Made by a program: the position numbers and the translations under genes
In this document: piece after piece, positions 1 to 64,000 of the stretch
Position numbering within the stretch: the first letter of the stretch is position 1
Layout: each line of letters begins with the position of its first letter
DNA from: an uncultured Acidobacteriota bacterium
GTDB taxonomy: Bacteria > Acidobacteriota > UBA6911 > RPQK01
DNA: 64,000 nucleotides
Assembly (NCBI GenBank): GCA_963744645.1
Contig: CAVUUN010000014.1
Location: forward strand, 1,308,976-1,372,975
Reading direction: 5' to 3'
The notes under the pieces: model-generated
The model's database searches: none
What the model was told of the DNA's origin: nothing
Seen by the model: only the letters and a program-made list of their open reading frames with translations

Positions 1-2137
1 GCCACTTGGCCGACAACCGCTCGAATGCCGCCGTCGCTCTCTGCTGATCCACGTCCCCCGCTATGGCGACGTGAGCCAGCTTCGGGGCAAAGGCCTGGCT
101 ATAGTACGCCCGGAGGTCGTCCAGGGTAATCGAGCCGACACTTTCGAGGGAACCCAGGGACGTGGCACCCAGGGCATGATCCGGTCCATAAACGATCTTC
201 CTGAAAACGTTCGTGGCGATTGCGGCCGGACTGGCCTGGTTCCGGCGAATCCGCTCCAGCGTCTGTCGTTTAACCCGGTCAAACTCCTTGGCATCCCAGC
301 GCGGCTCGAACAGTATCTCTTCGACAAGCGCCATCACCGCTTCCAGCTTGTTCGCCAGGCAGTTAGCCCCGAGAGTGATCGAGTCATCCTCGGCGTCCAG
401 TGAGATTGAGGCGCCCAGCTCGTCGATTGCCTCCTCCAACTCGACCGGCGTTTTTCGCGCCGTCCCCTGCATCATCAGATTTGCAGCGAGATTGGCGGTC
501 CCGGCCTTGGCGGTCGGGTCGAGAAGGTGCCCGCCCTTGATGACCAATGTGAAGGACACGAGCGGGAGTTCGCGCTGGCTGATACCGAGGACACGCATTC
601 CGCTTGCCGTCGAGACCTGCCATACCGGGGGAATCTTCAGGAGCGGCGATGCACCAGCAGCGGGTTCGACGCTCCTGTCGAACTTCGATGGAATCGCCTC
701 GATTTTCACCGATGCGCCGGCTGCCTGGGCCTGCTGCTTCTTCTGCTCGTCTATCGACTCGGCAGGGATCACGAATTTCTCGCAGCCGTTGGCCGCCAGT
801 TCCGGCTTGCCCTTAGGCACGAAGCAGGTCAGGACGAAGGGCTTTCCCTTGACGTACTTCTCATAGACTCGCCACACGTCTTTCGACTGCACGGCTTTGA
901 GCTTCTCGAGATGCTTCGGAAGATACCCGGCGCCACCGGCGTATTCCTCGTAACGGGCCAGCTGGAACCCTTTCGTCAAGACGCTGGATATCGAGTTGTA
1001 GAACCTCGTCTCAAGACCGGCCTTGATGCGGTCGAGATCCTTTTCGGTGAACTTCTCGGTCTCGAACCGGGTCAGCCGCCTCCTGAACCGCTGCCTCCAC
1101 GTCGGCAAGAGACTTGTCAGGGAAGGCTCGGACGTTGAACTGGAGGTAGCCGGTCAGTTCCTGGCTTGCCTGGTACACGGATGCCGCCGGCGCCAGCTTC
1201 TTTTCCTCCACGACAACCTTGTACATGGGGGATTTTTTGCCGTTGCCCAGAAGTTCCGCCAGCATATCGAGCGCGTAGCTGTCCGGTGAAAACTGCTCGA
1301 CGGTGGGATAGACCAGGGTGAAATCGGGCGAGCGCGCCAGCTCATCCTCGTAATAGGCCCGCTTGCTGGCCGTCGAGCTTCACCGGAATCGGCGCCATGT
1401 CTTTGACCTGGTTGTACGAGCGGATCTCGCCGAAGTACTTTTCGACCCACTTTTTCGCCTGCACCTTGTCGAAGTCGCCGGCCACAACCAGGGTGGCGTT
1501 GTTCGGCCCGTACCATTTCTTGTAGAACTCGTGCACGTCGGCCAGCGTGGCTTTCGACAAGTCCTCCAGCGGACCAATTGTCAGCCAGTTGTACGGATGG
1601 TTCGCCGGGAAAGAGCAGCTTGCTCAGGACATAGCCGGCCTGGCCGTACGGGCGATTGTCGTAGTTCTGCCGCTTTTCGTTCTGTACGACGCCTTGCTGG
1701 TTCGCGAACGCCTCCTGCGTGAGCTTGCTCAGCAGGAACCCCATTCGATCGGATTCGAGCCAGAGGACCATCTCCAGGCTGTTCTTCGGGACTACCTGGA
1801 AATATACGGTGCCGTCCCGGCTCGTCCCGCCATTGAGCGTTCCGCCGGCACCCTGGATCTTCTTGAAGAACTGGTCCTGTCCCACGTGCTGCGATTCCTG
1901 GAACATGATGTGTTCGAACAGGTGTGCAAACCCGGTGCGACCGGGCACTTCCCGATTCGAACCGACGTGGTACTGGATCGCGACCGCGACAATCGGGTCC
2001 GATTTGTCCTCGTGGAGAATGACCGTCAACCCGTTCTCCAGCTTGAACTTTTCATAGGGAATGCTAAGTTCCGCTCGGGCTGGGACGCCCAGGGCCAGTA
2101 CTCCCAAAACCAGCCAGACTGCAGTTCGGTAGCGCAT
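1..2137 (-). pseudogene. M16 (pitrilysin/insulinase) family zinc peptidase, long fused form continuing past the window start. The reading frame is broken by three apparent 1-nt indels near 1030, 1350 and 1610.
   Basis: ORF 1154..2137 has a signal peptide, the HLFEH (HxxEH) zinc-binding motif and an NEKRQ motif. It aligns residue by residue with the intact paralog at 4750..6120. The homologous sequence continues in other frames (1342..1560: HPYNWLTIGPLEDLSKATLADVHEFYKKWYGPNNATL; 1011..1265). It then continues as an uninterrupted minus-strand frame from about 1030 to position 1, encoding a second inactive-type M16 repeat (manual translation). Confidence 0.7.
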
Positions 2138-2149
2138 CTTATCTCCTTT

Positions 2150-3076
2150 CTAATTGATCAGGCCGCGGGCACTCAGCCAGTTCCTGCATGCTTCAGGCCA
2201 CCCCGATTCCGTCCCTCGGTCCTTGGCCAGCCCGTACCCGTGCCCGCCCTTCTGGTAGATGTGCAACTCCGCCGGGATCCGGTTCTTGACCAGGGCCTGG
2301 TAGTACAAAACGCTGTTAGCTACAGGCACCGCGGTATCGTCGGTGGAGTGAACGAGGAAGGCGGGAGGCGTTTCGGCATTAACCTGCAATTCGTTCGAGT
2401 ACCTGTCCACCTGTGCCTGACTGGGATCGCGACCGATGAGGCTGGTTCGTGATCCCAGGTGCGTGACTGACTGCTGGAAGGAAATCACGGGGTACATCAG
2501 GATCGAAAAATCGGGCCGGGCGCTCGTCGAGTCTGCCGGGCTGTATACGGGATCCGAATGCCGCGTGGAGGCGGTGGCCGCCACGTGACCGCCGGCCGAG
2601 AACCCCATGATGCCGATCTTGTTCGGGTCGATTTTCCACTCCGCCGCGCGCCGCCGCACAACCCGAATCGCTTCCTGAGCATCCTGGAGCGGTCCGACGC
2701 TTTTGTCCTGCATGATGGCGTCGGAAGGCAGCCGGTATTTCAGGACAATGCCCGCAATTCCCACCTCGTTGAACCAGGCCGCTATGTCATAGCCTTCATG
2801 ATCAATTGCCAGGCGGCCGTACCCGCCGCCCGGGCAGATGACAACCGCAGTGCCGTTCGCTTTTTCGGCCGGCGGGAGGTAAACCAAGAGAACCGGGTCG
2901 GTTACCTTAGCCACACGCGGCCGACCATTGTCCATGATCGTCTCTTCCCGGTAACCCGGATCGTCCCTGGCGCCCGGTGCACCGTTCGGCCAAAGTTTAA
3001 CCGTCGCGTTTTGAGCCTTGATGAGTGTCGGGACAAACAAGACAAGCAGGATCGAAACTGTAAGTGCTGTTCTCAT
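2150..3076 (-). CDS. Secreted alpha/beta-hydrolase esterase/lipase.
   Basis: Signal peptide MRTALTVSILLVLFV, a PGGGY oxyanion-hole-like motif and a GFSAGG nucleophile elbow. The upstream in-frame ATG at 3121 is less likely. Confidence 0.8.
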   Translation of the reverse strand: MRTALTVSILLVLFVPTLIKAQNATVKLWPNGAPGARDDPGYREETIMDNGRPRVAKVTDPVLLVYLPPAEKANGTAVVICPGGGYGRLAIDHEGYDIAAWFNEVGIAGIVLKYRLPSDAIMQDKSVGPLQDAQEAIRVVRRRAAEWKIDPNKIGIMGFSAGGHVAATASTRHSDPVYSPADSTSARPDFSILMYPVISFQQSVTHLGSRTSLIGRDPSQAQVDRYSNELQVNAETPPAFLVHSTDDTAVPVANSVLYYQALVKNRIPAELHIYQKGGHGYGLAKDRGTESGWPEACRNWLSARGLIN

Positions 3077-3221
3077 GTGAATATCCAATTCGCCGTCCCA
3101 GAGTGTACGCGCTTTTCGCACCGTATTTAAGGGCGGAGATGAAAGACGTTATCCACGAAGGACGAAGAGAGACAAACGCCATCCATACCACCCTGCCTTT
3201 ATTCGTGTCCGTTCGTCACAA

Positions 3222-3393
3222 CCCGCTTACTCCGCTAAAAAGCGCTGTGTGACGGCTCTGACAATGCTCGACAGGACGGTTGGCTTCTATGGCTTCTTAG
3301 AAGGATGGAGCGAGTGCAAGAACGGGGAACCGCGCCCGGTGCGAGGTATTGTCAGAGCCGCGCACGCAGCGCTTTTCAGCGGAGTAAGCGGGT
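3222..3393. repeat. Family A palindromic repeat element: inverted 42-bp arms CCCGCTTACTCCGCTAAAAAGCGCTGTGTGACGGCTCTGACA / TGTCAGAGCCGCGCACGCAGCGCTTTTCAGCGGAGTAAGCGGG flanking a spacer of about 90 bp.
   Basis: Near-perfect inverted repeat read directly from the sequence. Closely related copies are at 10670..10827, 41163..41319 and 63723..63825, with partial copies at 10941..10979 and 19875..19936. Confidence 0.85.
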
Positions 3394-3502
3394 GGTCACA
3401 GCCGGCATACCCCCGTGCCCTTGACTATTGCAGCGCGATACGTCTTTCGTCTGTATGGAATTCGGGTCTAGACTGTATGGATCAAACAGGAGGATGGTTC
3501 TC

Positions 3503-4612
3503 ATGCGCCGTGTTCTCATACTTGCAGCATTATTACTTTCCGGTCAGGCCTTCGCTCAAGGGCCGCAACGACTTGTGTCCCCTGAGGTTCACCCGGACAA
3601 GAGTGTCACTTTTCGGTTGCGCGCTCCCGGCGCCAAAGAGGTTTTCATGGCCCGGGAATCGGCAGAACGATTGCCGATGCAGAAGGATGACCAGGGCGTC
3701 TGGACGGTCAAAACGTCGCCGCTGGAACCCGATCTTTACGGCTATAGCTTCGTCGTCGACGGGGTCACGTTGACCGATCCGTCCAGTCCCATCCTGGTGA
3801 AGCCCAATTTCATCTACCCGAGCAGCTATGTCCACGTGCCAGGTCCGGCTTCCCTTCCCTGGGAAATCAAAGACATTCCGCGTGGGGTCGTTCATCATCA
3901 CTTCTACCACTCCGCAGTCGTCGGAGACGACCGTGACTTCTACGTCTATACTCCTCCTGGCTATGACTCCAAAGCCCCCAGGCAATACCCGACACTGTAT
4001 CTGCTCCACGGTTTCAGCGACGACGCGAGCGGGTGGACGGCGGTCGGAAGAGCTCATGTCATTCTCGACAGCCTGATCGCCGACGGAAAAGCCAAGCCCA
4101 TGCTGGTGGTTATGCCACTCGGCTACGGTGCACCCGAAGTGGTCTCGCCCCGCAGCGGGCCCCGCGACAATACCGCCTGGAGACGTAACGTCGAGAAGTT
4201 CAGCGAGGCGACTTTGAAGGAGGTAGTTCCCCAGGTCGAGCAGTTGTACCGGGCTTCGCAGCAGCGTACGGACAGGGCGATCGCAGGCCTGTCAATGGGT
4301 GGAGCCGAGGCGTTGGCCACCGGTCTCAATGCGGTTGACCGGTTCGCTTGGGTCGGTGCGTTCAGTTCCGGCGGCCTGGGGGAGAATTTCGCGGGCACAT
4401 TTCCCACCCTGGATGCCAAGGCCAACGATCAGTTGCGCCTTCTGTGGATGGCTTGCGGCACCGAGGACGGCCTGATTCAAGGCAACCGAAAGCTCGTCGA
4501 GTGGCTGAAATCCAAGAACATTCGACACAACTGGACCGAGACACCCGGCGCCCATACCTGGATGGTGTGGCGGCGTTACCTCGCCCAGTTCGTGCCGTTG
4601 CTGTTCCAGTGA
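3503..4612 (+). CDS. Secreted putative esterase (esterase D / enterochelin-esterase-like fold with an N-terminal Ig-like domain).
   Basis: RBS AGGAGG 9 nt upstream of the ATG at 3503, signal peptide MRRVLILAALLLSGQAFA, a GLSMGG GxSxG motif and a putative-esterase family sequence pattern. Confidence 0.8.
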   Translation: MRRVLILAALLLSGQAFAQGPQRLVSPEVHPDKSVTFRLRAPGAKEVFMARESAERLPMQKDDQGVWTVKTSPLEPDLYGYSFVVDGVTLTDPSSPILVKPNFIYPSSYVHVPGPASLPWEIKDIPRGVVHHHFYHSAVVGDDRDFYVYTPPGYDSKAPRQYPTLYLLHGFSDDASGWTAVGRAHVILDSLIADGKAKPMLVVMPLGYGAPEVVSPRSGPRDNTAWRRNVEKFSEATLKEVVPQVEQLYRASQQRTDRAIAGLSMGGAEALATGLNAVDRFAWVGAFSSGGLGENFAGTFPTLDAKANDQLRLLWMACGTEDGLIQGNRKLVEWLKSKNIRHNWTETPGAHTWMVWRRYLAQFVPLLFQ

Positions 4613-4630
4613 AGGTAGAAGGAATTTCGG

Positions 4631-4744
4631 GGACACGAAACTTATTTCGGGGACATAACACTTAATTCCCAACCCGCTACCGGTGCTCTCTCCGGTTGCA
4701 AGGGAATTAAGTCTTGTGTCCCCGAAATTTCCCGAATGATGGAG
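4631..4744. repeat. Family B hairpin element: TTTCGGGGACATAACACTTAATTCCC, a loop of about 31 nt, then GGGAATTAAGTCTTGTGTCCCCGAAAT. It lies immediately upstream of the M16 start codon.
   Basis: Inverted repeat read from the sequence. The same element is at 23521..23867 (3 tandem units), 38193..38457 (2 units) and 50081..50193. Confidence 0.85.
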
Positions 4745-4749
4745 GAGGC

Positions 4750-6120
4750 ATGAAACGATTCTTTGTTGCGGCGTTTCTCTTGTGCATGGGAACCCTCTGG
4801 GCGCAAAACGCTCCTGTCAAGGTTCCCTACACCCGGTTCACGCTCCCCAATGGACTCACTGTAATTCTGCATGAGGATCACTCGGTGCCGCTGGTGAGTG
4901 TGAACACTTACTACCATGTCGGATCAGGACGTGAGAAGCCCGGGCGGACTGGCTTCGCACATCTCTTCGAACACCTGATGTTCGAGGGGTCCGCTAACGT
5001 CCCGGAAGGCAAGTTCGACGAATGGCTCGAGGCGGCCGGCGGTGACAACAACGGCTCGACGAATTCGGATCGCACCAACTACTGGATGGATGTCCCGCGC
5101 AACTCAATCGAGCTCCCCCTGTTTCTTGAATCCGACCGCATGGCCTACCTCTTGAAGACTATGACGGCGGCCACCGTGAACGGACAGCGGGACGTCGTCA
5201 AGAACGAGAGACGCCAGTCGTACGAAAACCGCCCGTACGGCATGTCCTCGATTCTCCTCTCCGAAAACCTGTACCCCGCTGATCATCCGTACCACTGGCC
5301 GACGATCGGCTCCATGGAAGACCTGTCGGCGGCGAGCTTCGAAGATGTCGTCGAGTTCTTCAAGCGGTACTACGGGCCCAACAACGCCAGCCTCGTGATC
5401 GGCGGCGATATCGACCCGGCCAAGACCCGGGCGGTGGTGACGAAGTGGTTCTCGGAAATTCCCGCCGGACCGCCGGTCCCGGCGTTTTTCGCGACTCCCC
5501 CGCGGCTGGCCGAAGAGAAACGCCTGCTGCTGGAGGACAAGGTCCAGTTGCCCCGTGTGTATATGGCATGGCTGACACCCGCCGCCTTCGCTCCGGGTGA
5601 TGCCGAGCTGGATGTGCTGGCCAGCGTGCTTGCCTCCGGAAAGAACTCCCGGCTCTATAAGCGTCTCGTCTACGAACTTCAGATCGCGCAGGACGTGGCC
5701 GCTTATCAGGCGACCGGGCAGCTTGGTTCCAGCTTCCGAATTATCGCGACGGCCCGCGCCGGCCACACTCTGTCTGAGTTGGAAGCGATCATCCAGGAAG
5801 AAATCGATCGCCTCAAGAAAGAGCCGCCCTCTTCGCGGGAGGTGGAACGCGTCGTCAATCAGATCGAAGCCGATTTTCTGTCGCGGATGGAACGGGTCGG
5901 GGGCTTCGGGGGCAAGGCCGATCAACTCAATTACTACTATACGGTCACCGGAAATCCGGACTATTTCAACGAGGATCTCGGCCGCTACAAGGCGCTCGCG
6001 CCCGAAGACGTAGCGAACGCGGCCCAGACCTATCTGCCCAACAATGCCCGGGTGATTCTGAGCGTTGTTCCCACCGGCAGGAAGGAACTGAGCGCAATGT
6101 CGGGAAAGGAGCAGAAGTAA
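4750..6120 (+). CDS. M16 family zinc metallopeptidase (active, HLFEH motif), secreted.
   Basis: RBS GGAGGAGG, a signal peptide, HLFEH, a downstream E and an NERRQ motif, and full-length two-domain M16 architecture. Confidence 0.9.
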   Translation: MKRFFVAAFLLCMGTLWAQNAPVKVPYTRFTLPNGLTVILHEDHSVPLVSVNTYYHVGSGREKPGRTGFAHLFEHLMFEGSANVPEGKFDEWLEAAGGDNNGSTNSDRTNYWMDVPRNSIELPLFLESDRMAYLLKTMTAATVNGQRDVVKNERRQSYENRPYGMSSILLSENLYPADHPYHWPTIGSMEDLSAASFEDVVEFFKRYYGPNNASLVIGGDIDPAKTRAVVTKWFSEIPAGPPVPAFFATPPRLAEEKRLLLEDKVQLPRVYMAWLTPAAFAPGDAELDVLASVLASGKNSRLYKRLVYELQIAQDVAAYQATGQLGSSFRIIATARAGHTLSELEAIIQEEIDRLKKEPPSSREVERVVNQIEADFLSRMERVGGFGGKADQLNYYYTVTGNPDYFNEDLGRYKALAPEDVANAAQTYLPNNARVILSVVPTGRKELSAMSGKEQK

Positions 6121-6122
6121 CC

Positions 6123-7625
6123 ATGCTGACCCAATCGGAAATCAGACAAACCTCGGGCCGGAGACTCATGTCCTGCTCCTTGCTTCTTCTGGCGCTCATC
6201 GCTCTGACCGGCTCAATTTCAGCCCAGGCGTCGCCTCCGGACCGCACGCACCCTCCGTCCCCTGAATCGCCCGCCGCGCTGAAACTCCCGGCTATCGAGC
6301 ATCTGAAGCTCTCTAACGGGCTTCAGGTGATCCTGCTCGAAAAGCACGAGGTCCCGGTCGTTTACCTCAATCTGCTTGTTTCAGGGGGTCGCGCCCTTGA
6401 CCCACAGGGAAAGATCGGGCTTGCTCAGCTGACCGCCAGCATGATGACCGAGGGCGCAGGGAGCCGGGACGCGCTTCAACTAGCCGACGCGATTGATTTT
6501 CTGGGCGCGCAGATTTCTGCTTCGGCCATGGCTCACACTTTTTCCGTCAGTCTTTACGTGCCCGTCGCAAAACTGACCGAGGCCCTGCCTCTACTGTCGG
6601 ACGTGGCCCTCCATCCAACTTTCTCGAGCGAGGAACTGGAACGCAAACGCGCGCAACAACTCACGCGACTCTTGCAGGCCCGGGACAATCCACCGTCAGT
6701 CGCGTCCGTTCTTTTTGGGCACACTCTTTACGGGCTCTCGCATCCCTACGGCGCCTCGGTTTTTGGAGATGAAGCAACTATCCGGTCGTTCACAGTCGGC
6801 GACCTGAAAAAGCTGCACTCCTCGGCCTTTCAGCCGGAGAGCTCCACCTTGATCGTGGTCGGAGCGGTCAAACCGAACGATCTCGTGCCCAGTCTGGAAA
6901 AGGCTTTCGGTCAGTGGAAGCCGGGCGCAGCACCTTCCCCGCAAATGCCTGAGGCTAAGCAAGTCCCGGAACGGGCGATCTTCTTGGCCGACAAGCCTGG
7001 AGCGGCGCAGTCCGAGATCCGGGTTGGCCGGATAGGCGTCCCTCGCCTGACCGATGACTACTTCAACCTGGTGGTGCTGAACAGCATCCTGGGCGGCTCA
7101 TTCACGTCGCGTCTGAATAACAACCTGCGCGAGCAGCATGGTTACACCTACGGGGCAGGATCGCGGTTCGACTTCAATGTGCTCGCAGGTCCGTTCACTA
7201 TCGCTACCGCGGTGCAGACCGCGGTGACGGACAAGGCTCTGGCCGAAATCCTGAAGGAACTGGAAGCTATCCGCAAACCTATCCCCGCGGACGAACTGGA
7301 GCGAGGCAAGAACTACACGGCTCTGCGATTCCCTTCCCGTTTTCAGTCCGTTGGCGACATCGCCGACGAGCTCGAAGAGCTGGTGCTCTTCCGCCTGCCC
7401 GACAGTTATTTCAACGACTATGTCGGCCGGATTCTCGCGGTCACGCAATCCGACGTCCAGAAGGCTGCCGAGAAGTACCTCGACCCGGCGAAGGTCGCAA
7501 TCATCATCGTTGGAGATCGGGAAAAGATCGAAGCACCTTTGCGGGCACTGAACGTCGGTCCCATCAAACTTCTGACGATCGACGACGTGATGGGCAAGGC
7601 ACCGGAGCTGGCGAAGACGCAGTAG
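6123..7625 (+). CDS. M16 family peptidase, non-catalytic partner subunit (no HxxEH), secreted.
   Basis: Start codon overlaps or abuts the upstream M16 gene. It has a signal peptide and M16 N- and C-domains but lacks zinc ligands, which is the typical M16B heterodimer arrangement. Confidence 0.85.
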   Translation: MLTQSEIRQTSGRRLMSCSLLLLALIALTGSISAQASPPDRTHPPSPESPAALKLPAIEHLKLSNGLQVILLEKHEVPVVYLNLLVSGGRALDPQGKIGLAQLTASMMTEGAGSRDALQLADAIDFLGAQISASAMAHTFSVSLYVPVAKLTEALPLLSDVALHPTFSSEELERKRAQQLTRLLQARDNPPSVASVLFGHTLYGLSHPYGASVFGDEATIRSFTVGDLKKLHSSAFQPESSTLIVVGAVKPNDLVPSLEKAFGQWKPGAAPSPQMPEAKQVPERAIFLADKPGAAQSEIRVGRIGVPRLTDDYFNLVVLNSILGGSFTSRLNNNLREQHGYTYGAGSRFDFNVLAGPFTIATAVQTAVTDKALAEILKELEAIRKPIPADELERGKNYTALRFPSRFQSVGDIADELEELVLFRLPDSYFNDYVGRILAVTQSDVQKAAEKYLDPAKVAIIIVGDREKIEAPLRALNVGPIKLLTIDDVMGKAPELAKTQ

Positions 7626-7635
7626 AGGGCAGGAA

Positions 7636-7819
7636 ATGGACAGAGTGGACAAAGTGGACAGATAGGACAAATCGCAGCCACCAGGTCCTATTCGTCCACC
7701 TTGTCCACTCTGTCCACCTTGTCCACTCGGCTTTTCGGCTCAGTTGTCAGTTGTCAGTTGTCAGTCGTCAGTTGTCAGTCGTCAGTTGTCAGTTGTCAGT
7801 CGTCAGTTGTCAGTCGTCG
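7636..7819. terminator. Palindrome (TGGACAGAGTGGACAAAGTGGACAGATAGGAC ... GTCCTATTCGTCCACCTTGTCCACTCTGTCCA) followed by a tandem heptamer array (GTTGTCA/GTCGTCA, about 11 units), between convergent genes.
   Basis: Perfect stem of about 32 bp plus heptanucleotide tandem repeats read from the sequence, located between the M16 (+) end and the ada (-) end. Confidence 0.6.
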
Positions 7820-8939
7820 TTCCGGCGTGCGCACGCTCGTGGTCCAGGAGACAGCGTTTCCGCCAGAGTCCCCCGCCATAACCGCAAAGCGTGCCGTCAG
7901 CCGCCACCACCCGGTGACACGGAATGATGATCCCGATGCGGTTGTCGCCATTGGCGCGCGCGACTGCACGCACGGCTTCCGGCTGTCCCAGCTTGGCTGC
8001 CTGCTCCGCGTAACTTGCGGTTGTTCCATAGGGGATGGTGCGCAGGATTTCCCACACTCGTTGCTGAAAAGGCGTGCCGGGAGTAAGCAGGGGCAGGTCG
8101 AACTCGCGGCGGCTCCCCTCAAAATACTCCTTGAGCTGCCGTTCGACCTCCGCCATCAAATCGGTCTCGCCTGGAACCGCGCGGCATGAAAGCCTGTCCT
8201 GAAGGCGTCGGATCTGGGTTTCGAGCATGCGCCGGTCGCAGAATTCGAGCAGGCACAATGCATCGTCGAATACTCCCACGACCAGCGGTCCCAAGGGCGA
8301 CAGGATGCGGGTCACCGTGACGACGTTCGTCGTTCGACTGCGCCCCGGGGTATCGCCAAAGAGCTTCTCAAAAGCGTCACGAAAACCGCTCAATGACTCG
8401 AATCCATGCTCGAAAGCAGCATCAGTCAGGTCGCCACCCCGCCGGATCCGACCGAGTGCAAGGGCAAGCCGGCGGGCCCTCTGGTAAGCGTGGAACGTCA
8501 TCGAATGGTTCGCAGTAAACCAGCGGCGAACACGGAAGGGGTCCAGACCGATGGCCCGTAAATCCGCGTCCATCCAGCGTTTCGCCGGATCCTCTTCGAT
8601 TGCGGCGAGCAATGGCGCCAGCCACTCGGGCGCCGCGCCCGGCGGGTCGACGGGACGACACCGGAGGCACGGCCGGTAGCCGGCAAACAGCGCCTCCTGG
8701 ACGCTCGCGTAGTATTCGACATTCTCGAGCTTGGGCTTTCGCGCGGTGCAGCTAGGACGGCAGAAGATCCCCGTCGTGCGTACAGCCGTGTAAAACACGC
8801 CGTCGAACTCGCTGTCACTGGCATTGAAAGCCCTCGCCATCACTTCGGTTGGAGGTAGTGTTTTGGAAAGCATGGGGCCAGTATCCGGAAAACGAAAAGC
8901 GATTTCTACCGGAGAACGATCAGGGAATCTTTTTTTCAT
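7803..8939 (-). CDS. ada: Bifunctional Ada: methylphosphotriester-DNA methyltransferase/AraC-type regulator fused to O6-methylguanine-DNA methyltransferase.
   Basis: N-terminal Ada zinc domain (FYTAVRTTGIFCRPSC...PCLRC), an AraC HTH and a C-terminal MGMT domain with PCHRV. The true start is probably MLSK at 8873. The extreme C-terminus (TTTDN) is read through the heptamer array and may be an artefact. Confidence 0.85.
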   Translation of the reverse strand: MKKRFPDRSPVEIAFRFPDTGPMLSKTLPPTEVMARAFNASDSEFDGVFYTAVRTTGIFCRPSCTARKPKLENVEYYASVQEALFAGYRPCLRCRPVDPPGAAPEWLAPLLAAIEEDPAKRWMDADLRAIGLDPFRVRRWFTANHSMTFHAYQRARRLALALGRIRRGGDLTDAAFEHGFESLSGFRDAFEKLFGDTPGRSRTTNVVTVTRILSPLGPLVVGVFDDALCLLEFCDRRMLETQIRRLQDRLSCRAVPGETDLMAEVERQLKEYFEGSRREFDLPLLTPGTPFQQRVWEILRTIPYGTTASYAEQAAKLGQPEAVRAVARANGDNRIGIIIPCHRVVAADGTLCGYGGGLWRKRCLLDHERAHAGTTTDN

Positions 8940-8986
8940 GCGGCAGGCCCGCGAAGATCGGCGGGCCCATCGTCATGCGAGAATGC

Positions 8987-10328
8987 CTACTCTGCCACGA
9001 CCTTTGCCTTCAAGCCCGCGGGCTTGGACGGTGAGGCGGTCTCGACGAGCCGCGCGGCCTGAACGCGGCCGACTCCGCGGAACTCAAGTGCGCCCATATC
9101 CCGAAACGAGCCGGTGATCGCCGCCGCGTCATAATCCGTCACGGCATATGGATCCGCGCTCGCTGTGTCGACCGCCGAGCAAGCTGGTGACCAGGTGGAA
9201 ATCTCCCACAGCCGGGTTGCTGAACATCGAGGCGACGGCCGCCGCCTGCGAAATATTCCCCTCGAGGTCGATTCCAATGTTGTTCTTCACCACCAGCAAT
9301 GCCGGGTCGAGCGTGCCCACCGCGTGATTGACGAGGTTATAGAACGTATTGTTGTAGATTTCGCTTGGCGGGTGTTCGCCCGGGCTCCAGGTCTTGGACC
9401 AATCCTTCATCCGGATGGCGAACTCGCCTTTTCCGACCCCGTCGTAGACTACGTTGTTGAAGATCCGGTGGCCGGCTTCCGGTTCGACAACGAAAGCCGC
9501 TATGCCGCATTGATTGTTGAACAGGCGATTGTTGAAGACGAAGTTCGAATGGCCGTCGATGGTGATCGTTCCATCGTTGCCCCTCTCTGGATCGCCTCCA
9601 TATTCGGCCCATCGCACCTGGTTGTGGAAGACATTACTGTGGACTCTGATGTTGTGGCTGTACTTCTTGGTTTCCACGGCGTTCTCGGTGAATCCCCGAG
9701 CGATGTTACCGCAGATCTCGAGGTTGTAAACCGCCTGCTCGGGCTTGGTCTTGTTCCCGAGGTAGAACGCCTCACCCCAGAATTCCTGCCGGCCGGTGTT
9801 CTCGATAACGCTGTCGCGCACAATGACATCGTGTTCGCCGGAGGTGATGCTTACGCCCGCGGCTCGAACATCCATGATGTGGATGTGCTCGACAATCACA
9901 TCGTGGACAGGCTCGGGCAGCGAGACCTCTTCACCCGCCCCGATTCGCACTGCGCCTCGGTTTCCTCCCGTCCCAACGCCGTCAAACCTGATGTCCTGAA
10001 GGGTCACATAACTCGCCCAGACCCTCGCGAGCCGTTCATTGGGCACCCGGACGACCGCCTTCCACCGGTTGGCAGCACGCACCACAACTGGCGCCTGTGC
10101 GGCTCCCCCTTTCACTACGAACAGCGGTTCAGTGTAAATACCATCCAGGAGGATGACCTGATCTCCCGGTCCGGGCTTTGACAAACCGGTCGCGAGGGCG
10201 CACGGCGAGGCCGAACTGCAGTCTGTGCCCGAACCGGCGGGGGAAACGTAAAAACTTTCGGATAAGGCCGGGCTGATGAACCAGAAAGAAATCAATGTCA
10301 ACGGTAAAGCTGATGACATGGATATCAC
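8987..10328 (-). CDS. Secreted right-handed beta-helix (pectate-lyase-like) protein with an apparent frameshift near 9165-9175.
   Basis: Signal peptide and repeated beta-helix NxxG-like motifs. The C-terminal GDFHL...AVDTASADPYAVTDYDAAAITGSFRDMGALEF consensus is only recovered by switching frame from ORF 9129..10328 to ORF 8987..9277. Confidence 0.7.
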
Positions 10329-10669
10329 GTGTTACTCCTTGCGCGCTGCAGAGCGCCCGCACGAGCGCGGGCAGCGCATGTCTATTAGTGTATTTGTGCT
10401 AACGGTCGGCTTTATAACACACGCGTATAGCGGAGTAAACGAGCAAGTCGGAACGGGGGAGAGGGACAAAGGGGGTAAAGAGCAAGGGAGCGACGCGGTT
10501 CTTTCAAGGCCGCGCACAGCAGCGTTGCCTTTTCAGAGTCACACGCAGCGAGGGTGTTGAATAAGAGTCGGCGGGTTTTCAGTGGCGACGAATAGACACA
10601 AGGGCGTAAAGCCGCTGGCTCGACGGACCTCTGTGGAGCTATGGCAAGAGCCGGCCGAAGCCGAGTGGT

Positions 10670-10827
10670 GTCAGAGCCGCGCGCGAGCGCTTTCCAGCGT
10701 AGCAAGCGGGTTCAAACAGGGAGCGATCGCATGGTCCCCCTCCAGCGCCAGTGCCAACGGGCATGCGATCAGCCGGCTGTTCCAACCCGCTTGCTACGCT
10801 GAAAAGCGCTCGCGCGCGGCTCTGACA
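10670..10827. repeat. Family A palindromic repeat element (copy 2), plus a partial arm at 10941..10979.
   Basis: Arms GTCAGAGCCGCGCGCGAGCGCTTTCCAGCGTAGCAAGCGGG / CCCGCTTGCTACGCTGAAAAGCGCTCGCGCGCGGCTCTGACA. Confidence 0.85.
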
Positions 10828-11004
10828 CCGCTCGGTCGGCCGGTGTCCCCTGCCAGGCGCCTCAGAAAGACCACGCGTTTACATTTCTGTGACTTTCCGT
10901 AAGCTCGAGGGAATTCAAGACCTTATTCGACAGCCTCGCTGCGTGTGACAAAGGCACCGCTACGTGCGCGGCTCTGACAAGACAACCTTGCCCCCCTCGC
11001 TTCG

Positions 11005-12780
11005 CTACGCCACGTCTTCGCGGATAAAGGCCCGATGGTTCGGTCGGAGGCTCTCGATCAGTTGTGCCCGGCTCTTCGACTTGACCGGACGGCCGATGTA
11101 GAGCTTCCCCATCTTCCCCATCCAGCTTTCCGGCAAGGCGCCCGCGAACAGCATAAGCGGCCAGGTGAAGTTCGGTCCGTTGAGGCGCCGGAGTCGGAAC
11201 AGCCAAAGAACGAGCGAGCCGAATCGCCATGCGAGCGGGCCCCACCAACTGTACTGGCCCGGGCGAAGCATCATCTGCCAGCACTTCATCAGCAGCTGCC
11301 ACTGAAGGGCCGAGAGCTCCGTGGTTTTGGTGACGCCTTTCTTCCCCTCCATGCGGGTGTCGTGCAGCGGGGTGAAAATCGAGGGAACCAGGAACGCAAA
11401 CAAACCCCGGCGCTCGATTTCGTACACCAAGTCGAGCGTCGCCTTCACGTCTTCGTCCGTCTCGCCGGGATTCCCGACCATCAGGGTCATCGTCGGGAAC
11501 CAGTTGTTCTCGTTCATGATCCGCAGTCCCTCGAGAACCACGCTCGGCCAGTCGTCAATTGAGAAAGGAACTCCCTTGCTCGGCATGAGCTGCCGGGCCA
11601 GGCGCACAGAGCCGGTCTCGAGCCCTACCAGGGGCGAAAGGATCTTCTTCTTCGGGTGGCGGCTGATCTTCGGCAGCAGGATCGGGCTCTTCTCCAAGAG
11701 CACTTCTGATAACTGGCGAATCATTTCGGGATCGACAACGGCGGGCGCGATCGTCGAGTGACTCAGGATGTGTTGTTCGACGCCCGGAGTCTCGACCACC
11801 TCGCGGTAAAGATCGACCAGCGCATCCCGGTTGGGGAAGAAGAACGGAGTTGAAGTCTTGACCTGTCCCCAGATGAACATGTCTTCGGTCGCAAGTGAGA
11901 TCTGCCGATTCCCACCCTTCACGTTCGCGCGAACCGCCGCCATGATCTTTTCCTTCGGGATGTCGAGCTGCGGGTTCAGGTCCGGGAGGCAGAAGTTGCA
12001 GCGCCGCCCGCATCCGGTCGTCATCTCGACGACACCGAAAGTGGTGCGCGTCTCCGGGATGATGATCTCGTCCCTGCTGACCGGGTGGGCGACTTCCACG
12101 TTACGAGGCAAGTCCTCACCGCGAATCGCACAGTCAAAAAGATCCATGCAGTCCTTGGACTCGCTGCGGCCCTGGACGACGCAATCCACCCCCAACTCGT
12201 CGAACGCGTCCGTCTGCGCTATTTGCCATCCGCCCGACCCCCCAACAATCACCTTGAGATGAGGGCGGTGAACATTCGACTTGATCTTGGCGAAGGCCGC
12301 GCGCGCGTACGCGGAATTGATCGGCAGCCGGGAATTCCCGAATATCGAGGCGTAGACCCCGGCGGCGAAGGTCACGCCGAGCGGGTTGTGGGTGGAGACG
12401 GCCACCACCCGGGTATTTGGACCGATGAAGCGGTCAAGATCATCAGGAAAACAGGCGACCAGCTGATCGGGCGAGTACTTGCGAAGAAGCGACTGTTCGA
12501 GGCCTCTCACACCCGCGGGCATGAATTTTGCTGAACCGTCCTGGTTGCGCTCCACGCGACTCCAACCCGGGTACTTCTTGTCGATGACCCACTGCATCCA
12601 GGACGGAAGCGATGCAATCGCCATCTGTATGAAGTACCCCGCATGGTCTATGCACTCGGTCAGTGGAGCGGTTAGAACAATCAGTTTTCCCCCGTCCACA
12701 GCCGTCTCGCGGCGCTCCTCTGCCGAAGAAACCACTGGGTCCGATCCTCCGGCGCGTCTCTCAGATCCCCTCGAATCCAT
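11005..12780 (-). CDS. B12-binding radical SAM protein (paralog 1).
   Basis: N-terminal cobalamin-binding Rossmann-like region, a CGRRCNFC (CxxxCxxC) radical SAM cluster motif and a long C-terminal extension. It is divergent from paralog 2. Confidence 0.8.
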   Translation of the reverse strand: MDSRGSERRAGGSDPVVSSAEERRETAVDGGKLIVLTAPLTECIDHAGYFIQMAIASLPSWMQWVIDKKYPGWSRVERNQDGSAKFMPAGVRGLEQSLLRKYSPDQLVACFPDDLDRFIGPNTRVVAVSTHNPLGVTFAAGVYASIFGNSRLPINSAYARAAFAKIKSNVHRPHLKVIVGGSGGWQIAQTDAFDELGVDCVVQGRSESKDCMDLFDCAIRGEDLPRNVEVAHPVSRDEIIIPETRTTFGVVEMTTGCGRRCNFCLPDLNPQLDIPKEKIMAAVRANVKGGNRQISLATEDMFIWGQVKTSTPFFFPNRDALVDLYREVVETPGVEQHILSHSTIAPAVVDPEMIRQLSEVLLEKSPILLPKISRHPKKKILSPLVGLETGSVRLARQLMPSKGVPFSIDDWPSVVLEGLRIMNENNWFPTMTLMVGNPGETDEDVKATLDLVYEIERRGLFAFLVPSIFTPLHDTRMEGKKGVTKTTELSALQWQLLMKCWQMMLRPGQYSWWGPLAWRFGSLVLWLFRLRRLNGPNFTWPLMLFAGALPESWMGKMGKLYIGRPVKSKSRAQLIESLRPNHRAFIREDVA

Positions 12781-12944
12781 CCACGGTCTCCTTCACCCAA
12801 ATCCGAAAACTTGAGATTAAGCGATCCCTGCCCGAAAAGCAAACGCGTGGGACTGGATGGACAGGATGGGAGGGGGGCCGGCGGAACTCCGAAAACATGA
12901 TACGATTTCTTCTGTTGACTTATGGTTCGGGTGGCTCATACTGA

Positions 12945-14940
12945 GTGTTTGCGCGAGGGAGAGCATCATTGTCGAGCATTTCAAAGAAACGTGTTCATCT
13001 GTACCTGATCAAGCCGTCCAGCTACGACGATGATGGGTATGTGGTGCGGTACTTCCGAGGAGTCTTGCCGAGCAATACATTGGCATGCCTCGCGGCTCTC
13101 ACCGAGCGGACCCGTGAACGAGGCATTCTTCCTGGACTGGACTTGCGCACCCACCTGATCGACGAGACGGTCGCTCGGGTCGATGTCCGAAAGATCGCGC
13201 GCAACAACCGGGGGCCAAACAAGGCAATCGTCTGCCTGGTCGGCGTTCAAACCAGCCAGTTCCCGAGAGCGGGCGACCTGGCCCGAGAATTCAGAAAGGC
13301 CGGGGTTACTGTCCTCATCGGCGGTTTCCACGTCAGCGGATTGCTGAACACCGTCCCGGAGATTCCCGCCCAGATGCAGGAACTGCTCGACTGCGGCGTC
13401 TGCCTGGTCAAGGGCGAAGTTGAAGAAGCATGGGACGATCTCCTGAAGGACGCGGTCCTGGATCGGTTGAACCCGCTTTACGATTTCACCGAGGCCAAGC
13501 CGGACTTGCAGCACGCCCCGGTTCCCCTCGTCGACCGCAAATACATGAAGCGTTTCGCGTCGTCCGACTTTGGGACGGTGGACTGCGGCCGGGGGTGTCC
13601 CTACAAGTGCAGTTTCTGCACGATCATCAACGTCCAGGGCCAGAAGATGCGGTTTCGCTCCCCGGAGGCAATCGAGCTGGCGATTCGTGAGAACTATCGT
13701 ACCCGTAAAGTCTGGTTCTACTTCTTCACGGACGACAATTTCGCCCGTAATAAGAACTGGGAAAAGATATTCGACGCACTGATCCGGCTGCGGGAAGATG
13801 AGGGAATACCGGTCAGTTTCATGATGCAAGTGGACACCCAGTCCCACAAGATCGCGCGCTTCATCGACAAGGCTGCGAGGGCCGGCTGTTCCAATGTCTT
13901 TATTGGCATGGAGAGCATCAACGAAGAGAACCTCAAAGCCACCGGCAAGAACCAAAACAATGTCGATGACTACCGATACCTGATTGAGGCCTACCGGACG
14001 GCCGGAATCGTTACACACGCCGGCTACATCGTCGGCTTCCCACACGATACTCCGGAATCCGTGCAGGCGGACCTGGACAGGCTCATGAACGAGGTGCAGG
14101 TCGACATGGCCTCCTTCTTCATCCTGACTCCGTTGCCGGGCTCTCGGGACTATGTCCGCTATCTGAGCGAAGGCGTAGATCTGGACCCGGACTTCAACAA
14201 TTATGACTCGTTTCACCAGACCATGCCCCACACCGGCTTTCCAGAAAAGGGCAGCCTGGTCAAGACCAGTCATCACGCCTGGAACACCTTCTACAACCGC
14301 CGCAACATGGCACGCGTGCTCAACCGGTGCGGCGAAAAGCGTTACTGGCAGCTCTTTCGCAACTTCATCTGGTACAAAACGGCCATTGTCGTCGAGCGCC
14401 GACACCCGATGATGGCCGGATTCATGAGGCTGAAAGGGCGGAAGCAGGTGCGGCCCGGGGTTGCCCCGCTGTCGAGGTTCAAATACCTGAAGACACGGGC
14501 TAAAGAGCTGAAGGTTATCCCTGTCGGCCCTTTCGGCGGTGTTCCTCGAGATGCAGATGTTGTGGCTCGAGACCCGCAAACAGTCCGAACTGGAGAAGCG
14601 GATCAGGACCGAGATTGCCCAGCTGAGGGTGCAGAAGATTCACCTGAGCGACGTTCAGAGAGCGTACGCAGGGGTAAAGGCTTCGCTGCCCAGCGTCACC
14701 GTGCCCTCCAAGATGAAACTGTTCTGCCAGAAATGGAACCCGTTTACCTTGTCCGGTCAGTTCTATCTTCCGGAGGAAGTCCTCGGTTTCTGGAGGAGGA
14801 CCTCCGTGGAGCTCAGTAGAGGCCGAGCCTGGTGCGTTCTGCGGCCCACGTTGATGAAACGGGCCTGGCTGGACTTCAAGGTGACCGCCCACTTTGCGTT
14901 GGCCTTGGCGCTGAGGCCCAGCGACGAAATGTCGAGCTAA
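12945..14940 (+). CDS. B12-binding radical SAM protein (paralog 2), with an apparent 1-nt frameshift near 14535.
   Basis: CGRGCPYKCSFC motif and a B12-binding N-terminal domain. The plausible protein sequence continues in ORF 14539..14940 (VFLEMQMLWLETRKQSELEKRIR...), whereas the in-frame tail is Arg/Asp-rich nonsense. The start is GTG 12945 or TTG 12969. Confidence 0.75.
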
Positions 14941-15249
14941 AGGGACAGCTTGGATGTGCCCATAGGCAACCAAGAGCCGACCCGGGCGTCCGTGGGTCCC
15001 CTTTCCAGGGGGACCGGTCCGACTGGAAAGTCGGCCCCACTGGGATCGTGCCCGAGACGCGCTACTTCACCTTCCTGAACACCATCGTGACGAGGTCCTG
15101 GTCGTCCTGCCGCTTGTAATAGACGTGCACCGGCGTCCCTGACGAATAGCTGTGCTGTCCCGAGATCGAAGCGTCGTTAATCGCGAAGGAGCGCGTGCCC
15201 CACTTCGACGTTTACTGCGGACGCAGTAGATAGAGCTGTAATTATCTGA

Positions 15250-17075
15250 ATTGAGATAGTGTTACAGCTGATGTCGAGTATTACCCCTGGTTAGGTACTA
15301 CTGAGTTGATCCAAACCCAGGGTTTTGACCAGTGCCTGCTGGGTGAGAGTCTGTTTGGAAAGGACGCGCGCCGCCCGATACGGGCCCTTCTCCCCCTGCG
15401 GCGGGTAGAGGAGATGGAACTGCTGGATTTGCCCCAGTTCCTCCTTCAACTGTTCCATCGTGATACCCGGCCAGGCGCTTTGAGCCTGATGATGAACGTA
15501 GTGCAGCAGCGAGATCCCCAGCATGCAGCAGAAGGCGTGGATGCGGATCTTGCTGTCGGTCCAATGGTGCATCGGCCCCCAGCCCAGCCAGTCGCCCTCC
15601 TTCAGCCCCCGGAACACCTGTTCCAGGCGCTGTTGACCGGCATAGCCGGCGGCCACCTGCTCCCCGCTCCAGTCCAGCCGGTTGGTGAGCAGAACCGTCC
15701 GGCCCAATCGGTGGGTCATGATCCGGTGGAAAGCTTCATTGTTGAAGTCGAATTGCAGCTGCAGCCGTCCCCCCTTGTCCTCCAGCTGCCAGCTGACCAG
15801 GTCCCGAACCAGGGGCGCGCTCAGCCAGCGCTTGATCCGCCTCTCGACCTGGTCGGCCTTCAGTTTGCAGCCCGGCCGTGACAGATCCGCGGCCAGCCGT
15901 CGCAGGTTCGGCAGGATCTTCCCCAACGTCGTGGTCAGACTGTGGAGCTGTTCAGCCGCGAACGGTGACGAGTAGATCAGGACGCACAGGTAGTTTTGCC
16001 CGTGGACCAGGTGGGTTTCCGTGGCCACCCGCACGCCGGGTAAGGAGACGCACGCCGAGAGTTGATCAACGGGTCTGCTCGCGCAGCGCTTCCGGGGCCT
16101 GATTCCAGGGCAGAGCCGAGATCCAGCCGACTTGGGCCTGCTCCAGCAGCAGCGTATTCTCCAGCGCCGCCGATCCTTTATCGAAGACCAGGGTCACGGT
16201 CTGGCGCTCGATCCCGTTGCGGTCCAGCATCCGGCCGATGCGCTCAAGCGCCACCGGCAGTTCCAGGGCGTCCGGGACATTGCCGGGGTAAACGTGATGA
16301 CACAACCCCAGCCCGTTCTCGCCGTCCAGCACGTAGCTCAATCCCACCTGCCGCAGGTGATGGCGGCCCTGCTTGTTGTGCCCGCGCTGGGCCAGCTGAT
16401 TGCGCTCATTGGTGCTGGCGATATAGGTGTGGAAGTTGGTGGTGTCATAGGCGAGCAGCCGGCGGCTGACCAGTTTCCGGTCCTTCCAGCAGGCCAGCAG
16501 GCGCAGCTGGGCCTCTTCCAGATCATCCGGCCGCGCCTCCTCTCCCGTGCCGATCGCTTGGAAGCAATCCCAGAAAGCCTGCGAGGTGAAGCGTTCGGGA
16601 GGAAAGCGCCAAAGGTTCTCCAGCACGGTGCGTTCGTACCAGTCGGCGACTTCCGTCTTGGGGCCCGGCTGGCAGACCCGATGAATGGCGGCCAAGAGCA
16701 CATAGTGAGCCGTCGAAGGGCCGGAGCGGGGCGCGGGCCAGAGCTGCTCGAGGACCCCGAGGACGCCGCTGTCTCGGGCGGCCAGCCAGAGGGCGCCGGG
16801 AAGGCCATAGTCGGAAGTGGTGGCGCCAACCGGGACCGGAGCGGCCCGATCCTTGACCAGGGCGGCCAGCTTCTCAGCGGTGCCGAGGTAAGCCTGGCTG
16901 ACAATGCGAGGCTTGCCCTGAACCCGGGCGCTCTCGACGACATAGTAATAGACCTGATTGCCTTTTTTCTTGCCGATGACGCTTGCCATATAGGGTAATA
17001 CGAATGTTAACACAACCGGCAAGTGAGTCAAGAGAAAAATGAATTGCCACAGAAAAAACTGTTGTTATGGGGTAA
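15250..17075. mobile_element. IS1634-family (IS4 superfamily) insertion sequence.
   Basis: Transposase ORFs 16066..17031 and 15291..16034 on the minus strand. Candidate terminal inverted repeats GAGTATTACCCC (about 15279) and GGGGTAATACGG (about 17062). Confidence 0.65.
15291..17031 (-). CDS. IS1634-family DDE transposase, split by one apparent 1-nt indel at about 16040-16050.
   Basis: N-terminus MASVIGKKKGNQVYYYVVESARVQGKPRIVSQAYLG is typical of IS1634 transposases. The reading frame continues as ...RPVDQLSACVSLPGVRVATETHLVH in the +1 frame across the stop at 16066. Confidence 0.75.
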
Positions 17076-17111
17076 TACGGATGGATCTGCTAAAGGGGAA
17101 GGCCAAACGCT

Positions 17112-19847
17112 TCAATCGGTGGGAACTTGGGGCCGGGCGATTACCGCCCGCCCGGCGCTTCGCAGTAAACTCCCGCTAACCGTCAGTTTGGTTGGGGTCA
17201 TCCCCTCCACAGTGCCCTCGAAATCATAAACGCGACTGTCAGGTCTCGCCTGAGCCTTGGCTTTCCCCGAGCCGTCCGCCGCGGCTGCGTCCTGCTGTTC
17301 CCCCTTCTCGACGCCCCCGCTCGAATTCTTCCAAGCCGGGCCGGCTCGCCGCTCGAGCGAAGGGAGAGAAAGGTCCACATTGACAAACGCGCTCACCGTA
17401 AAGCCCAGATAGTTCACGTCGGTCGGAATCAGCTCCTCCTCGACAACGTCGTACTCCCTCCGCCAGACGTTCGCCCGGTTGTATGCGTTGAAAACGGACA
17501 GCCCGGCTGTCGCCTTGCTCCTTTCACCCACATAGAGGTCCCGGGTCACGGAGGCATCCAGGCGGTGGTAATCGGGCAACCGGGCTTCGTTCTTTCCTCC
17601 GAATTCGGGGACGCTGAACGTCCTGCCGTTGGGTAGGGTAATCTCCTCCACTCCCGTCGGCCCCGTAAACGGTTTCCCCGTCGCGAAGAGCCAGGTTCCT
17701 GAAACAGTCCAACGACCGTATCGCCAGCTGTCCACTAGCTTGAACTCGTGTGTGGAATCGTGCGACGCCGGGTACCAGGCAGAGGAAAGCTCCGGGAAAA
17801 GATGATTGACCCGCCCCAGCGTATACGTGACCCAACCGGTGTTCGCGCCGAATTTCTTCTGGAGGAGGAATTCGATTCCCTGCGCCTCGCCGCTGCCCCG
17901 GAAGAAGAGGTTGGTGAAATTGATCGGTTCGCGCTCGCCTTCGTCTGGCGGCTGACCGGGCGGCGGCAGAAACGCACCGGGCCGTCCAAAGAATCTCATG
18001 GAGCCGAATTCGGCCAAGCCCTTCAGGTCCTTCCGATAGCCCTCGATGTCGAAAAGGTAGGAGTCGGTTTCATAGCTGAGACCGACGATCGAATGAACTG
18101 CCGAACTGACCGGAACCGCACCCCCGTCACCCAATGTCCAGAAGTCCTGATCCCCTTCCAGGACGTCCTCCCTGACCAGGTTATTTGCAAATTGATAGTA
18201 AAGCCCTCCCGCAGCCTTGAAACGAAGCCGCTTGCTCGCGTCCACGATCACGGACAAGCGCGGCTCCAGGTAGGTCCTTTTGGAACGATCGTAGTAGGTG
18301 GCTCGGAGCCCCGGCGTAAGGGTCAGCCGGCCGATCGAGAGCCAGCGGTCCTGGAGGTAGAGCGAGTGATGCGATCCGATCTGGCTCCGGTTCATGCCGG
18401 CGTCGGCCTCATTCATCCGAAAGTCGTAGTTGACCGCGTTTCGGGTGCTTCTGAGACCGAACTCGATCAGGTGCGAGTGGCCGAGACTCAAGGCGTTGTC
18501 CAAAGAGACTGTGTAGTCGGTCAGCCGGTTGTTTTCTCCTGACCCGCGTTCGGTCGTGGTCTCTTCATCCGTATCCGGATCCACGATTGTCATGCTGGAG
18601 CTCCGATCGCGCACTTTGAAGTAGCGTGAGTGGGCCAGCGTGAGAGAACTGTTGAGCGACTGGAACCACTGATGCGACCAGTTCAGACTGACTCCCGTAT
18701 TGCCCCAACGGGAGAGATTTGTGATTTTGCCGCTGATCGGCCGGGTCTGATCTCCGAAGCCGCCCGGCAAGCTCATCTCCCGGGAGCTGTCGAGGTTGTC
18801 CTGCCCGTTGTAGAGACTGACGAAAAACCGGTCGCGCCGGCTGAGGTTGTATGTTAAGCGTGCGTTGACATCGTAAAAGGTGGAATCGGGCTGCACCGCC
18901 ATCGGTCCCCCACCCCCTGGGCCGCCGCCTGGGCCTCCGGGCGACTGGTTCAGGTTGTAGCTGTTCCGGATCCTGTCGCTCAACGGGCTTTGAAACGACC
19001 GGCGGCCGGCAAAAAGGGCGGATGCCTTGCGGCTTATTGGAACCTCCGTATAGCCGTTGTAACTGAGCAGGCTGGCGCCGCCGCCGATCGCGACCTCTTC
19101 GTTATTCCCGCTTCGCCCATCCAGTTCCAGCACGCTCGAGATCCGGCCTCCGTATTTCGCCTCGAAACCACCCTTGTGCATGGTGATGTTCTCGACCGCG
19201 CGTGCGTTGAACGCGCTGAAGATGCCGTAGAAGTGATCGACATCGTAAACCGTGAAACCGTCGAACAGGACCAGGTTTTGATCGGGCGTGCCCCCGCGAA
19301 CGTACAGCCCGGCCGATGCTTCGTTGCTCGCGCTGATTCCGGGCATCAGTTGAAGCGAACGGAAGATGTCCTTCTCGCCGAGACTTGGAAGGTTGGCGAT
19401 CTGCGCGGGCGCGATGGAAACAACGCCGATGTTCTGGGAGGCGTCCATGAGCTTGGGAACGTCGTATTTGACCGTCACCTCGTAATTCAATTGAGCCACT
19501 TGCAGTTCTATTTCCAGCGTCATCCGTTGTCCGGGAGCCAATTCGACGGTCCTCTCCGAGGTCTCGAATCCCGACAAGGAGGCGGTCAGGCTCCAGGTTC
19601 CCCCCGGGACACCGGACAGGCGGTAGTTGCCATAGTCGTCCGTGACGACGGAGAAGCTCGTGCCCTTAAGTGAAACAAGGACTCCCGGCAATGGAAGTTT
19701 TTCGGCGTCCCGAACAGTGCCTTGAATAGACCCCTCCGACTTGTCGCCCTGAAGACCGGAAGCCGGCTGCCCCATCACGAGCGAACCCAGGAGGACAAGC
19801 ACTGTGGCTGCAATAGCGAAAAATAGAAGGAATTTCAGTCTGCCCAT
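17112..19847 (-). CDS. TonB-dependent outer-membrane receptor with an N-terminal carboxypeptidase-regulatory-like domain.
   Basis: Signal peptide, CarbopepD_reg domain, TonB plug and a 22-strand barrel pattern, which is Acidobacteria-type. It has an unusual extension of about 70 aa after the last barrel strand. Confidence 0.85.
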   Translation of the reverse strand: MGRLKFLLFFAIAATVLVLLGSLVMGQPASGLQGDKSEGSIQGTVRDAEKLPLPGVLVSLKGTSFSVVTDDYGNYRLSGVPGGTWSLTASLSGFETSERTVELAPGQRMTLEIELQVAQLNYEVTVKYDVPKLMDASQNIGVVSIAPAQIANLPSLGEKDIFRSLQLMPGISASNEASAGLYVRGGTPDQNLVLFDGFTVYDVDHFYGIFSAFNARAVENITMHKGGFEAKYGGRISSVLELDGRSGNNEEVAIGGGASLLSYNGYTEVPISRKASALFAGRRSFQSPLSDRIRNSYNLNQSPGGPGGGPGGGGPMAVQPDSTFYDVNARLTYNLSRRDRFFVSLYNGQDNLDSSREMSLPGGFGDQTRPISGKITNLSRWGNTGVSLNWSHQWFQSLNSSLTLAHSRYFKVRDRSSSMTIVDPDTDEETTTERGSGENNRLTDYTVSLDNALSLGHSHLIEFGLRSTRNAVNYDFRMNEADAGMNRSQIGSHHSLYLQDRWLSIGRLTLTPGLRATYYDRSKRTYLEPRLSVIVDASKRLRFKAAGGLYYQFANNLVREDVLEGDQDFWTLGDGGAVPVSSAVHSIVGLSYETDSYLFDIEGYRKDLKGLAEFGSMRFFGRPGAFLPPPGQPPDEGEREPINFTNLFFRGSGEAQGIEFLLQKKFGANTGWVTYTLGRVNHLFPELSSAWYPASHDSTHEFKLVDSWRYGRWTVSGTWLFATGKPFTGPTGVEEITLPNGRTFSVPEFGGKNEARLPDYHRLDASVTRDLYVGERSKATAGLSVFNAYNRANVWRREYDVVEEELIPTDVNYLGFTVSAFVNVDLSLPSLERRAGPAWKNSSGGVEKGEQQDAAAADGSGKAKAQARPDSRVYDFEGTVEGMTPTKLTVSGSLLRSAGRAVIARPQVPTD

Positions 19848-20151
19848 AGGATAAATTCGATCCTTTCAGGACACCGTGTCAGAGCCACCGAACGCAGACG
19901 TGGCGTGACAACCGCCCTTCCACCGGCGGCTCTGAAACAGTGCTTGCTCAGCCTTCCCAATCCTGCAAACACCCGACGTTGTCGGATCAGCAGCGAGGCT
20001 GAACCATAATCGCAGGGGCGACCATCCAAGGTGGTTAAGCGAAGGTAAAAAGATTGTTAACGGTGTTAAATCGAGCACCCGAATCCGTATATGGGACAAC
20101 GTAACCGGATATCAGGACATTGCGTCTCGCGCAAGAGCTGAGGAAAACGAG

Positions 20152-20838
20152 ATGGGTATGAGGATTCTCCTGGTCGAAGACGAACCAGGCTTGGTTTTGA
20201 CCGTCGATCGCGACCTGAAAGCCGAAAACTATGAAGTCGAGACGGCGAGGGATGGAGAAGCCGGGTTCCAACGTGCGCTCAACTCGCCCTTCGATCTCCT
20301 CATTCTGAACGTCATGCTGCCGCGCAAGAACGGATTCTACATCTGCCGGGAGCTGAGACAACGCGGGATCCGGATTCCCATACTCATGCTCACGGCCGAT
20401 GACCAGGTGATCGATCCGGTCCTCGGGAGCACTCTCGGGGCAGATGACTACCTGACCAAGCCGTTCGCGGCCGGGGAATTGCTGGCTCGAGTGAAAGCGC
20501 TGCTGCGGAGCACCCGTCGCAGTTCCAGCGAACCGCAGGATTTCTACCGTTTTGGAGATGTGGAGGTTGACTGTCGCCGCGCCGAAGTAACCCGCGCCGG
20601 GCGGCCGGTGGAACTGGGAGCCCGGGAATACCAGCTGCTCTGCTTCCTGATCAGGCACCGGGAATCGGTGCTATCCAGAAATGAGCTGCTGGACCGGGTC
20701 TGGGGGTTCGACGCGATGCCGTCGGCTCGGACGGTTGATGTCCATGTGGCCTGGCTGCGCCGGAAACTGGAGCCGAATCCCCGCCACCCTCAATTCATCC
20801 AGACAGTGTACGGGCTGGGATACAGGTTTTTGGGGTGA
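20152..20838 (+). CDS. OmpR/PhoB-family response regulator (receiver plus winged-helix DNA-binding domain), orphan.
   Basis: Receiver domain with the conserved D...D...K pattern (LLVEDEP, DLLILNVMLP, LTADD) and a C-terminal winged helix (TVYGLGYRF). No histidine kinase gene is adjacent. Confidence 0.9.
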   Translation: MGMRILLVEDEPGLVLTVDRDLKAENYEVETARDGEAGFQRALNSPFDLLILNVMLPRKNGFYICRELRQRGIRIPILMLTADDQVIDPVLGSTLGADDYLTKPFAAGELLARVKALLRSTRRSSSEPQDFYRFGDVEVDCRRAEVTRAGRPVELGAREYQLLCFLIRHRESVLSRNELLDRVWGFDAMPSARTVDVHVAWLRRKLEPNPRHPQFIQTVYGLGYRFLG

Positions 20839-21078
20839 GGGTTGCACGGGGGGCTGGGTTAGACGGTTCAGGGTTTGGGGGTTTGGGGGTTTGGAGGGTT
20901 CAGGGTTCAGGGTTCAGGGTTCGGGGTTCGGGGTTCGGGGTTGAGGAATTCAGTGTTCAGAAGTCAAGGAGTTCGGGGGTTCAGGTCTAACCGTCCAACC
21001 GTCTAACCGTCTAACCGTCTAACCGTCCAGCCCCCGAACTCAGAACTCAGAACTTCAGAACTCAGAACTTCGAGCTGT
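20838..21078. terminator. Imperfect 240-bp palindrome built from heptamer repeats (GGTTCAG/GGTTCGG ... CTAACCG ... GAACTCA), between convergent genes.
   Basis: Read from the sequence between the response regulator (+) end and the RRM gene (-) end. Confidence 0.55.
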
Positions 21079-21079
21079 C

Positions 21080-21391
21080 CTACCAGCGAGGCGGTCGCTT
21101 GCCGCCGTTAAAATTGCGTCCACCACCACCGCCGCCGCCCCGATTGCTGTTCTCACGCGGGCGAGCTTCGCTGACGGTCAGGCTGCGGCCGTCAATTTCC
21201 TTGCCGTTGAACTGTTGAATCGCCTTTTCGCCATCTTCGCGCGAGGCCATCTCGACAAATCCGAAGCCGCGTGAACGGCCGGTGTCGCGGTCCGTGACCA
21301 GCGATGCAGACTCCACGGTCCCGACCTGCGAAAAGAGCTCCTGAAGATTCGCGTCGGAGGTCTGATACGACAGGTTTCCGACATAGAGTTT
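21080..21391 (-). CDS. RRM-type RNA-binding protein with a glycine-rich C-terminal tail.
   Basis: RNP2 (KLYVGNL) and RNP1 (RGFGFVEM) motifs with an RGG/Gly-rich tail. The start is MKLYV or MTMKLYV. Confidence 0.85.
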   Translation of the reverse strand, partial: KLYVGNLSYQTSDANLQELFSQVGTVESASLVTDRDTGRSRGFGFVEMASREDGEKAIQQFNGKEIDGRSLTVSEARPRENSNRGGGGGGGRNFNGGKRPPRW

Positions 21392-21654
21392 CATGGTCAT
21401 ACTGTTTGTTTCTCTCCAATAAAGGAGCAAAGGAGAAGCTTTCACGAATCTGCTTCGGAGTCATTGGCGACGAAGGAGACGGTCTGAGTAGCTTCTGATT
21501 TTCGTTTTACCCTACTCTCGCCCTGACGCAGCCGCCAATTCCAACGCACGGGGATAAACGATAGTGAGAGTCGGACTGATTTGAGTATACCGAGCCGGTA
21601 TACGGAGTACAAGCAACATTGGCTCGATCCGGCGGCCGAACGGGCCGCCCCTGG

Positions 21655-23301
21655 CTACTCGGACCGTGGACTTTCGTCCCACGCCTCGACCACCCCGTCA
21701 GAGCCGTGCGGGAAGACCGACCCGGAATCCGAATCCGCCTTCCGGGAGCCCCAGCGAACGCGGAGTCCCGACCGCACGAGACTAAGGGTGGTCGGGAGAT
21801 TGCTGATCATTAGCTTCACCCAACTCCAGCCTGTCATCTGCGGGAAGTAGATGCCGCGAAACAGGAGCCGGGCGATGAAGAGGGTGAGCTGTTGCGCGAA
21901 CGGCTTTCCTTTGGACAGCATCCACTTTTGAGTCCGCCTGAAGGCGGCAGGCCCATAGGCAGCCGACCAGGAAGCGCGAATTTCGCTTTCGGCCTCTGTG
22001 CCCGAGAGATGTTTCGGAACGAATGCCGTCTGAAAAGCCCGAAAATCGAGCCAGTGCTCCGGCCTTGTCAAACGCCCTTCGCCTTTGAGTCGGTCATACA
22101 GGGGAGTAGCCGGGTAAGGCGTCAGCAACCCAAAGACCGGGAGTCCGGGCGGCCAATTGGCGAGCTCCGAGGAGATTCTCCCCGACATCCCCGGCCGATC
22201 GCCTTCCAGGCCCACGATGAAGGACGTTATCGCGTAGACATTGTGACGGGCCAGAAGGTCCAGAGTCTGCTGGTAGTCGACCGGCTTATTAAACTGCTTG
22301 CCGGCAGCCTTCAGGCTGTCCGGCTCCATCGATTCCAACCCGGCAAAAATCCACCGCCCGCCGCTTTCCGCGATCAACTCGACCAGTTCTTCGTCCCGCA
22401 GCAGGTTGATGCTGATCTGGCCCACCCAGGGGAGACAAACATCGTTCGCGATCATGTCTCTCAACAGCGACTTGATCCGTTTGCGATTGATCGCCAGATT
22501 GTCGTCGATGAAGAAAACCATTACCAGCGCCTTGTCACGGGCAGCCAGGGATTTCAAAAGGAGCAGTTCCTCGATTACGCTCTCATTCGATCGAAAGCGT
22601 ATCTCATCCCCGAAGAAGCCGGTGACCGTGCAAAACTCACAGCCGTAGGGGCAGCCGCGACCCGATTCCACGGGAATCACATAGGCCTTTTCAAACGGTA
22701 CTGAAATAGTCTTGAGAAGCTTCCGCACGGGTGCCGGGACGCAACGCATCAGGTTGAAAAGCTGGAGGTCGATGTCGTCCCAACGGATGATCGGGTAGGA
22801 AGAGAGGGCGGGCTTGACGTCATGCCCTTCCACCTGCGGAATGCGGTAAATGCTGTCAAGGTGACCGGATGCCGCGTCCTCGACCACCTTGGGCCAAATG
22901 TTGTCCGCTTCGCCGACGACGACCGCGTCGGCGACCTGGGGATGGCCGGAAAGCCCGAGGGGTTCCAGAGGCAGGGCGGTTACGTGCGGGCCGCCGAAGA
23001 CGACCGGAATGCCAGTTTGCTTCCGGATAGCGGCCGCAACCCGATAGGCCTTCTGAGCCATCCGGGTCATGAATCCCATGCCGACAAGGTCGACCTTGTT
23101 CGCGACGACGAAGTCGACGATTTCCTGCTCCCCCCAGTGCACCACGTTTCCATCCACGATCGTTACGTCATGCGGAGCAGGCGTCAGGTTACGCAGCAGG
23201 AAAGGCCAAAGTTGCGGAAGGAAATTATTGGTTATCTGATTATCAGGAACATACAGGAGAATGTGCAAATCTCTTACCCCTAAGAAGCGCCAAAAACGCA
23301 C
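21655..23301 (-). CDS. B12-binding radical SAM protein (paralog 3).
   Basis: B12-binding N-terminal domain and a SGRGCPYGCEFC radical SAM motif. Its architecture is the same as paralog 2 (FFIDDNL / FFTDDNF blocks). Confidence 0.8.
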   Translation of the reverse strand: MRFWRFLGVRDLHILLYVPDNQITNNFLPQLWPFLLRNLTPAPHDVTIVDGNVVHWGEQEIVDFVVANKVDLVGMGFMTRMAQKAYRVAAAIRKQTGIPVVFGGPHVTALPLEPLGLSGHPQVADAVVVGEADNIWPKVVEDAASGHLDSIYRIPQVEGHDVKPALSSYPIIRWDDIDLQLFNLMRCVPAPVRKLLKTISVPFEKAYVIPVESGRGCPYGCEFCTVTGFFGDEIRFRSNESVIEELLLLKSLAARDKALVMVFFIDDNLAINRKRIKSLLRDMIANDVCLPWVGQISINLLRDEELVELIAESGGRWIFAGLESMEPDSLKAAGKQFNKPVDYQQTLDLLARHNVYAITSFIVGLEGDRPGMSGRISSELANWPPGLPVFGLLTPYPATPLYDRLKGEGRLTRPEHWLDFRAFQTAFVPKHLSGTEAESEIRASWSAAYGPAAFRRTQKWMLSKGKPFAQQLTLFIARLLFRGIYFPQMTGWSWVKLMISNLPTTLSLVRSGLRVRWGSRKADSDSGSVFPHGSDGVVEAWDESPRSE

Positions 23302-23520
23302 GACTAACCAGCAGTGCGCGCCCAGAGGCCCGGAAGGCGTGTATTCCGAACCTTAAGAACGCCCGGAACTCCTGCCTCTTCTTCTCTCCGCAAAGCCCCT
23401 TAGGGATCACGTGGGAACAGCACGAGGAACTGTTCTGGGTGTCACGCGAAGAATACTGCAAAGAGACGGTTCTAGGCAAGCTGTACGACGAGCAGCCCGG
23501 CTAACAGGCTGACAGGAGGG

Positions 23521-23867
23521 GAATTTCGGGGACATGATACTCAATTCCCCCGCGCCTCCGGGGGGTGACAGTCGGCAAGGAATTGAGTTTCGTTTCCCCA
23601 AATTCCGCAAATTCGCGGTGAGACACCGAGAACGGAAGGGAGTCGCGTCGGAGTTTCGGGGACATGATACTCAATTCCCCCGCGCCTCCGGGCGGTGACA
23701 GTCGGCGAGGAATTGAGTTTCGTGTCCCCGAAATCCGCAAATTCGCGCTGTGAGACACCGAGAACGCAAGGGAGTCGCGTCGGAGTTTCGGGAGACAAAT
23801 ACTCAATTCCCTCGCACCCTTCGTGCACTCGCAGACCCAAAGGAATTGAGTTTACGTCCTCGAAACT
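23521..23867. repeat. Family B hairpin element in three tandem units (period about 122-133 bp), 220 bp upstream of radical SAM paralog 3.
   Basis: Units start at 23521, 23643 and 23776. Each contains TTTCGGGGACATGATACTCAATTCCC ... GGAATTGAGTTTCGT(G/T)TCCCCGAAAT. Confidence 0.85.
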
Positions 23868-25273
23868 ACCTTCCGGCGCACGGTCAAGTGGAAGAGCAGC
23901 CCGCCGATAAGAACCGTCACCAGGGCCAGGATCGACTCGACCGGACGCCCGCGGAAATTCCAGACCATCGCCCAGACCGAAACGGATAGAAACAGGAGCG
24001 GTGTGATCGGATAACCCCACGTTCGGAACGGGCGTGGCATGTCCGGCCGTCGAATCCGCAGGATGATGACGCAACTCACCCCAAGACTCGCGAAAAGCGT
24101 CAGTGTGAAACCAATGTACTGCTGGATCTGGTCGACTCTCCCGGAGAGAATCATCCCGGTCGTGATGAAACCCTGGAGAAGAAGCGCAGCCGCCGGAGCC
24201 CCGGTCGACGCGCTGGTCGTCCCGAAGATCCGCAACGGAGGGAAATCCCTGCCAAGCGCGTAGGAGACTCTCGGTCCGGCGATCGTCATTGCCGAGGCGG
24301 AAGCCAGCAGCGAGATCGAGAGGACCAGCGTGACAACACTTGCGCCCGCTTCCCCGAACAGCGCTCTTGAGGAAATCAGCCCCACCTGGGCCTTGTTGGC
24401 CAGCGCATTGACGTCGGCGCCATAGAAGTAAGCTGCGTTGAGCCCCAGATAGAGAATCACGACGAGCGATGTGCCCAGAGTCAGGGACCGCGGCAGGTTC
24501 TTCTTCGGTTCCCGGATCTCGCCGGCAACGTAGGCAGCGGCGTTCCACCCGGAATAGCAGAACATGACGAAGATCAGGCAATTGGCGAACGCCCCCAACT
24601 TGTCGGCCTGGCCGAGCGACCGGTACGAGTCCGAGACGCTCGTGAAATGCGATAGTTGACCCTTTCCAATGAGCGCGGCGGCAACGATAATCCCAATGAT
24701 GCCGCCGACCTTCAGCAGAGTGATCCAGTCATTGAATCGAATGCCGCCCCGGACGCCGCGCAAATGAACCGCTACGAGAATCCAGGCCAATCCGACGGCG
24801 ATCCAGTCATTGACGTCGATCACCCCAAACAGCACAGGGGAGGGGCTCAGGAACGGGAAGAAATGGGTCAGGTACAGGACCAGGCTCTTGAGCGCCGATG
24901 CCACCGGCGCCGCAAAGCCGGCGAACAGCGAGACGAACGCGCTCATGAAGCCGAAGGACATTCCATAGGTTTCCCGGAGGTAGACGTACTCTCCGCCCGC
25001 CCGCGGCATTGCGGCTCCGAGCTCCGCGTAACAGAGCGCGCCGCACAGGGCGAGGATTCCACCGATGATCCATACCAGGAAGATGTACCCCGGATGCCCG
25101 AGCGCTCCCGCCTGAAAGCCGGTCGACGTGAAGATGCCGGCGCCGATGATGTTCGCGATGACGAGGGCAATGGCCGACTTAAGTCCTATTCCGCGAACCA
25201 GGCCCTGCGAGTCGGCGACGTCGGCTTCGGCCCTTTGCCCGGCATCCCGCGCGCCGGGCTTCCCATCTGGCAT
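23852..25273 (-). CDS. APC-superfamily amino-acid permease.
   Basis: About 12 predicted TM helices and an APC/AAT family signature region. The start ATG is at 25273 (MPDGKPGA), not the upstream 25426. Confidence 0.85.
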   Translation of the reverse strand: MPDGKPGARDAGQRAEADVADSQGLVRGIGLKSAIALVIANIIGAGIFTSTGFQAGALGHPGYIFLVWIIGGILALCGALCYAELGAAMPRAGGEYVYLRETYGMSFGFMSAFVSLFAGFAAPVASALKSLVLYLTHFFPFLSPSPVLFGVIDVNDWIAVGLAWILVAVHLRGVRGGIRFNDWITLLKVGGIIGIIVAAALIGKGQLSHFTSVSDSYRSLGQADKLGAFANCLIFVMFCYSGWNAAAYVAGEIREPKKNLPRSLTLGTSLVVILYLGLNAAYFYGADVNALANKAQVGLISSRALFGEAGASVVTLVLSISLLASASAMTIAGPRVSYALGRDFPPLRIFGTTSASTGAPAAALLLQGFITTGMILSGRVDQIQQYIGFTLTLFASLGVSCVIILRIRRPDMPRPFRTWGYPITPLLFLSVSVWAMVWNFRGRPVESILALVTVLIGGLLFHLTVRRKVVSRT

Positions 25274-25340
25274 CCCCGCTCCTCCTTGATCGTCTTGACA
25301 ACCGGCCCCCTTTTTTATATAAATTCGACCGGAATAGTAA

Positions 25341-26666
<1,326 letters not shown>

Positions 26667-26670
26667 GCCT

Positions 26671-27834
26671 ATGACCGAATCGAATGAGCCGCAGACCGGG
26701 GGCCTGGGCGCCGTAGAGACGAAGACGATGCGCGTCTTCGAGGAGCCCATGGTCCTGGAGAGCGGAGTGCGACTGGGACCGGTGGACGTCGCCTATGAAA
26801 CGTACGGCACCCTCACGCCGGAACGGGACAACGTCATCGTCGTCTGCCATGCGCTGTCCGGAGGCGCGCACGCGGCCGGCTGGTTGCCGGGGGCCAACAA
26901 GCCGGGATGGTGGGACGTGTTCATCGGGCCGGGAAAGGCCCTCGATACAGATCGTTACTATGTGGTGTCTTCGAACGTCCTCGGCAGCTGCTATGGAACC
27001 ACCGGCCCGTCATCAATCGATCCGGCCACCGGACGACCCTACGGGCCGCGCTTCCCGGTGGTGACGATCGCCGACATGGTGCAAGTCCAGGCGCGTCTCC
27101 TGGACGCGCTCGGGATCGATTCGATTCTCGCGACAATCGGGGGGTCGATGGGCGGCATGCAGGCCCTGCAATGGGGCGTTCAGTTCCCCGAACGAGTAGC
27201 TTCGGTGATCGGAATAGCAACCACCTCGCATCACTCCGCCCAGCAGATCGCCTTCAACGAAGTCGCACGACAGGCGATCATGGCGGATCCGGCCTGGAAT
27301 GGCGGTGACTACTACGGGACGGAAGGACCACGGCTCGGCCTGGCGGTCGCTCGCATGATCGGCCACATTACTTACCTGTCCGACCTCGGCATGGCGCAAA
27401 AATTCGGCCGGCGATTGCGCAACCGGGAGAAGTTCGGTTTCGATTTTTCGCTCGATTTCGAGGTGGAGAGCTACCTCCGCCACCAGGGCGAGAGTTTCGT
27501 CGGCCGCTTCGACGCGAATTCCCTGCTCTACCTGACCAAAGCACTGGACTATTTCGACCTCACAAGCGGCGGGACCCGCTCGCTCGAGGAAGCTTTCAAG
27601 GGTTGTCCTGCCCGCTTCCTGCTGATCGCCTTCAGCTCAGACTGGCTCTACCCCGCCTACCAGTCTAAAGCAGTGGCGCACGCGGTCCGTCGCAACCACG
27701 GGGACGCGACCTATTGCGAGATCAGCAGCGACTACGGTCACGACGCGTTCCTCCTGGAGTACGAGGAGCAGGCGCCCATGGTTTCGTCGTTTCTGGAGCG
27801 GGTTGTTCGGTCACGGAGGCGCGCGAATGCCTGA
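26671..27834 (+). CDS. metX: Homoserine O-acetyltransferase.
   Basis: Alpha/beta-hydrolase MetX family with a GGSMGGMQ nucleophile elbow, immediately downstream of metY. Confidence 0.9.
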   Translation: MTESNEPQTGGLGAVETKTMRVFEEPMVLESGVRLGPVDVAYETYGTLTPERDNVIVVCHALSGGAHAAGWLPGANKPGWWDVFIGPGKALDTDRYYVVSSNVLGSCYGTTGPSSIDPATGRPYGPRFPVVTIADMVQVQARLLDALGIDSILATIGGSMGGMQALQWGVQFPERVASVIGIATTSHHSAQQIAFNEVARQAIMADPAWNGGDYYGTEGPRLGLAVARMIGHITYLSDLGMAQKFGRRLRNREKFGFDFSLDFEVESYLRHQGESFVGRFDANSLLYLTKALDYFDLTSGGTRSLEEAFKGCPARFLLIAFSSDWLYPAYQSKAVAHAVRRNHGDATYCEISSDYGHDAFLLEYEEQAPMVSSFLERVVRSRRRANA

Positions 27835-28444
27835 GCAGACCGAGAACCGGTCCTCGATCTACGATTGGATTCTGGCCCGAACTGCAGTCCGGAGCCGCGT
27901 CCTCGACGTCGGCTGCGGCGATGGCGAGTTGCTGAGCCGCCTGGCGGAACAGCGCGAAGTCGAAGCCTGCGGCATCGAGATTTCACAGCAGTGTGTTATC
28001 CGGGCCGTTCAGCGAGGGCTGACGGTCCACCACGGGAACGCAGAAGAAGGACTCTACAACTACCCGGACAGCTCGTTCGATCTCGTAATCCTGAGCCTGG
28101 CAATGCAGGAACTGGAGCACCCGCGCAGCGTCCTTCGCGAGTGCTTTCGGGTGGGACGCCGAGCCCTTGTCGTATTCCCGGCCTTCGGTCATTGGAGAGC
28201 CCGCTGGCAACTCGGACTGCTCGGACGGGCGCCCGTGACCGGGAGCTTTCCCCACGCCTGGCACGAATCCCCCAATCGCCACTATCTGACCGTGAAGGAC
28301 TGGGAGTCTTTTTGTCGAGATGAACAGTGGCGTATCATCGATAGAGGGTTCTTGAGAACCGGCTCACCAGTCCGATTCCTACCCAACCTGCGCGCGGAAG
28401 TGGCGCTCTACCTCCTCGAATTCCGAGGAAACTCGGCAGGATAA
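27827..28444 (+). CDS. metW: Methionine biosynthesis protein MetW (SAM-methyltransferase-like).
   Basis: The ATG overlaps the metX stop and sits 8 nt after a GGAGG. VLDVGCGDGEL is a class I methyltransferase motif, and this is the classic metX-metW pair. Confidence 0.85.
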   Translation: MPEQTENRSSIYDWILARTAVRSRVLDVGCGDGELLSRLAEQREVEACGIEISQQCVIRAVQRGLTVHHGNAEEGLYNYPDSSFDLVILSLAMQELEHPRSVLRECFRVGRRALVVFPAFGHWRARWQLGLLGRAPVTGSFPHAWHESPNRHYLTVKDWESFCRDEQWRIIDRGFLRTGSPVRFLPNLRAEVALYLLEFRGNSAG

Positions 28445-28553
28445 TAGGATAGGACCTATAGGACCGATAGGACCGATAGGATCGGGGACCGGCTTTCGAG
28501 TCTTCTCCCATATGTCCTATTCGTCCTATACGTCCTATTCCTATTCCTGTTGC
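28443..28553. terminator. Palindrome of GATAGGAC-type repeats (ATAGGATAGGACCTATAGGACCGATAGGACCGATAGGATCGG ... TATGTCCTATTCGTCCTATACGTCCTATTCCTATTCCT).
   Basis: Read from the sequence between metW and the CBS gene. Confidence 0.55.
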
Positions 28554-28579
28554 CCGGAAAAACACGCAAGGTAGGCCGC

Positions 28580-29935
28580 ATGAGCAGCATACTCGACACC
28601 ATTGGGCGGACGCCTCTCGTTCGGATCAACCGGCTCCTCCCGAGCCCCCGGCCGGAAATCTGGGCCAAGCTGGAATCGTCCAACCCCGGGGGCAGTACCA
28701 AGGATCGCGTCGCACTTGCGATGGTCGATGCAGCCGAGAGGGACGGGGTCCTTCGCCCGGGTGGGACGATCGTCGAGGCAACCGCGGGAAATACCGGCGT
28801 CGGCCTCGCGATGGTTGCGGCCGTCAAGGGCTACCGCTGCATCTTTGTCATGCCCGACAAGATGAGCGCCGACAAAATCCGGCTGCTCAGGAGCTACGGC
28901 GCCGAGGTCGTCATCACCCCAACGAATGTGCCGCCCGATTCCCCCGAAAGCTACAACGGGGTCGCCGACCGCCTCACCAGGGAGATCAAGGATGCGTGGA
29001 GGCCCAACCAGTTCGGCAATCTCACCAATCCCGAGGCGCATTTCAGGACCACGGGACCCGAAATCTGGGAACAGACTGGAGGCCGGGTGACTGTCTTCGC
29101 CGCCGGAGTGGGAACCGGTGGAACCATCAGCGGGGTCGGTCGATACCTGAAGCAGCAGAACAGCCAGGTGAAGGTGATCGGAGCGGACATCGAGGGCTCC
29201 GTCTTGAGCGGCGGCACGCCGAAAGCATGGAAGGTCGAAGGGATCGGCGAAGATTTCGTCCCCAGCACTCTCAATGCTCAGGTTGTGGATCAGTGGGTCC
29301 GGATCTCCGACGCGGAATCCTTCGCGACGGCCCGCCGGCTCGCCCGCGAGGAGGGGATTCTGTTGGGCGGTTCCAGCGGGACGGCTTTGGCCGCCGCGGC
29401 CAGATTCTCGCAACAGTGCGGCCCTGATGACCTTATTGTCGTTCTCTGTCCCGACACCGGTCGCAACTACCTCAGCAAGATGTACAACGACCAGTGGATG
29501 GCGGAAAACGGGTTCTCAGACCGGATGCCGAACCAGGAGACGCTGGCAGATCTGCTCTCGAGACTGGACCTGGAGGGCCGCTTGATCACTGCCCAACCTC
29601 AGGAGACGGTCGAGGCGATCGCCAACCTGTTTCAGACTCACGGGGTCTCGCAGATTCCCGTCGTGCACGACGGCAAGATGGTAGGCGCACTAGAAGAAAT
29701 CACCGTCATGCGCTCTCTGCATCAACGCTTGCCGTCCGGAACCGTGAAGGCAGGTGACATCATGGCCCGGCCCCTGCCCTCGCTGGATGTGTCGGGCCTC
29801 CTCGAGGAGGTGTACCGCCTCCTGCTGGCCGGGAACCCAGCGGTGGTGGCCACGCGGGAAGGGCACCTGGCGGGTATTGTGACACGGTCCGATCTCATGA
29901 ATTTCTATCAGAGGAGCAAATCCTCGAGCGAGTAA
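28580..29935 (+). CDS. Cystathionine beta-synthase (cysteine-synthase-fold PLP domain plus a C-terminal CBS pair).
   Basis: PLP site GGSTKDR and the glycine loop GVGTGGTISG, followed by a tandem CBS domain. Confidence 0.85.
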   Translation: MSSILDTIGRTPLVRINRLLPSPRPEIWAKLESSNPGGSTKDRVALAMVDAAERDGVLRPGGTIVEATAGNTGVGLAMVAAVKGYRCIFVMPDKMSADKIRLLRSYGAEVVITPTNVPPDSPESYNGVADRLTREIKDAWRPNQFGNLTNPEAHFRTTGPEIWEQTGGRVTVFAAGVGTGGTISGVGRYLKQQNSQVKVIGADIEGSVLSGGTPKAWKVEGIGEDFVPSTLNAQVVDQWVRISDAESFATARRLAREEGILLGGSSGTALAAAARFSQQCGPDDLIVVLCPDTGRNYLSKMYNDQWMAENGFSDRMPNQETLADLLSRLDLEGRLITAQPQETVEAIANLFQTHGVSQIPVVHDGKMVGALEEITVMRSLHQRLPSGTVKAGDIMARPLPSLDVSGLLEEVYRLLLAGNPAVVATREGHLAGIVTRSDLMNFYQRSKSSSE

Positions 29936-29937
29936 CG

Positions 29938-31080
29938 ATGCGGTTTTCCACAAAAGCCATCCACGTCGGACAGAAACCGGACCCGGCCACCGGGGCAACG
30001 ATTCCTCCCATTCATCTCACTTCCACCTACACTCAGGAGTTGCCCGGGCGGCACAAGGGTTTCGAGTATTCCCGTTCAAACAATCCGACGCGCTCGGCTC
30101 TGGAACAGTGCCTGGCTTCTCTCGAAGAGGGAGAAGCATGTGCTGCCTTCAGCTCCGGCATAGCCGCCGCAGCTGCCGTTCTGCAGACGCTTCGCCCGGG
30201 AGATGGAGTAGTGGGCGGACATGACCTCTACGGCGGCACCGTCCGGCTCCTGACCCAGCATTTCGTCCCGTGGGGCCTGGAAGTAGCCTTCGCGGCCAGC
30301 ACCGAGCCGGATGCTTACGCCGAGGCGGCGAATTCGCTGTCGCGTCCCCGGCTGTTGTGGCTCGAGACGCCGAGCAACCCGCTTCTCGAGATCGTCGACA
30401 TTCGTGCCCTGGCCGCGTTGGGACAATCGCGCGACATGCGGGTGCTCGTCGACAACACGTTTGCTTCCCCGTACCTGCAGAAGCCTCTCGTCCTCGGCGC
30501 CGACCTCGTCCTGCACAGTACGACGAAGTACCTCGGCGGGCACTCGGACGTGATCGGCGGCGCGATCGTCGCCCGGAGTGTCGACCGGCTGGATCCCATT
30601 CGCTTTGTTCAGAACGCCGCAGGCGCCGTGCCCGGTCCGCTTGACTGCTACCTGGTTCAGCGCGGACTCAAGACCCTGGCCCTGCGAATGGAGCGGCACT
30701 GCCGCAATGCCCGGCACGTGGCCAAGATGTTGAGCAACCACCCGAAGGTCAAGCGTGTCCTTTACCCGGGGTTCCAGAATCACCCGGGACACCGGGTCGC
30801 AGCCGAGCAGATGTCAGGGATGGGCGGGATGGTCACGTTCGAGCTCGCGGACGGACCCGAAACTGTGGACGGTTTCTTCTCCCACCTGCAGTTGTTTTCG
30901 ACGGCCGAGAGCCTGGGAGGTGTCGAATCGCTCGCATCTCACCCGGCCTCGATGACCCACTCGAGTCTCACGCCGGAGCGAAGGAAGGCCGCGGGAATCA
31001 CCGACACGATGATCCGCTTGAGTGTCGGCATTGAAGATGTCGAGGACCTGCTGCGCGACCTGGAACGCGCGCTGCGGTAG
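29938..31080 (+). CDS. Cystathionine gamma-lyase / gamma-synthase family PLP enzyme.
   Basis: Cys_Met_Meta_PP family with the lysine region STTKYLGGHSD, immediately downstream of CBS (reverse transsulfuration pair). Confidence 0.85.
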   Translation: MRFSTKAIHVGQKPDPATGATIPPIHLTSTYTQELPGRHKGFEYSRSNNPTRSALEQCLASLEEGEACAAFSSGIAAAAAVLQTLRPGDGVVGGHDLYGGTVRLLTQHFVPWGLEVAFAASTEPDAYAEAANSLSRPRLLWLETPSNPLLEIVDIRALAALGQSRDMRVLVDNTFASPYLQKPLVLGADLVLHSTTKYLGGHSDVIGGAIVARSVDRLDPIRFVQNAAGAVPGPLDCYLVQRGLKTLALRMERHCRNARHVAKMLSNHPKVKRVLYPGFQNHPGHRVAAEQMSGMGGMVTFELADGPETVDGFFSHLQLFSTAESLGGVESLASHPASMTHSSLTPERRKAAGITDTMIRLSVGIEDVEDLLRDLERALR

Positions 31081-31555
31081 GTGGGAGTTCGGAGTTCTGA
31101 GTTCGGAGTTCTGAGTTCTGAGAAGGTGTGAAAAAATCGGTTTTGCTTGCGAAGACTCGGTTTTCGACCCCAAGGGGGTCGCGTAGCAAAGCCCAGGGTT
31201 GGCCGCGTTGTCTGCGGCCTACCCTGGGTCGGGGACCCCAGAGTTCAACCCTGAAAGGGTTGCGTATCATGCACATACGCAACCCTTTCAGGGTTGAGGC
31301 GTTTGCTACTGCCACCCAGGGTAGGCCGCAGACAACGCGGCCAACCCTGGGCTTTGCTGCGCGACCCCCTTGGGGTCGAAAACCCGTCTTTCGATTTCTT
31401 CACACCTTCTGAGTCTGGGTTCTGAGTTCGGAGTTCTGAGTTCTGGGTTTGGGTGGGTTTGCGGCCAGGCAACTTACGCTTCCTAACCTTGACTGAGAAC
31501 ACTGAACGAATGGAACCCAACTCAGAACTCAGAACTCAGAACTTAGAACTGCGCT
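31081..31555. repeat. Complex repeat: GAGTTCT/GAGTTCG heptamer arrays flanking a near-perfect palindrome of about 240 bp that contains a nested inner hairpin.
   Basis: Outer arms of about 70 bp (GGTTTTCGACCCCAAGGGGGTCGCGTAGCAAAGCCCAGGGTTGGCCGCGTTGTCTGCGGCCTACCCTGGGT) with 1 mismatch. Inner hairpin AACCCTGAAAGGGTTGCGTAT ... ATACGCAACCCTTTCAGGGTT. Inverted CAGAACT arrays lie at 31510..31550. Confidence 0.8.
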
Positions 31556-31646
31556 TTTCCCGAATCATTTGTGGTCGGGGCGGCGTCTAGGCAATTGACT
31601 GCCCGCAGCTTGCGGCGGAGGCGAGCGATATGAGACAAGAGAGCTG

Positions 31647-32708
31647 TTGGGGTGTCATCACATGAAACGAACTGAGGAAGGCCGGCACCGATTCCTGGCA
31701 GTCGAAATCCCGAGTGTCCTGCTCACCGTATTCTGCTTCTTCGCCTGCATTGTTGCGGCCCTTGCCCAGGTGCGAAGTGAGCCGCCTCGGCCCCGCTTCG
31801 GTGATTCAACGTTTTCGATCGAGGGGTCGGTCGTGGATGCGAAGGGTCGACCGGTTCAGCACGCCCGCCTGGTCCTGAATGTATTCGGCACCGAGGGGCA
31901 ACGCACCGATTTCTCGGACACAGACGGTCGGTTTATCTTCCGGAGACTTCCTGAAGGCAGCTACACCATGGACGTTTCCGCAGGCGGCTTCCAGTCAACC
32001 AAAGAGGAGATCCAGCTGGTCAGCGTCTCTCGCACGATCCGCATTGTCCTTACGCCTGGTGAGCGGTCCGAAGAGCGCCACCAGGGAGGGACCGAGAGTG
32101 TTTCGGCCGCGTCGTTACGGGTACCCAAGGAAGCCGAGAAGCTCTACAGGAAGGCCCTTCGTTCTCACACGGAAAAGCGCTATGACGAAGCCTTGAAGGA
32201 GTTCGACGAGGCGCTGAAGATAGCTCCGGACTTCGCGCGCGCCTACGCCGGCCGGGGCATTACACTGCTTCAAATGCAAAATCGGGCGGAAGCCAGAATC
32301 GCCTTCGAGAAGGCGGTTCGGCTCGATCCGGAATCCTTCGATGCTCAAGTGGGGCTGGGACTTGTCCTCAACGACTTGCGCGAGTTCCAAGCTTCGACCG
32401 AACACCTGTTGAAGGCACGGTCACTGAACAGCGCCGGGTGGCAGGTGCATTACGAGCTCGGGCGCGCGTACTTCGCCCTGGCAGACTACCCGGAAGCCGA
32501 AGCCAGCCTGAGGACCGCCCGGGCTTCCTCGCCCCATTATCCCGGCCTCTACCTGTTGCTTTCCAATCTTTATCTGAAGACCAACAGGCCGGCCGACGCG
32601 GTGAACGAGCTGCAGGGTTTCCTTAAGATGTTTCCTGACGGGCCAATGGCCGAACAGGTCCAGAAGAGAATCAAGTTGATCGGAGAGCGTGAGGCAACTG
32701 CGCACTGA
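31647..32708 (+). CDS. Secreted protein with a carboxypeptidase-regulatory-like (transthyretin-like) domain plus TPR repeats.
   Basis: N-terminal TM/signal segment, a CarbopepD_reg-like beta-sandwich (GSVVDAKGRPVQHARLVL...DGRFIFRRLPEGSY) and at least 4 TPR-like repeats. The true start may be 31662. Confidence 0.75.
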   Translation: MGCHHMKRTEEGRHRFLAVEIPSVLLTVFCFFACIVAALAQVRSEPPRPRFGDSTFSIEGSVVDAKGRPVQHARLVLNVFGTEGQRTDFSDTDGRFIFRRLPEGSYTMDVSAGGFQSTKEEIQLVSVSRTIRIVLTPGERSEERHQGGTESVSAASLRVPKEAEKLYRKALRSHTEKRYDEALKEFDEALKIAPDFARAYAGRGITLLQMQNRAEARIAFEKAVRLDPESFDAQVGLGLVLNDLREFQASTEHLLKARSLNSAGWQVHYELGRAYFALADYPEAEASLRTARASSPHYPGLYLLLSNLYLKTNRPADAVNELQGFLKMFPDGPMAEQVQKRIKLIGEREATAH

Positions 32709-32862
32709 CGACTGCGAACTGCTCACTACCCGCTGCGCACTGCGCACTACCCGGCTGACCGGCTGACCATTTGATCAGCCAGTGGGCGGTGGGCAGTTCG
32801 CAGTGCGCAGTGCGCAGTTCGTCAGTGCGCAGTGCGCAGCGGGCAGTTGTCAGTTGCTTTTG
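32709..32862. terminator. Palindrome of GCGCACT/CTGACCG heptamer repeats between convergent genes.
   Basis: ACTGCGCACTGCGCACTACCCGGCTGACCGGCTGACC ... GGTGGGCAGTTCGCAGTGCGCAGTGCGCAGT. Confidence 0.55.
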
Positions 32863-33605
32863 GCGCAGCGGAAGCCGACGTTGATATCGACCCACCCCTG
32901 GGGCAGGGCATTTCGAACGTAGACCCGGTTGCAGTATCCCCCGGAGTGCCATCCACCGCCGCGAATCACCCGGAATTTCCCTTTGCCGGGCCCAGGCGGG
33001 TCTTCCTTGGGTCCCTGCCGGTAGTAATCCTTGTCGTAGAAATCCTCGACCCATTCGCAGACATTCCCTGCCATGTCGTGCAGACCGTAGCCATTCGCCG
33101 GAAATGACCCTACGGCCATAGCGCCTTTTCTCGGTGGCGGGGTGTTGATGTTCGCCTGGCTGGCGTCGATCGCGTCACCGTTCGGGTAATTCGCCCCCGC
33201 CATGCCTCCCCGGGCCGCGTACTCCCATTCGGCTTCGGTCGGCAGGCGCTTTCCTGCCCATTTGGCAAAGGCCTTGGCATCGTCCCAACTGATTCCCACC
33301 ACCGGGTGGTCGGGGAAGTCGGGGCCGGAGTGATACTGTTTCACTCCCCAGAATTCCGGCAGTGGACGGCGGGTGGCTTCGCAGAATTTAGCGTACTGCC
33401 CATTTGTCACTTCGCGCCGGTCGAGGTAAAACGCACTGATGCGCACGTCCCTCACGGGGCAGTCTTCGGCGTCCCCGTTCTTTCCCATCTGGAAACTACC
33501 GGCTGGGATCAGGGCCATCTCGCTGGCGGCATCCGGGGCGGTCACGTCGCTCGTGGCAAGAAACAGAGGACCGAGAGCAAGCAGGAAGGTTAAGAGAGCG
33601 ATCAT
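32850..33605 (-). CDS. Formylglycine-generating-enzyme (SUMF1/FGE) family protein, secreted.
   Basis: Signal peptide, FGE-sulfatase fold motifs (RGGSW-like RGGGWHS; GFRCAK near the C-terminus) and a CEW motif. Confidence 0.8.
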   Translation of the reverse strand: MIALLTFLLALGPLFLATSDVTAPDAASEMALIPAGSFQMGKNGDAEDCPVRDVRISAFYLDRREVTNGQYAKFCEATRRPLPEFWGVKQYHSGPDFPDHPVVGISWDDAKAFAKWAGKRLPTEAEWEYAARGGMAGANYPNGDAIDASQANINTPPPRKGAMAVGSFPANGYGLHDMAGNVCEWVEDFYDKDYYRQGPKEDPPGPGKGKFRVIRGGGWHSGGYCNRVYVRNALPQGWVDINVGFRCAKSN

Positions 33606-33820
33606 GCGCGCTAAGTTACCAGTGGGAGGCAATCCTGGGCAAGCGGGAATCCCGGCGCGATCTGGCTCATGCGGAACTCTGGTTTGTAGTCCCGGCTTTA
33701 GCCGGCTGATAAGTTAGCAGGCATCATGGTCCCGCCGACCCGTCTGGCCGGCTAAAGCCGGGACTACCAACCTCTTTGACCCTTGCGCGCTCGAACACCG
33801 ATACGATGTTCTGCCTACTG

Positions 33821-35803
33821 CTACTCCAACACCACCACGTCGTAGTCGCTCAGTCGATCAAGCGTGAATTTCACAGTATCGGATCCGAGCTTGAGCCTCA
33901 GCTGACGACCCAGCTTCGCCGATCGCGCGGACCTGAATTTCCCCTCCACCTCCACCTTGATATCCCGCATCTCGATCGGCTCGAAATATGTCGTCCCCGA
34001 ATGCCCGCTCAGATTCACAAAATGAACCAGTGTGCGTCCGGCTTTTGCCTGACGCATCAGCGTCACTTCCACGAGCGGGTGGGCATCGATCTTCAGCTGA
34101 CGCTTTCCCTGAAGGAGACGATCGATCAGATCGGTGAGAAAGCCAGCGTGGGTCTGCGATCCGTGCCGGTAGTAGAGCGAGCCGACGTCCCAGGGAACAT
34201 AAACGACTCTTCCCTTCCCGCACGGCTGGGGGCCGATGAGACCCGGTATGTCACTTTCCCGCTTATCCGCCCAGACCTTCTCGGGCGGTCCGAACATGGC
34301 GGGGGGAATAAGCGTGAGCGGCCCTCCTCGTTCGGACATCTCGACGTACTCACCGTCGAAGAAGAGCAAGTCGGTGTCGGCCAGGGAAGGAAGCAGGGAA
34401 TGGTCCCGGATCCTCCAATATCCCTGGATCTTCTCGCTTACTTTGCCCGCTCCGCCCACTCCAAAAGCCGGCACCCGCGTTCCCGCACCCAGCAGAGAGC
34501 CTCCCTCCCGCACCCACCTTTCAAGTTCGGGTGGGACAGCGTCCGGCGCAATCACCAGCTCAAACGAGCGAGGCCGTGAAGTCAGCCACTTGAGGTTATC
34601 GGAGACGACAAACGGGATGTGCCGCTCGGAGAGCAGCTTGAAGAAGCCCCGGTACGAAGCTCCGCCGCCGCCGCCGAGGAGGAGAACCCGGCCGACGTTC
34701 TCTTGACGGACGTAGAGATCCTGGTGCTCGGCATGCCAGGCGAGCACCGGTTTCGCGGCAAGAACCGCAGTTCGGTCCTCCTGATCGGGAATGCCGGCCA
34801 TCGTGAAGGCTGGGCCGGCACCGTGAGCCATGTTCTGATAGAGCCGCAGGCGGATTTCGGCCGGCGGAACCGTTGCAAACCGCCAGGGGAAATCGATGAA
34901 GCTCATGCAGAGGTTGAAAGCCATCTTCTCGGGCTCCGAGCCCCGGGCTCGATTCACATTGTCGCTTGCCGAATACGGCCACAGCGGGAGTGGACGCGTC
35001 ACCGAGGTGTTCGATTCGGACATGATTCCGTCGGTATAGGCTTGAATGTAGGTGAGAAATGCCGCCTGAGGGCGCTTGTGATGGATCAGTTCCGAGAGAC
35101 TTCGAGCAACCTCGTCAGCGCAATCCCGCATAAACCGGTTGTAGTCGGCGTCCGGCTCCTTCGGAAGCGCACGGCCGAAACGCGCCTGGAACTTCTGCAT
35201 GCAGGCGTCGCAGTGGCAAGGACCGAGCGGGTTCCCGCTGTAATCGTGGCTGGGGTTCCCAAACATGTTGAAGAAGAGCCCGTCCACCTCGTACTTCTCG
35301 AGCGCCTCGCTCAGGATCTCGATCGCTTTGACACGGTAGTAACCGCCGTTGATGCACGTCGAGTAGAGGCCGTTGTATATGGAAGGGTTGCCGTTGACAC
35401 CGCGGAAGAACCAGTCCGGGTGTGCGTCGTAGACCGGTTTCTGGGTCTTGCTGAGGTCGAAGCGGCCGATGACCCTCATGCGGCGTCGATGCGCCAGCGA
35501 CAGAACCTCGCCGAAAAGATCGCGGCCAGGCGGGAGGAAACTGCTCGGATAGTGATAGGAGACCTGCGTTGGGTAGAAAGCAACGATGCCGCCCATGTTG
35601 AACAGAAGGGCGTTCGCGTGCAGCTCGCCGACCTGCCGTACCAGTCGCTCGGCATCCAACCCCGCATCGGACTCGCGAAGGTTGGTCTGGACCAGGCGAA
35701 CGGGCTCATCCATCCACCATCTGGAGCTCGGCCCCCCACTTTGGGTGGCAAAAAGTACCGCACAGGCGACCAGCCAAGCGCCAAAGGCGAAACATTTTCG
35801 CAT
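33821..35803 (-). CDS. Secreted putative glycoside hydrolase with GH42-like architecture (TIM barrel plus a glutamine-amidotransferase-like/ThuA-like middle domain).
   Basis: Signal peptide, then a long (beta/alpha)8-like N-terminal domain with a CHCDAC cysteine motif, then an LLLGGGGG...IPF class I GATase-like domain. The family assignment is tentative. Confidence 0.55.
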   Translation of the reverse strand: MRKCFAFGAWLVACAVLFATQSGGPSSRWWMDEPVRLVQTNLRESDAGLDAERLVRQVGELHANALLFNMGGIVAFYPTQVSYHYPSSFLPPGRDLFGEVLSLAHRRRMRVIGRFDLSKTQKPVYDAHPDWFFRGVNGNPSIYNGLYSTCINGGYYRVKAIEILSEALEKYEVDGLFFNMFGNPSHDYSGNPLGPCHCDACMQKFQARFGRALPKEPDADYNRFMRDCADEVARSLSELIHHKRPQAAFLTYIQAYTDGIMSESNTSVTRPLPLWPYSASDNVNRARGSEPEKMAFNLCMSFIDFPWRFATVPPAEIRLRLYQNMAHGAGPAFTMAGIPDQEDRTAVLAAKPVLAWHAEHQDLYVRQENVGRVLLLGGGGGASYRGFFKLLSERHIPFVVSDNLKWLTSRPRSFELVIAPDAVPPELERWVREGGSLLGAGTRVPAFGVGGAGKVSEKIQGYWRIRDHSLLPSLADTDLLFFDGEYVEMSERGGPLTLIPPAMFGPPEKVWADKRESDIPGLIGPQPCGKGRVVYVPWDVGSLYYRHGSQTHAGFLTDLIDRLLQGKRQLKIDAHPLVEVTLMRQAKAGRTLVHFVNLSGHSGTTYFEPIEMRDIKVEVEGKFRSARSAKLGRQLRLKLGSDTVKFTLDRLSDYDVVVLE

Positions 35804-35842
35804 CGGGACATAATACTTGAGAAACGCGCTATCCTGTCCCGC

Positions 35843-38221
35843 ATGACCGATCAGGAACCGGGCAGACCCACTCGCATCCTTCCTGCTCTTCCGATCGATC
35901 CTCGCCTCCCGGAGATCGTGTCCGTCCTACGGAAATATCGTCGTGCGGTGCTCGTTGCCCCGCCGGGCGCAGGCAAGACGACTCGTGTGGCGCCCGCCCT
36001 GATCGAAGAAGGACCCGTCATCCTCCTCCAGCCGCGCCGGGTGGCGGCCCGGTCAATAGCCGCGCGGATTGCGTCAGAACAGGGCTGGGAGATCGGTCGC
36101 GAGGTTGGCTGGCAAGTGCGATTTGAAAGACGGTTCGGACGCGAAACTCGACTACTCGTTTGCACCGAGGGCATCCTCACGAATCGTCTCCAGGCGGATC
36201 CTCTCCTGACCGGTTTCCGGACGGCGATCCTCGACGAGTTCCACGAGCGGAGTGTGCACGCCGATGTTGCACTCGCGCTCATGCGGGAAGCCGTGCGCGC
36301 CCGCGACGACCTGCAGCTTCTGGTGATGTCTGCCACCCTTGATGCCCGGGCGGTGTCCGATTACCTCGACGGCTGCCCGATGATCGAAGTCGAGGGACGA
36401 GCTCACCCGGTCGAGATCGGGTACGCTCCTCACACGTTTCCACAGTCAGCCATCACCGAGAGACTTGATCAGCCCGGAGGCCACATCCTTTGTTTTCTGC
36501 CCGGGGCGGGAGAGATCTCCAGGCTTGGCGAAGACCTGCGTGCCCGTGCCCGGCCCGGGGTGGCGATTCTTCCTCTTCATGGGACGCTCGAGGCGGCGGC
36601 GCAGGACCGGGCGCTGGCACCTTCTCGTGAACGGAAGGTCATCCTTGCCACGAATATCGCCGAAACTTCCTTGACCGTCGAAGGCGTCACCGATGTGATC
36701 GATACCGGCCTCCACAAGGTCCTTCGCTATGATTCACGCCGGGGAATCGACAGTCTGGAGCTTGAACGCATTCCGGCTGATTCAGCCGAACAGCGTGCCG
36801 GACGAGCTGGTAGGCTCGGACCCGGCCGCGCGCTCAGACTCTGGGATCCTCGGGAACGGCTCCGGCCGCATCGTGAAGCCGACATCCGGCGTATCGACCT
36901 GGCGGCGCCTTTCCTGGATGTGATTGCCTGGGGGGGAGACCCGCTCTCCCTTGACTGGTACGAGGCTCCGGCAAGGGAACGAGCAGAGTCCGCACTGGAA
37001 CTGCTCGATCGACTTGGCCTGGTCCGGGACGGGCGGCTGACCCCGCTCGGGGACATCGCGCACCGCCTGCCCCTCCATCCCAGGCTCGCCTGCATCCTCG
37101 TAAGTGCCGGAGGATCCCGGCGGGCCGCCGCAGTATGTGCCCTGCTCTCCGAGCGAGGACAATCCCACCCCGCTTTGCACGCGACCGATTCGGACATCCT
37201 GACCCTTGCAGATGAAATCGACATCGCGCCACCTCCTGTGCGCAACGTCGCGCTCGAAATCGAGCGGGTGGGCCGGTCGCTTCTCGGGCGCGGCGTCAAG
37301 ACCGACCCGTCAGAGGAAAGCCTGCTGAGAAGCATTCTGGCGGGTTTCCCTGACCGCGTGGCCCAGCGCCGGGAGCCCCGCTCTGCCCGCCTGCTCCTGG
37401 CGAGCGGGCATGGAGCGAGGCTGACCGCGGACAGCGGCGTCTGGGACGGGGAATACCTGGTCGCCCTTGACGTGATCGGAAGCGAAGCACGGGGCGTCAG
37501 CGAGGCGCTGGTTCGCCAGGCCAGCCGGATCGAGAAGCAATGGCTCCGGCCGACGTGCGTGGAAGTGAGGCACTGGTTCGATCCCGAAACCCGGGCAGTT
37601 AAGGCGGTCGAGCAAGTTCGTTACATGGCGCTCCTTCTGGCCGAACGTCCTGTCCCTCCCCATCCCGACGAATCCATCGACTTGCTCCTTGGAGCGTGGG
37701 CAAAAGAGCCGTTGGACGAGGCGTCCCGCACACTCGTTGCCCGGGCCCGAATGGCCGGCGTTTCGATTGACATGGAGGCGGCCAGGCGGGCCGCATGCGC
37801 GGGACGCGTGTCCCTTCCGCGGCTCGACCTGCATCTCAGTCTCAGTCACGCAGAGCGCCAGCTCCTGGATCGCCTCTGCCCCGAGTCGGTGCGGGTGCCG
37901 AGCGGCCGATCGATTCGACTCGAGTACGGGGATGACGGGATCGTCCGCCTCTCGGTTAAGCTTCAGGAACTGTTCGGGCTGGAGGAGGGGCCGCGTGTGG
38001 GACGCAACCAGGAACCGGTCCTGATCCATTTGCTCGCTCCCAACGGCCGGCCGGTCCAAACAACCACCGACCTGCGCAGTTTCTGGCAACGAACTTACCC
38101 GGAAGTGCGCAGAGAGTTGCGCGGACGGTATCCCAAACACCCTTGGCCGGAAGACCCGGCAGGCGCCGAGCCAACCGCCCGAGTGAAGAAGCGAGTTTCG
38201 GGGAGAGTTTCGGGGACATAA
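35843..38221 (+). CDS. hrpB: ATP-dependent RNA helicase HrpB (DEAH-box).
   Basis: Walker A APPGAGKTT, DEFHER, SATL, a helicase C domain, and the HA2 and HrpB C-terminal regions. The ORF-track entry 34619..38221 is extended upstream by antisense read-through of the preceding gene. Confidence 0.9.
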   Translation: MTDQEPGRPTRILPALPIDPRLPEIVSVLRKYRRAVLVAPPGAGKTTRVAPALIEEGPVILLQPRRVAARSIAARIASEQGWEIGREVGWQVRFERRFGRETRLLVCTEGILTNRLQADPLLTGFRTAILDEFHERSVHADVALALMREAVRARDDLQLLVMSATLDARAVSDYLDGCPMIEVEGRAHPVEIGYAPHTFPQSAITERLDQPGGHILCFLPGAGEISRLGEDLRARARPGVAILPLHGTLEAAAQDRALAPSRERKVILATNIAETSLTVEGVTDVIDTGLHKVLRYDSRRGIDSLELERIPADSAEQRAGRAGRLGPGRALRLWDPRERLRPHREADIRRIDLAAPFLDVIAWGGDPLSLDWYEAPARERAESALELLDRLGLVRDGRLTPLGDIAHRLPLHPRLACILVSAGGSRRAAAVCALLSERGQSHPALHATDSDILTLADEIDIAPPPVRNVALEIERVGRSLLGRGVKTDPSEESLLRSILAGFPDRVAQRREPRSARLLLASGHGARLTADSGVWDGEYLVALDVIGSEARGVSEALVRQASRIEKQWLRPTCVEVRHWFDPETRAVKAVEQVRYMALLLAERPVPPHPDESIDLLLGAWAKEPLDEASRTLVARARMAGVSIDMEAARRAACAGRVSLPRLDLHLSLSHAERQLLDRLCPESVRVPSGRSIRLEYGDDGIVRLSVKLQELFGLEEGPRVGRNQEPVLIHLLAPNGRPVQTTTDLRSFWQRTYPEVRRELRGRYPKHPWPEDPAGAEPTARVKKRVSGRVSGT

Positions 38222-38457
38222 ACTTAATTCCCGTGAACCTGCGGCAGCAGGTGAACGCTTTGGGAATTAAGTATTGTGTCCCCGAAACTCTCCCGAAACC
38301 CCCGAAAGTCGGGAAGCTTCGGTCGCCGGTGGTATATTGCTGCAGCCCTGCAAGGGAATGTCGGGGGAATGTCGGGGACACAAAACTTAATTCCTTTGCA
38401 AGCTCCTAACTTGATGGAAACGGTTTGGGAATTAAGTATTATGTCCCCGAGATTCCC
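38193..38457. repeat. Family B hairpin element in two tandem units, immediately upstream of the 38488 start codon.
   Basis: GAGTTTCGGGGACATAAACTTAATTCCC ... GGGAATTAAGTATTGTGTCCCCGAAAC, and a second unit ending GGAATTAAGTATTATGTCCCCGAGATTCCCC. Confidence 0.85.
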
Positions 38458-38487
38458 CTGAATCTCAGCAACAACGGAGGTCATTTG

Positions 38488-39483
38488 ATGCGCATCAAGT
38501 TATACGTCTTGTTCTCAATGCTGTTCGTCTGGGCCGGCTTCTCCGCCCTGGCTGCCCCACCGAAAGTTGAATTTACCGAGGGAAAGTACCAAATCGACGT
38601 CAAGATCGGCGGGAAACCCTTCACGAGCTACCTCCACACGCCGGACCCGGGTCGAAAGCTTCCGCCGGGACTCGTTCAGACCAAGCCCGCGCTCCATCCG
38701 GTCTACGGCCCCTCCGGAATTGTGATGACCCGCGCTTATCCTTTTGCGGAAGTCGCAGGCGAGGAGAACGACCACCCGCATCACATGGGCATCTACTTCA
38801 CGATGGATAGGGTGAACCCCGGGGATAACACCTTCTGGGGGAACAGCAAGAACGAGCTCCCCGCCATTCGTCACATCCGGGTCAAGCAGATGAAGGGGGG
38901 CAACGGCAAGGGCACGCTCGAGACGATTTCTCACTGGATCGGCAAAGACGGCAAGCCGCTTCTTGAGGAGGACCGTGTGATGACCTTCCTCGCCCTGGAT
39001 GACAAGAGCTGGGCCATCGACCTCACGATCAACCTCAAGGCGATCGATCAGGAAATCACGATCGACGACACCAAGGAAGGCATGCTTGCCATGCGCGTGG
39101 CCCAATTCCTTACCGACAAGAGCACCGGGCGCTACCTCAATTCAGAAGGAGACGAAGGCGAGGCCGGTGTCTGGGGCAAGAGAGCCCGATGGGTCCGGTT
39201 GCAGGGAGAAAAAGACGGCACGAAGACCGGGGTCGCGTTCCTCGCCCATCCACAAACAACGAACGCCCCGCCTTACTGGCATGCCCGGGGATATGGCTGC
39301 TTCAGTGCGAACCCGCTCGGCCAGCTGGACTTCCAGAAGGCCCACAAAGTTGCTGATCCGAAACCGTTCAATCTGAAGATCAAAGCCGGCGAGAAGGCCC
39401 TGTTCAAGTATCGCCTGATCATGTACGACGGCGACTGGGACCAGGCGAAAACCGAAGAACAGTATCGAGCGTACGCCCGGTAA
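38488..39483 (+). CDS. Secreted PmoA-like / DUF6807-family protein.
   Basis: Signal peptide MRIKLYVLFSMLFVWAGFSALA and a conserved HPHHMGIYFTMD block characteristic of the PmoA-like family. The upstream [10 protein letters not shown] comes from the repeat. Confidence 0.55.
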   Translation: MRIKLYVLFSMLFVWAGFSALAAPPKVEFTEGKYQIDVKIGGKPFTSYLHTPDPGRKLPPGLVQTKPALHPVYGPSGIVMTRAYPFAEVAGEENDHPHHMGIYFTMDRVNPGDNTFWGNSKNELPAIRHIRVKQMKGGNGKGTLETISHWIGKDGKPLLEEDRVMTFLALDDKSWAIDLTINLKAIDQEITIDDTKEGMLAMRVAQFLTDKSTGRYLNSEGDEGEAGVWGKRARWVRLQGEKDGTKTGVAFLAHPQTTNAPPYWHARGYGCFSANPLGQLDFQKAHKVADPKPFNLKIKAGEKALFKYRLIMYDGDWDQAKTEEQYRAYAR

Positions 39484-39494
39484 TTAGACCAGCT

Positions 39495-39590
39495 GACGGG
39501 CCCGCGGATTTACGCGGATCTGCGCGGATAATCGCGGATTAAGGCAGCGTCCTCTTTGTTCGCTGCCTTAATCCGCGATTATCCGCGCAG
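39495..39590. terminator. Near-perfect 42-bp-stem palindrome of CGCGGAT repeats; bidirectional terminator between convergent genes.
   Basis: CCCGCGGATCTGCGCGGATAATCGCGGATTAAGGCAGCG, a loop, then its inverse. It is followed by T-runs on both strands. Confidence 0.75.
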
Positions 39591-39607
39591 ATCCGCGGGC
39601 CGCTTTC

Positions 39608-40250
39608 TTACTTCTGCTTCAGGCTCCCCTGCGGTGGCGGCGTCGGCAGAGGCGCCTTTGCTTTCAATGTCAACGGCACGCCCGATGAGTTCTTCAGGGT
39701 GGCCATCACTTCGGTTGGTGCCTGGGCGGAAGTAAGCCCGAAAAAGAAGGAGCTTTCACCTTTACCTGCCGCTGAGCCCGAGCAAGGGTGGGTCTCAAAA
39801 GTGAAGGTGATGGTCTTTCCGACCTGATTGGCCGAGACCGGTCCGACTACACCCAATCCGCCGGACGTCGTGACGAAGACCTGGTCCAACAGCCCGTCCC
39901 CATCGTAATCGATCGATTTCACGGGACCGAAGTCGATCAAAAGCTCGGTGACGCAGGACTTAGGTTTGCCGAGGACAAGGTTTCTCAGATCGATCCGGTA
40001 CAGATAGGCGTACAAGCCGGCCGCCGGCCGTTCCTGCCTCGCCAACCGGAAAGAGCCGAGACTGCAGAAAGCCCTTCCCTGTAAAGCCGGGAACGGTGAT
40101 GTCAGTAGCCAGATCCTGCACCGTGATCTTGCAGTCCGTGTCGAACTTGCAATTGATGGCCGGGGCGGATACCTTGACGATTTTGAGCGGGCCGGCGAGG
40201 CTCACTCCGAGAGTAAGAATCAAGACAATACCGATCGCGGTTCGTTTCAT
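39608..40250 (-). CDS. Secreted hypothetical protein with an apparent frameshift near 40045-40060.
   Basis: ORF 39960..40250 supplies a signal peptide (MKRTAIGIVLILTLGVSLA). ORF 39608..40045 continues in another frame with overlapping, non-repetitive sequence. Confidence 0.55.
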
Positions 40251-40309
40251 GGAATCGTTCCTCGAAAATGGGTGGTTTTGATTCGGGCACCTCTGCGCCC
40301 TGCCTTCAG

Positions 40310-40992
40310 CTAGTAATCGACCTTCCTCAAGGCCAGGCCTTGCTTTTGCCCAATGACGTCATAAAGCGCGCCGACCGGGCGGTTGGAGACATCCGTGGTG
40401 TACACCGACTGGATGAAATAGCAGAAGGGCCACGGCCGCTGCCCCTTGTGAAAACGAACCCAGACCTTGTCTGATCCTGCTCCAAGGCGCTTGATCGTGA
40501 CCGGCCGTTCCAGGTAATCCCTCTCCCGGTCATAGGTGCCGTCCAGGCGAGCCAGCCGGAAGGAACGCGTCAGCCCCAGGTGACGCATGAAAGGCTTCCA
40601 CTCGACCACGTCAGTTCCGATCTTCCACCCGTCCCCATAAACCTCGAAAACTCGAGTGGCCCGGTCCTGGCCGCCTGCCAGTGATGTGAAATAGAGAGGG
40701 AACATTCCTGATCTGGCCTGGGCTCCGCATTTGACCCGGCCCACCACTTCCCACTCAATCAGGGTGTGATAGTCGCGAAATTGCAGGAGAAGTAAGGTTC
40801 CCGCGCCGGCAACCACAAGACTGGCAAGACCGAGACCCGCCAGCACAACCTGCCTGAGCCGCTTTCGTCCGCCGCCTTGTCTGGGGTCACGAGACGCCAA
40901 AAAACGAATGACCGCGAGTATGAAGACGATCAGGGCGACCGCTGCTATCGCGAGAACCGGCCACCAGTCTTCGATGTAGAAGGATTTCGCTG
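40310..40992 (-). CDS. Hypothetical membrane-anchored protein.
   Basis: ORF with an N-terminal TM helix (WWPVLAIAAVALIVFILAVIRFL) and a second TM segment. It has no recognisable family. Start set at MPAKS. Confidence 0.5.
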
Positions 40993-41162
40993 GCATAGCA
41001 TTCCACAAGAACCGCCGAGACGGGGAGATGATACAGTCTCCGGGCTCCGGGCACAATCTCTGGATCGACCCGGGTGGATGCGTCCTTCCGAGTGCGCAAG
41101 CTTGCTCGCGCTTTATACGGATCTTGGGATTCCGGTGGGCATGCACCTGCTTTCGGTTCGAA

Positions 41163-41319
41163 CCCGCTTGCTTCGCGGAAAGACGCTCGCGCGCGGCTCT
41201 GATGGGACTCGGCGAACACCGCGCAACCGCTCAGGCTCTATCGTAATACGAGTCATAGCAGGCGACACCGAGTCGTGTGTCAGAGCCGCGCGCGAGTGCT
41301 TTCCAGCGAAGCAAGCGGG
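41163..41319. repeat. Family A palindromic repeat element (copy 4).
   Basis: Arms CCCGCTTGCTTCGCGGAAAGACGCTCGCGCGCGGCTCTGA / GTCAGAGCCGCGCGCGAGTGCTTTCCAGCGAAGCAAGCGGG. Confidence 0.85.
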
Positions 41320-41529
41320 TTCGAACCGAAAGCAAAATTGCATACCCTAAGGTGTCTAACATGCATATAAGCAGAGCAAGGTTGCGCGCTCCAAGGCTCG
41401 CTTCGCTCGCAAACTTTCCTTGGGGCACTTTTCCGCTCACTTTTTCAACACCCCCTTGGGGGACGATTCTCGCGGTCCCTCCTGACAACTGACTTCGACT
41501 GCTGTATAAGAGAATCTTCAGGAGCGAAC

Positions 41530-43045
41530 ATGCTGCAAGCCAGATACGTAGCCGCGATTGACCAGGGGACCACCAGCACACGCTGCATGCTGTTCAAACA
41601 AAACGGCCGGGTTGCGGGGCTGGCTCAGAAAGAGCACCGGCAGTTTTACCCCGAACCCGGATGGGTGGAACACGACCCGATGGAGATTTGGCAATCCACA
41701 CGGGAGGTCGTCGGGCAGGTGCTCGCCGAGGCCCAGGTGCGACCCGGCGAGATTGCCGCTGTTGGCATCACGAATCAGCGTGAGACCACCCTTTTGTGGG
41801 ACAGGGAAACCGGAAAGCCTTTCTACAACGCGATCGTCTGGCAAGACACCCGGACGAAGGAACTGTGCGATTCGCTGGCGGCCGAAGGGGGAATCGATCG
41901 ATTCCGAGCGAAAACCGGGCTTCCCATCGCGACGTATTTCTCCGGGCCCAAGCTGCGCTGGATCCTTGACCATGTTCCGGAAGCCCGTCAGGCAGCCGTG
42001 AAAGGCACCGCTCTGTTTGGCAACATCGACACCTGGCTGATCTGGTGGCTGACCGGCGGACCGTCCGGTGGTCATCACGTTACCGATGTAACCAACGCGA
42101 GCCGAACCCTGCTGATGAACCTGGAAACGCTGGAATGGGACGAGGAATGCCTGTCGGTCCTGCGCATCCCACCGTCGGTGCTTCCGCGAATTGTCTCCTC
42201 TTCGGACCCCGCGACATGGGGCGAAACGAGTCCCCAAGGACCCTTCCAGGCGGCCATCCCTGTCTGTGGCGATCTCGGAGACCAGCAGGCAGCCTTGGTT
42301 GGGCAGGTCTGTTTCGAGCCCGGTGAGGCGAAGAGTACCTATGGCACCGGCTGTTTCCTCCTGATGAATACCGGGACGGTGCCAGTCCAGTCGAAAAGCG
42401 GCTTGATCACCACCGTCGGCTACAGGTTCGCAGACCAGGCGCCAGTGTACGCCCTGGAGGGTTCGATCGCCGTCACCGGCTCCCTCGTCCAGTGGTTGAG
42501 GGACAACTTGGGCATCATCAAGCAATCCAAGGAGGTCGAGGATCTCGCCGCCGAGGTTGCCGACAACGGCGGGAATCTATTTCGTGCCCGCCTTCTCGGG
42601 CCTTTTTGCCCCGTACTGGCGTTCTGATGCACGGGGCGTCCTTGTAGGCATGACCCGGTACGTGAACAAGGGACACATCGCCCGGGCGGCCCTCGAAGCA
42701 ACTGCTTACCAGGTCAGAGAAGTGATAGAAGCCATCAGAAAGGACGGCGTGGCCCTCACCGGGCTGAAGGTAGACGGCGGAATGGTCTACAACGAATTGT
42801 TGATGCAGTTCCAGAGCGATATCCTGAACGTGCCGGTTCTTCGGCCTTCGGTCGCCGAAACCACGTCGCTCGGAGTCGCCTACGCCGCCGGCCTGGCAGT
42901 CGGCTTCTGGACCGGATTGATCGATCTCCGGCGGAACTGGGAGATCGACCGGACATGGAATCCGCAAATGGACGGAGAGACCCGCGAAAGGCTCTACCAG
43001 CAATGGCTGAAAGCCGTCACCCGCTCCTTTGATTGGATCGAGTGA
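41530..43045 (+). CDS. glpK: Glycerol kinase, with an apparent 1-nt insertion near 42565.
   Basis: FGGY kinase N-terminus (IDQGTTSTR) and C-terminus ([10 protein letters not shown]-like [19 protein letters not shown]). ORFs 41530..42627 and 42557..43045 join as ...[12 protein letters not shown] if one A is removed from GGGAATC. Confidence 0.85.
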
Positions 43046-43102
43046 ACCGCCGGGCCCTTGTGTTCTTCGCGGATAATTTGTTTCCCACGGCGATCGGCAG
43101 CT

Positions 43103-44811
43103 ATGCGCCGAATACAAACTGACGTCCTGGTTGTCGGCGGCGGAGCGACCGGCACCGGAGTGCTCCGGGATCTCGCAATGCGCGGGTTTCGCGCGGTCCT
43201 TGTCGAGCGGCGCGATCTGGCATCGGGCACGACCGGCCGTTACCATGGCCTGCTCCACAGCGGCGCGCGCTACGCGGTCAATGACCCGCCCGCTGCACTT
43301 GAGTGCATCAACGAGAACCGCATTCTCCGCACGATAATCCCCCAGTGCCTCGAGGATACCGGCGGTTTGTTCGTCACCACACCGGGAGACGATGCCTCTT
43401 ACATCCCGCTCTTCCTTGGAGGCTGCCAGGCAGCCGGCATACCGGTCGAGGAAGTACCGGTCGCGACGATGCTTCGCGAGGAGCCCAGGCTCAACCCCGC
43501 GATCACCCGTTGCTTCCGAGTGCCGGACGCCTCCGCTGATTCTTTTCTCGCGGCCGATTTGAATGCGCGGTCGGCGAAGGAACATGGCGCGGAGATCCTG
43601 CCCTACCACGAGGTCACGAAACTGCTCCGGCAGGAAAGCGGGTCTCCAAGGATCGTGGGCGCGGTGTGCATGGATCTCGCCAGCGGTGAAGAGATCCAGA
43701 TTCACTCGGACTTCGTGGTGAATGCCTCTGGTGCGTGGGCAGGCAGGATTGCAGCGAGCGCGGAGATCGAGATTCCCATGCGCCCCGGCAAAGGGACCAT
43801 GGTCGCCGTGAACCACCGCGTCGTCCATTCGGTCATCAACCGGTGTAAGCCACCCGCTGACGGGGATATCCTGGTCCCTGCCCACACGGTGTCGATCATA
43901 GGAACCACCGACGAGCCGGTCGCCGATCCTGACTCCCTCGGCATCGAGCCATGGGAGATCGCGCTGATGTTCGAGGAGGGGGAACGGATGGTTCCGGGCT
44001 TCCGGGATTTGCGGATCCTGCGCGCCTGGACCGGTGTTCGTCCGCTCTATCAGCCGACCGAATCGGCGCACTCCCGGCGGATAACGCGGGCCCACGTCCT
44101 GATCGACCATGAGTTCCAGGACGGCGTGGGCGGTCTTCTGACAATCACCGGCGGGAAGTGGACCACCTACCGGCTGATGGCCCAGGTGACCGTGGATAAA
44201 CTCTGCGAGAAGCTGAACGTCTCTCGTCCCTGCCGCACTCACCTGGAACCACTTGCCGGTTCGGAATCGTTTCATTCGCTCGGCGCCCGGCTGCGTCATG
44301 TGGAAACCGGTCAGTTGCAGGATTCATTGATTTGCGAATGCGAACTGGCGACCGAGGAGGACATTACCAAAGCCATCCGCGTGGGCCGGGCGCGAACCAT
44401 CGACGACGTTCGTCGCGACACGCGACTCGGGATGGGTCCCTGCCAGGGAAGTTTTTGCACTTACCGGATCGCCGGGATGCTCGGAGGCGAGGAGGAAAGC
44501 CGGGTCGCCGACATCAACTCCTCATTGAGGGAGTTCCTGCAGGCCCGCTGGCGAGGGTTGCGCCCAGTGCTCTCGGGCAGCCAGCTGAAGCAGGAGCGCC
44601 TGGCCGAGATGATCTATGCGAACGTGATGGCGATCGATTCCCTTCCCGGTCGGCAATCCACGGTCTTCGCCAACCCCGCCGATGTCCCCGACTGGCGAGA
44701 GGACGGGACAACTGGCCACTCTTCGTCCGGCAGTGTTTCCGGGGCGATCGCTCCTCAGGATTCCGCCCACGGGCAGGCGACTCCCCGAGGGCCGTCCACC
44801 TTCTCGAGTTC
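43103..44811 (+). CDS. glpA: Anaerobic glycerol-3-phosphate dehydrogenase subunit A (FAD; BFD-like 2Fe-2S domain).
   Basis: FAD fold VLVVGGGATG and a C-terminal BFD-like CECE...CQGSFC motif. It runs in frame into glpB in this assembly. The boundary is approximate. Confidence 0.75.
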
Positions 44812-46073
44812 CTCGGACATCCTGGTCATCGGCGGAGGGCTGGCCGGGCTGATGACTGCCTGGTCTGCGGCCAGACGCGGCCGCACGGTTCGGGTCATCA
44901 CTCACGGACAAGGAGCGCTTTTGTTTTCGGCCGGCACGGTCGACATCCTGGGCCATGACCCCGAGAATAAGGCCGTCGTGCATAATCTGCGGGCCAGTCT
45001 GGAGCGACTGATCGAACGCGATGCCCAGCACCCCTATACCCTGGCGGGTCTCGCGAACCTCGAGGCCGGCGTCACCGAATTCGCCCGCGTGTGCGAGGAG
45101 GCCGGCTATCCGATGGCGGGTTCCCTTCAAACCAATTCCCTTCACCCGACCGCCTGCGGCGGGCTTCGACCTGCTTCTCTCCTGCCGGAATCGATGTCGG
45201 CGGGGGTCCTGGACCCCAGGGACCGCGAGACCTCGTTCCTGATCGTCGGCCTGGCGGGTTTTCTCGATTTCTTTCCCGCCCTGGTCGCCAGCAACCTGCA
45301 GGATGCTGGTTACCCGACCGACTGGATCACGCTTGAAATGCGGCTGCCCTCGCGTCGTCGCTCGCTCAACTCAAAGGTCCTTGCCCAGTTCTTCGATGAT
45401 CCCGCCTTCTGTGACGATTTCTGCGATCTGCTCGTTTCACGCCTGCCCGCCCGCTCCTCGACACTCCGCCGACGACTCGGTTTCCCGGCGGTTCTGGGGT
45501 TAGCCGACACCCGGCGAATCCGGGAGCAGATCGAGCACAAGACCGGCTGCGCGGTTTTCGAGATCCCCGGTCTGCCACCATCCGTACCCGGGCTTCGACT
45601 CCAGAACTGCCTGGTCAGGGCCTTGCGAAACGCGGGGGTCGAGGTACTGGACGGAATGGAAGCGATCTCGGTCGAGCGTACCGGCAATAGAATCTCCAAG
45701 GTCTGGACTGAAGCTGCTTCGCGTTCCAAACCGCACACGGCCCGCGAATTTGTCCTGGCCACGGGCGGGATTCTTAGCGGTGGACTGGTGGTTCGCCCTG
45801 GCGGACAAGTGGTCGAGCCGGTCTTCGGACTCCCGGTGACCAGCCCTGGGGAAGCCACACGTGCCCTGTTCCTTGACCCGGGAGGGCACCCGGTTTTCAG
45901 CACCGGTGTCCGCGTGAATGACCGGTTCCAGCCGATCGACGAGGAGCGCCGAATCTCCGCCGAGAACCTCTTTGCGGTTGGCTCCATTCTCGGCGGGTCC
46001 CGACGTGGTCCGCGATGCCTCGATGGAAGGGATCGCCCTTGCAACCGCGCACGCGGTAGGAGAGCTCTTGTGA
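44812..46073 (+). CDS. glpB: Anaerobic glycerol-3-phosphate dehydrogenase subunit B. The 3' end needs a 1-nt correction near 46000.
   Basis: ILVIGGGLAGL FAD motif. Removing one C from GTCCC at about 45998 restores ...GSDVVRDASMEGIALATAHAVGELL-stop, with a TGA overlapping the glpC GTG start. Confidence 0.7.
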
Positions 46074-47320
46074 GCGCGCGAAGAAAACCGGTCGAGCTCA
46101 CCCTCGACCAGTGCATCAAGTGCAACATCTGCACCGCCGCCTGCCCGGTTTCTGCCGTCACGGATCTCTTCCCGGGACCGAAATACTGTGGCCCGCAGGC
46201 GGCGCGTTTTCGAGAGCCAGGGCTGTCCATCCCGGCCGATTCCGTCGACTACTGCAGCGGCTGTCGCGTGTGCAACATGGTCTGCCCTTCCGGCGTTCGA
46301 ATCGCGGAAATGAACGCCCGCGCCCGCGCGGCAGTCGTGGAGCAGGGGCACGTCCCCTTGAGGTTGCGGGTCAGGAACAATCTGCTCGCGCGCCCGGAGC
46401 TTCTTGGACGCCTCGGGAGCCCTCTTTCTTCGCTCGTTAACCGGCTGTCCGGCCTGTCGGCCGGACGACGCTTCGCCGAGCTGGCTCTCCATATCCACCG
46501 CGACGCGCCGGTTCCCCGATTTGCGCCCCAGCGGTTCAGCCGCTGGTTTCGTTCCCGCCCGAACCCCGTTAAGAACCGCTCCGCTGACAGGCTTGTCGTC
46601 TACTTTCACGGATGCTCAACCGAGTACTACGAGCCCAGGGTCGGACAAGCGGCCGTTCGCATCCTCGAAGCCAACGGGTTCGAGGTCATCGTCCCGCCGC
46701 AGAACTGCTGCGGTTTGCCCTTGCTCTCCAACGGAGAGTTCAGCGCCGCCCGGCGCTATCACCTGCGCAACGTGTCGAGCCTCTACGGGTTCGCCCGACA
46801 AGGGATACCGATCGTGGGGACGTCGACGAGCTGCACTCTGACGCTTAAGGAAGAGGCGCCCGAGCTGCTCGATCTGGATGACGACGCAACCAGGGCGGTG
46901 GCCGAAGCGACATTTGACTGGAATGAATTCCTGCTCCTCCTGATCGAGCAGGGACGGCTATCGCTCGCTCCGCGCCCGGTTCCCCTCGAGCTCGTTTACC
47001 ACGTTCCCTGTCAGTACCGCGCCCATCGCCTGGGCACTCCTGGCATCGAGCTGCTGCGGATCGTGCCCGAGCTGCGAATCGTGGAAAGCCAGGCGGACTG
47101 CTGCGGGATCGCAGGGACCTACGGCTACAAAAAGGAGAAATACGACGTCGCGATGAAAGTGGGAAGGCCGCTCTTCGACCTTGTCGGCCGATCCGAATCA
47201 CCCGTCGTGCTGTGCGACAGCGAAACCTGCCGCTGGCAAATCACGCACGCGACCGGACGACGGGCCATCCACCCCGTGGAACTGCTCGCATTCGCTTGTG
47301 GCTTGGCGGAAAAGCCGTAA
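46070..47320 (+). CDS. glpC: Anaerobic glycerol-3-phosphate dehydrogenase subunit C (two 4Fe-4S ferredoxin motifs plus CCG domains).
   Basis: CIKCNICTAACP and CSGCRVCNMVCP cluster motifs and two cysteine-rich CCG domains. GTG start at 46070. Confidence 0.8.
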   Translation: MSARRKPVELTLDQCIKCNICTAACPVSAVTDLFPGPKYCGPQAARFREPGLSIPADSVDYCSGCRVCNMVCPSGVRIAEMNARARAAVVEQGHVPLRLRVRNNLLARPELLGRLGSPLSSLVNRLSGLSAGRRFAELALHIHRDAPVPRFAPQRFSRWFRSRPNPVKNRSADRLVVYFHGCSTEYYEPRVGQAAVRILEANGFEVIVPPQNCCGLPLLSNGEFSAARRYHLRNVSSLYGFARQGIPIVGTSTSCTLTLKEEAPELLDLDDDATRAVAEATFDWNEFLLLLIEQGRLSLAPRPVPLELVYHVPCQYRAHRLGTPGIELLRIVPELRIVESQADCCGIAGTYGYKKEKYDVAMKVGRPLFDLVGRSESPVVLCDSETCRWQITHATGRRAIHPVELLAFACGLAEKP

Positions 47321-47330
47321 GAAAGAAAAC

Positions 47331-47450
47331 CGGCCCGCGGATCTACGCGGATCTACGCGGATAATCGCGGATAAAGGCAGCCGACGTTTCATCGGCTGCC
47401 TTTATCCGCGATTATCCGCGTAGATCCGCGTAGATCCGCGGGCCGGTTCC
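47331..47450. terminator. Perfect stem palindrome of about 50 bp made of CGCGGAT heptamers; bidirectional terminator.
   Basis: CCGGCCCGCGGATCTACGCGGATCTACGCGGATAATCGCGGATAAAGGCAGCCGA, a loop, then its inverse. It lies between convergent glpC and DUF1080 genes and is the same heptamer family as 39495..39590. Confidence 0.75.
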
Positions 47451-47469
47451 AGAGCGGCAGACAACCACC

Positions 47470-48238
47470 TTAGCTCGTCGTTCGCGGCAACTCGCGGATC
47501 TTGATGTTCCGGAACCAGAACACACTCCCGTGGTCCTGGAGGGCGATCCGGCCGCTCTTTGCCTTCCCGTAATCCGGCGCTTCCTTCCACTTCCCGGAAT
47601 CTCGCAGCTTGTTCCACTCGTCGGTCCAGCGCTCAAACTCCAGGATCTTCTTCCCGTTGAGCCAATGCTCGACGTGTTTACCGTTGACCACGATCCTTGT
47701 GTTGTTCCATTCCCCGACCGGTTTGAGCTGCTTCTGGTCGTTGGGAAGGTGCATGGCGTAGTTGGCGCCAGCCATCTGCCAGTCCTCGAGCTTTTGGGGA
47801 AAACCGACATCGTCGATGAACTGGTATTCCGGGCCGGTCATCCACGCCGCCTTGTACTTCGGATCCTCCACGACCGCATAGATGATGCCGCTGTTGCCGC
47901 CCTTGGACGTCTTCCAATCGATGCTGATTTCGAAGTTTTCGTACTCCTTTTCCGTCACGAGATCGGCTCGCAGGTCGCTTCCGTAGTTGCCTTCTGTTCC
48001 CACGGATTTGAGGGTGCAGTTCTCAACCATCCAGGACTTGGTGCTCTGGCCGTTGTAACCATGCCACCCCTCGAGACTCTTCCCGTCGAAAAGGAGCTTC
48101 CAGCCGGCCGCCTTTTCCTTGTCGGTCAGCTTGTTTGCCGACCCGCAGTCGGATTTTGTCGCCTGCTGGGCTTGAACGGTGCCGACAGAAACCGAACAAG
48201 AAAACGATGCTGATTGCGATGAGAAATGTACGTGTCAT
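47470..48238 (-). CDS. Secreted DUF1080 (LamG-like, 3-keto-disaccharide hydrolase family) protein, with an apparent frameshift near 48185.
   Basis: DUF1080 domain in ORF 47470..48030. The signal peptide MTRTFLIAISIVFLF is in ORF 48023..48238. The segments join (VSVGTVQAQQATKSDCGSANKLTDKEKAAGWKLLFDGKSLEGWHGY...) after a 1-nt shift in a T-run. Confidence 0.7.
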
Positions 48239-48295
48239 AGGTCCTCGGACTTAGGCTAACACCGAGGCCGCGGGCAAGACAAGGCAAGTGAACAG

Positions 48296-48424
48296 CACTG
48301 ACAACTGACAACTGCCCGACTGGCAACCCTGACCGAAAAGCGCCCCCGTGCTCAGCCGTCGTGGGCAGTGCGCGGTCAGTGGTGGTCAGTCGCGTCAGTC
48401 GTCAGTGGTCAGTCGTCAGTCAAC
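48296..48424. terminator. Palindromic heptamer array (CTGACAA ... GTCAGTG/GTCGTCA) downstream of pgm.
   Basis: CACTGACAACTGACAACTGCCCGACTGG ... CAGTGGTCAGTCGTCAGTCA. Confidence 0.5.
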
Positions 48425-50063
48425 TCCCCAGCGCCTGGTTGACGATCGCGCGGGCTTCTTCCTGAATCCGTCGCAGGTGCTCGGAACCTTTGAAGCTCTC
48501 CGCGTAGATCTTGTAAACGTCTTCGGTTCCTGACGGCCGGGCCGCAAACCATCCGCTTGCCGCAACCACTTTCAACCCGCCAATCGATGCCCCGTTTCCG
48601 GGCGCAGTGGTCAGTCGGGCAACAATCGGTTCCCCGGCCAAGTCGGACGCTTTAACCTGCTCCGGCGACAGCTTCCCCAGCGCGGCCTTCTGCTCGGGCG
48701 AAGCAGGAGCGTCTATCCTCTCGTAGACCGGATCGCCGAAGAGCCCGGTCAATTCGCGGTATTGTTCAGCCGGATCCCGCCCGGAGGTTGCGGTCATCTC
48801 AGCAGCCAGGAGGCCGAGGATGAAACCGTCCTTGTCGGTTGTCCATACCGAGCCGTCAGTGCGAAGGAACGATGCGCCGGCGCTTTCCTCGCCTCCAAAT
48901 CCGAGGGTTCCGGACAGAAGCCCGTCCACGAACCATTTGAAACCGACCGGGACTTCCACGAGCCGGCGACCGAGGTGAGCAGCCACCCGATCGATGATCG
49001 CGCTGCTGACCAGGGTCTTGCCGATTGCCACATCCGCCTTCCAGGAGCTTCTCCTCTGAAAAAGGTACGAGATGGCGACAGCCAGGTAGTGGTTCGGGTT
49101 CATCAGTCCCCCGCTCGGAGTCACGATCCCGTGGCGGTCATAGTCCGAATCATTCCCGAAGGCGATGTCATAGCGGTCCTTCAGGTCAATCAGCCCCGCC
49201 ATCGCGTAAGGGGACGAGCAGTCCATGCGGATGCGACCGTCGCGGTCAACCCGCATGAACCGAAAGGTGGGGTCTACAAGCTCGTTGACGACCGTCAGCG
49301 CCAGTCCGTACTTCTCGCGGATCGGCTCCCAGAAGGCCACGCCGGCGCCTCCCATCGGATCGACTCCAATGCGAAGACCGGAAGAAGCGATAGCTGCGAT
49401 ATCGACGACCGAGGCCAGGTCCGAGATGTACGGGGTAACGTAATCGTGCACCGTGGTCGTGGAAGACTTCAGGGCGCGCGAGTAAGCGACTCGACGGATT
49501 CCGGAGTTGCCTTCGACAAGCAGACGGTTGGCCTCGTCCTCGATCCACTTCGTAATGCCGGTATCGGCCGGGCCTCCGTGAGGCGGGTTGTACTTGAATC
49601 CCCCGTCTTCGGGCGGATTATGCGACGGGGTGATGACGATGCCGTCGCCCCGTCCTGTCTTCCGGCCCTGGTTGTAAGTGAGAATCGCGTGCGAGATCAC
49701 CGGTGTTGGCGTATAGCCAGGTGGTGTTGCGATGAGGGTCTGCACCCCATTGGCGGCCAGAACTTCGAGAGCCGTACTGTGAGCCGGCTCAGACAGGCCG
49801 TGAGTATCCATCCCCAGGAACAATGGACCATCGATCCCCTGCCCCGCACGGTAACTGCAGATCGCCTGGGTGATGGCCAGAATATGGGACTCGTTGAAAC
49901 TGTTCCGAATGGAGGATCCGCGATGCCCGGAGGTTCCGAAACTGACTCTCTGGGAGGCGACCGATGGGTCTGGACAGAGCGTGTAGTAGGCTGAGATTAG
50001 CTTGGGAACGTTGACCAGAATGGATGCTGGAGCAGGCTTTCCGGCAAGCGGATGAGTCGTCAT
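48420..50063 (-). CDS. pgm: Phosphoglucomutase (alpha-D-glucose-phosphate specific).
   Basis: PGM/PMM domains I-IV with the active-site Ser loop ([11 protein letters not shown]) and Mg site ([12 protein letters not shown]). The start is ATG 50063 (MTTHP), not the repeat-derived 50126. Confidence 0.9.
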
Positions 50064-50080
50064 CCAGAAATTATAGTGCG

Positions 50081-50193
50081 ATTTCGGGGACTCGACGATT
50101 TCGGGGACATAATACTTAATTCCCACCCCGTAACCACCGAACTCCGCGTGAGCAAAGGAATTAAGTATTATGTCCCCGAAATGCCCGAAATTG
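50081..50193. repeat. Family B hairpin element immediately upstream of the pgm start codon.
   Basis: ATTTCGGGGACATAATACTTAATTCCC, a loop, then GGAATTAAGTATTATGTCCCCGAAAT. Confidence 0.85.
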
Positions 50194-50238
50194 TGCCCGC
50201 TGCCTTCTGCCCGCCGCCCGCTGATTTCTGCCCGCTCT

Positions 50239-51627
50239 CTAGCTGCCCCCTGCCGGCTGCCCGCTGCCCGCTGATTTGGGGGCCAGCAGGCGAGCCAGCA
50301 GGAAGGCCATCTCCATCGCCTGTTCGTAGTTCAAGCGCGGGTCGACGTGAGTGCGGTAATCGCGCTGGAGATCCGCCTCGGTGATGCCGCTCGCCCCGCC
50401 CAGGCACTCAGTCACGTTCTCGCCGGTCAGCTCGAAGTGGACTCCGCCCAGGTGCGCTCCACACTCCTTCAGGATGAGACAGGACTGCTCGAGCTCGGAA
50501 ATGATCCGCTCAAAACGCCTGGTCTTCACGCCCCCCGAGGTCATCTCCGTATTCCCGTGCATCGGGTCGCAGCACCAGAGGACCTTCTTTCCGGCTCGCT
50601 CCACTGTCTCGACGAGGGGCGGCAGGCGGTCACCCACCTTGTCCGCTCCCATCCGGTGGATGAAGGTCAGACGGCCCGGCTCGTTGGTCGGGTTCAGAAC
50701 CGAACACAGGCAGATTGCCTCTTCGGGCGTGACGCCCGGCCCGATCTTGACGCCTATGGGGTTCGCGATTCCGCGGAAATACTCGACGTGAGCGCCGTCG
50801 ACATTTCGCGTCCGTTCGCCGATCCAGGGGAAATGAGTGGAGAGGTTGTACCAGCCCGGCCGGCGGGGCACCTGTCGTGTCTGGGCCTGTTCGTAGTAGA
50901 GGTGGAGTCCTTCGTGACTGGTAAAGAAGTCGACCCGGTTGATGTCGGAGGCATTGTGTCCGGTGAGCGTTTCCATGAAACGAAGCGACTCGCCGATCGA
51001 CTGCACAGTGCGCATGTACTCATTGGCCAGCGGGGATTTCGACACAAATCCGAGATCCCAATACTCGGGATGGTGAAGGTCCGCGAAACCGCCGTCGACC
51101 AGGGCGCGAATGAAATTTATCGTCAGGGCTGCCCGTCCCTGGGCCTTCACGAGCAGCTCAGGATTTGGCTCGCGGTCCTCGGGCCGGAATGCCGGCCGAT
51201 TCACCATGTCACCCCGGTAGCAAGGCAGGGTCACGCCGCCCCGGGTCTCCGTATCCGCCGATCGAGGCTTGGCGTACTGACCGGCAAAGCGTCCGACGCG
51301 GATCACCCTTCTTCTTCCTCCCTGGACCAGAACCAGGCTCATCTGGAGGAGGATCTTCAGCTTACGAGTAATCGCGCTCGGCTCGCAGTCTTCAAAACTC
51401 TCGGAGCAATCCCCTCCCTGGAGCATGAAGCGCTCACCTGCGGCCGCTTCCGCCAGCTGTGACTTCAGCTTCTCGATCTCCCAACTGGTGACAAGCGGAG
51501 GGAGTTTGGCTAACTGGAGAAGCGCGGTCTGCAGCGCAGCCTGATCCTTATATTTGGGTTGTTGCGTCGCCGGTCGACTCTGCCAGGATGTCGGTGTCCA
51601 GGTGGAACCTGGTTGGATTGGGTCCAT
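50239..51627 (-). CDS. 3-deoxy-7-phosphoheptulonate (DAHP) synthase, class II.
   Basis: AroAII family ([14 protein letters not shown], cysteine motif). An alternative start is at 51672. The last ~12 residues ([13 protein letters not shown]) are read out of a CTGCCCG heptamer array (50200..50283) and may not be real. Confidence 0.85.
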
Positions 51628-51754
51628 CTCTTTATGCCACCTGCTTTCGAAAGCAGCTAAGAATGGGAGCATAGGACAAGAAGGCGGCCGACCTCAAGCA
51701 GCACGGCTTTTTTCTGTCACTGCCTCGCTTCAAAACGATGTTATTGTGTGGAGC

Positions 51755-52024
51755 ATGGATCACAAGCGCTTCGATGACAGGAGACCACCCGGATGGAAAC
51801 CGGTCAGGCGGCCGGTCCCGGAGGAGTCCACGCAGGAAGAGGTGAAATACATCAAGTACCTGATCGAGAATCAGGTCCCGGTCTGCGTGAAACTCACGGA
51901 CAACCAGGAAGTGACCGGGGTCATCGAGTACTACGATCAATCGTTCATCCGGGTAACGAGGCAGAGCCAGCCCAACCTTTTCATTTTCAAGCAGCAGATC
52001 AAGTATCTCTACGAGATCAAGTAG
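51755..52024 (+). CDS. Small Sm-like / Hfq-family RNA-binding protein (89 aa).
   Basis: EVKYIKYLIENQVPVCVKLTDNQEVTGVIEYYDQSFIRVTR...NLFIFKQQIKYLYEI matches the Hfq Sm1/Sm2 spacing pattern (F..L......V.V.L.NG..L.G.I..FD.F.I.L.......YKHAI). The call is based on sequence pattern only. Confidence 0.5.
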   Translation: MDHKRFDDRRPPGWKPVRRPVPEESTQEEVKYIKYLIENQVPVCVKLTDNQEVTGVIEYYDQSFIRVTRQSQPNLFIFKQQIKYLYEIK

Positions 52025-52392
52025 ATCCTGACCGGCTCACCAGCTGACCGGCTGACCAGATCGTTGCGCACTGCGCGCTTCGCACTGCGCACTTCAACTG
52101 GGCTAAGGGACGACCAGTCGGCGAGGTCAGAAGGGTGGGGGAGGTATGTAGTACCGGCTTCAGCCGGTCGAACCGTCGGCAATCTCGATTGTCCGAGCGC
52201 CGAACTCGGGCACGAGCTGGCTTGCGGCGGTACTACGAACCTCGTCAGTCCGTCAGCTCGTCAGCCTCTCAGCCGGTCAGCCGGTCAGCCGGTTAGTGGT
52301 CAGTCGTCAGTAGTTTAGTCGTCAGTGGTCAGCCGGTCAGCTCGGTTAGCCGGTCAGCTCGTCAGCCGGTCAGCCGGTCAGTCGTCAGTGTT
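52025..52392. terminator. Two palindromic heptamer-repeat blocks (CTGACCGG / GCGCACT / CGTCAGT families) between convergent genes.
   Basis: 52025..52100 shares the CTGACCGGCTGACC and GCGCACTGCGCAC modules with 32709..32862. 52236..52392 contains GTCAGCC/GTCAGTC arrays. Confidence 0.5.
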
Positions 52393-53263
52393 TCAGCAAC
52401 CGCTCCACCACCGCGGGGTCGACCGGCTTCAATTCCACCCGACGCACGATGATCTCCGCCCCTTCCGACTGAATCTGGATCTTCCCGGCGCTGTGGGTGG
52501 AGTTCGTCCCGTAGTTGACGACCGTGCCGTTGACCACGTTGATTATGGACGCCCCGTCACAGATGACTTCCGACCGATTCCACTGGCGGACCGGCTTCTC
52601 CACGTCCTGACGACCTCGAAAACCGAGCGCATCCTTCCACTCGACGTCCCGCCCAAACCAGTTGAATCGCCCCTCGTTCCGTCTCACCTCGGCACCGTTC
52701 GGGTCCCAGTAAAGCTGGCCGTCCGGCCCGACTCGTGTCTTGACCGAGAGTGCCGGACGTGAGGCACCCGCGACAAGGATGATGTCACCGCATCCGCCCT
52801 CGATGATCTGGTGCTCGATCGACTCGAGCCAGCATTCCCCGGCGGCCCCGTCTGCCCCGACCCCGTGAACCAGGATCCCGCTGTCTCGGGCCTTCTGCTT
52901 TCTCGGCTCATAGGTCGCTCCTCCCCAGCGCCATTCCACGACAAGGTGGTAATCACGAAAGGCGTCGCGGGTAGTGAGCGCGCCCCATTCCTCGCCCGAA
53001 ATCCGGATGGCACCGTCGACAATTTGAAATACACCTTTGGGATCGGTGTACTTGCTCGACTTGAGATAAGTGTAGAAGTGATCGAGACCCTTTCCCTCGA
53101 ATAGGACAAGTGGCGTCGTGACGCGCCGGGCCTCCTGCGCTTCGGCCGGCTGACCGGGCACCGGGCCCGCTCTGAGGGTCAGAACAGACATCAGAATCGG
53201 GAGGCACCAGAACCCGTTTAAGATTTTGCGGCGGTTGTGGAAATCCATGAAAGCAGTGTACAT
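52385..53263 (-). CDS. Secreted DUF1080 family protein (paralog of 47470..48238).
   Basis: Signal peptide (ILNGFWCLPILMSVLTLRAGP) and a DUF1080 domain. Start at MYTAF (53263) or MDFHN (53248). Confidence 0.75.
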   Translation of the reverse strand: MYTAFMDFHNRRKILNGFWCLPILMSVLTLRAGPVPGQPAEAQEARRVTTPLVLFEGKGLDHFYTYLKSSKYTDPKGVFQIVDGAIRISGEEWGALTTRDAFRDYHLVVEWRWGGATYEPRKQKARDSGILVHGVGADGAAGECWLESIEHQIIEGGCGDIILVAGASRPALSVKTRVGPDGQLYWDPNGAEVRRNEGRFNWFGRDVEWKDALGFRGRQDVEKPVRQWNRSEVICDGASIINVVNGTVVNYGTNSTHSAGKIQIQSEGAEIIVRRVELKPVDPAVVERLLKH

Positions 53264-53367
53264 CAGGCCGAAGGAGGAACTAGAATGACCCGCTGGGCGG
53301 GCGGCCGGTTGCGGCCGGACAAAAGTGGGAAGAAACACCACCCACTCGCCCTTCACCGGAGGCCGCA

Positions 53368-53859
53368 ATGAGTCTGCTCACCCGCTTGAGCGATCTCGAG
53401 AAGATCGAAACGAAACTGGCGACGCTTTACCGGTCTTGGGCCGAGCGATTTGCCGGGGACAAGGAGGCGGCAGAGCTGTTCTGGAAACTCTCCTTCGACG
53501 AGGAAGCCCACGCCCAGACGATTCGTTTCCAGAAGAAACTGGTCATGACCGATCCCATGAATTTCTCCGACGTCCAGATCGACACCTCCTGCATTGACGA
53601 AATCGATACCCGATTGAATGAGGCGCTGCAAGACAAGCAAATGAGTCTGGAGCGCGCCCTCAACTTCGCCCAGGAAACGGAAATCGGGGCGGCAGAATAC
53701 GAGTTCAAGGAGGCGGTCGTGGCCTCGAACGCGAAAATCGCGGACCTCCTGAAGAACCTCGGAGGTGGGGAACAGGAGCACGTGCAGGCTTTGAACGACT
53801 TCATCCGGAAACGGTTCTTCAAACTGCCGCCCAGGGGCAAGAGGCCGTCCATTACCTGA
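53368..53859 (+). CDS. Hypothetical protein, possibly a ferritin-like/rubrerythrin-like four-helix bundle.
   Basis: ATG preceded by GGAGG at -9. Charged helical sequence with E...EEAH and E..H pairs. No confident family. Confidence 0.45.
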   Translation: MSLLTRLSDLEKIETKLATLYRSWAERFAGDKEAAELFWKLSFDEEAHAQTIRFQKKLVMTDPMNFSDVQIDTSCIDEIDTRLNEALQDKQMSLERALNFAQETEIGAAEYEFKEAVVASNAKIADLLKNLGGGEQEHVQALNDFIRKRFFKLPPRGKRPSIT

Positions 53860-55003
53860 AGGTCACGCGCAGCACGACGATCTCCGGGCGGCTGGTTGTG
53901 CGAACCGGTGGTCCCCACGTCCCTGCACCGCACGAGACATAGTATTGGGTCTTTCCCTTCCTCAGGTAACCCCAATCCTGTTCGTAAATTGCGCCGGTGA
54001 TCAGGCTGAAGGGCCAGAGCTGTCCGTGGTGGGTATGACCGGACAGCTGCAGGTCGACGCCTGCCCCGACAGCCCGATCCAGGTCAAAGGGCTGATGGTC
54101 AATCAGAAGAATCGGGCCGGCCGGTTTCGCTTGTTCGACGATAGCTTCGAGCGGCAACCGCGTCCTGTCCGTAAAGGATCGGATGCTTCGATCTTCCCGA
54201 CCGATCAGCCAGAGGCCCTTCACATCGACCCACTGATCGCGAAGCATTCGGACTCCGTGCCGGGTCAGATACGCACAGGCTCGCTCCGCCCCGCCGATAT
54301 ATTCGTGGTTGCCGGTCACGGCAAAGACTCCCAACCTGGATCGCAGCTGGAGCAGCTTTTCGCCCATGTCCCGCTGGAGAACCGGCCCCATGTCCTCGTC
54401 CACGATATCGCCGCCGAGTATCACGAGGTCCGGATCGGTCGAGTTTATCAATCTGATAATGCGGTCAAGCCCCGAGGCACCCAGGGTGGTTCCAAGATGA
54501 ATGTCCGTGGCCAAAGTCAGGACCATCGGATTCGGGACCGCAGGTCGAGGGCGCCCGCGCAACTCCAGTTCGATGTTGTAACTTCTGATGCGGGGCAGAC
54601 GGCTGTTGACAAAGCCGGCCGCGAGGACGAAACCCACGGTGATACAGAGAATTACTGCCCCATAATGCACCAGCCGGCTATTTGAGCCGACGGGGTCCAG
54701 CACGCCCAGCCGCCTTCCGAGAAATCCTGCCAGGTCCAGGAGACCGAGAAGCATGAGGAAGTAAACCAGGGCCGCCAGCCAGAAGCTGCCGATCCAAATC
54801 AGGGCGTTCGTCGGCGGGCCTACCCAAATCCTTTCGCCAAACCGCGCCACTGGAAAGGCGAGGACAACGAACAGGAAGACCGGAAGGAACAGGGCGCCGG
54901 AGAACGTCCCCGGCGGAAAAACGCCTCGCGCTCGAACGAACACGTAGTAGTTTGCGGCGCCGTAGACCGAGAAGAAGATCGTGAAGAACAACAGGAGACG
55001 CAT
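53852..55003 (-). CDS. Membrane-anchored calcineurin-like metallophosphoesterase.
   Basis: N-terminal TM helices followed by GDIVD, GNHE and GHTHH metallophosphatase motifs. Confidence 0.85.
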   Translation of the reverse strand: MRLLLFFTIFFSVYGAANYYVFVRARGVFPPGTFSGALFLPVFLFVVLAFPVARFGERIWVGPPTNALIWIGSFWLAALVYFLMLLGLLDLAGFLGRRLGVLDPVGSNSRLVHYGAVILCITVGFVLAAGFVNSRLPRIRSYNIELELRGRPRPAVPNPMVLTLATDIHLGTTLGASGLDRIIRLINSTDPDLVILGGDIVDEDMGPVLQRDMGEKLLQLRSRLGVFAVTGNHEYIGGAERACAYLTRHGVRMLRDQWVDVKGLWLIGREDRSIRSFTDRTRLPLEAIVEQAKPAGPILLIDHQPFDLDRAVGAGVDLQLSGHTHHGQLWPFSLITGAIYEQDWGYLRKGKTQYYVSCGAGTWGPPVRTTSRPEIVVLRVTFR

Positions 55004-55162
55004 GTCTCTCCGATGTTAGGACAAACCGGCCCGGCGCGCAAAGCGCGAGGCGCGAAGGGAAGCACAGAGACGCGAAGGCTTCCGCAAGAGGCGCAAAAGA
55101 CGCAGAAGAATCTCAAGAGGAAGATGGTATATTCACTCTTCGCTTTTCCAGGAAGGGGAATT

Positions 55163-56497
55163 ATGTCTTTTACTGTCAAGGACCTGCTGAGAATCGAGGT
55201 AAGTCCGGCCCTGGGATGTACCGAGCCGGCCGCCATAGCCTTGGGTGCGGCGGCGGCCGCCGCGCTGTTGGGCCCGGGGGAGATCACCGAGATCCGCGTC
55301 TCCCTTGACACCAACGTCTACAAGAACGGAATGGCTGTCTCGATTCCCGGGGCCGATGACCTGTTCGGACTGGATGCGGCCAGCGCTCTAGGAGCTGTCG
55401 CCGGCGACCCCACTCTCCGCCTGGAGGTCCTTCAGCCCCTGGATGAGGAAGGACTCGAAAGGGCCCGGGCTTTGCTCTCCGCAGGACGAGTCCGGGTCGA
55501 GGTGCTTCCCGACCAGAAGGGCCTGTTTGTGAAGACGACTGTCACCAGCCGCGGCCACATCGCCGAATCGGTGATTTCCGGTTCGCACGACAACATTGTC
55601 TCGTTGCGCCTCGATGGAGCAGAACTCCGCGACCACCCGCTACTGAGCGAGATTGCCGCCGGAACGTCCAAGAGCGAGCTGGCTTCGCTCGAGACCTGGC
55701 TCAAGAGCCGCTCGCTGGTCGACCTGGTCGCACTCCTTGACGAGCTTGATGACGCGGACATCAGGTTCCTGGAGGAAGGTGTCCGGTTCAATCTCAAACT
55801 GGCCGACCACGGGCTCAAATACGGAAGCGGACTCGGTGTGGGGAAGACACTCGACAGGTTGGCAAGGCAGAAGCTGCTGAAGAAAGACATGGTGCTTGCG
55901 GCCAAGATCCTGACATCGGCCGCGTCCGATGCCCGGATGGCCGGAGTTAAGCTCCCGGCGATGAGCTCCGCCGGGAGCGGGAATCACGGGCTGACCGCGG
56001 TGCTGCCCATTTGGGCCGTAAAAGGGTACATCGACTGCGACCGTCGCGAAGTGCTGGAAGCCGTTGCCCTGAGCCACATCATTACGGCGTACGTGAAGGC
56101 GCACACAGGCCGCCTCTCGGCGCTGTGCGGTTGCTCCATTGCGGCTGGGGCAGGTGCGACCGCCGGCGTGACCTATTTGTTGGGAGGCACCGTTTCGCAC
56201 ATCGCAAAAGCCATCAAGAATCTGAGTGAAGACCTGGCTGGCGTCATTTGCGACGGCGCCAAGGCAGGTTGTTCTCTTAAACTGGCCACGGCGGCCGCAG
56301 GGGCGGTTCAAGCGGCTCTTTTCGCCCTGCAGGGCCTTGAGGTCCATTCTCGGGACGGCATCATCGACGCGTCTCCCGAGCAGACCATGAAAAACATCGG
56401 GACACTCAGCACCCAGGGGATGATCGAGGCCGACCGCACGATCCTCCAAATCGTAATGAAGAAACACTTTTCACGCGCGGACAAGTCCCATGGCTGA
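55163..56497 (+). CDS. UPF0597/YhaM-family protein (L-cysteine desulfidase-like, serine dehydratase-like fold).
   Basis: Conserved CTEPAAIALGAA N-terminal motif and SAGSGNHG and CDGAKAGC blocks. The ATG at 55163 has an AGGGGAA RBS. Confidence 0.7.
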   Translation: MSFTVKDLLRIEVSPALGCTEPAAIALGAAAAAALLGPGEITEIRVSLDTNVYKNGMAVSIPGADDLFGLDAASALGAVAGDPTLRLEVLQPLDEEGLERARALLSAGRVRVEVLPDQKGLFVKTTVTSRGHIAESVISGSHDNIVSLRLDGAELRDHPLLSEIAAGTSKSELASLETWLKSRSLVDLVALLDELDDADIRFLEEGVRFNLKLADHGLKYGSGLGVGKTLDRLARQKLLKKDMVLAAKILTSAASDARMAGVKLPAMSSAGSGNHGLTAVLPIWAVKGYIDCDRREVLEAVALSHIITAYVKAHTGRLSALCGCSIAAGAGATAGVTYLLGGTVSHIAKAIKNLSEDLAGVICDGAKAGCSLKLATAAAGAVQAALFALQGLEVHSRDGIIDASPEQTMKNIGTLSTQGMIEADRTILQIVMKKHFSRADKSHG

Positions 56498-56606
56498 GGA
56501 CGGGACCACCAAGATTGTATTACTTGGATAAAACTTGTGATCGCGGCTACTTGGTTTCGCGGGCACAATCGCCATAATGTCACTCAATCCACCGGAGGAG
56601 ATTCAG

Positions 56607-58334
56607 ATGGCTGAGACGTATTCGGTTGTGCTTGCCGGCAGCGTGCGAGAGAGCCAAACGCTCGAAGCCGTTAAACCGCGCCTCTCCGCACTATTCAAGG
56701 TCGACGCCGCCCGCATTGGGCCTCTATTCGGAAAAGGTCCGACGATGCTCAGGAAGGGCCTGGATGAGGCTACTGCCCGAAAATGGGTAGCTGCGATCGA
56801 ACAGACCGGGGCCCTATGCTGGTGCGAGCTTGAGCAGGAAGCGATCCCTATCCAGACCGATCACCATCCATTGGTGTCGCGGGAAGCGGAAGCAAGCGGG
56901 CATGGAACCGCGACCAACGGCCAGACCGGAGGCGTGACGAGCGATCCCCTTACACCCAGTCGCCTGATCGAGGAATTGTCTCAGTCGGAGGGCGAAGAGC
57001 AGATGGAGGCTGAGGCGCCCTGGGTCGACTCCAAGGCCGGTCGAAATGAACGCCCTTCGAGCGGTTTGGAGCAAAACACGGAAGCGGCGATCCAGCCGAC
57101 GGCCGCGGAAATTTCAGACACTCCGCCCCCGTCGACCCGAGGCGAAGAGAACCAGATCCCTCGTTTCATCAAGTGCCCGAAATGCGGCCACGTGGCCCAG
57201 TCGGCAGACGACTGGCTCATCACGAATGGAGAATGTCCGACGTGCGGACTGCTGGCTGCGAAATTCACAAAGACTTACATGGCCCACCCGCCGAAGAGGC
57301 TCCGCCGGCCGGGATCTTTTGTGGCTCAGTTGATCGGAACCATCCAAGCGTCGGACGAAAGCCCCTACCAGCCAGACGTTGAGGCCGAGCATGACGAGTA
57401 TCACTGGCTCGCCTTTTGGACGAAGCCTGACTGGCTTGCCTTCTTTGCCGGCTCTCTGTTCCTCTCGCTGCTGTGCGCCAGCCTCCCGCCGTTTCTTTAC
57501 CTGGTGGAGGCGTACACCGTGGAATCGCAGCGGTTATCAGCGCTGAACCTGGCCGCGACAGGCGTGCTCGTCTGGGCGGTCGCCCTCGTCGGCATGGTTG
57601 CCTGCTTCTATTGCTATTCACTCTGGACAAGAGACCGGCGGATCTTTCTGATCCACGTCTGCGCCTCCCTGGGCGTCTGTGCCATTCTCGCACTGGTCGG
57701 GGCAGTCCTCTCCAAGGTGATTCGCGCGACGTTCCACCTGACTGATCGTCTTCGGCTGGAAGCAGCCCTGACGCCGGCCCGGATTCTGGCCGGCCCGGTC
57801 CTGCTGTTCCTCGCCCTCGTTCTATACCTCGGCCTGATCCGGCTCCCGGCCGAAAGAAACCTCATCGGGTACCTCGACGGCACTCAGTACGCTGCGAAGG
57901 TTCAGGATGCGCGAGCGCTGGCGGGACCGGATTTTCCAGACGGAACCCACGAGAAAGCTTATCAGTACTATAAATACGTCTACGTAGACACGAGCAAGAA
58001 CGGGAATCAGAGCTTCGACAAGGTGATCCGGAGACTGGTCACCGACCACTATCCGGGTTCCTTCAACCATCAGCACAGCACCGACGCCACACTCCTGGTC
58101 ATGAACGCTATCGGTTTCCGCGATGATCTAGCAAAACAAGGCCTGATCTCGGACCAAACCTATGCCCGGCTCTCCGAGCTCGCTTACCTTTGGGGAAAGA
58201 CCGGTCACTGGAAAGGTGCCGCAAGCGATCCTGTGCGCCGTTTTGACGCCCAGTGCCCGATTACCCGAGGGGAGCTTGGTTCCCTGGAGGAGAAGATTAC
58301 CCCTCGCCGGCGGCCCGGCACCGGAAAACTGTAG
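56607..58334 (+). CDS. Hypothetical membrane protein: N-terminal ribosomal L7/L12-CTD-like domain, a CxxC...CxxC zinc ribbon, 4-5 TM helices and a C-terminal soluble domain.
   Basis: GGAGG RBS. YSVVLAGSVRESQTLEAVKPRLSALFKVDAARIGPLFGKGPTMLRKGLDEATARKWVAAIEQTGALC resembles the L7/L12 C-terminal fold. CPKCGH...CPTCG zinc ribbon, then hydrophobic segments. Confidence 0.6.
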   Translation: MAETYSVVLAGSVRESQTLEAVKPRLSALFKVDAARIGPLFGKGPTMLRKGLDEATARKWVAAIEQTGALCWCELEQEAIPIQTDHHPLVSREAEASGHGTATNGQTGGVTSDPLTPSRLIEELSQSEGEEQMEAEAPWVDSKAGRNERPSSGLEQNTEAAIQPTAAEISDTPPPSTRGEENQIPRFIKCPKCGHVAQSADDWLITNGECPTCGLLAAKFTKTYMAHPPKRLRRPGSFVAQLIGTIQASDESPYQPDVEAEHDEYHWLAFWTKPDWLAFFAGSLFLSLLCASLPPFLYLVEAYTVESQRLSALNLAATGVLVWAVALVGMVACFYCYSLWTRDRRIFLIHVCASLGVCAILALVGAVLSKVIRATFHLTDRLRLEAALTPARILAGPVLLFLALVLYLGLIRLPAERNLIGYLDGTQYAAKVQDARALAGPDFPDGTHEKAYQYYKYVYVDTSKNGNQSFDKVIRRLVTDHYPGSFNHQHSTDATLLVMNAIGFRDDLAKQGLISDQTYARLSELAYLWGKTGHWKGAASDPVRRFDAQCPITRGELGSLEEKITPRRRPGTGKL

Positions 58335-58424
58335 CGCGAAGTCAGGCAAAGCTCCTCAGCCTGAGACCGACCGAGCTCCGGGTGCGTCTCTTAAGACAGG
58401 ACCTACGCGTCTGAAGAGACCCCC

Positions 58425-59795
58425 ATGGACAAAAGCCCGCATCTTGTGATCATCGGCGGCGGTTTCGGCGGCCTGTACGCGGCCCGCTCCCTTCGCCGCG
58501 CCCCGCTGCAAGTGACCCTGGTCGACAGGCGGAACTTCCACCTGTTTCAGCCGTTGCTCTACCAGGTGGCGACCGGGGTCTTGTCTCCGGCGAACATCGC
58601 CGCCCCACTCCGCGCGATTCTGAAGCGAAGTCGCAACTGCCAGGTCATTCTCGGCGAGGTGATCGACATCCTTCCTGACCGCAAGGTGGTACGGCTCAAA
58701 GACGGTGACACGCTCGATTACGACTGGCTGATCGTCGCGACCGGCTCCACCCATCACTATTTCGGGAATGACGCCTGGGAGCAGTGCGCGCCGGGATTGA
58801 AGACAGTCGAGGATGCGACCGAGATTCGGACCCGTATCCTCCTCGCATTTGAAGCGGCCGAGAGAGAACCCGATGCGGAACGGCTGCGCGCACTGATGCG
58901 GTTCGTGGTCGTCGGCGGAGGCCCGACTGGAGTAGAGATGGCCGGGGCTCTCGCAGAAATAGCGCGTAACACACTGCGCGGCAACTTCCGCCGGATCGAC
59001 CCCGCTCGGGCCGAGATCCTTCTCCTGGAAGCGAGCGACCGCCTTCTGGGAACCTATTCGAAGGATCTATCCGAGAAGGCGCTCCGTCAGCTGGAAGAGC
59101 TCGGTGTACGCGTCCTCACCGGGTCCATGGTCAAGAACGTCCAGCCGGGCCTGGTAGAAGCCGAATCGAATGGCCGCCGGGAGGTCTTTCCCGCGGCCAC
59201 GGTGATCTGGAGCGCCGGAGTCAGGGCGTCCGAGCTGGGGCGAGTGCTGGCGGAACGAACCGGTGCACCGATCGACAAGGCCGGGAGGGTCATCGTCAAC
59301 GACGACTGTTCAGTGCCCGGCTTCCCCGACGTCTTCGTGATCGGAGATCTCGCTCACTCCACGGGCCCTGATGGTGAACTGCTTCCCGGCGTCGCACAGG
59401 TGGCCATGCAGCAGGGTAAGTACGTGGCAAGGCTCATCGTCGCCTCGTTGCGGGGTCGCTCCATCTCCCCGTTTCGATATAGGGACCTCGGCACCATGGC
59501 CGTCATCGGGCGGACCCGTGCCGTGGCCATGATCGCCGGCCTGCACCTGAGCGGTTTCCTGGCCTGGCTGGTGTGGCTGTTCATCCACCTGATGTACATC
59601 GTTCAGTTCTCCAACCGCGTGCTTGTGTTCTTCCAGTGGGCATACGGCTACTTCACCTACAACCGATCCGCCCGTCTGATCACCGGGCCCGAAGCCGACC
59701 GCATACTAATGCGAACAGGATCGAGCCGCAGTTCGGAATCGTCGGCCGCTTCCCAGTCTGAAAGAAGCACCGCTTCCCAGACAGAAACGCCTTAG
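58425..59795 (+). CDS. ndh: Type II NADH dehydrogenase (NDH-2), a FAD-dependent pyridine nucleotide-disulfide oxidoreductase.
   Basis: Two Rossmann motifs (VIIGGGFGGL; VVVGGGPTGVE) and a C-terminal membrane-anchoring hydrophobic helix. Confidence 0.85.
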   Translation: MDKSPHLVIIGGGFGGLYAARSLRRAPLQVTLVDRRNFHLFQPLLYQVATGVLSPANIAAPLRAILKRSRNCQVILGEVIDILPDRKVVRLKDGDTLDYDWLIVATGSTHHYFGNDAWEQCAPGLKTVEDATEIRTRILLAFEAAEREPDAERLRALMRFVVVGGGPTGVEMAGALAEIARNTLRGNFRRIDPARAEILLLEASDRLLGTYSKDLSEKALRQLEELGVRVLTGSMVKNVQPGLVEAESNGRREVFPAATVIWSAGVRASELGRVLAERTGAPIDKAGRVIVNDDCSVPGFPDVFVIGDLAHSTGPDGELLPGVAQVAMQQGKYVARLIVASLRGRSISPFRYRDLGTMAVIGRTRAVAMIAGLHLSGFLAWLVWLFIHLMYIVQFSNRVLVFFQWAYGYFTYNRSARLITGPEADRILMRTGSSRSSESSAASQSERSTASQTETP

Positions 59796-60300
59796 GATCG
59801 CAGTTGACTCGGAACGGACGTCGGCCTTCTGGAGCGCGGACGTCTCGTCCGCACTGGGTTCGCGGGCATCCTGCCCGCGCGCCGGGCATCTTGCCCGGCG
59901 TTGCTTTTTCCCCGGCGATCGTTGCGAGTGGGCTCCGAAGGCCGGGCAAGATGCCCGGCGCGCGGACGGGACGAGGGTGTCGAAAAGTCAAAGGTGCAGC
60001 AGCCCATCTACTCCTGGGAGCCCAGGGGCACAAGCTGCGTAGCCCCGGGTGACCGAGCCCCGTTTCGGGGTGAGGGAGCCGGGGCACACGCAAAGCTCCA
60101 GCTTTCGCTGAGCGATCGCCTGAACAGCAACCCCATCCCGGGCAAGAAGAAAAACGACGTACTCTTTACCACGGGGCTTCGCTTCACCTTCGAATAATTC
60201 CCTCTGATCAGAGACAAGTGGGGTACACACGATTTATGATGCAGGGCAGCCGGCCTGGGTGGGCCGTGCTTTTTTCAACTGGTCCCTTAAGGAGTTAGTC

Positions 60301-63300
60301 ATGAGAAGCGGTCGTCGATCACTGCTTTTGATTGTTTGCTTGTTCGCACTTAGCCCGGTGGGCCTGGCCGCCGACGGCGCTGTAAAGGTCTGGGAAGAAA
60401 AGACCACGATTCCCACGTACCTCGCCGGTGAACCCGAGCTCAACCCTATGTTCTACTTCGGCCGCACCTCGCAAGGGGCCGAGGGACACGTCTATCCATA
60501 CCCCCTCTATGACAGCCTGACCCACCAGAAAGTGGACAAGACGTACACGCTGGTCTACCTGGAGAACGAGTACATCCGAATCGGGGTGTTGCCGGAGATC
60601 GGAGGCCGGATTTTCGAAGGCGTCGACAAGACGAACAACTACAACTTCTTCTACCGTCAGCACGTCATCAAACCGCAGTTGATCGGGCTGATCGGCGCCT
60701 GGATCTCGGGCGGGGTCGAATGGAACATTCCTCACCATCACCGCGCCAGCACTTTCATTCCCGTCCAGTACCGAATCGAAGAGAATCCGGATGGGAGCAA
60801 GACGGTCTGGGTGGGCGAGTTGGAAATCCGTCATCGGATGCGGTGGGCGGTCGGTTATACCCTCCGTCCAGGCAAGGCGTATCTCGAAGCCTCCCTGCGG
60901 ATCCTCAACCGCACACCGGTCGTCAACACAATGCTTTGTTTCGCGAACGTGGCGGTTCACACCAACGAAAACTACCAGGTCATCTTTCCGCCGAGCACCC
61001 AGTTCGGAACTCATCACCACAAGCGGGAGTTCATAAACTGGCCCGTCGCTTCTACCCGTTACGGCGGGGCCGACTTTACTAAAGGCGTGGACGTCTCCTG
61101 GTACAAGAACCACGACGGCGCGAACTCCATCTTCGCCTGGAATTACGAGGACGACTTCCTGGCCGGGTACGACCACGGCAAGCAGGCGGGACTGATGAGC
61201 GTGGCGGATCACAACGTCGTTCCGGGCAAGAAACTGTGGACGTGGGGGAACGGGCCGCGCGGCAGAATGTGGGACAAGCTGCTGACCGACGAGGATGGAC
61301 CGTACATCGAGCTCATGGTCGGAGCTTACTCGGACAACCAGCCCGATTACAGCTGGCTCCAGCCGTACGAGGTCAAATCCTTCCAGATGTTCTGGTACCC
61401 GTTCCGCAACATCGGCGGGGTGAAGAAGGCGAACCTGGACGCAGCGGTAAATCTGGAGATCGACAAAGAGCGAAATGCAACCGTCGGCTTCTACACCACT
61501 TCCGCCCATAGCGGTGCGAATGTCAGTTTAAAGGCCGGGGCCACGGTCCTGTTCCAGGAAACCGTCACCATTGATCCCGGTAAGCCGTACATCAAGAAGC
61601 TCAAGATTCCGGAGGGGATCGACGAGCACGACCTCCTCGCATCCATTTCTGCGGACGGACGCGAGCTCGTGTCCTATTCACCGATTCGTCTCGAGAAAAA
61701 GGAGATGCCGGCGCCAGTGACTCCGCCCGCTGCTCCCGCGGACATCAAGACGAACGAGGAGCTTTATCTCACCGGCCTGCGCATCGAACAGTTCCACAAC
61801 CCGACGCTCGATCCCGAGCCTTACTGGGAAGAAGCCTTGCGCCGGGACCCGGGGGACATCCGGGTCAATACTGCGCTCGGCATAAGACTCTTCAAAAAGG
61901 CCCGATTTGCGGATGCCGAAAAACTGTTCCGAAAGGCGATCGAGAGGCTGACCGACAAGTACACGACGCCGAAAGAAATGGAGCCGTTCTACTACCTCGG
62001 CCTCGCCCTGAAGGCCCAGGGGAAACAGGACGAGGCTTACACCTGGCTCTATAAGTCAACCTGGAGCCTCGGCTGGAAAGCAGCGGGCTATTACTCGGTC
62101 GCTGAGATTGCCGCATCCCGGGGGAACTTTCCCGAGGCATTGGCCTTGGTCGAGAAGTCCCTGGAAGGGAACGCGATCAACGTCCGGGCGTTGAATTTGA
62201 AGGCCGCGACCTTGCGGCACTTGGGCAGGCCCGGCGAAGCGCTCGAGGTCCTCGAGGCGGCCGCCCGACTAGCAGATCCGCTCGACGTCCGGGTGTTAGC
62301 CGAAAGGTGGCTGGCTTCCCGCAACTCAGCTGATCTTCAGAGACTGGTTGGCGAAATGACCGCGCACCCGGCAGACGCGATCGAAACCGCGGCCGAGTAC
62401 CTGGACGCGGGACTCTGGCAGGACGGGCTCGACGTGCTCTCCCAGAGGGCGCTGGTGAGTGCCGGCTCGAAACCGCCCTCACCGATGCTCTTTTACTACA
62501 TGGGATTCTTCTCCAAAAAATTGGGCCGCCAGGACAACGCGGCAGACGCCTTCCGCGCAGCCGCAAAGATGTCGCCGGACTACGTTTTCCCCTTCGAGGC
62601 GGAGGCCATCGAAGTGCTTCGGGCAGCCATGGCCGCCAATCCCAAGGACGCCCGGGCGCCTTACTACCTTGGCAACCTCCTGTTCGACTGGCAGCCGGAA
62701 GAGGCGACCCGGCTCTGGGAACAGGCAGCCGCCCTTGATCCCAACTTCCCGATTGTTCATCGCAACCTGGCACTGGCTTACTCTCACAGCAAGGATGCCA
62801 AAGGCCTCGAAAAGGCAATCGCCAGCCTGGAGAAGGCCGTTTCCCTTCCCGTCAAACACGCCGTTCACTTTTCGGAATTGGACGAGTTGTACGCGGCCGC
62901 CGGCACGCCGGTTCAGAAGCGTCTGAGCCTGCTCGAAAAGAACGAGCAGATTGTCCTGAAACGCGACGATAGCCTTTCCCGTGCCATTGCCCTGAAGGTA
63001 TTCGCGGGTGAGTACGACCAGGCGATCGGGCTCATGACGGGCCGCACCTTCGCCGTTTGGGAAGGAGGCTCGATTACGGTCGCGGATTCCTGGACGGATG
63101 CTCACCTGCTGCGCGGGCAGGCACGCCTGGCGGCCGGACAAGCCCGGGAAGCGCTGGCGGACTACGAGACGGCCATGAATATTCCGGAGAACCTCCCGTC
63201 CGAGCGGGCGTGAGGGTTACCGAGCCGCGGAGCTGAACTACTGGATCGGAGTTGCCCAGGAGGCTCTGGGGGACACTGGTAAGGCGAAAGCGTCCTGGGA

Positions 63301-63676
63301 GAAGGCTGCGGGTGGCCCCCTCGATCGCCGGCCGGAGGCGGATGGTTCCCGTCCCCGGCGCCGCACCGAGAGCCAGCAGTACTTCCAGGCCTTGGCGATG
63401 CAGAAGCTGGGTCAGAACGAGAAGGCGACGGCCATCTTCCAGGCATTGGTTGACTCGGCAGCGCAATCACTCAAGGAGAGATCCGAGATCGACTTCTTTG
63501 CTTCTTTCGGAGAGCAGCAGTCCCAGCGCTCACGCCTGGCACAGAACCATTACCAGGCCGGCCTGGGTTATCTTGGCCTTGGCGAAAAGCAAAAGGCCAA
63601 GCAGGAAATGGCGGATGCTTTGAAAGTCAGCCCGGACCACCTCGCCGCCAAGCAGGCCCTGGCCGCGATGGACTAA
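60301..63676 (+). CDS. Secreted DUF5107-domain protein with C-terminal TPR repeats (about 1120 aa), with an apparent 1-nt frameshift near 63200.
   Basis: AAGGAG RBS, signal peptide, DUF5107-like N-terminal 400 aa and multiple TPRs. After the stop at 63213 the protein continues in the +1 frame (EGYRAAELNYWIGVAQEALGDTGKAKASWEKAAG ... 63392..63676). Removing one C from CCTCCCG joins them. Confidence 0.75.
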
Positions 63677-63722
63677 CGGTTTGCCGAGTAGTTTTCAGAA
63701 CCGCGCACGCAGCGCAGTCCGG

Positions 63723-63825
63723 TCAGAGCCGCGCACGCAGCGCTGTCCAGCGGAGTAAGCGGGTTCCCCCTGCCCAGCGAAGCCGCTTGCTCCGCTGGAA
63801 AGCGCTGCGTGCGCGGCTCTGAAAG
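63723..63825. repeat. Family A palindromic repeat element (copy 5, short loop).
   Basis: GTCAGAGCCGCGCACGCAGCGCTGTCCAGCGGAGTAAGCGGG ... CCGCTTGCTCCGCTGGAAAGCGCTGCGTGCGCGGCTCTGA. Confidence 0.85.
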
Positions 63826-63863
63826 AGAAAAGCATGGGCCCCCACTCACACTTGGAGGAACAA

Positions 63864-64000
63864 ATGAAGAAAGTAGCTTGCAGCCTGGTTCTGTTCGCGA
63901 TCACGGTCACCATGGCCGTTGCGGCCCCGCCGGATTTTTCCGGCAAATGGGTGATGAACAAAGAGAAGAGCGAATTCCGCCTTGGTCCGGACGGCCCCAG
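63864..64000 (+). CDS. Secreted hypothetical protein (5' fragment; continues past the window end).
   Basis: GGAGG RBS 7 nt upstream of the ATG, and signal peptide MKKVACSLVLFAITVTMAVAAP. Confidence 0.5.
   Translation, partial: MKKVACSLVLFAITVTMAVAAPPDFSGKWVMNKEKSEFRLGPDGP

Follow-up and report, generated by a model that had tools for sequence, protein, structure and literature searches.

Single-base insertions that break otherwise intact genes in an Acidobacteriota contig are probably errors of the assembly consensus

In a 64,000-nt stretch of DNA from an uncultured Acidobacteriota bacterium (hereafter the window, meaning the whole stretch analysed), several genes are interrupted by changes of reading frame, which raises the question of whether these genes are broken in the organism or only in its assembled sequence. 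A preliminary description had proposed at least eleven single-nucleotide frameshifts and had put them down to homopolymer indel errors rather than to pseudogenes. All eleven were located in the sequence, offset by no more than about 50 nt from where they had been placed (Table 1). Frameshift-aware comparison with relatives, carried out by tblastn of orthologues and by profile matches, returned frame changes at these sites, and in all broken genes the two halves, lying in different frames, matched adjoining segments of a single family or orthologue. Each of the 11 breaks is repaired by taking out a single base, which makes all of them +1 insertions; the earlier suggestion that restoring one base recovers the genes had the direction reversed, the bases being extra and not missing. 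Deletion of one base per site yielded single ORFs of sufficient length for the full-length proteins of a near-identical comparator strain and parted glpAB from glpC. No further coding frameshifts beyond the 11 were found in the window by tblastn comparison with orthologues.

Table 1. Broken genes, inserted bases and related features in the window (positions in nt; "first placed" refers to the preliminary description)
Feature	Coordinates	Strand	Break first placed	Break found	Basis for break	Details
M16 (insulinase-type) peptidase gene	1-2137	-				Four frame pieces; 3' end outside window
M16 extra base 3	1077	-	1030	1077	Pfam, tblastn, junction alignments	Coding strand GCGCTG to GCGGCTG
M16 extra base 2	1358-1375	-	1350	1358-1375	Pfam, tblastn, junction alignments	Exact base ambiguous within stretch
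M16 extra base 1	1607-1611	-	1610	1609	Pfam, tblastn, junction alignments	Within CCCGG; C or G
~444-aa protein gene	8990-10319	-	9170	~9184-9190	Orthologue comparison	Weak beta-helix match; comparator product 443 aa
Radical SAM gene	12969-14937	+	14535	14516	Comparator DNA, orthologue comparison	Extra T; comparator product 656 aa
IS1634-family insertion sequence	15210-17175	-	16045 (transposase)	~16069-16090 (transposase)	Profile match in two frames	10-nt terminal inverted repeats; missing from comparator
213-aa hypothetical protein gene	39611-40250	-	40050	40023	Comparator DNA, orthologue comparison	Extra G within CCCC run
glpK	41530-43042	+	42565	42574	Comparator DNA, orthologue comparison	Extra A; 504 aa once repaired
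glpA-glpB fusion gene	43103-46070	+	46000	45994	Comparator DNA, orthologue comparison	989 aa; extra C within GGGGG; last 25 codons out of frame
glpC	46070-47320	+				416 aa; read through from glpAB
DUF1080 (3-keto-disaccharide hydrolase) gene	47473-48237	-	48185	48188	Comparator DNA, orthologue comparison	255 aa; extra G within AAAA; first 17 codons cut off
DUF5107-TPR gene	60301-63673	+	63200	63210	Comparator DNA, orthologue comparison	1124 aa; extra G
Intergenic single bases	10594, 48285, 53220, 55067				Comparator alignment	Missing in comparator

Three of the insertions fall in 530 nt of the M16 peptidase gene. Pfam coordinates run on across its frame pieces (M16 2-119, M16_C 2-59 and M16_C 71-160, followed by a second M16 unit), and tblastn with the 946-aa syntenic orthologue gave the frame path -1/-2/-3/-1. 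Homologues of 946 aa aligned to 100% of the repaired product (711 aa), the best at 86% identity. Since all four pieces hold 83-92% identity to the outgroup, the gene shows no decay after the first shift. Among the matches for the M16 product there was no full-length protein of ~99% identity from the comparator contig, so the comparator gene may be broken too, at the same or other sites. For the ~444-aa protein, the outgroup orthologue is 444 aa long.

At the glp genes, the extra C at 45994 gives rise to a chimeric ORF of 1405/1420 aa in which GlpAB is joined to GlpC. This glpABC chimera had been described as an artefact, which is borne out for the join to GlpC but not for the GlpA-GlpB fusion, which is natural and widespread, hundreds of homologues being GlpA-GlpB fusions of ~980-1000 aa. 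The best 120 homologues of the chimeric ORF were 964-1022 aa long and covered 67-70% of it (37% for one, P0098); none of these 120 was a ~1400-aa protein spanning GlpA, GlpB and GlpC, and the sole 1405-aa sequence was P0362, from the same assembly. A natural GlpA-GlpB-GlpC triple fusion was rejected, as none of these homologues had the matching size and coverage. Fusion proteins need checking part by part, the GlpA-GlpB join being true here and the added GlpC not. Relatives recovered in a genome-collection scan with the repaired GlpK were all at 72% identity or less, and the scan was informative on colinearity but not on the individual sites.

Comparison between strains was made with ENA ERZ25039545 contig_42689, an independent assembly with 99.1-99.6% nucleotide identity to the window. 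In this comparator the glpK (504 aa), glpAB (989 aa), glpC (416 aa), DUF1080 (255 aa), DUF5107-TPR (1124 aa) and radical SAM (656 aa) genes and two hypothetical-protein genes (213 and 443 aa) are intact. All seven comparable events of the 11 are missing from it, the three M16 events and the IS transposase event lying outside the comparison; absence was established by DNA alignment for 14516, 40023, 42574, 45994, 48188 and 63210, and by comparator gene length for 9184-9190. Four other +1 insertions are private to the comparator and correspond to window positions 18260, 33891, 56845 and 56924, at each of which the window ORFs are intact; at 33891, homologues extend to the extreme C-terminus of the window version. 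With 12/12 events in the window and 4/4 in the comparator, insertions of +1 account for 16/16 coding indel events overall and deletions for 0/16.

The transposase of the IS1634-family element matches model NF033559 at positions 2-252 and 269-482 of 483, in two frames, and its split corresponds to one extra base. Membership in the family is indicated by this near-full-length match together with the terminal inverted repeats and the presence/absence polymorphism; no target-site duplication was recognised at the element. A programmed frameshift in the transposase was rejected, the break lying mid-model in a single-protein family. The element cuts 49 codons from the end of a TonB-dependent-receptor-like gene, which is a real gene-disrupting event. 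An IS and a palindromic insertion are real structural differences between the two strains.

Coding substitutions between the strains numbered 125 synonymous and 57 nonsynonymous (pN/pS 0.157), with no nonsense change among the 182, and this pattern is that of purifying selection. All 12 multi-base or clustered indels between the strains are intergenic, though coding DNA makes up 87% of what was compared, so that in this lineage selection acts effectively against coding indels. Isolated 1-nt indels lay within 10 nt of a SNP in 5 of 17 cases (expected 9.6%, P=0.019), a proximity that fits local trouble in the consensus.

Seven of the 11 locatable extra bases are unlike both neighbours, and the remaining four match a neighbour and do no more than double a lone base; three extra bases interrupt runs of 4-5. 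The longest mononucleotide run at the insertion sites is 5 nt or shorter, and no common sequence motif, such as a methylation site, is evident at them. The proposal of homopolymer indels does not agree with these observations, and homopolymer-length miscalling (the classical Nanopore/454 error) was rejected, since such miscalls change the length of mononucleotide runs, preferentially long ones. That the breaks are errors and not pseudogenes is well supported by the intact comparator genes, the exclusively +1 events, the pN/pS value and the intergenic position of the multi-base indels. No other gene decay accompanies the breaks, given the lack of nonsense changes, the same pN/pS and the identity of the M16 pieces to the outgroup.

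The gene breaks in the window are most probably (about 0.88) spurious single-base insertions in the consensus of a long-read assembly and not biology. The window lies on a contig of 1.75 Mb from a metagenome-assembled genome (MAG) built from long reads, whose consensus probably holds such insertions at ~1 per 5 kb. Each shifts the frame of a gene that is otherwise intact, and gene callers then output shortened fragments or chimeras made by read-through, among them the 1405-aa GlpAB-GlpC product. The extra bases probably stem from errors in consensus building or polishing, for instance at low coverage or in a mixture of strains, although we know of no documented pipeline that yields insertion-only errors. 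Because P0362, P0514, P0527 and P0529 in public protein data are exact copies of artefact ORFs of the window, the events belong to the public record and were not added later.

It is unlikely that the insertions are true recent mutations that created frameshifted pseudogenes through relaxed selection, small population size or a mutator background. Such mutations would also appear as single-strain frameshifts, and the IS element is already a real gene disruption in this strain, but against them stand the lack of deletions, the lack of nonsense changes in 182 coding substitutions, the pN/pS of 0.157 and the complete exclusion of multi-base indels from coding sequence. Slippage mutations duplicate a neighbouring base, whereas most of the inserted bases do not. 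The comparator assembly has private events of the same kind, central-metabolism genes such as glpK are affected, and three of the events fall within 530 nt of a single gene. Genuine pseudogenes or genome decay, for which relaxed selection and mixed lesions are expected, with nonsense mutations and with deletions no rarer than insertions, were rejected on the 16/16 insertions, absent nonsense changes, pN/pS and intergenic complex indels. We consider it very doubtful that the extra bases are real in another sense, namely that non-templated +1 insertions arose in a burst in functional genes of the population, which tolerates them or is in the first stage of genome decay; if this were true, the sister population would have undergone the same process at other sites, by an unusual insertion-only mutational mechanism.

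A mixed case, in which most events are consensus errors and a few are real, for example the break in the IS1634 transposase or those in the M16 gene, is similarly very improbable. Defective copies are common among IS elements, the events in M16 and in the IS have no near-identical counterpart for comparison, and the comparator contig supplied no ~99% full-length M16 protein among the matches; these events nevertheless bear the same +1 signature as the rest, and the M16 pieces are free of decay. Read-through by the cell, through programmed +1 ribosomal frameshifting or transcriptional slippage, is hardly credible and was rejected, for it has nothing but the uniform +1 direction in its favour, whereas programmed sites are conserved among relatives and here the sites share no slippery or other motif, runs never exceed 5 nt, orthologues in the sister strain and outgroup are uninterrupted, and IS1634-family transposases fit one 483-position protein model.

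Taken as consensus errors, the insertions are of value for data quality rather than biology. Artefact ORFs are already public (the 1405-aa GlpAB-GlpC chimera and truncated M16, GlpK and DUF5107 proteins) and can mislead analyses of domain architecture, pseudogenes and pathway completeness. The insertion-only signature, in which most bases differ from those on either side and some interrupt short runs, is seen in two independent long-read assemblies and may help to diagnose a specific polishing or consensus failure.

Compared with the anaerobic glycerol-3-phosphate dehydrogenase GlpABC, the glp genes of the window encode the same domains (GlpA, DAO and BFD-like [2Fe-2S]; GlpB, FAD_binding_2; GlpC, 4Fe-4S dicluster and CCG) and adjoin glpK; they differ in that GlpA and GlpB are naturally fused, the extra join to GlpC being confined to the present assembly. 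Pseudogene-rich genomes (Mycobacterium leprae, recent host-restricted pathogens and symbionts) are marked by a bias towards deletions, by nonsense mutations, by expansion of IS elements and by relaxed selection. The window resembles them in its many frameshift-interrupted genes and departs from them in having no deletions, no nonsense changes, a pN/pS of 0.157 and one IS. In the allele-specific assembly of Trypanosoma brucei, apparent frameshifts arose from collapse of haplotypes into one consensus (PMC8445201); consensus indels from a polymorphic population that go once alleles are separated are comparable to the 5/17 indels near a SNP here, although T. brucei is a diploid eukaryote and the present assembly bacterial. 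Classical indel errors of long reads (Nanopore/PacBio) misjudge the length of long homopolymers and are often deletions, whereas those in the window are insertions only, mostly unlike their neighbours, and three interrupt runs of 4-5 instead of extending them. As with long-read errors in general, single-base indels here split genes or fuse neighbours and are private to one assembly, and tools for correcting such errors exist, e.g. Kastor (PMC12007338). Nanopore-only MAGs below about 40x coverage retain gene-fragmenting indels, and low-coverage long-read MAGs carry ~1 indel per 5 kb, as in the window (PMC9262707).

All eleven of the single-nucleotide frameshifts that the preliminary description had noted as a minimum are present in the window, each within ~50 nt of where it had been placed. 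Breaks were located by tblastn of relatives' called proteins against the window together with nucleotide alignments; tblastn of relatives' proteins found no further coding frameshift in the window. In Pfam and NCBIfam scans, neighbouring ORF pieces proved to be successive segments of one and the same protein: the M16 peptidase (minus strand) runs through four frames (Peptidase_M16 2-119, M16_C 2-59, M16_C 71-160 and a second M16 unit), glpK through two (FGGY_C 2-88 and 86-197) and the IS transposase through two (2-252 and 269-482 of the 483 positions in the IS1634 model). Deletion of one base per site restored ORFs of the expected lengths and separated glpAB from glpC; repaired GlpK was colinear with 80 GlpK genes of other genomes, and the repaired M16 peptidase could be aligned along its entire length with homologues of 946 aa.

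Gene breaks, artefact proteins and example tandem arrays (window coordinates; L081-L083, stretches of the comparator contig; P handles, proteins in public collections)
Feature	Window position	Detail
M16 peptidase break	1077
M16 peptidase break	1358-1375
M16 peptidase break	1609
444-aa protein break	9184-9190
Radical SAM break	14516	extra T
IS1634 transposase break	16069-16090
213-aa protein break	40023	extra G within CCCC
glpK break	42574	extra A
glpAB break	45994	extra C within GGGGG
DUF1080 protein break	48188	extra G within AAAA
DUF5107-TPR break	63210	extra G
Comparator extra base	18260	L083 14892; TonB-dependent-receptor-like gene cut into 555 + 368 aa
Comparator extra base	33891	L081 780; assignment rests on homologues
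Comparator extra base	56845	L082 11683; with 56924, one gene cut into 110 + 466 aa
Comparator extra base	56924	L082 11763
P0362		1405-aa chimera
P0514		327-aa M16 fragment
P0527		365-aa GlpK fragment
P0529		970-aa DUF5107 fragment
Tandem arrays	7740-7818, 20865-21071, 31084-31122, 31407-31550, 32697-32854, 48361-48421, 50194-50273, 52244-52381

The window has a G+C content of 60%, and its clear third-position GC signal shifts phase within several genes; the closest named homologues are from Acidobacteriota MAGs (~72-75% identity), which makes this phylum the probable source. A search with the 1420-aa 'glpABC' ORF recovered a 99% identical public protein (P0001, 989 aa) from a 508-kb contig of a near-identical strain (ENA ERZ25039545 contig_42689, the comparator), three stretches of which match window 9683-64000 at 99.1-99.6% identity, two window-only insertions excepted; the M16 region (window 1-9683) lies outside this comparison. 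Window 1-12780 is spanned by a more distant syntenic relative (GCA_964421755.1, the outgroup; 74-92% amino-acid identity). The comparator carries unbroken genes for glpK (504 aa), glpAB (989 aa), glpC (416 aa), DUF1080 (255 aa), DUF5107-TPR (1124 aa), radical SAM (656 aa) and hypothetical proteins of 213 and 443 aa. The four M16 pieces are still 83-92% identical to the outgroup and have therefore not decayed past the first shift. No ~99% full-length M16 protein was among the homologues found with the repaired peptidase, and the comparator gene may also be fragmented, at the same or different sites.

Four extra bases are private to the comparator, at sites where the window ORFs are continuous; that at 33891 was assigned to the comparator because the version in the window is matched by distant homologues right up to its end. 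Since the comparator thus has gene-breaking insertions of its own, its calls of 555 + 368, 579 and 110 + 466 aa are also artefacts. GHL6-family homologues have 45-90 more N-terminal residues than the comparator's 579-aa call, which fits a 660-aa window ORF (33821-35803) with its ATG at 35803. This ORF would overlap the start of a divergently called HrpB-like helicase (35618-38218) by ~185 nt, and probably either this start or that of the helicase is miscalled.

The 'glpABC chimera' first described proved to be half artefact. The extra C puts the final 25 glpAB codons out of frame; as these contain no stop in the frame from the glpAB start, which is also that of glpC (beginning at 46070), the ORF continues to the end of glpC. 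In the comparator, the glpC start and glpAB stop overlap by 4 nt. The GlpA-GlpB fusion, by contrast, is natural and widespread, since the best 120 homologues of the 1420-aa ORF have lengths of 964-1022 aa and, with few exceptions, span 67-70% of it. GlpA+GlpB (window 43103-46070) form one 989-aa protein, a fusion that recurs in hundreds of homologues across many metagenomes and MAGs.

An IS1634-family insertion sequence occupies window 15210-17175 (~1.96 kb; 10-nt terminal inverted repeats GTTTACTGCG/CGCAGTAAAC), with five extra nucleotides (TCCCG) at its right end and no obvious target duplication. It is missing from the 99%-identical strain and removes the final 49 codons of a TonB-dependent-receptor-like gene (17178-19847), the detached tail lying at 15065-15208. 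A ~390-bp stretch (31123-31512), likewise missing in the comparator, separates a gene of Cys/Met metabolism from a CarboxypepD_reg/TPR gene. It contains a long near-perfect palindrome (~31140-31400) flanked by GAGTTCT-type heptamer repeats and resembles either an inserted hairpin or a miniature inverted-repeat element. Many intergenic regions carry arrays of 4-18 tandem copies of differing 7-8-nt units (TCAGTTG, GGTTCGG, GTCTAACC, GGAGTTC, CAGTGCG, TGCCCGC, GTCAGCCG and others), reminiscent of the heptamer STRR repeats of cyanobacteria; length variation between the two strains is found chiefly at these arrays. Upstream of an amino-acid permease gene, an intergenic 130-nt unit is repeated 2.6 times (23520-23865), with copies varying between strains. 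A large hairpin, probably a bidirectional terminator, lies where glpC and DUF1080 converge (47328-47448); it is formed by inverted 10-nt repeat arrays (CGCGGATCTA x2.7 and its complement, ATCCGCGTAG x2.7).

All 12 ORF-breaking positions of the window and all four of the comparator are +1 insertions, with no deletions; bacterial mutation spectra are deletion-biased. Substitutions between the two strains (125 synonymous, 57 nonsynonymous, no nonsense; pN/pS 0.157) behave as real evolution under selection. Coding sequence makes up 87% of what was compared, yet all 12 multi-base or clustered indels are intergenic, most of them within tandem repeats; in this lineage coding indels are thus efficiently purged by selection, and it is implausible that as many as ten coding frameshifts in 45 kb should have persisted as real mutations. 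Together with the intact comparator genes, the comparator's private insertions, the undecayed M16 peptidase, and the inserted-base identities and indel-SNP proximity given below, these patterns argue that the frameshifts are very probably sequence errors, as had been proposed, rather than pseudogenes (probability roughly 0.88), and that the set is not a biological feature.

The insertions belong to the deposited assembly, because the window's artefact ORFs appear verbatim in public protein data from the 1,751,643-bp contig (NCBI, ENA). The 0.5- and 1.75-Mb metagenome contigs and the name 'contig_42689' suggest that both assemblies are long-read and Flye-type; a literature search found no tie to Microflora Danica, a long-read project that used Flye and a single Medaka round (PMC12313526). 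Nanopore-only MAGs below ~40x coverage retain indels that fragment gene calls (PMC9262707). Isolated 1-base indels lay within 10 nt of a SNP in 5 of 17 cases (expected 9.6%, P=0.019), the expected outcome when a consensus is built in a region that is mixed or has poor coverage.

The homopolymer mechanism originally suggested was not borne out: the extra base is unlike both neighbours in 7 of 11 locatable cases, merely makes a single base a pair in the four where it matches one, and interrupts a 4-5-base run in 3 of 11 (background 3.5% of positions, P=0.006). Replication slippage would copy an adjacent base. Textbook homopolymer error differs from the insertion-only, non-duplicative signature seen here.

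Follow-up and report, generated by a model that had tools for sequence, protein, structure and literature searches.

Repeat units between the genes of the window

The window, as we call the whole 64-kb stretch of acidobacterial DNA analysed here, contains four inverted doublets of a repeat unit of ~45 nt, 5'-TCAGAGCCGCGC…GAGTAAGCGGGTTC, together with fragments of this unit (in the following called family A). The doublets span positions 3213-3403, 10659-10837, 41148-41334 and 63716-63833 (loci 1 to 4), and none is expected by chance. All four lie in intergenic regions, most of the bordering ORFs have Pfam support, and the functions of the genes beside the four loci are unrelated to each other.

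A conserved family of intergenic palindromes had been proposed for this DNA in an earlier note, and our searches bear this out. The 42-nt consensus given there matched three sites at ≤3 mismatches, compared with 0.00 expected from shuffles. We built an arm profile (nhmmer) from the eight window arms, which recovered all eight of them (3273-/3341+, 10659+/10835-, 41213-/41268+, 63716+/63833-) with E-values of 1e-15 to 1e-18 and added partial copies at 10958-10984(-), 63682-63720(+) and 10497-10536(+). An inverted-repeat search, independent of the profile, yielded the same four pairs, with arms of 37-59 nt and 89-93% complementarity. The 10-mer TCAGAGCCRC occurs ten times in the window, against 0.54 expected. 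Altogether, there are eight full family A units and about five fragments per 64 kb.

When 58 units of the window and of related loci were aligned, two main subfamilies became apparent, A1 and A2, and a third variant type was found in one related locus (L012). The A1 consensus is TCAGAGCCGCGCACGCAGCGCTTTTCAGCGGAGTAAGCGGGTTC, and A1 units form loci 1 and 4. The A2 consensus is …CCGAGTsGTGTCAGAGCCGCGCGCG-AGCGCTTTCCAGCGAAGCAAGCGGGTTCGAACMGAAAGC, with A2 units at loci 2 and 3. The A2 unit exceeds the arm length of 42 bp given in the earlier note, with conserved flanks on both sides (CCGAGTsGTG… and …GGGTTCGAACMGAAAGC).

Within an alignment of 35 units, the foot of family A is CAGA at columns 6-9, with CGGA in three units. 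The foot, (T)CAGA, is followed by GCCGCGC…GAGTAAGCGGGTTC, forming a sequence of ~40 nt that is weakly self-complementary. The doublets occur in two arrangements, with the TCAGAG ends directed outward (foot-out) at loci 2 and 4 and inward (foot-in) at loci 1 and 3. A census of the window and the related loci L001-L025, in which one pairing was corrected by hand, comprised 53 units, arranged as 16 foot-out doublets, four foot-in doublets and 13 unpaired units. The spacers of these 20 doublets are mostly 9-67 nt long. Family A units also occur solo, in tandem and as half-unit hybrids, and in both orientations in every type of intergenic context.

Locus 1 is a foot-in doublet of A1 units. The left unit (3213..3273, core 3222-3263; nhmmer E 9e-16) lies on the minus strand with its CAGA foot inward, the right unit (3341..3403, core 3351-3392) on the plus strand. 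The neighboring genes, encoding a BD-FAE/alpha-beta hydrolase and an esterase, are divergent.

At locus 2, four or five units and fragments are nested into one cluster, in the order hybrid unit, A2 doublet, hybrid unit. The cluster is located between a radical-SAM gene and a gene for a protein of 399 amino acids, which are co-directional and both on the minus strand. The left A2 unit (10659..10719, core 10670-10710, plus strand; nhmmer E 1.6e-18) and the right A2 unit (10776..10835, core 10787-10827, minus strand) form a foot-out doublet with a spacer of 56 nt. In the hybrid unit on the outer left (10533..10561, plus strand), the 5' half of A (TCAGAGTCACACGCAGC) is joined to GAGGGTGTTGAA. The hybrid unit on the outer right (10927..10977, minus strand) reads TTCGACAGCCTCGCTGCGTG…GTGCGCGGCTCTGA with a 19-nt insertion, and corresponds to what the earlier note had listed as a partial arm at 10941..10979. 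A degenerate 5' unit fragment (TCAAGGCCGCGCACAGCAGCG) at 10504..10524 on the plus strand gave the weak nhmmer match 10497-10536.

In the hybrid units, a motif, TTCAACACCCTCGC, is fused to one half of unit A, either 5' or 3', and the junction is invariably the central …ACGC|AGCG…. We found such hybrids in the window at 10533-10561(+), 10927-10977(-) and 41444-41455, and in relatives at L005 ~1225, L011 ~555, L015 ~1522, L016 ~5446 and L009 1392-1415 and 2305-2345. This fixed central fusion point could be a site of recombination or cleavage. A GC-rich palindrome of 43 nt lies at 10339-10381, just upstream of the ribosome-binding site of the gene 9129-10328; the orthologous site in L082 is without this palindrome, and the surrounding promoter-like region is conserved.

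Locus 3 is a foot-in doublet of A2 units, the left one at 41152..41213 (core 41163-41202, minus strand; nhmmer E 5e-16) and the right one at 41268..41330 (core 41279-41319, plus strand). It lies between divergent genes, upstream of an FGGY kinase gene (41530→).

Locus 4 is a foot-out doublet of A1 units with a loop of 18 nt. The left unit (63716..63772, core 63722-63763, plus strand) was matched by both the consensus and the profile, and the right unit (63772..63833, core 63782-63823) follows on the minus strand. At 63682..63720 on the plus strand, the 5' half of the unit is partially duplicated in tandem (nhmmer E 2.4e-5), and this duplicate also appeared in the repeat-finder output. The doublet begins 45 nt past the stop codon of a TPR gene and ends 43 nt ahead of the ATG of the next gene, both on the plus strand. 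The DUF5107/TPR gene at 60259-63213 and 63392-63676 is apparently split into two ORFs, both with TPR matches, which may reflect a frameshift or a sequencing error.

A short "double-foot" palindrome at 19879..19935 shares the TCAGAGCCRC termini only. It had been taken for a degenerate copy (19875-19936), but only termini of 10-12 nt (TCAGAGCCAC / GCGGCTCTGA) are common to it and the family. It may be a centrally deleted doublet.

Copies in related genomes and turnover between them

The earlier note had suggested looking for copies in related genomes. A strict 21-base pattern was run against a collection with one genome for each species, to which the window's own genome does not belong, and gave 25 loci, on 23 contigs of the Acidobacteriota MAG CAYQYP01 (GCA_964421755.1) and two from a second Acidobacteriota MAG. 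A scan of metagenomes, likewise a collection without the window's genome, found the motif in 49 contigs from a few samples; the sediment metagenomes Ga0105091, Ga0105092, Ga0105104, Ga0105107 and Ga0209077 carry the family. Several of the contigs from relatives end within a unit, as is typical of a high-copy repeat.

The radical-SAM protein of the window is 85% identical to its ortholog in the MAG, and the order of the neighboring genes is conserved. A blastn comparison of the window with the fetched loci returned repeats only, plus one gene-sized match of ~72% identity. Whole elements are conserved between the genomes: window positions 10642-10947 are 77-83% identical to copies in L008, L002, L056 and L065. 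The spacers are thus not variable as had been claimed but conserved across genomes within subfamilies, and at locus 2 this extends over the whole element of ~290 nt.

The region between the radical-SAM gene and the gene for the 399-aa protein could be compared directly. In the window it carries the composite A2 cluster of locus 2; in the MAG, it carries a solo A1 unit in opposite orientation and, in addition, an unrelated palindrome, while the promoter-proximal 70 nt are kept in both. The different family A content at this orthologous site points to turnover by gain, loss or replacement, and the comparison is direct evidence of such an event, without its exact ends. A precise pair of filled and empty sites was not found in the genomes compared.

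In the related MAG, A1 doublets also lie inside an element of ~200 nt with sharp ends and perfect outer inverted repeats of 18 nt, CTAGCCCGCATTTCTCAC…GTGAGAAATGCGGGCTAG (L010 ~2683-2879, L012 ~4110-4300, L015 ~287-483 and L018 ~4887-5080). With these ends and repeats, it is a composite repeat that was itself multiplied.

A Y1/HuH transposase-like gene between inverted A2 units

A REP-associated tyrosine transposase, for which the earlier note had proposed a search, was indeed found in related genomes, in the form of a Y1/HuH transposase-like gene between inverted A2 units. In L009, an ORF of 181 amino acids (1619-2161) is flanked by A2(+) at 1484-1545, ~74 nt upstream, and by A2(-) at 2186-2247, ~25 nt downstream. 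An intact 181-aa gene (its product is called P0001 in the following) has the same inverted A2 flanks in four JGI metagenome contigs, so that one intact gene context was met across four samples. In all, we identified the unit-flanked gene in relatives at L009, L026-L029, L055 and L059. In the MAG assembly, codon 146 of the L009 gene is an in-frame TGA, but a Trp codon in the four metagenome contigs. Another paralog, ~90% identical (L001 1322-1726; L043), ends prematurely after residue ~135, with an inverted fragment behind it.

The left A2 unit of locus 2 in the window and the unit that precedes the L009 gene are 95% identical over 60 nt, and the hybrid module 10533..10561 also lies beside this gene in equal relative position, with 23 of 24 nt identical. 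Locus 2 has the layout of the L009 gene locus minus the gene, including the outer module CACGCAGCGAGGGTGTTGAA at equal distance. The same nested gene-less layout is present in at least four copies in a relative (L002, L008, L056 and L065), and in the metagenome and genome loci together gene-less units far outnumber genes.

We identified 86 homologs of P0001, many of which have precomputed PF01797 (Y1_Tnp) matches, and many carry the JGI name "REP element-mobilizing transposase RayT". Across 85 homologs, H98-x-H100 (HuH), W136-T and Y157-VLNR-Q are conserved at ≥90%, and an N-terminal PLAYLITFTCYGTHLHG block is conserved among them as well. The Pfam Y1_Tnp match of P0001 itself is below the family cut-off (18.5 vs 23 bits), and the family profile gave weak matches to IS200 transposases among PDB sequences (E 0.03). 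The AF2/AlphaFold model of P0001 has a pLDDT of 89.9 and a pTM of 0.85. A fold search with this model returned as best match 4ER8, a complex of E. coli TnpA-REP with a REP hairpin (E 3e-4), followed by the TnpA proteins of IS608, IS200 and ISDra2. At the level of the predicted structure, the HuH/Y1 fold of P0001 is thereby confirmed.

The association recurs among distant homologs. Three of them, with 40-46% identity and from other genomes (L030-L032), are flanked by inverted or clustered A-like units. In these units, nGAGCCGCGCACG…GAGTAAGCGG is common and encloses a central hairpin that varies, and the feet are CCGA or CAGA, or AGGA in two cases. P0050 has up to five adjoining units, and P0043 doublets on both sides. 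The gene for P0008 (46% identical; L030 2953-3504) lies between jag (R3H) and mnmE in a yidC-jag-mnmE cluster, has short inverted units only at its ends, and looks like a fixed, domesticated copy.

Relation to class 3 transposases and other known systems

Quentin et al. 2018 (BMC Genomics 19:475; PMC6006769) defined a "class 3" of TnpAY1 proteins, mainly from Planctomycetes and Acidobacteria, with an HuH motif of NHVH type, W[TA], YV[VI]xEQ (Y----Q), a length of ~178 aa and an extended conserved N-terminus. According to these authors, class 3 genes have weak, atypical hairpins on their flanks, each with the foot CnGA on its 5' side, ~600 copies of the structure occur in Solibacter usitatus and are "reminiscent of REP sequences", and the class resembles both IS and REPtrons (PMC6006769). 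The units in their Table S1 (PMC6006769), such as CAGAGCCGCGACCGTTAGGGAGCGTCCCG, agree with family A in their first ten bases; the published class 3 units (CAGAGCCGCGACCGTTAGGGAGCG…) and family A have a common 5' CAGAGCCGCG.

The proteins described here share with the class 3 proteins of Solibacter usitatus Ellin6076 and Planctopirus limnophila the xH[VC]H form of the HuH motif, W-T, Y----Q, the length of ~180 aa and the extended N-terminus. Further points of agreement are the acidobacterial host, the inverted repeats flanking the gene and the CnGA foot followed by GCCGCG. The repeats also occur in multiple copies, as counted in the window and in the related MAG, and the weakness of the individual hairpin fits the published structures without being independent proof. 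Family A differs from the published units in its length (~45 nt, or ~60-85 nt for A2, vs ~26-30 nt), in the inserted mini-hairpin CGCT-TTTC-AGCG and in a conserved GAGTAAGCGGGTTC 3' block instead of the GTNA loop. Its prevalent long REPIN-like doublets, in both polarities, and its nested and hybrid clusters likewise go beyond what was described for class 3. Based on the matching protein signature and CnGA foot, we place family A with the class 3 REP-like sequences. It is a lineage-specific REP-like family of a kind that is already known, and among the options in the earlier note the evidence supports the first, a REP/MITE-like family. No class 3 transposase gene is present in the 64-kb window.

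The REPIN/RAYT systems of E. coli and Pseudomonas (class 2 TnpA-REP), reportedly described by Nunvar in 2010 and by Bertels and Rainey in 2011, are another close system, and the best structural match of P0001 is E. coli TnpA-REP (4ER8). Like them, family A consists of short units that are mostly arranged as inverted hairpin doublets, plus decayed singlets; it is intergenic, and its gene-less units exceed the flanked Y1 gene by far. Unlike them, it has the foot CAGA/CGGA instead of GT[AG]G, its enzyme has the Y-motif YVLxxQG (Y----Q, as in class 1) instead of YIxxNP, its single unit is a poor palindrome, and its host phylum lies outside the Proteobacteria, where REPINs were studied. A simple REPIN model also fails to predict foot-in doublets and clusters of the nested or hybrid type. 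The BIMEs of E. coli, mosaics in which clustered REP units alternate in orientation and are interspersed with other short motifs, resemble locus 2 in their organization, but the unit sequence is unrelated, and TTCAACACCCTCGC is fused to half-units rather than forming a separate linker.

Taken together, family A probably represents the REP/REPIN-like DNA partner of a class 3 HuH/Y1 enzyme, with hairpin doublets that were multiplied via single-strand cleavage and joining and then decayed. The units would be the cognate DNA of a small, RayT-like HuH/Y1 single-strand transposase of the "class 3 TnpAY1" type. This enzyme may recognize the foot and the hairpin on single-stranded DNA, for example on the lagging-strand template, in analogy to TnpA-REP and IS608 TnpA, and would cut and rejoin the strand via its HuH metal site and catalytic tyrosine. 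It would thereby multiply or move gene-less doublets and clusters, whose later decay would yield solo units, "double-foot" stubs and hybrid fragments. From the analogy with these enzymes we infer binding, cleavage and mobilization of family A, and a transposase gene presumably resides elsewhere in the window's own genome.

The main alternative, itself a version of the preferred reading, is that the gene with its nested inverted flanks forms an autonomous, still mobile IS200/IS605-like transposon; IS200/IS605 enzymes share the HuH/Y1 fold and the Y----Q motif with P0001. The gene-less doublets and clusters, such as locus 2, would then be MITE/PATE-like deletion derivatives rather than parts of a domesticated RAYT/REPIN system. 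The gene-less copies, locus 2 and at least four in relatives (L002, L008, L056 and L065), do keep the layout of the gene locus, and two paralogous gene copies with ~90% identity exist in one population. However, the units flanking the gene are inverted (plus upstream, minus downstream), unlike the hairpins at the left and right ends of IS200/IS605, which lie in direct orientation on one strand, and no tnpB was found at the L009 gene locus or its JGI copies. Multiple identical gene copies, too, were not seen. There is a single intact gene context across four samples, a homolog sits fixed in the housekeeping cluster between jag and mnmE, and genes are vastly outnumbered by gene-less units. We therefore regard such a transposon as an unlikely source of family A.

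Between these two possibilities, the class 3 system might be a living intermediate on the way from IS200/IS605 to domesticated RAYT/REPIN. In this speculative and rather doubtful scenario, mobility would persist both in the nested arrangement [hybrid → [A2 → gene ← A2] ← hybrid] and in the corresponding arrangement without the gene (10533-10977, with at least four copies in relatives), and the …ACGC|AGCG… of the half-unit hybrids would be a real site of cleavage or strand exchange inside the unit, instead of the foot.

For the preferred pairing of family A with a class 3 enzyme, several implications follow. The biology of REP and REPIN-RAYT systems has been worked out almost wholly in Proteobacteria, and to our knowledge class 3 Y1 enzymes are known from one comparative survey only; our search of the literature found no later or experimental work on them. 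Family A and P0001 make a clean pair of substrate and enzyme for a first biochemical test, consisting of defined A1 and A2 units, an intact enzyme of 181 aa and a confident model. They show class 3 repeats arranged as long REPIN-like doublets and in nested clusters, with turnover between related Acidobacteriota. For genome annotation, the family accounts for palindromes that recur between the genes of acidobacterial MAGs and for breaks between their contigs.

Folding and signals at the four loci

As single-stranded DNA, the doublets are predicted to form hairpins of 40-60 bp. Their folding energies are -62.2 kcal/mol for locus 1 (3213-3403; z -9.4 vs shuffles), -90.5 kcal/mol for locus 2 (10659-10837; z -16.3), -86.9 kcal/mol for locus 3 (41148-41334; z -14.9) and -59.9 kcal/mol for locus 4 (z -13.0). 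The single unit is predicted to form a weak, imperfect hairpin of 4+2+4 bp, with GCCGC/GCGG as outer and CGCT/AGCG as inner stem, and as single-stranded DNA its folding energy does not differ from that of shuffles in its favor (z -1.0 to +0.8). RNAalifold kept only six pairs in the units, just one of them covarying (A-T in 15 vs G-C in 13 units), and this split is that between A1 and A2.

The earlier note had suggested selection on the stem. Comparing the arms with each other, we counted 32 shared changes vs 25 differences in a single arm. As the shared changes are mostly subfamily markers, they do not demonstrate such selection; the similarity of the arms is equally well explained by the copying of doublets as units, and the spacers are kept within subfamilies, too. 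Selection on the stem is therefore not established.

The hairpins are very stable and, in the window, strictly intergenic, and enterobacterial REPs have secondary roles of this sort (PMC3733652), so that a function for the host at the RNA or DNA level comes to mind, in 3'-end stabilization, in termination or as a site for a nucleoid or regulatory protein, with the link to the transposase being incidental. This is improbable for several reasons. A scan of the whole window at the gathering scores of Rfam 15 returned no matches, and neither T-tract (intrinsic) terminators nor sigma-70-like promoters were detected at any of the four loci. At two of the loci, the flanking genes start divergently, and a terminator would have no role there. 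The structured RNA and the protein-binding (operator) readings of the earlier note are not supported, and units occur in both orientations in all intergenic contexts. The functionally unrelated neighbor genes, the different content of the orthologous site and the recurrence of the Y1 gene association among homologs of 40% identity argue in the same direction.

MITEs of a DDE-type insertion sequence, with the 42-nt arms as terminal inverted repeats for a classical transposase, would account for the inverted repeats with a variable centre and for the perfect 18-nt outer inverted repeats (CTAGCCCGCATTTCTCAC) of the ~200-nt element that holds one subfamily in the relative, but they are highly improbable given that either end can point outward (16 foot-out vs 4 foot-in doublets) and that units are also solo, in tandem or half-unit hybrids, that inspection revealed no flanking direct repeats at the four window loci, and that the only unit-bracketed gene found encodes a Y1/HuH enzyme.

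Two further candidates were rejected. For a tRNA-like origin, considered for the resemblance of GGGTTCGAAC to a T-arm, inspection found no complementary 3' half after this sequence. An integron attC or cassette array was dismissed because the copies are dispersed 7-30 kb apart and have both polarities.

Other repeats in the window

A second palindromic family occurs at 4622-4737, 23484-23818, 38205-38462 and 50096-50191, with the core TTTCGGGGACA[CT]…AATTCC; at one of these sites, three copies of ~130 nt stand in tandem. This core agrees with the TIR consensus GGGG[AT][CG]A[CG] quoted for the TIRYT (subclass 2.1) tyrosine-transposase genes (PMC6006769). The TTTCGGGGACA repeats may also be linked to a Y1 gene, as the second family of this kind in the genome.

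Short tandem arrays with units of 7-8 nt (GTCAGTT, GGGTTCA, GTCTAACC, GTCAGCCG and CACTGCG) are located at 7726-7825, 20893-20938, 20985-21040, 31075-31120, 31414-31459, 32696-32858 and 52244-52397, some of them in inverted pairs around other elements. An inverted repeat of 71 nt (31159-31229 / 31314-31384) is 99% complementary, with a spacer of 84 nt. The related MAG has it in common with the window at 80-88% identity (L023 386-615; L014 3411-3524), so that it represents another mobile palindromic family. Finally, two ATCCGCG-type palindromes at 39496-39606 and 47328-47448 are 85-92% alike, and the latter has arms of 57 nt that are 100% complementary.

Follow-up and report, generated by a model that had tools for sequence, protein, structure and literature searches.

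Short-unit tandem arrays and hairpins beside stop codons in an uncultured Acidobacteriota bacterium

Results

Ten tandem-array loci in a 64-kb window

Using Tandem Repeats Finder (TRF) together with an inverted-repeat scan, we detected tandem arrays at ten intergenic loci of a 64-kb stretch of DNA from an uncultured Acidobacteriota bacterium of soil or sediment, hereafter the window. Named database matches, Vicinamibacteria at 78% and Acidobacteria at 62–81%, make this phylum probable. The repeated units are 7, 8, 9 or 10 nt long. The loci are listed below by position; z denotes the RNA-fold z-score.

A1, 7637–7728: hairpin of 9-nt units (TGGACAGAG-type and GTCCACCTT-type, GGAC/GTCC core; TRF period 9/18), beginning 11 nt past the stop codon of an M16 peptidase gene; arms 7637–7668 and 7685–7716, 32 nt, 91% complementary; z −8.2.
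A2, 7740–7818: direct heptamer array TCAGTTG/TCAGTCG, 11.3 copies, with no inverted partner (TRF period 7, 90% matches, score 130); contains the minus-strand stop codon (7803–7805) of an Ada/Ogt gene (Pfam).
B, 20844–21075: on the left, G-rich heptamers and octamers GGGTTCA, GGGGTTC and GGGTTTGG; on the right, GTCTAACC (5.4 copies) and GAACTCA (4.7 copies) (TRF); flanked by convergent genes for an OmpR-type regulator and an RRM protein; imperfect hairpin that relies on G-U pairs, plus strand prone to G-quadruplex formation; folding weaker and asymmetric (MFE −95.0 on the plus and −62.0 on the minus strand; z −3.4 and −1.8).
C, 28443–28548: 9-mer hairpin of GATAGGACC (3.8 copies) and GTCCTATNC (3 copies), GGAC core (TRF; z −5.2/−5.9); starts at the metW stop codon, in the co-directional gap between the functionally related metW and cbs, 32 nt upstream of the probable cbs start.
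D, left outer array, 31084–31122: GAGTTCT/GAGTTCG, 5.6 copies (TRF), 3 nt past the stop of a Cys_Met_Meta_PP gene; pairs with 31519–31553 (33 nt, 91%).
D, nested element, 31123–31406: palindrome of about 284 nt, not a short-unit array, with 71-nt arms that are 99% complementary; interrupts the GAGTTCT array.
D, inner array and partner, 31407–31550: GAGTTCT at 31407–31449 and inverted AACTCAG (4.6 copies) at 31519–31550 (TRF, inverted-repeat scan).
E, 32696–32855: mosaic hairpin, ACTGCGC/ACTGACG heptamers and CTGACCGG octamers opposite CAGTGCG/GTCAG units (z −7.3/−9.2); contains the stop codons of both convergent genes, 32706–32708 (plus strand) and 32850–32852 (minus strand).
F, 39499–39601: palindrome of the CGCGGATNNN 10-mer (CGCGGAT) with perfect 37-nt arms; z −12.8.
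G, 47328–47448: palindrome of the same CGCGGATNNN 10-mer with perfect 57-nt arms and a 7-nt loop; z −22.4; a paralogue of F, with which it has non-repetitive inner (AAGGCAGC) and outer (GGCCCGCGG) segments in common.
H, 48297–48421: ACTGACA heptamers opposite GTCAGTCG/GTCAGTGG units (TRF; z −5.5/−5.8), in a co-directional gap (both genes on the minus strand); the PGM stop codon lies within the right arm.
I, 50194–50273: degenerate direct CTGCCCG array, 11 copies (TRF, 64–70% matches), not a hairpin (z +0.7/+1.1); the DAHP synthase ORF runs into it for its last ~11 codons.
J, left arm, 52028–52095: CTGACCGG (3.8 copies), then GCGCACT (4.1 copies) (TRF), 3 nt past the stop of an Hfq-like gene.
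J, right arm, 52244–52393: GTCAGCCG/GTCAGTCG, 17.6 copies (TRF, inverted-repeat scan); holds the stop codon of a convergent 3-keto-disaccharide-hydrolase-family gene.

A first-pass annotation had reported tandem-heptamer palindromes at ten loci. Arrays are present at all ten, but not every one is heptameric or palindromic: inverted arms occur at nine loci, and two arrays (7740–7818 and 50194–50273) consist of direct repeats only. The interval 7636–7819, described as a single palindrome, resolves into the 9-mer palindrome A1 and the separate direct array A2; 31081–31555, described as a GAGTTCT array, has GAGTTCT arms but also includes the nested palindrome; and the CTGCCCG locus, likewise called a palindrome, is the direct array I. 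Seven nucleotides is indeed the commonest period, with 13 TRF rows at the loci; periods 8 and 10 have 5 rows each, and period 9 has 4. The 7-bp periodicity described earlier does not extend to CGCGGAT, which repeats every 10 nt, or to the GGAC-core units of A1 and C, which repeat every 9.

Strictly periodic sequence amounts to 429 nt in the window versus 0–19 nt in ten Markov shuffles, and 91% of these bases are non-coding in a window that is itself 82% coding. The arrays are made of head-to-tail units within the 5–11 nt range of long simple-sequence repeats and exceed chance length. The 64 kb contains eight or more unrelated unit families with four periods, and dimers of their units are absent from the rest of the window. 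Several loci have unit families in common, as the first-pass annotation had noted of its modules, and the cores CTGAC/GTCAG, GGAC/GTCC and CGCGGAT recur among units. Array density is 3.3 per 10 kb in the window versus 0.82 in control relatives, namely those at ≤59% identity among the matches listed in a scan of genome contigs with the Cys_Met_Meta_PP protein; none of the listed matches provided an orthologous junction. Across the whole window, Rfam 15 covariance models gave no match at gathering score and no tRNA or tmRNA gene was found; an exact look-up of the M16 peptidase returned no match.

Arrays adjoin gene 3′ ends

Arrays are restricted to gene 3′ ends and kept out of divergent (promoter) gaps: in the window, six of the seven convergent gaps contain an array, as do four of the roughly 16 co-directional gaps, and none of the eight divergent gaps does. 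The convergent placement described earlier is borne out by these counts, except that four of the ten loci are co-directional. Many other co-directional gaps in the window contain neither hairpin nor array. The distance from array to stop codon is 0–21 nt, and 7 of 16 stops lie inside arrays.

RNA folding gives a potential for long hairpins well beyond chance at eight of the ten loci, on both strands (z −4.7 to −22). The first-pass annotation had interpreted the structures as bidirectional intrinsic terminators, for which we found no canonical signature. Most array hairpins lack the U-tract of a Rho-independent terminator, and a T-rich tail is present only at F (plus strand only) and G (minus strand only), in one direction each. 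Terminator-like sites showed no enrichment over shuffles in two of three 20-kb segments (17 versus 19.4 and 12 versus 18.2) and modest enrichment in the third (26 versus 17.0, sd 3.9). Strand asymmetry in fold energy, taken as a sign of RNA-level selection, had no consistent direction among loci. As a prediction from sequence, a terminator role for the array hairpins is plausible. Two features sit awkwardly with such a role: stems of 40–57 bp go far beyond the needs of termination, and the position of array C, 32 nt before the probable cbs start, is a difficult one for a strong terminator.

We also considered whether stop codons in all frames are selected in gene-proximal arms, and make no claim of it, as the trend is weak and locus B runs counter to it (sense stops 2.5 versus 1.08 per 45 nt, p ~0.02; sense versus antisense stops, p ~0.05; the arms are not independent in either comparison).

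Unit gain, unit loss and joint change of hairpin arms between close strains

An ENA contig, L207, is 98.7–99.2% identical to the window over 20.5 kb of alignment covering five array loci. Because 60 of the 86 coding substitutions fall at codon position 3, L207 represents a genuinely distinct strain. Arrays account for 3.8% of the aligned length, yet they contain 19 of the 107 substitutions, and of the six differences that span ≥4 nt, five fall within array loci (four of the five aligned) and one is a MITE insertion. Whole units have been gained or lost between these near-identical strains, as replication slippage or unequal exchange predicts. Relative to the window, L207 has one additional unit (10 nt) in the right arm of F, ~12–13 nt of extra units at H with coordinated changes in both arms, and a right arm of J that is 36 nt (4.5 units) longer; the loop of G is rewritten. 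Both assemblies contain some single-base indel errors inside genes, so some of the unit-sized indels at F, H and J could be consensus errors; a mirrored substitution cannot.

Such mirrored changes are present, and hairpin arms change jointly, through mirrored or compensated substitutions and through unit types swapped in both arms. At F, L207 carries the mirrored pair T>A (39540) and A>T (39570). Among 51 stem pairs examined in the F/G family, four vary; all four are compensated, with a change on either side, and substitutions have disrupted no pair. Together with the unit-sized indels, these changes fit the slippage plus palindromisation that the first-pass annotation had suggested.

Gaps that host arrays also show a 169-nt presence/absence polymorphism of a MITE-like element. 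In the window, MITE-like behaviour is limited to the GGGGACA family and the nested element of locus D (31123–31406), which is dispersed and MITE-like, with copies of 80% identity at another junction in relatives L209 and L208.

Persistence of sites and turnover of units among relatives

Orthologous junctions were compared in relatives at 78–94% protein identity. Most of the relatives examined retain the site and some form of hairpin at the orthologous junction, often built from other units, and the unit family turns over. At the locus C junction, the TAGGACC unit family and the loop of the window recur in L213 (94%) with other copy numbers; the comparison of relatives proposed earlier reveals copy-number differences here as well as at F, H and J in L207. 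L081 (89%) has CTGACNGG and GTCCACNNN units in place of the window’s CGCGGAT. L208 and L209 (92%) and L216 (78%) have other units or another palindrome, the loop array of L216 being composed of direct repeats only. L206, L082 and L218 have plain hairpins at the junction, and in L214, an 81% metW relative, no obvious hairpin or array follows metW. Array-bearing junctions are synteny breakpoints.

A metagenome scan with GTCAGCNGGTCAGCNGGTCAGC returned 120 matches. These were heterogeneous (GC 0.40–0.77), and many fell in long open frames of high-GC organisms, which makes them unusable for inferring distribution; only contigs of ~0.6 GC (L140, Ga0105092) were informative.

Comparison with known repeat systems

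To our knowledge, heptamer-dominated intergenic short-unit repeats have been known for decades and are still unexplained. The STRR heptamers of the cyanobacteria Calothrix and Anabaena are intergenic and form several families per genome; those of heterocystous cyanobacteria include CCCCAGT, TTGGTCA and CAACAGT. The window resembles them in having several intergenic heptamer families in variable yet structured regions, and none of these three units is among its TRF consensus units. CRISPR arrays consist of 23–50 nt repeats with unique spacers between them; in the TRF results, the window units are 7–10 nt, contiguous and without spacers. MITEs are recognised by terminal inverted repeats, a target-site duplication and near-identical copies at many sites; unlike them, the window arrays have neither such terminal repeats nor such duplications.

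The closest match is with the intergenic heptamers GGGAATC of Xanthomonas and GGGGA(C/T)T of Nostoc (Rehm et al. 2015, PMC4692102). The Xanthomonas repeats are ~90% intergenic, follow the upstream ORF at a mean distance of 28 nt, include 70–75 convergent inverted pairs per genome that are capable of forming stem-loops, are under-represented where ORFs diverge, differ extensively among close species in length and sequence, and have no known function (PMC4692102). The window arrays are similarly intergenic, near the upstream stop and absent from divergent gaps (0/8); arrays of the same unit are inverted in convergent orientation, with the two direct-only arrays as exceptions. Locus B is G-rich and prone to G-quadruplex formation, as in Xanthomonas and Nostoc, but it is the only locus with G-tract units, which are missing from CTGACCGG, GCGCACT, CGCGGATCTA, TAGGACC and GAGTTCT. 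Whereas Xanthomonas has one dominant unit family per genome, the window has its eight or more with periods of 7–10 nt, mixed within one hairpin, and in this other phylum (Acidobacteriota) stems reach 57 perfect base pairs.

The long simple-sequence repeats of Mrazek et al. 2007, as that work is described in PMC4679880 and PMC4692102, have units of 5–11 nt, most commonly 7, a sporadic phylogenetic spread, unit-increment indels between strains and a proposed origin in polymerase slippage. The window arrays agree in unit size range, predominance of 7 nt and unit-increment indels; the Mrazek class is a statistical one, in whose description there palindromic mosaics, co-evolving arms and abutment on stop codons do not feature. 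Mixed heptamer arrays occur in Microcystis and Bacteroidetes (PMC4679880), and our control scan returned, by chance, inverted heptamer arrays directly after stop codons at three Saprospiraceae MAG loci (L025, L014, L023). The first-pass annotation had suggested a lineage-specific generating mechanism; the construction is not confined to this lineage, as the same architecture exists in Xanthomonas (PMC4692102) and at these loci. A literature search yielded no account of such repeats in Acidobacteria.

In Beggiatoaceae, TAACTGA repeats are for the most part direct and immediately precede start codons instead of following stops (PMC4679880), whereas the window arrays follow stop codons and are mostly inverted. 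REP/REPIN sequences are extragenic palindromes in dispersed families at 3′ ends and in convergent gaps, with a supposed part in termination or mRNA stabilisation; REP units are imperfect palindromes of 20–40 nt with a GTAG or CGTC tag, moved by a RAYT transposase (PMC3733652, PMC3116915). The window elements are likewise extragenic, palindromic, dispersed in families and placed at 3′ ends or in convergent gaps. Their stems, however, are direct repeats of non-palindromic 7–10-mers, in some of which GTAG or CGTC occurs internally, never as a terminal tag, and no RAYT or other transposase was found among ~40 proteins of the window (64 kb of the genome) scanned against Pfam. Rho-independent terminators are similar in the stem-loop directly after the stop and in the T-rich tails at F and G, and differ in that the window stems are 3–5 times longer and mostly without a U-tract.

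Discussion

The reading we prefer, with a probability of roughly 60%, is that hypervariable long simple-sequence repeats with 7–10 nt units have colonised, and now largely form, stem-loops right after stop codons. Each site would have started as an ordinary transcript-end hairpin whose stem segments were duplicated by slippage. Symmetry may have been restored by intra-strand arm-to-arm copying (template switching in quasi-palindromes), by selection for pairing, or by both, and duplication followed by restored symmetry could ratchet stems to 30–57 bp. Recombination between arrays would carry unit families from locus to locus. At the RNA level, the hairpins most likely retain a role as 3′-end structures that terminate transcripts and/or shield them from 3′ exonucleases; their repetitive build is probably an outcome of mutation, not of design. 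Two observations on array growth weigh against this reading: in-place slippage alone fails to account for unit families common to non-orthologous loci, and the direct-only arrays (A2, I and the L216 loop array) indicate that expansion does not need pairing.

Neutral or selfish DNA repeats without any RNA role could also pile up harmlessly after stops, especially in convergent gaps, their symmetry coming from DNA template switching or cruciform processing. We hold this to be possible, if rather unlikely. Hypervariable length, unit turnover, direct-only arrays, the U-tracts missing at most loci and the ORF ends overrun by arrays all agree with it, and so do the F and G stems, whose perfect Watson-Crick pairing with zero G-U pairs suits DNA copying better than RNA-level selection. 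Array-less relatives nevertheless often keep a plain hairpin at the same junction, which suggests a conserved structural function of the site that the arrays inherited, and the occupation of six of seven convergent gaps also tells against neutrality. More doubtful is an actively self-templating system, in which palindromes copy one arm from the other, swap modules between loci, rebuild transcript-end structures and mark synteny breakpoints, with independent origins in this Acidobacteriota clade, Saprospiraceae, Xanthomonas and cyanobacteria. If true, terminators would evolve by a general route so far unrecognised, or else the driver would be an enzyme, or a defect in replication or repair, specific to the lineage.

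Small mobile palindromic elements of the REP/REPIN or MITE kind, inserted at 3′ ends by a transposase whose gene lies elsewhere in the genome, appear improbable. The common non-repetitive segments of F and G do look like dispersed copies of one element, unit families return at non-orthologous loci and in relatives, array junctions coincide with synteny breakpoints, and real MITE-like elements, including the 169-nt polymorphism, occupy the same gaps. The arrays themselves, however, have no flanking terminal inverted repeats or target-site duplications, their unit mosaic differs at every locus, their units are not palindromic as REPs are, strain differences are unit-sized indels in single arms and not gain or loss of whole elements, and the Pfam scan of ~40 window proteins gave no match to a transposase family. 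We give still less weight to multivalent sites for a sequence-specific protein (RRM, Hfq-like, CsrA/Csp-type or nucleoid), bound on DNA or in the mRNA 3′ UTR with the unit as recognition element. Conserved cores recur, a proposal of this kind has been published for the TAACTGA repeat (PMC4679880), and the A2 unit CAACTGA (sense strand of Ada) is one base away from it. An RRM gene adjoins array B and an Hfq-like gene adjoins J, but arrays adjoin most gene ends, so this proximity is uninformative; the many unrelated unit families and four periods within 64 kb, and the replacement of the unit family at orthologous junctions in close relatives, point away from a recognition element. Assembly or consensus artefacts from low-complexity reads are largely refuted and almost certainly not the explanation. 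The single-base indels in genes between the window and L207 are typical long-read consensus errors, but the strain differences include mirrored substitutions, similar arrays are present in the independent L207 assembly, and the same architecture recurs in independent, apparently short-read assemblies of at least five other samples (L081, L208, L213, L216, L218, L140).

Short-unit hairpin arrays are a kind already described in Xanthomonas and cyanobacteria, of which the present ones are a further example and not a new kind; the novelty lies in a new phylum and in the many unit families. The combination of a 99%-identical strain with relatives at 78–94% makes the dynamics directly readable, from unit gain and loss through compensated arms to replacement of the family at a fixed junction. 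The arrays are a practical hazard, because they lead to assembly breaks and to mis-called stop codons and C-termini; they are also usable as strain-typing markers for this uncultured lineage. If the hairpins are transcript ends, terminator structures in these bacteria would be rebuilt fast without losing their position.

Short-unit arrays at the 3' ends of genes

Tandem Repeats Finder recovered short-unit arrays at all ten loci named in the first-pass annotation (here A to J), and an inverted-repeat scan of the window showed that most of them pair as long arms. They had been described as heptamer palindromes; 7 nt is indeed the commonest unit length, but units range from 7 to 10 nt and two arrays are non-palindromic. 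The anatomy of the loci was taken from direct reading of the sequence.

Short-unit array loci (window positions)
A, hairpin, 7637-7728: built from 9-nt units (core GGAC); the 32-nt arms are 91% complementary
A, direct array, 7740-7818: TCAGTTG/TCAGTCG x11.3, separate, 3' of the A hairpin
B, 20844-21075: G-rich 7- and 8-mers opposite GTCTAACC and GAACTCA units
C, 28443-28548: 9-mers GATAGGACC opposite GTCCTATNC
D, 31084-31550: GAGTTCT arrays and their complement, with a nested palindromic element between
E, 32696-32855: mosaic of ACTGCGC, ACTGACG and CTGACCGG units opposite their own complements
F, 39499-39601: CGCGGATNNN 10-mers; perfect 37-nt arms
G, 47328-47448: CGCGGATNNN 10-mers; perfect 57-nt arms
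H, 48297-48421: ACTGACA units opposite GTCAGTCG
I, 50194-50273: CTGCCCG direct array, degenerate
J, 52028-52095 and 52244-52393: CTGACCGG and GCGCACT units opposite GTCAGCCG x17.6

GC content is about 60% along the entire window. A strict periodicity scan found 429 nt of strictly periodic sequence, compared with 0-19 nt in ten Markov shuffles, and 91% of these bases are non-coding, though the window is 82% coding. Relative to dinucleotide shuffles, eight of the ten loci fold on both strands (z of -4.7 to -22); folding is weaker at B (z -3.4/-1.8), and locus I gave no folding signal (z about +1). Because of G-U pairs, the + strand RNA of B folds much better than the - strand RNA (-95 vs -62 kcal/mol). 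The + strand of B also carries at least 12 successive G-tracts at 20865-20942 (GGGTTCA, GGGGTTC, GGGGGTTT) with telomere-like spacing, where strong G-quadruplex potential is predicted. The claim that modules are shared between loci holds, since unit dimers within the window are confined to array loci and 15 locus pairs have 10-mers in common (A-C, A-E, A-H, A-J2, B-D1, B-D2, D1-D2, E-H, E-I, E-J1, E-J2, F-G, F-J1, H-J2 and J1-J2; numerals denote separate array parts).

The genes, mapped by codon usage and checked with Pfam, are ordinary housekeeping and metabolic ones: M16 peptidases, Ada/Ogt, an OmpR-type regulator, an RRM protein, a metY-metX-metW cluster, cbs, cgl, FGE-sulfatase, HrpB, DUF6807, GlpABC-like proteins, DUF1080 hydrolases, PGM, DAHP synthase and an Hfq-like protein. 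Arrays are confined to gene 3' ends. Their reported placement at convergent junctions applies to six of the seven convergent gaps with any space, but 4 of about 16 co-directional gaps are occupied too; none of the eight divergent gaps is. The distance from a stop codon to the start of the array is 0-21 nt. Of the 16 gene ends flanked by arrays, seven have their stop within the array (7803-7805, 28442-28444, 32706-32708, 32850-32852, 48420-48422, 50239-50241 and 52385-52387), so that repeat units encode the C-terminal residues of several proteins, among them Ada, TPR, FGE-sulfatase, PGM and DAHP synthase. Gene-proximal arms hold 2.5 sense-strand stop triplets per 45 nt, compared with 1.08 in other 3' flanks (p ~0.02), a weak trend among non-independent arms. 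Array B adjoins the RRM-domain protein gene (21080-21445) and array J the Hfq-like gene (51746-52024), probably by coincidence, since arrays sit at so many gene ends.

Variation between near-identical strains

One DUF1080 protein encoded in the window has a 100% protein match on ENA contig ERZ25039545:contig_42689 (508 kb). The corresponding stretch of that contig, L207, shares 98.7-99.2% identity with window 37479-58021. L207 represents a genuinely distinct strain and not a noisy copy, since 60 of 86 coding substitutions fall at codon position 3. Over 20.5 kb there are 109 difference events, and all six of at least 4 nt lie within repeats. Units are gained and lost, as comparison with this strain revealed at three loci: in L207, F is longer by 10 nt, exactly one unit, in its right arm; at H substitutions cluster and units add about 12-13 nt, with unit types altered coordinately in both arms; and J is longer by 36 nt, or 4.5 octamers. 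Arrays also hold 19 of 107 substitutions on 3.8% of the aligned length.

The two arms of a hairpin co-evolve. At F, two substitutions, T>A at 39540 and A>T at 39570, mirror each other in exact symmetry around the hairpin centre. When the paralogous palindromes F and G from both strains were aligned and folded, 4 of 51 pairs were variable, all four had changed on both sides with pairing retained, and none of the 51 was broken by substitution. This pairing is perfect Watson-Crick, without G-U intermediates, and copying at the DNA level accounts for it no less well than selection at the RNA level does. The loop of G, asymmetric and 7 nt long in the window (47385-47391), is rewritten in L207 and palindromic up to a 1-nt centre, giving a palindrome of about 123 nt in all. 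In E. coli, palindromes show SbcCD-dependent instability and perfect ones of this length are poorly tolerated, which hints that the host lineage handles palindromes differently.

Single-base indels inside genes also separate the two assemblies (42574 and 45994; also 40023, 48188, 50085, 53220, 55067, 56843 and 56923), and reflect either errors in the long-read consensus or true frameshifts. The FGGY kinase is split in the window (365 aa) and has 504 aa in L207; GlpA/GlpC-like ORFs of 989 and 416 aa in L207 form one fused 1420-aa ORF in the window. Given such indels, consensus error could account for some of those between window and L207 but not for the mirrored substitutions, and we consider it extremely improbable that the arrays are an assembly artefact.

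Unit turnover in more distant relatives

The relatives with a taxonomic name are Vicinamibacteria (78%) and 'Acidobacteria bacterium' (62-81%), which makes the phylum assignment probable. At most junctions compared with relatives, position and hairpin are retained, but the family of units is replaced and its copy number changes. Downstream of metW, L213 (94% protein identity) has the TAGGACC 9-mer family and loop of the window in different copy numbers, L216 (78%) has CACGAATTA arms around a (GAAGTCA)x9 loop, and L214 (81%) has no array. In L216 (3265-3385), the arms have an 11-nt period (CACGAATTACA-type) and the loop is a direct heptamer array. Downstream of DUF6807, octamers CTGACNGG and 9-mers GTCCACNNN replace the window's CGCGGAT in L081 (89%), and plain hairpins stand in L206 and L082 (74% nucleotide; 82% and 78% protein identity). 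Around the DUF1080 hydrolase, L208 and L209 (92%) have either arrays of CCAGCTGA and GTCTCCNN units, hairpins of the plain type or a further copy of the element nested in D, and L218 (87%) carries a plain 33-bp hairpin, with an ATTGACG/AATCGTC heptamer palindrome in another convergent gap. A contig of 11 kb that is unrelated but comparable in GC (L140) has 11 arrays directly after gene ends with the window's unit repertoire, CTGCCCG facing its complement.

Several array-bearing junctions are synteny breakpoints. Gene order switches exactly at the arrays at 28445-28549 and 47321-47469 (78-94% relatives; L213, L214, L216, L212, L218): metW neighbours cbs in the window and unrelated convergent genes elsewhere, and the neighbours of the DUF1080 hydrolase differ in L212 and L218.

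Dispersed palindromic elements

Other palindromic elements also occur in the window.

4624-4668, 23520-23865, 38193-38461, 50098-50182: MITE-like family whose inverted arms are of the ATTTCGGGGACATAATACTTAATTCC type; at 23520-23865 a 130-nt unit is repeated in tandem (x2.6)
3215-3399, 10661-10835, 41148-41334, 63723-63822: TCAGAGCCGCGCGCGAGCGCTTTCCAGCG...GCGGGTTC family; arms 37-59 nt, 89-93% complementary
31123-31406: element of about 284 nt nested within the GAGTTCT array of D; arms 71 nt, 99% complementary

The MITE-like family, unrelated to the arrays, has been recently mobile, since one of the six larger differences is a further copy of 169 nt that L207 holds at window position 50156. Unlike the arrays, the TCAGAGCCGCGCGCGAGCGCTTTCCAGCG...GCGGGTTC family lies in divergent or 5' gaps. 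Copies of the nested element at 80% identity occur at another junction, 3' of the DUF1080 hydrolase, in the 92% relatives (L209 1010-1233, L208 5071-5190).

Interpretation and rival explanations

Overall, the first-pass observation is partly confirmed and its interpretation partly supported. We favour, at a probability of roughly 0.6, hypervariable repeats of short units that lie within the stem-loops directly 3' of stop codons and now make them up. Ordinary transcript-end hairpins would have been expanded by slippage, with templated correction between the arms, selection for pairing, or both; recombination between arrays would spread unit families, and an RNA role may be retained. It would lie in termination, as in the proposed bidirectional terminators, or in 3' protection. 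The terminator role is the weakest part of this interpretation. Among array loci a canonical hairpin-plus-T-run was scored only at F (+ strand) and G (- strand). Such sites are not enriched in two of the three 20-kb segments (17 vs 19.4 and 12 vs 18.2 expected) and only modestly so in the remaining one (26 vs 17.0, sd 3.9); Rfam and tRNA scans of the window gave no matches. Against termination, most hairpins miss a U-tract, stems far exceed its needs, some arrays are direct-only, and array C lies 32 nt upstream of the probable cbs start, an objection qualified by metW usually being the last gene of its own cluster in relatives.

Purely neutral DNA-level repeats are a possible though clearly less probable account, with which copying between arms at F and G would agree; this account includes no retained RNA role. 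Mobility of the REP or MITE type is unlikely for the arrays in general and most credible for the F/G element; a Pfam scan of about 40 window proteins returned no transposase family match. Arrays for protein binding seem more doubtful still, and unit families differ among relatives.

The architecture is of a known, recurrent kind, as parallels in Xanthomonas, Beggiatoaceae, cyanobacteria, Bacteroidetes and Saprospiraceae indicate. Later papers describe the long simple-sequence repeats of Mrazek et al. (2007) as having units of 5-11 nt, most commonly heptamers, a sporadic phylogenetic distribution and a proposed origin by slippage (PMC4679880, PMC4692102). In Xanthomonas, Rehm et al. described about 185 arrays of GGGAATC in each genome. 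Roughly 90% of these are intergenic, at a mean distance of 28 nt past the upstream ORF, and 70-75 cases are inverted pairs in convergent orientation that could form a stem-loop; few arrays lie between divergent ORFs, and length and sequence vary among close species (PMC4692102). For Beggiatoaceae, cyanobacteria and Bacteroidetes, MacGregor reported arrays of TAACTGA and of mixed heptamers, with strains differing by indels in 7-nt steps (PMC4679880). Array density is 3.3 per 10 kb in the window vs a mean of 0.82 in 1.3 Mb of unrelated control loci, among which Saprospiraceae MAGs reach 4-10. In Saprospiraceae/Haliscomenobacter MAG loci (L025 6088-6200 and 9982-10120; L014; L023; units GTGAGTC/GACTCAC and CGTGAAT/ATTCACG), the architecture is the same in another phylum, inverted heptamer arrays beginning at the stop codons of convergent genes in Saprospiraceae. 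Our literature search found no description of such arrays for Acidobacteria. The window is thus the first case found in its lineage, and it adds direct evidence of concerted arm evolution and unit turnover.

Follow-up and report, generated by a model that had tools for sequence, protein, structure and literature searches.

TIRYT genes encode TIR-associated tyrosine transposases, which are RAYT-like enzymes of the HUH/Y1 type. Many of the inverted repeats that flank these genes share the motif GGGGWSAS, and the units of gene and repeats have been named TIRtrons (Di Nocera et al. 2013, PMC3733652). Some of these TIRs make up moderately abundant families that occur as dimers or clusters, and one group of TIRYTs is specific to Acidobacteria (PMC3733652). 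TIRYTs are equated with subclass 2.1 of the Y1 transposases (TnpA-Y1), which ranks second in size among the subclasses, occurs in 14.9% of strains, and is distinguished by a helix-turn-helix extension at the C terminus (Quentin et al. 2018, PMC6006769). Our search of the literature found no report of TIRYT activity on its own repeats.

The locus examined here is a tandem array of hairpins located at positions 23520-23870 of a 64-kb stretch of DNA (hereafter the window). Its hairpins are members of a dispersed family, denoted family B, whose arm has the consensus TTTCGGGGACA-N4-ACTYAATTCC, wherein an outer block (TTTCGGGGACA) is separated by four free positions from an inner block (ACTYAATTCC). 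Family B resembles the TIR families of TIRtrons in placing GGGG[AT][CG]A[CG] at the outer end of the arm, and the two agree in polarity and in the register of a second sequence block. Furthermore, both occur as intergenic head-to-head dimers and clusters, both exhibit nested partial copies of the outer motif, and both have Acidobacteria among their hosts. However, the family-B arm is longer (25-29 nt, including the inner block ACTYAATTCC), and no TIRYT gene is bracketed by exact arms in the window or in loci L002-L074. The exact arm is also present in at least eight phyla as judged by record titles, the acidobacterial copies carry two fixed non-Watson-Crick positions, and we found no description in the TIR literature of tandem arrays that combine hairpin and spacer.

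Other known systems share only some of these characteristics. Like the REP/BIME and REPIN-RAYT systems of Escherichia coli and Pseudomonas, family B comprises abundant intergenic palindromes that often lie right after stop codons, whose inverted pairs form a larger hairpin (as in REPINs), whose clusters alternate in orientation with conserved linkers (as in BIMEs), and whose insertion leaves no target duplication. The RAYT partner is likewise a Y1 transposase that matches the same NCBIfam model as the TIRYT-type protein discussed below. In contrast to REPs, family B has no GTAG or CGTC tag beside its arms, and its single arm is not a convincing palindrome. Moreover, REPs are usually species-specific, whereas nearly identical family-B arms are found in different phyla. 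Correia elements and other MITEs (Neisseria, ERIC, RUP) are similar in size (about 50-150 bp), in their inverted ends of about 26 nt, in their intergenic and co-transcribed positions, and in the long duplex RNA they yield. Correia-type elements carry target-site duplications (TA for Correia), which are not seen among 78 family-B elements. Finally, IS200/IS605 elements also rely on a Y1 HUH transposase that acts on folded single-stranded ends without target duplication, but these ends are subterminal imperfect hairpins rather than mutual inverted repeats, and the TIRYT-type Y1 proteins examined score 22-25 bits against an IS200-model cut-off of 55. We consider it likely that the hairpins of the array are copies of a selfish repeat, in which each arm is one TIR of the class that flanks TIRYT genes, and that the three head-to-head dimers form a BIME-like cluster enlarged by a local 130-bp duplication.

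Anatomy of the hairpin array

Tandem Repeats Finder reports a tandem array at 23520-23865 with a period of 130, 2.6 copies, 85% matches, and a score of 401. A repeat search within the window aligns 23520-23626 with 23650-23756 (107 nt, 92% identity). The preliminary description of this DNA, whose quoted arm and spacer strings can all be located in the array sequence, had proposed three tandem units of about 125 bp that differ by small substitutions. The repeat is indeed real, but its period is 130, and the region at 23520-23870 contains three hairpins of about 87 nt (arms of 27-29 nt, loops of about 30 nt) and two spacer copies of 43-45 nt rather than three full units. In addition, the loop of H3 is unrelated to those of H1 and H2, and its arms carry indels and mismatches. 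The array and its surroundings are arranged as follows, with the strain differences referring to a sister contig described below.

21655..23301, minus strand: B12-binding radical SAM gene, downstream of the array; start uncertain (GTG at 23301, TTG at 23268, or a gene-caller start at about 23157)
23302..23519, no strand: unique stretch from the array to the radical SAM start; identical in the sister strain except for 1 nt
23520..23606, no strand: hairpin H1 (left arm 23520-23548, loop 23549-23578, right arm 23579-23606)
23607..23649, no strand: spacer copy 1 (43 nt, GCAAATTCGCGGTGAGACACCGAGAACGGAAGGGAGTCGCGTC)
23650..23736, no strand: hairpin H2, the best-preserved copy (arms GGAGTTTCGGGGACATGATACTCAATTCC and GGAATTGAGTTTCGTGTCCCCGAAATCC)
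23737..23781, no strand: spacer copy 2 (45 nt, with a 2-nt insertion relative to copy 1)
23782..23870, no strand: hairpin H3, an older or diverged copy
23852..25426, minus strand: amino acid permease gene, upstream of the array; the start called in the sister contig corresponds to 25273

The arms of H1 read GGAATTTCGGGGACATGATACTCAATTCC and GGAATTGAGTTTCGTTTCCCCAAATTCC, and its right arm is slightly decayed in the window strain (GTTTCCCCAAAT where the sister strain retains the consensus GTGTCCCCGAAAT). H2 opens with GGAG, which also precedes H3, and thereafter reads like H1, a chimeric start that unequal exchange between left arms would produce. The spacer sequence is confined to the array locus when the 64-kb window is searched.

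All three hairpins fold far better than shuffled sequence as DNA (-16 to -33 kcal/mol), and their RNA folds reach -31 to -57 kcal/mol with z values of -3.7 to -7.8, the strongest being that of H2 (-56.6 kcal/mol, z -7.8). RNA from every unit forms a duplex of 25-30 bp on either strand, although H1 and H2 are less stable as RNA of the transcribed minus strand. The two spacers exhibit no significant RNA structure relative to shuffles (z -0.2 and -1.3).

Family B and the repeats of TIRYT genes

When up to three mismatches are allowed, the arm motif occurs 12 times in the window, distributed over five sites, versus no occurrences in 100 shuffles. The copies outside the array are listed below.

4621..4737, no strand: copy with an extra partial left arm, between esterase and M16 peptidase genes
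38192..38300, no strand: copy flanked on either side by repeats of part of the outer motif; directly follows a helicase gene
38354..38462, no strand: copy in the orientation opposite to that at 38192..38300, upstream of a DUF6807 gene
50081..50191, no strand: copy whose arms form a perfect palindrome; lies between genes for DAHP synthase and phosphoglucomutase

An exact-arm scan of a 596-Gb collection, in which each species is represented by one genome, yielded at least 73 stretches, whereas by our own arithmetic about one match would be expected by chance in the entire collection. The record titles among the matches listed cover at least eight phyla and include Acidobacteriota, Alpha- and Gammaproteobacteria, Desulfobacterota, Chloroflexota, Actinomycetota, Riflebacteria, WOR-3, and a Eubacteriales MAG. 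Several matches reside on isolate or megabase-scale contigs, some are single arms, and the titles of MAGs are only as reliable as their binning. One Acidobacteriota MAG (CAYQYP01) carries dozens of family-B sites. The complete elements among the matches listed are mostly 80-85 nt with loops of 30-33 nt, and some proteobacterial elements are as short as 52-59 nt with loops of 2-9 nt. These matches also include 78 head-to-head dimers. Clusters with two to four members are frequent, and neighbors within them mostly alternate in orientation. Roughly 30% of family-B flanks hold nested partial copies of the outer motif, versus a background of 7.6%.

Family B is dispersed and intergenic, without gene specificity. 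According to a rough gene caller, the genes on either side of it point the same way at 19 sites, converge at 11, and diverge at 6, and statistics on the orientation and context of the sites exhibit no clear bias. No family-B match was found among the 2.9 million viral contigs of IMG/VR, and a plasmid search returned a single partial arm on a Pseudomonas plasmid, which is uninformative. A full-text literature search with the arm sequence returned unrelated primers only.

The family-B hairpin is maintained. Among 74 elements, 88.5% of cells pair versus 82.1% in shuffles, and the covariation score of 0.190 (versus 0.083) was reached by none of 500 shuffles; these elements were chosen by a match to both arms, such that constant columns are uninformative while the free columns and flanks are unconstrained. 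Several pair types are observed at the four free positions and at two positions just outside the arm. Two non-Watson-Crick positions are kept in acidobacterial copies, as T.G in 48 and T.T in 45 of the 74 elements, which renders the element asymmetric and orientable. A single family-B arm forms a self-hairpin no better than shuffles do, and folding therefore gives no support to the notion of a small REP-like stem-loop (GGAATT/AATTCC) in every arm. Some TIRYT repeats do self-fold (-10.3 kcal/mol, z -4.8).

The connection between family B and TIRYT genes is made by motif, register, and polarity. The right arm of H2, when read as its reverse complement (GGGGACAC), fits GGGG[AT][CG]A[CG] exactly; the left arms of H1 and H2, a form that we call the type 1 arm (GGGGACAT), match at seven of eight positions and miss the last; and proteobacterial copies read GGGGACAG. 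Among the 73 loci fetched around family-B arms, L038 has a Y1 gene, which is RAYT-like and lies between inverted copies of GGGGACGGGTTCACAT, a repeat that differs from family B. The product of this gene matches Pfam Y1_Tnp and the NCBIfam model NF047646, 'REP-associated tyrosine transposase' (84.5 bits, cut-off 80), and it is a member of a very large protein family. In metagenome loci of this family with enough flank, the strict motif is present in sense orientation within 160 nt upstream of the Y1 gene in 54 of 74 (opposite-orientation control, 4), and in antisense orientation just past the stop codon in 37 of 73 (control, 5). A second block, AC[GT][GT], three positions past the octamer, is present in 24 of 93 gene-flanking repeats, versus 1.5 expected. 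Family B, which reads GGGGACA[CTG]-NNN-ACT[TC], has the register and polarity of these gene-flanking repeats, with GGGG outermost. We relied on these counts of motif, register, and orientation since the family-B arm, when used as a position-weight model on TIRYT flanks, was too strict.

Architectural features point the same way. Contigs with Y1 genes also hold hairpin dimers of the gene's own flanking repeat, such as that at 489-564 of L144, which has a loop of about 30 nt. Nested partial copies of the outer motif also occur in repeats that flank Y1 genes, as at 3880-3945 of L171, where three such copies (GATCAAGGGG...) precede the full repeat. One TIRYT protein (P0360) is present with its flanking repeats on 23 contigs, and its upstream neighbors differ at the places shown (among them L165-L170). 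Relatives of a second Y1 query (L126) carry ATCAAGGGGTCAGAGTACTTGAAA, and one contig (L168) bears a family-B-like arm alongside a TIRYT gene that has a different repeat. The best reading of these sequence comparisons is that family B belongs to the known class of TIRYT-type TIRs, although the likeness in sequence is confined to about 12 conserved positions in short repeats, to which polarity, register, and architecture are added.

Neither the window nor the family-B loci scanned yielded the cognate transposase. The window contains no Y1 gene, and no Y1 gene bracketed by exact family-B arms was encountered there or in loci L002-L074. The relatives of L038 and L126, which were pursued as a route to the cognate enzyme, have flanking repeats that are related to family B but different. 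Clustering of the proteins encoded near family-B arms revealed no recurrent neighbor. As a separate observation, L038 carries at 1444-1478 a perfect family-B arm that lies in frame within an ORF, ATPase-like on reading (...SRISGTPYLIPE...), and a group II intron maturase-like fragment and the TIRYT gene are located about 1 kb downstream of this arm.

The formation of a BIME-like cluster at this locus can be envisioned by borrowing from the REP/RAYT and IS200/IS605 systems. For REP/RAYT, the copying of single-stranded hairpins by a Y1 enzyme has been shown in vitro. By analogy, a Y1 transposase acting in trans would copy family-B dimers, in the form of single-stranded hairpins, to new chromosomal positions, and no target-site duplication would result. 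At the array locus, an older element (H3) and a younger one would have come to lie 45 nt apart in the same orientation, and unequal recombination or replication slippage between left arms 130 nt apart would then have duplicated hairpin and spacer to give the order H1-spacer-H2-spacer-H3, after which exchange between copies would have continued. The proposal of a local duplication is based on the 92% identity of the two units, the chimeric start of H2, and the recurrence of arrays elsewhere, as another Acidobacteriota genome has tandem arrays with unrelated spacers (L071, period 107, 3.3 copies; L053, period 106, 2.0 copies). The cluster fills the gap after the permease stop codon, and any effect on mRNA, such as stabilization of a 3' end, a site for a double-strand RNase, or a partial block to read-through, would be a by-product. 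The complementary flanks, the conserved T.G and T.T positions, and the nested partial ends fall outside this account and are left unexplained by it.

A bolder version, which we regard as possible but rather doubtful, is that family B represents one ultra-conserved lineage of TIRYT-type hairpin dimers spread over at least eight phyla, without a transposase linked in cis. Among the matches listed, arms are identical across phyla at all 20 specified positions, as recovered by an exact-match search. If this proposal is correct, then either the cognate Y1 enzyme moves between phyla with an almost frozen DNA specificity, or the hairpin-enzyme pair persists owing to a benefit for the host, an argument already made for REPIN-RAYT. 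The T.G and T.T positions, complementary flanks, and nested ends would then be the marks of an undescribed, strand-specific form of single-stranded copying.

Transcription context, target sites, and copy number

The permease and radical SAM genes are both encoded by the minus strand, and the stop codon of the permease gene (23852-23854) and its last codons lie inside the right arm of H3. From the array to the radical SAM start the distance is about 220-250 nt or more. The array, placed by the preliminary description directly upstream of the radical SAM gene, is equally 'immediately downstream of the permease gene', given the position of the permease stop codon. A promoter for the radical SAM gene, if any, would have to fall in 23302-23519 or inside the array, and promoter-like matches around the array are uninformative. 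Just before H1, the plus strand at 23412-23504 encodes WEQHEELFWVSREEYCKETVLGKLYDEQPG followed by a stop; this frame has no upstream start codon and may be a remnant of the 3' end of some gene.

Might the hairpins, once transcribed with the permease gene, have been recruited as RNA elements, to protect the 3' end of the permease transcript, to serve as an RNase III-type site, or to damp read-through into the radical SAM gene? Roles of this sort have been reported for REP/BIME and Correia elements, and they are compatible with a selfish origin, to which they would add a function. The array begins within the last permease codons and sits between two co-directional genes, each of its units can form the RNA duplex noted above, and family copies typically abut stop codons, with 30 of 36 sites having co-directional or convergent neighbors. 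One proteobacterial copy (L062) even has a T run after its hairpin. However, between 23100 and 24000 there is no terminator-like site, and none of the three hairpins is followed by a T run, whichever strand is read. Even within one cluster, elements differ in how they are oriented relative to transcription, the minus-strand form of H1 and H2, which is the one transcribed, is the less stable, and the divergent share (6 of 36) is not clearly below expectation. We view such co-option as rather unlikely, although the array may incidentally affect the transcript of the permease or the radical SAM gene.

Far less plausible is the suggestion, made in the preliminary description, that tandem amplification of the structure modulates the radical SAM gene. 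In this scenario, a dedicated cis-regulatory structure (an attenuator, a riboswitch-like element, or a protein-binding platform) would have been amplified to tune a B12-radical SAM gene, and a strongly structured array 220-250 nt upstream of that gene on its coding strand is what speaks for such an interpretation. The comparison with orthologous loci that had been called for points elsewhere. The enzyme has thousands of relatives in Acidobacteriota, but no hairpin arm (up to four mismatches) is present in six contigs (L075-L080) that carry three relatives with 73-75% identity, and the upstream genes of these contigs differ from those at the array locus. In addition, the other two radical SAM genes in the window have no family-B hairpin, whereas the same element is found beside unrelated genes and, in many phyla, in unrelated contexts. 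Searches of the window and 17 family-B loci with Rfam 15, using gathering and E-value thresholds, gave zero matches at gathering score, with mir-680 (19 bits against a threshold of 104) as the sole sub-threshold match. Together with the lack of a terminator-like site, these findings leave the array unsupported as a dedicated control element of the radical SAM gene, and we judge that role very unlikely.

A classical MITE, derived by deletion from an IS and moved by a DDE transposase that recognizes 25-nt terminal inverted repeats, would account for terminal inverted repeats around a variable interior, for a size of 52-90 nt, and for multiple intergenic copies. However, direct matches between flanks, as expected of a target-site duplication, occur in only 0-6 of 78 elements, which is the chance level for k = 2-5 at each of five offsets (0-4). 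It is inverted matches that are in excess, with 54 of 78 elements matching over 2 nt (4.9 expected) and 18 of 78 over 4 nt (0.3 expected). Furthermore, no recurrent protein family is found near the elements, and the arms match the repeats of Y1 genes rather than those of DDE genes. Nor is there a transposase between distant arms: the only candidate for an autonomous element is L050, a Gammaproteobacteria MAG locus in which family-B-like arms at 4660-4790 and 6290-6320 lie 1.6 kb apart around two ORFs that, on reading, are unlike transposases. A MITE origin is thus highly improbable, and the L050 segment may instead be repeat-bracketed cargo. We also considered dif/Xer sites, parS, sigma-54 promoters, and the ends of Tn3, Tn7, and Mu, and there was no real sequence agreement.

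Turning to copy number, a sister contig (ERZ25039545:contig_42689, 508 kb, 99.6% identity across 21 kb) repeats the order H1-spacer-H2-spacer-H3, and a short-read contig (L082) matches H3 and spacer 2 without differences until it ends exactly where the repeated hairpin begins. Collapse to a single copy on re-assembly, which had been named as the outcome that would overturn the repeat, is not observed, because the second assembly, from this 99.6%-identical strain, also has three hairpins. Given the shared layout and a short-read contig that breaks at the repeat boundary, the copy number of the array is not an artefact. The least probable of all the alternatives, namely that assembly inflated one hairpin to three copies, could draw on the facts that strain differences are concentrated in the array and that some variants are apparently swapped between copies, both of which mis-phasing during polishing could yield, but the layout recurs in two independent assemblies, the copies differ by substitutions, a spacer indel, and a wholly different third loop, and L082 ends at the repeat boundary as expected for a true repeat. 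Mis-phasing at assembly could contribute to the swapped variants but would not create the layout.

The earlier proposal that the array is a recombination hotspot gains support from the same comparison. Although the 348-nt array makes up 3% of the aligned length, it accounts for 14 of the 45 differences that separate the window from the sister contig, a rate of 4.0% per nt versus 0.29% outside (14-fold; binomial p = 5e-11). Some variants are exchanged between H1 and H2 across the two strains, and both the chimeric start of H2 and the similar arrays in L071 and L053 agree with this view.

Other repeats in the window and the significance of the array

The window is rich in other repeats. A second, unrelated hairpin family is located at 3215-3406, 10660-10835, 41148-41334, and 63698-63822, with arms of 40-59 nt (TCAGAGCCGCGCGCGAGCGCTTTCCAGCGTAGCAAGCGGGTTC and its complement) that contain GTAG and with loops of 12-111 nt. 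At 47328-47448 there is a 57-nt inverted repeat, 100% complementary, that is composed of 10-nt units (CGCGGATNTA), and a related copy is found 7.8 kb away at 39496-39597. Intergenic tandem arrays with units of 7-9 nt occur at 7637-7818, 20865-21071, 28448-28548, 31084-31550, 32696-32854, 48297-48421, 50194-50309, and 52028-52381, and several of these face complementary arrays, an arrangement that would allow long hairpins to form. In one of the arrays, a 7-nt unit at 20878-20884 distinguishes the window from the sister strain. The 390-nt segment at 31123-31512, which includes 71-nt arms (31159-31229 and 31314-31384) that are 99% complementary, gives way to 83 nt in the sister contig (99.6% identical), which makes it an insertion/deletion polymorphism that involves a further palindromic element.

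For the radical SAM locus, the array matters little: it is not to be taken for a regulatory device, and the DNA between the permease and radical SAM genes is best treated as unstable and hard to assemble. For repeat biology, family B offers a concrete and well-populated example of the poorly studied class of TIRYT repeats, which is of modest interest. The most notable by-product of the analysis is the existence of exact matches to one arm sequence in very distant bacteria. Features that should be useful for biochemistry include the hairpin dimers, the alternating clusters, the amplification of hairpin plus spacer, the lack of target duplication, and the fixed mismatches.

Follow-up and report, generated by a model that had tools for sequence, protein, structure and literature searches.

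Mobile elements of the IS200/IS605 group and their gene-less derivatives (PATEs) carry imperfect hairpins near their ends and insert in a fixed orientation beside a short specific sequence. In the model of cleavage for this group (IS608, ISDra2), the left and right cleavage sites are alike, and the elements normally have neither terminal inverted repeats nor identical 3-nt flanks. For the IS1031 group, ISfinder tables give ends that begin GAG and a direct repeat of 3 bp. Three nucleotides have been reported as the insertion site of elements in that group (PMC2516522). Among Y1 transposases, TnpA-Y1 subclass 1.2 is listed with the entry 'REP: no', at about 1.7 copies per genome, mainly in Cyanobacteria and Bacteroidetes (PMC6006769, Table 1). 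Then there are the intergenic heptamer repeats, over-represented, inverted arrangements included, in Xanthomonas, Nostoc, Calothrix, and Beggiatoaceae (PMC4692102, PMC4679880).

The locus considered here lies within a 64-kb stretch of DNA from an uncultured Acidobacteriota bacterium, the whole of which is called the window below. I propose that the locus is made of two layers, a hairpin built of heptamer arrays and, inserted into it, a gene-less derivative of a Y1 element. This explanation is probably the right one.

The region (31081-31555) sits where the initial annotation placed it, between a transsulfuration gene (Cys_Met_Meta_PP, 29938-31080) and a CarboxypepD_reg/TPR gene with its start at 31662. 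Beginning 3 nt past the stop codon is the left array, L1 (31084-31121, plus strand), about 5.5 units of GAGTTCK, the same in a strain (L001) that lacks the palindrome described below. The array resumes as L2 (31410-31449, plus strand), which continues L1 in phase once the intervening element plus 3 nt is subtracted and in which one unit is 6 nt long. The spacer (31450-31515) forms a loop, and beyond it lies the inverted array R (31516-31553, minus strand), 4.6 units of AACTCAG that pair with L1 and L2. By TRF the GGAGTTC (GAGTTCK) arrays comprise 5.6 copies at 31084-31122 and 6.3 at 31407-31449, and the inverted AACTCAG array, of 4.6 copies, spans 31519-31550; the arrays on both sides and the inverted array at the far right, first noticed by reading the letters, are present by both TRF and repeat search, with slightly different limits. 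The heptamer dimer GAGTTCTGAGTTC, with up to two mismatches allowed, occurs 15 times in the window where 1.9 occurrences are expected, a number attained in none of 100 shuffles.

The window contains at least eight hairpins made from inverted arrays of 7-10-nt units, the unit differing from locus to locus. The first layer is a native intergenic hairpin, inverted GAGTTCK arrays around a spacer of about 66 nt right after the stop of the transsulfuration gene, and array hairpins are an ordinary type for the source genome. A search for more strain variants of the locus found no record for the downstream protein and a single close ortholog contig (L087, short, 89% identical), which has a different inverted array, of 9-mers, at the same position past the stop codon. 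Judged from these sequences, the position of the array is conserved between orthologs while its sequence turns over.

The second layer is a 288-bp non-autonomous palindromic element (31122-31409), which belongs to a dispersed Acidobacteriota repeat family. It starts 42 nt past the stop codon, the genes upstream and downstream of it being on the same strand, and the only ORFs that overlap it are chance ones. On each side it is flanked by TGA (31119-31121 and 31410-31412), which reads TCA on the minus strand. Its ends are 18-nt terminal inverted repeats, GAAGGTGTGAAAAAATCG on the left (31122-31139, plus strand) and, identical to it at 17 of 18 positions, GAAGGTGTGAAGAAATCG on the right (31392-31409, minus strand); in the repeat search the outer inverted repeat extends over 31118-31139 and 31392-31413. 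Inside are five hairpins, laid out as A, linker, B, variable segment, C, variable segment, B', linker', A'. Hairpin A (31165-31181) is CGACCCC AAG GGGGTCG. Hairpin B (31192-31228) consists of CCCAGGGT, T, and GGCCGC, then a 7-nt loop, then GCGGCC, T, and ACCCTGGG, and contains a near-invariant T.T mismatch. The central hairpin C (31245-31297) has a 23-bp stem and a 7-nt loop, and it is between the halves of C that parent elements carry a Y1 transposase gene. Hairpin B' (31315-31351) mirrors B, with a near-invariant A.A mismatch, and A' (31362-31378) mirrors A. B' also contains a near-invariant GTAG (GGGTAGGCCGC), which sits within the extended stem at the A.A mismatch and not in a free foot.

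The arms of the palindrome (31159-31229 and 31314-31384) are 71 nt long and 99% complementary, and those of the inner hairpin (31245-31267 and 31275-31297) are 23 nt long and fully complementary around their 7-nt loop, much as the initial annotation described when it spoke of near-perfect arms of about 70 bp. The length of 240 bp that it gave is too short; counting the outer inverted repeat brings the palindrome to about 290 bp. Folded alone as DNA, the 288-nt element reaches -152 kcal/mol (z = -23.9).

That there are two layers and not one composite structure, as had been supposed, is shown by the empty site in L001. This metagenome contig from ENA (508 kb) is 99.2-99.6% identical to positions 19930-41377 of the window and encodes the upstream protein too. 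Between the same two genes it has an array, an 84-nt loop, and an array, without the palindrome, and this array-loop-array unit is by itself a strong hairpin (-99.5 kcal/mol, z = -11.6). Since L001 holds the array hairpin and no palindrome, the palindrome is an insertion into an array hairpin that was already there.

The same sequence has been inserted elsewhere. In the genome collection, a 22-mer of the arm has matches in 42 stretches. These come without exception from four Acidobacteriota MAGs, one of which supplies about 31, and many of them lie no more than about 200 nt from the end of a contig. Full-length copies have common termini, GAAGGTGTGAAARAATCG on one side and CGATTYTTTCACACCTTC on the other, and the 18-nt terminal repeats are common to 26 termini at other loci. 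The copy in L035 is 93% identical to that of the window over 297 nt. Other subfamilies have only a core of about 215 nt in common, and their outer parts differ (ends of GAGGGTGTCGAAAAAGTC type or CATAAGCGCT type), while sister elements are known that have GAGGGTGTCGAA-type terminal repeats around different internal hairpins. Low-stringency blastn and a profile search turned up no second copy in the window or in L001. The palindrome is a mobile element, gene-less and non-autonomous, inserted into the left array. The suggestion of a MITE-like element was right for the central palindrome, given its terminal inverted repeats, the empty site, and the arm in 42 other stretches.

Pairing in the five local hairpins amounts to 96.9% across 24 aligned copies, and 15 pairs are changed on both sides, a number reached in 0 of 500 shuffles. 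When the partner is slid by 1-3 columns, pairing drops to 30-52%. Where the stem of B or A' has changed, the compensating change is in the same arm and pairing from arm to arm is lost, as in column pairs 46-63 and 225-233 (local) against 46-196 and 12-233 (arm-to-arm). Because compensation is local, at the cost of pairing between arms, it is the local hairpins that are the conserved unit. The T.T mismatch of B and the A.A mismatch of B' are retained in nearly all 24 copies. In L049, L060, and L072 the stem of B covaries, with CCCAACGT/ACGTTGGG in place of CCCAGGGT/ACCCTGGG, and keeps the mismatch. Covarying imperfect hairpins fit recognition by a protein; RNA structure would agree with them equally. 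Folded as RNA, the whole region reaches -350 kcal/mol (z = -29.6).

The origin of the hairpins is indicated by copies that retain part of a gene. In four of them (L003, L005, L010, and L018), the 3' remnant of a gene, ending in FQDEFRALLRKHGLEWDERYVWD and a stop codon, lies between the halves of hairpin C. The remnants follow the pattern QEERHKKATFQDEFRALLRKHGLEWDERY, then V, L, or I, then WD and the stop, and the four differ by synonymous and conservative changes. The 23-39-aa remnant matches no Pfam or NCBIfam model, its tail lying outside the domain models, and in the database the relatives of the tail belong to PF01797 and go by the names RayT or REP-associated tyrosine transposase. Two RayT fragments (P0009 and P0002) have as their contexts type I restriction-modification operons, which are uninformative here. 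When metagenomes were scanned for the right half of C preceded by a stop codon, 39 loci were returned.

Intact genes are found in L063 and L086. Each encodes a protein of 151 aa and has the same modules on both sides; counted from the stop codon, the B motifs lie at -588 and +74. The protein scores 73.4 bits against the Pfam model Y1_Tnp (PF01797), for which the cut-off is 23, and falls below the NCBIfam cut-offs for both IS200 (NF033573; 48 vs 55 bits) and RAYT (REP_Tyr_transpos; 17.7 vs 80 bits). Arms of the window element align with the flanks of these two genes over about 110 nt, at 85-90% column identity. In L021, from the MAG with about 31 matching stretches, the left flank runs into the first 21 codons of the gene. 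Among the fetched metagenome loci, almost every full-length Y1 gene that could be evaluated has, by a profile of the core, an arm on either side; the proteins are only 50-59% identical to that of L063. The motifs of subclass 1.2 (DHVH, WQ, Y---Q--HH, length, and tail) were read by eye in L063, L086, and 13 full-length relatives, and by eye against Table 1 of PMC6006769 the parent protein is assigned, on these motifs, to the Y1/HUH IS200-like transposases of subclass 1.2.

By sequence comparison, the palindrome is descended from the hairpin flanks of a Y1 transposase gene. The parent is an element of about 1 kb, encoding the 151-aa Y1 (HUH) transposase and having at each end hairpins A and B and half of C. 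Loss of the gene fuses the left and right ends, giving a long palindrome in a manner analogous to a REPIN or a MITE. The gene-bearing copies (L021, L063, and L086) share the inner modules of about 110 nt and are without the GAAGGTGTG terminal repeat of the window subfamily; no autonomous partner with identical ends was found among the copies examined. Neither the window nor L001 contains a Y1 gene that could be the presumed mobiliser in the source genome. Heptamer arrays near the Y1 genes of the metagenome loci are frequent but not systematic, and for this count there is no usable control.

How the element inserts can be judged from its two ends, which are distinguished by the distance between terminal repeat and hairpin A, either 20 nt (short linker) or 31-32 nt (long linker). 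In the window the left end is the long-linker end and the right end the short-linker end. All termini of the window's subfamily adjoin TCA or TGA; short-linker ends adjoin TCA in 9 of 9 cases and long-linker ends adjoin TGA in 14 of 14, so that all 23 typed termini are flanked by one or the other. These represent at least 14 independent insertions, all in one orientation relative to the TCA strand, which would occur by chance about once in 8,000. Excision of the element plus 3 nt restores the phase of the heptamers in L015, L016, L035, L039, and L040, and nearly does so in the window. At 13 of 24 termini the flank has a period-7 identity of at least 0.7, vs 0.4% of random 28-mers. The element strongly prefers heptamer arrays as insertion sites. 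Direct repeats of greater length flank two copies of the L063-type subfamily, those in L005 (17 nt) and L086 (9 nt).

I lean towards the Y1 enzyme as the mobiliser. It would recognise the imperfect hairpins and move the element in trans as single-stranded DNA, and cuts made after the target TCA and after the element's own 3'-terminal TCA would mimic a 3-bp target duplication. Identical 3-nt flanks would arise equally well if the last TCA were the element's own, as a right cleavage site of Y1 type. Insertion of this type is favoured by the fixed orientation, by terminal repeats that vary around conserved internal hairpins, and by the Y1 parentage. Several observations go against it: hairpin A begins about 40 nt from the end of the element, farther than in IS608, and terminal inverted repeats with identical 3-nt flanks are the classical signature of a DDE transposase. 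The different termini of the gene-bearing copies, the window without a Y1 gene, and the protein's scores below the IS200 and RAYT cut-offs also count against it, and it does not account for the longer direct repeats of L005 and L086.

It is possible, though unlikely, that the same element is moved by such an enzyme, a DDE transposase of the IS5 family (IS1031-like) acting on the 18-bp terminal repeats. Such an enzyme would cut T-S-A with a stagger of 3 bp and so leave a true duplication, and the Y1 hairpins would be cargo that the element has inherited. The terminal repeats, identical at 17 of 18 positions, begin GAA or GAG, TCA or TGA stands as an identical 3-nt flank at all 23 typed termini, the phase of the array returns when element and 3 nt are taken out, and the sister elements keep GAGGGTGTCGAA-type repeats despite their different internal hairpins: all this is as a DDE enzyme would have it. 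But a symmetric synapse on nearly identical ends should give insertions in both orientations, and the orientation is invariant in at least 14. A MITE that depends on its terminal repeats should conserve them, and what is found is the opposite, variable terminal repeats and internal hairpins maintained by compensatory changes. Nor is there, in the 556 kb of fetched loci, a DDE gene or a pair of terminal repeats spaced for a transposase; the inverted pairs within that sequence at the scale of an IS are confined to MITEs of about 265-300 bp and to A hairpins around Y1 genes. Solitary matches to the terminal repeat in L012 and L020 were considered as sites of a DDE partner, and the ORFs beside them are, by eye, not transposase-like.

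Whichever enzyme moves it, should the palindrome be seen instead as an RNA element of the host, a structured ncRNA or a 3'-UTR stabiliser or terminator of the transsulfuration operon? The predicted structure is very strong, the local hairpins covary, and a position 42 nt past a stop codon, between genes on the same strand, would suit such a role. It is nonetheless very unlikely to be the primary nature of the palindrome, as the initial annotation had considered it might be. A strain 99.5% identical has no palindrome at the site, copies occur at unrelated loci, dyad symmetry makes both strands fold alike, and it descends from the flanks of a transposase gene. A scan of 30900-31800 for canonical sites turned up nothing like a terminator or a promoter. 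Rfam has no match in the whole window at gathering thresholds, and when the region is searched at an E-value of up to 10 the weak matches are to generic long-hairpin models (miRNA precursors), the best being MIR820 at 51.6 bits vs a threshold of 196. The palindrome may still have a secondary effect on mRNA stability or termination.

The spacer between the arrays raises another question. In the window it is inverted relative to L001, about 90% identical by eye, and the breakpoints lie within the inverted arrays. Might array, spacer, and array form a programmed invertible switch (an inverton), the flip of the spacer regulating the downstream CarboxypepD_reg/TPR gene? A flip between strains otherwise 99.5% identical, with its breakpoints inside inverted arrays, is what one would expect to see. 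Yet no promoter-like site was found in the orientation that the spacer has in the window, no invertase gene is adjacent, the spacer has also diverged by about 10%, too much for a recent on/off flip, and plain homologous recombination between inverted repeats of 35-40 bp accounts for the inversion. A switch of this kind is highly improbable. The inversion is most simply explained as recombination between inverted arrays, and the flipped spacer makes it evident that they have recombined. Loosely speaking, then, the earlier idea of a recombination site holds for the arrays; in other respects it does not. Differences between the window and L001 concentrate in repeat arrays generally, and the left array is longer in the window. 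The locus thus documents, within one species, a hairpin built from repeats that changes through insertion, inversion, and array length.

Finally, that the palindrome is a recent product of local slippage or inverted duplication, or an artefact of assembly without other copies, might be thought from arms 99% complementary in a region that is rich in repeats and variable between strains, but this idea, which I take as having practically no chance of being true, is refuted by a sequence unrelated to the DNA around it, a clean TGA boundary on each side, the arm in 42 stretches of other genomes, and full-length copies with the same termini.

What does this mean beyond the locus? Long nested palindromes in the intergenic DNA of Acidobacteriota can be collapsed flanks of transposase genes and not genes for RNA, which affects annotation and, many copies being at the ends of contigs, assembly as well. 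Mobile palindromes are now linked to intergenic heptamer repeats, themselves poorly understood, and an orphan Y1/HUH subclass gains a candidate substrate, whose ends and hairpins are defined and whose candidate cleavage site is TCA. A bolder idea, speculative and unlikely as a whole, is that Y1 proteins of subclass 1.2 are active enzymes of single-stranded DNA, with cognate hairpins like those of REPtrons and a TCA cleavage motif, and that heptamer arrays are their preferred landing pads and perhaps in part their products. No unit of the commonest heptamer arrays is without a TCA, and repeated TCA sites, if cut and rejoined with one another, could yield arrays as products. If true, the idea could explain why heptamer repeats (STRR, TAACTGA) and subclass-1.2 genes have both been reported mainly from Cyanobacteria and Bacteroidetes, and why the two are present together here in Acidobacteriota.

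How, then, do the two layers compare with what has been described? The arrays resemble the STRR of Calothrix and Nostoc and the (GGGAATC)n repeats of Xanthomonas (PMC4692102), as well as the TAACTGA repeats of Beggiatoaceae, Cyanobacteria, and Bacteroidetes (PMC4679880), in having units of 7 nt and in being confined to intergenic DNA. In both the known repeats and these arrays, length varies among close relatives and inverted pairs able to form stem-loops sometimes occur, and some units here (CAACTGA, GACTGAC) are similar to TAACTGA. Unlike the known repeats, the arrays here are mostly inverted pairs with a unit specific to the locus, and they are landing sites of a palindromic element.

In looks the palindrome is like a MITE, and in the way it works it is like REPINs and REPtrons, in which REP doublets are mobilised by Y1 transposases of the RAYT (TnpA-REP) kind (Bertels & Rainey 2011, PMC3116915; Quentin et al. 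2018, PMC6006769). Like a REPIN, it has no gene and consists of imperfect hairpins in an inverted doublet, the whole folding into one long hairpin with a conserved mismatch; as in a REPtron, the same hairpins border a Y1/HUH gene in inverted orientation, the doublets being many and copies of the gene few. The GTAG inside the stem of B' may correspond to the GT[AG]G tetranucleotide at the 5' foot of a REP hairpin. The enzyme, however, is not a RAYT, for its tyrosine motif is YI..Q..(R/H)H, of the class 1 type, vs YI..NP. Each half of the element comprises two and a half hairpins (about 110 nt) vs the single REP of 20-40 nt in a REPIN, and there are in addition the 18-bp terminal repeats and the identical 3-nt flanks. 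Filing the element as a TIRtron was rejected, as the C-termini of the Acidobacteria TIRYT proteins (Di Nocera et al.) are RAYT-like and those proteins belong to another Y1 group.

The enzyme looks instead like TnpA-Y1 of subclass 1.2 (PMC6006769, Table 1), with DH[IV]H (here DHVH), WQ, a conserved C-terminal tail, and a length of 151 aa, the median of the subclass being near 148. Where that subclass has a motif like YIKNQKEHH, the protein here has YILEQEERH and its relatives YIRTQKEHH and YIEGQEEHH. In contrast to the subclass as listed, the genes here are bordered by long inverted hairpin modules, which have multiplied in Acidobacteriota as gene-less doublets.

Membership in the Y1_Tnp family, hairpins near the ends, and orientation-specific insertion beside a short target are shared with IS200/IS605. 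The ends of IS200/IS605 elements are not inverted repeats of each other, whereas those of this element are; its hairpins lie about 40 nt inward, and its protein scores below the cut-off of the IS200 model. Classical MITEs such as Correia/NEMIS, ERIC, and RUP (PMC3733652) are like it as non-coding elements of 70-300 bp with terminal inverted repeats and short flanking direct repeats, intergenic, multicopy, and polymorphic in presence or absence between strains. It is unlike them in having an interior that comes from the flanks of a Y1 gene and not from a DDE IS, in the conservation of that interior with compensatory changes, and in its strand-specific insertion. A search of the literature, limited in extent, found no prior description of such an element. 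Its enzyme keeps it out of the REPIN/RAYT group, and what keeps it out of the classical MITEs is that no autonomous partner with the same ends was found; judged by sequence, the most fitting description is a palindromic derivative, without a gene, of a putative subclass-1.2 Y1 element, inserted in a specific orientation beside TCA, mostly in heptamer arrays.

Many intergenic regions of the window hold hairpins built of tandem arrays of 7-10-nt repeats, one array inverted relative to the other. They lie at 7637-7818, 20865-21071, 28448-28548, 32697-32854, 47336-47440, 48297-48421, 52028-52381 and also 50194-50309. The repeat unit differs from one hairpin to the next, each having its own, as in the pairs TGGACAGAG/GTCCACCTT, GATAGGACC/GTCCTATTC, ACTGCGC/CAGTGCG, CGCGGATCTA/ATCCGCGTAG and CTGACCGG/GTCAGCCG (x17). 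It is mainly at these hairpins that the window differs from L001, a metagenome contig of a near-identical strain.

At the ortholog locus on the short contig L087 (89% identity), an inverted array, GGACANNGT / GTCCACNNT, occupies 1455-1570, directly beyond the stop codon of the transsulfuration gene, in the position equivalent to that of the window's array. It is unlike that array and similar to the one at 7637-7728 of the window. By comparison of the two sequences, the position is kept and the sequence replaced. Heptamer or octamer arrays (TCATTGA-like, AACTGAT) are also found directly beyond the flanking hairpin modules of some full-length subclass-1.2 Y1 transposase genes, on the unrelated metagenome contigs L060 (323-359 and 1205-1235) and L080 (1550-1586).

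The window's mobile palindrome has relatives of several kinds. Sister elements of about 265 bp (L004 7519-7784, L009 4072-4336, L034 1204-1472) carry a terminal repeat of the same kind, GAGGGYGTCGAATAAGTT, and share its hairpin architecture but not its hairpin sequences, which suggests a second lineage of this type of element. Copies with GAGGGTGTCG-type ends (L017 172-470, L024 7377-7676, L002 ~1455-1790) lie centrally within another palindrome, GGAGCGCGGAC ... GTCCGCGCTCC, with GTCYC on either side and in the same orientation in all three cases, and so the target of this subfamily seems to be a different one. In the subfamily that carries the Y1 gene or its remnant, two copies have long direct repeats on either side, one of 17 nt (CGGCCGCCCAAATCCGG) around L005 ~4815-5245 and one of 9 nt (GGCTTTGCC, within a terminator-like hairpin) around L086 ~436-1395 (reverse complement), unlike the window's subfamily with its flanks of 3 nt.

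Two other kinds of palindrome occur in the window. One (41148-41334) has 55-nt arms, 91% complementary, and beyond it, at 41438-41455, lies GGGGGTGTTGAAAAAGTG (minus strand), similar to the outer terminal repeat of the element family; the palindrome is found in L001 too. The other is a repeat family, at 4625-4727, 23524-23865, 38196-38287, 38370-38452 and 50082-50181, with the consensus GAGTTTCGGGGACAyAAwACTTAATTCCC ... GGGAATTAAGT..TGTCCCCGAAACTC. Its motif is matched 14 times in the window, where 1.6 matches are expected, and at one locus a 130-bp unit is repeated in 2.6 tandem copies. The GGGGACA[CT] within this consensus matches GGGG[AT][CG]A[CG], the published consensus of the inverted repeats that flank TIRYT (subclass 2.1 Y1) genes.
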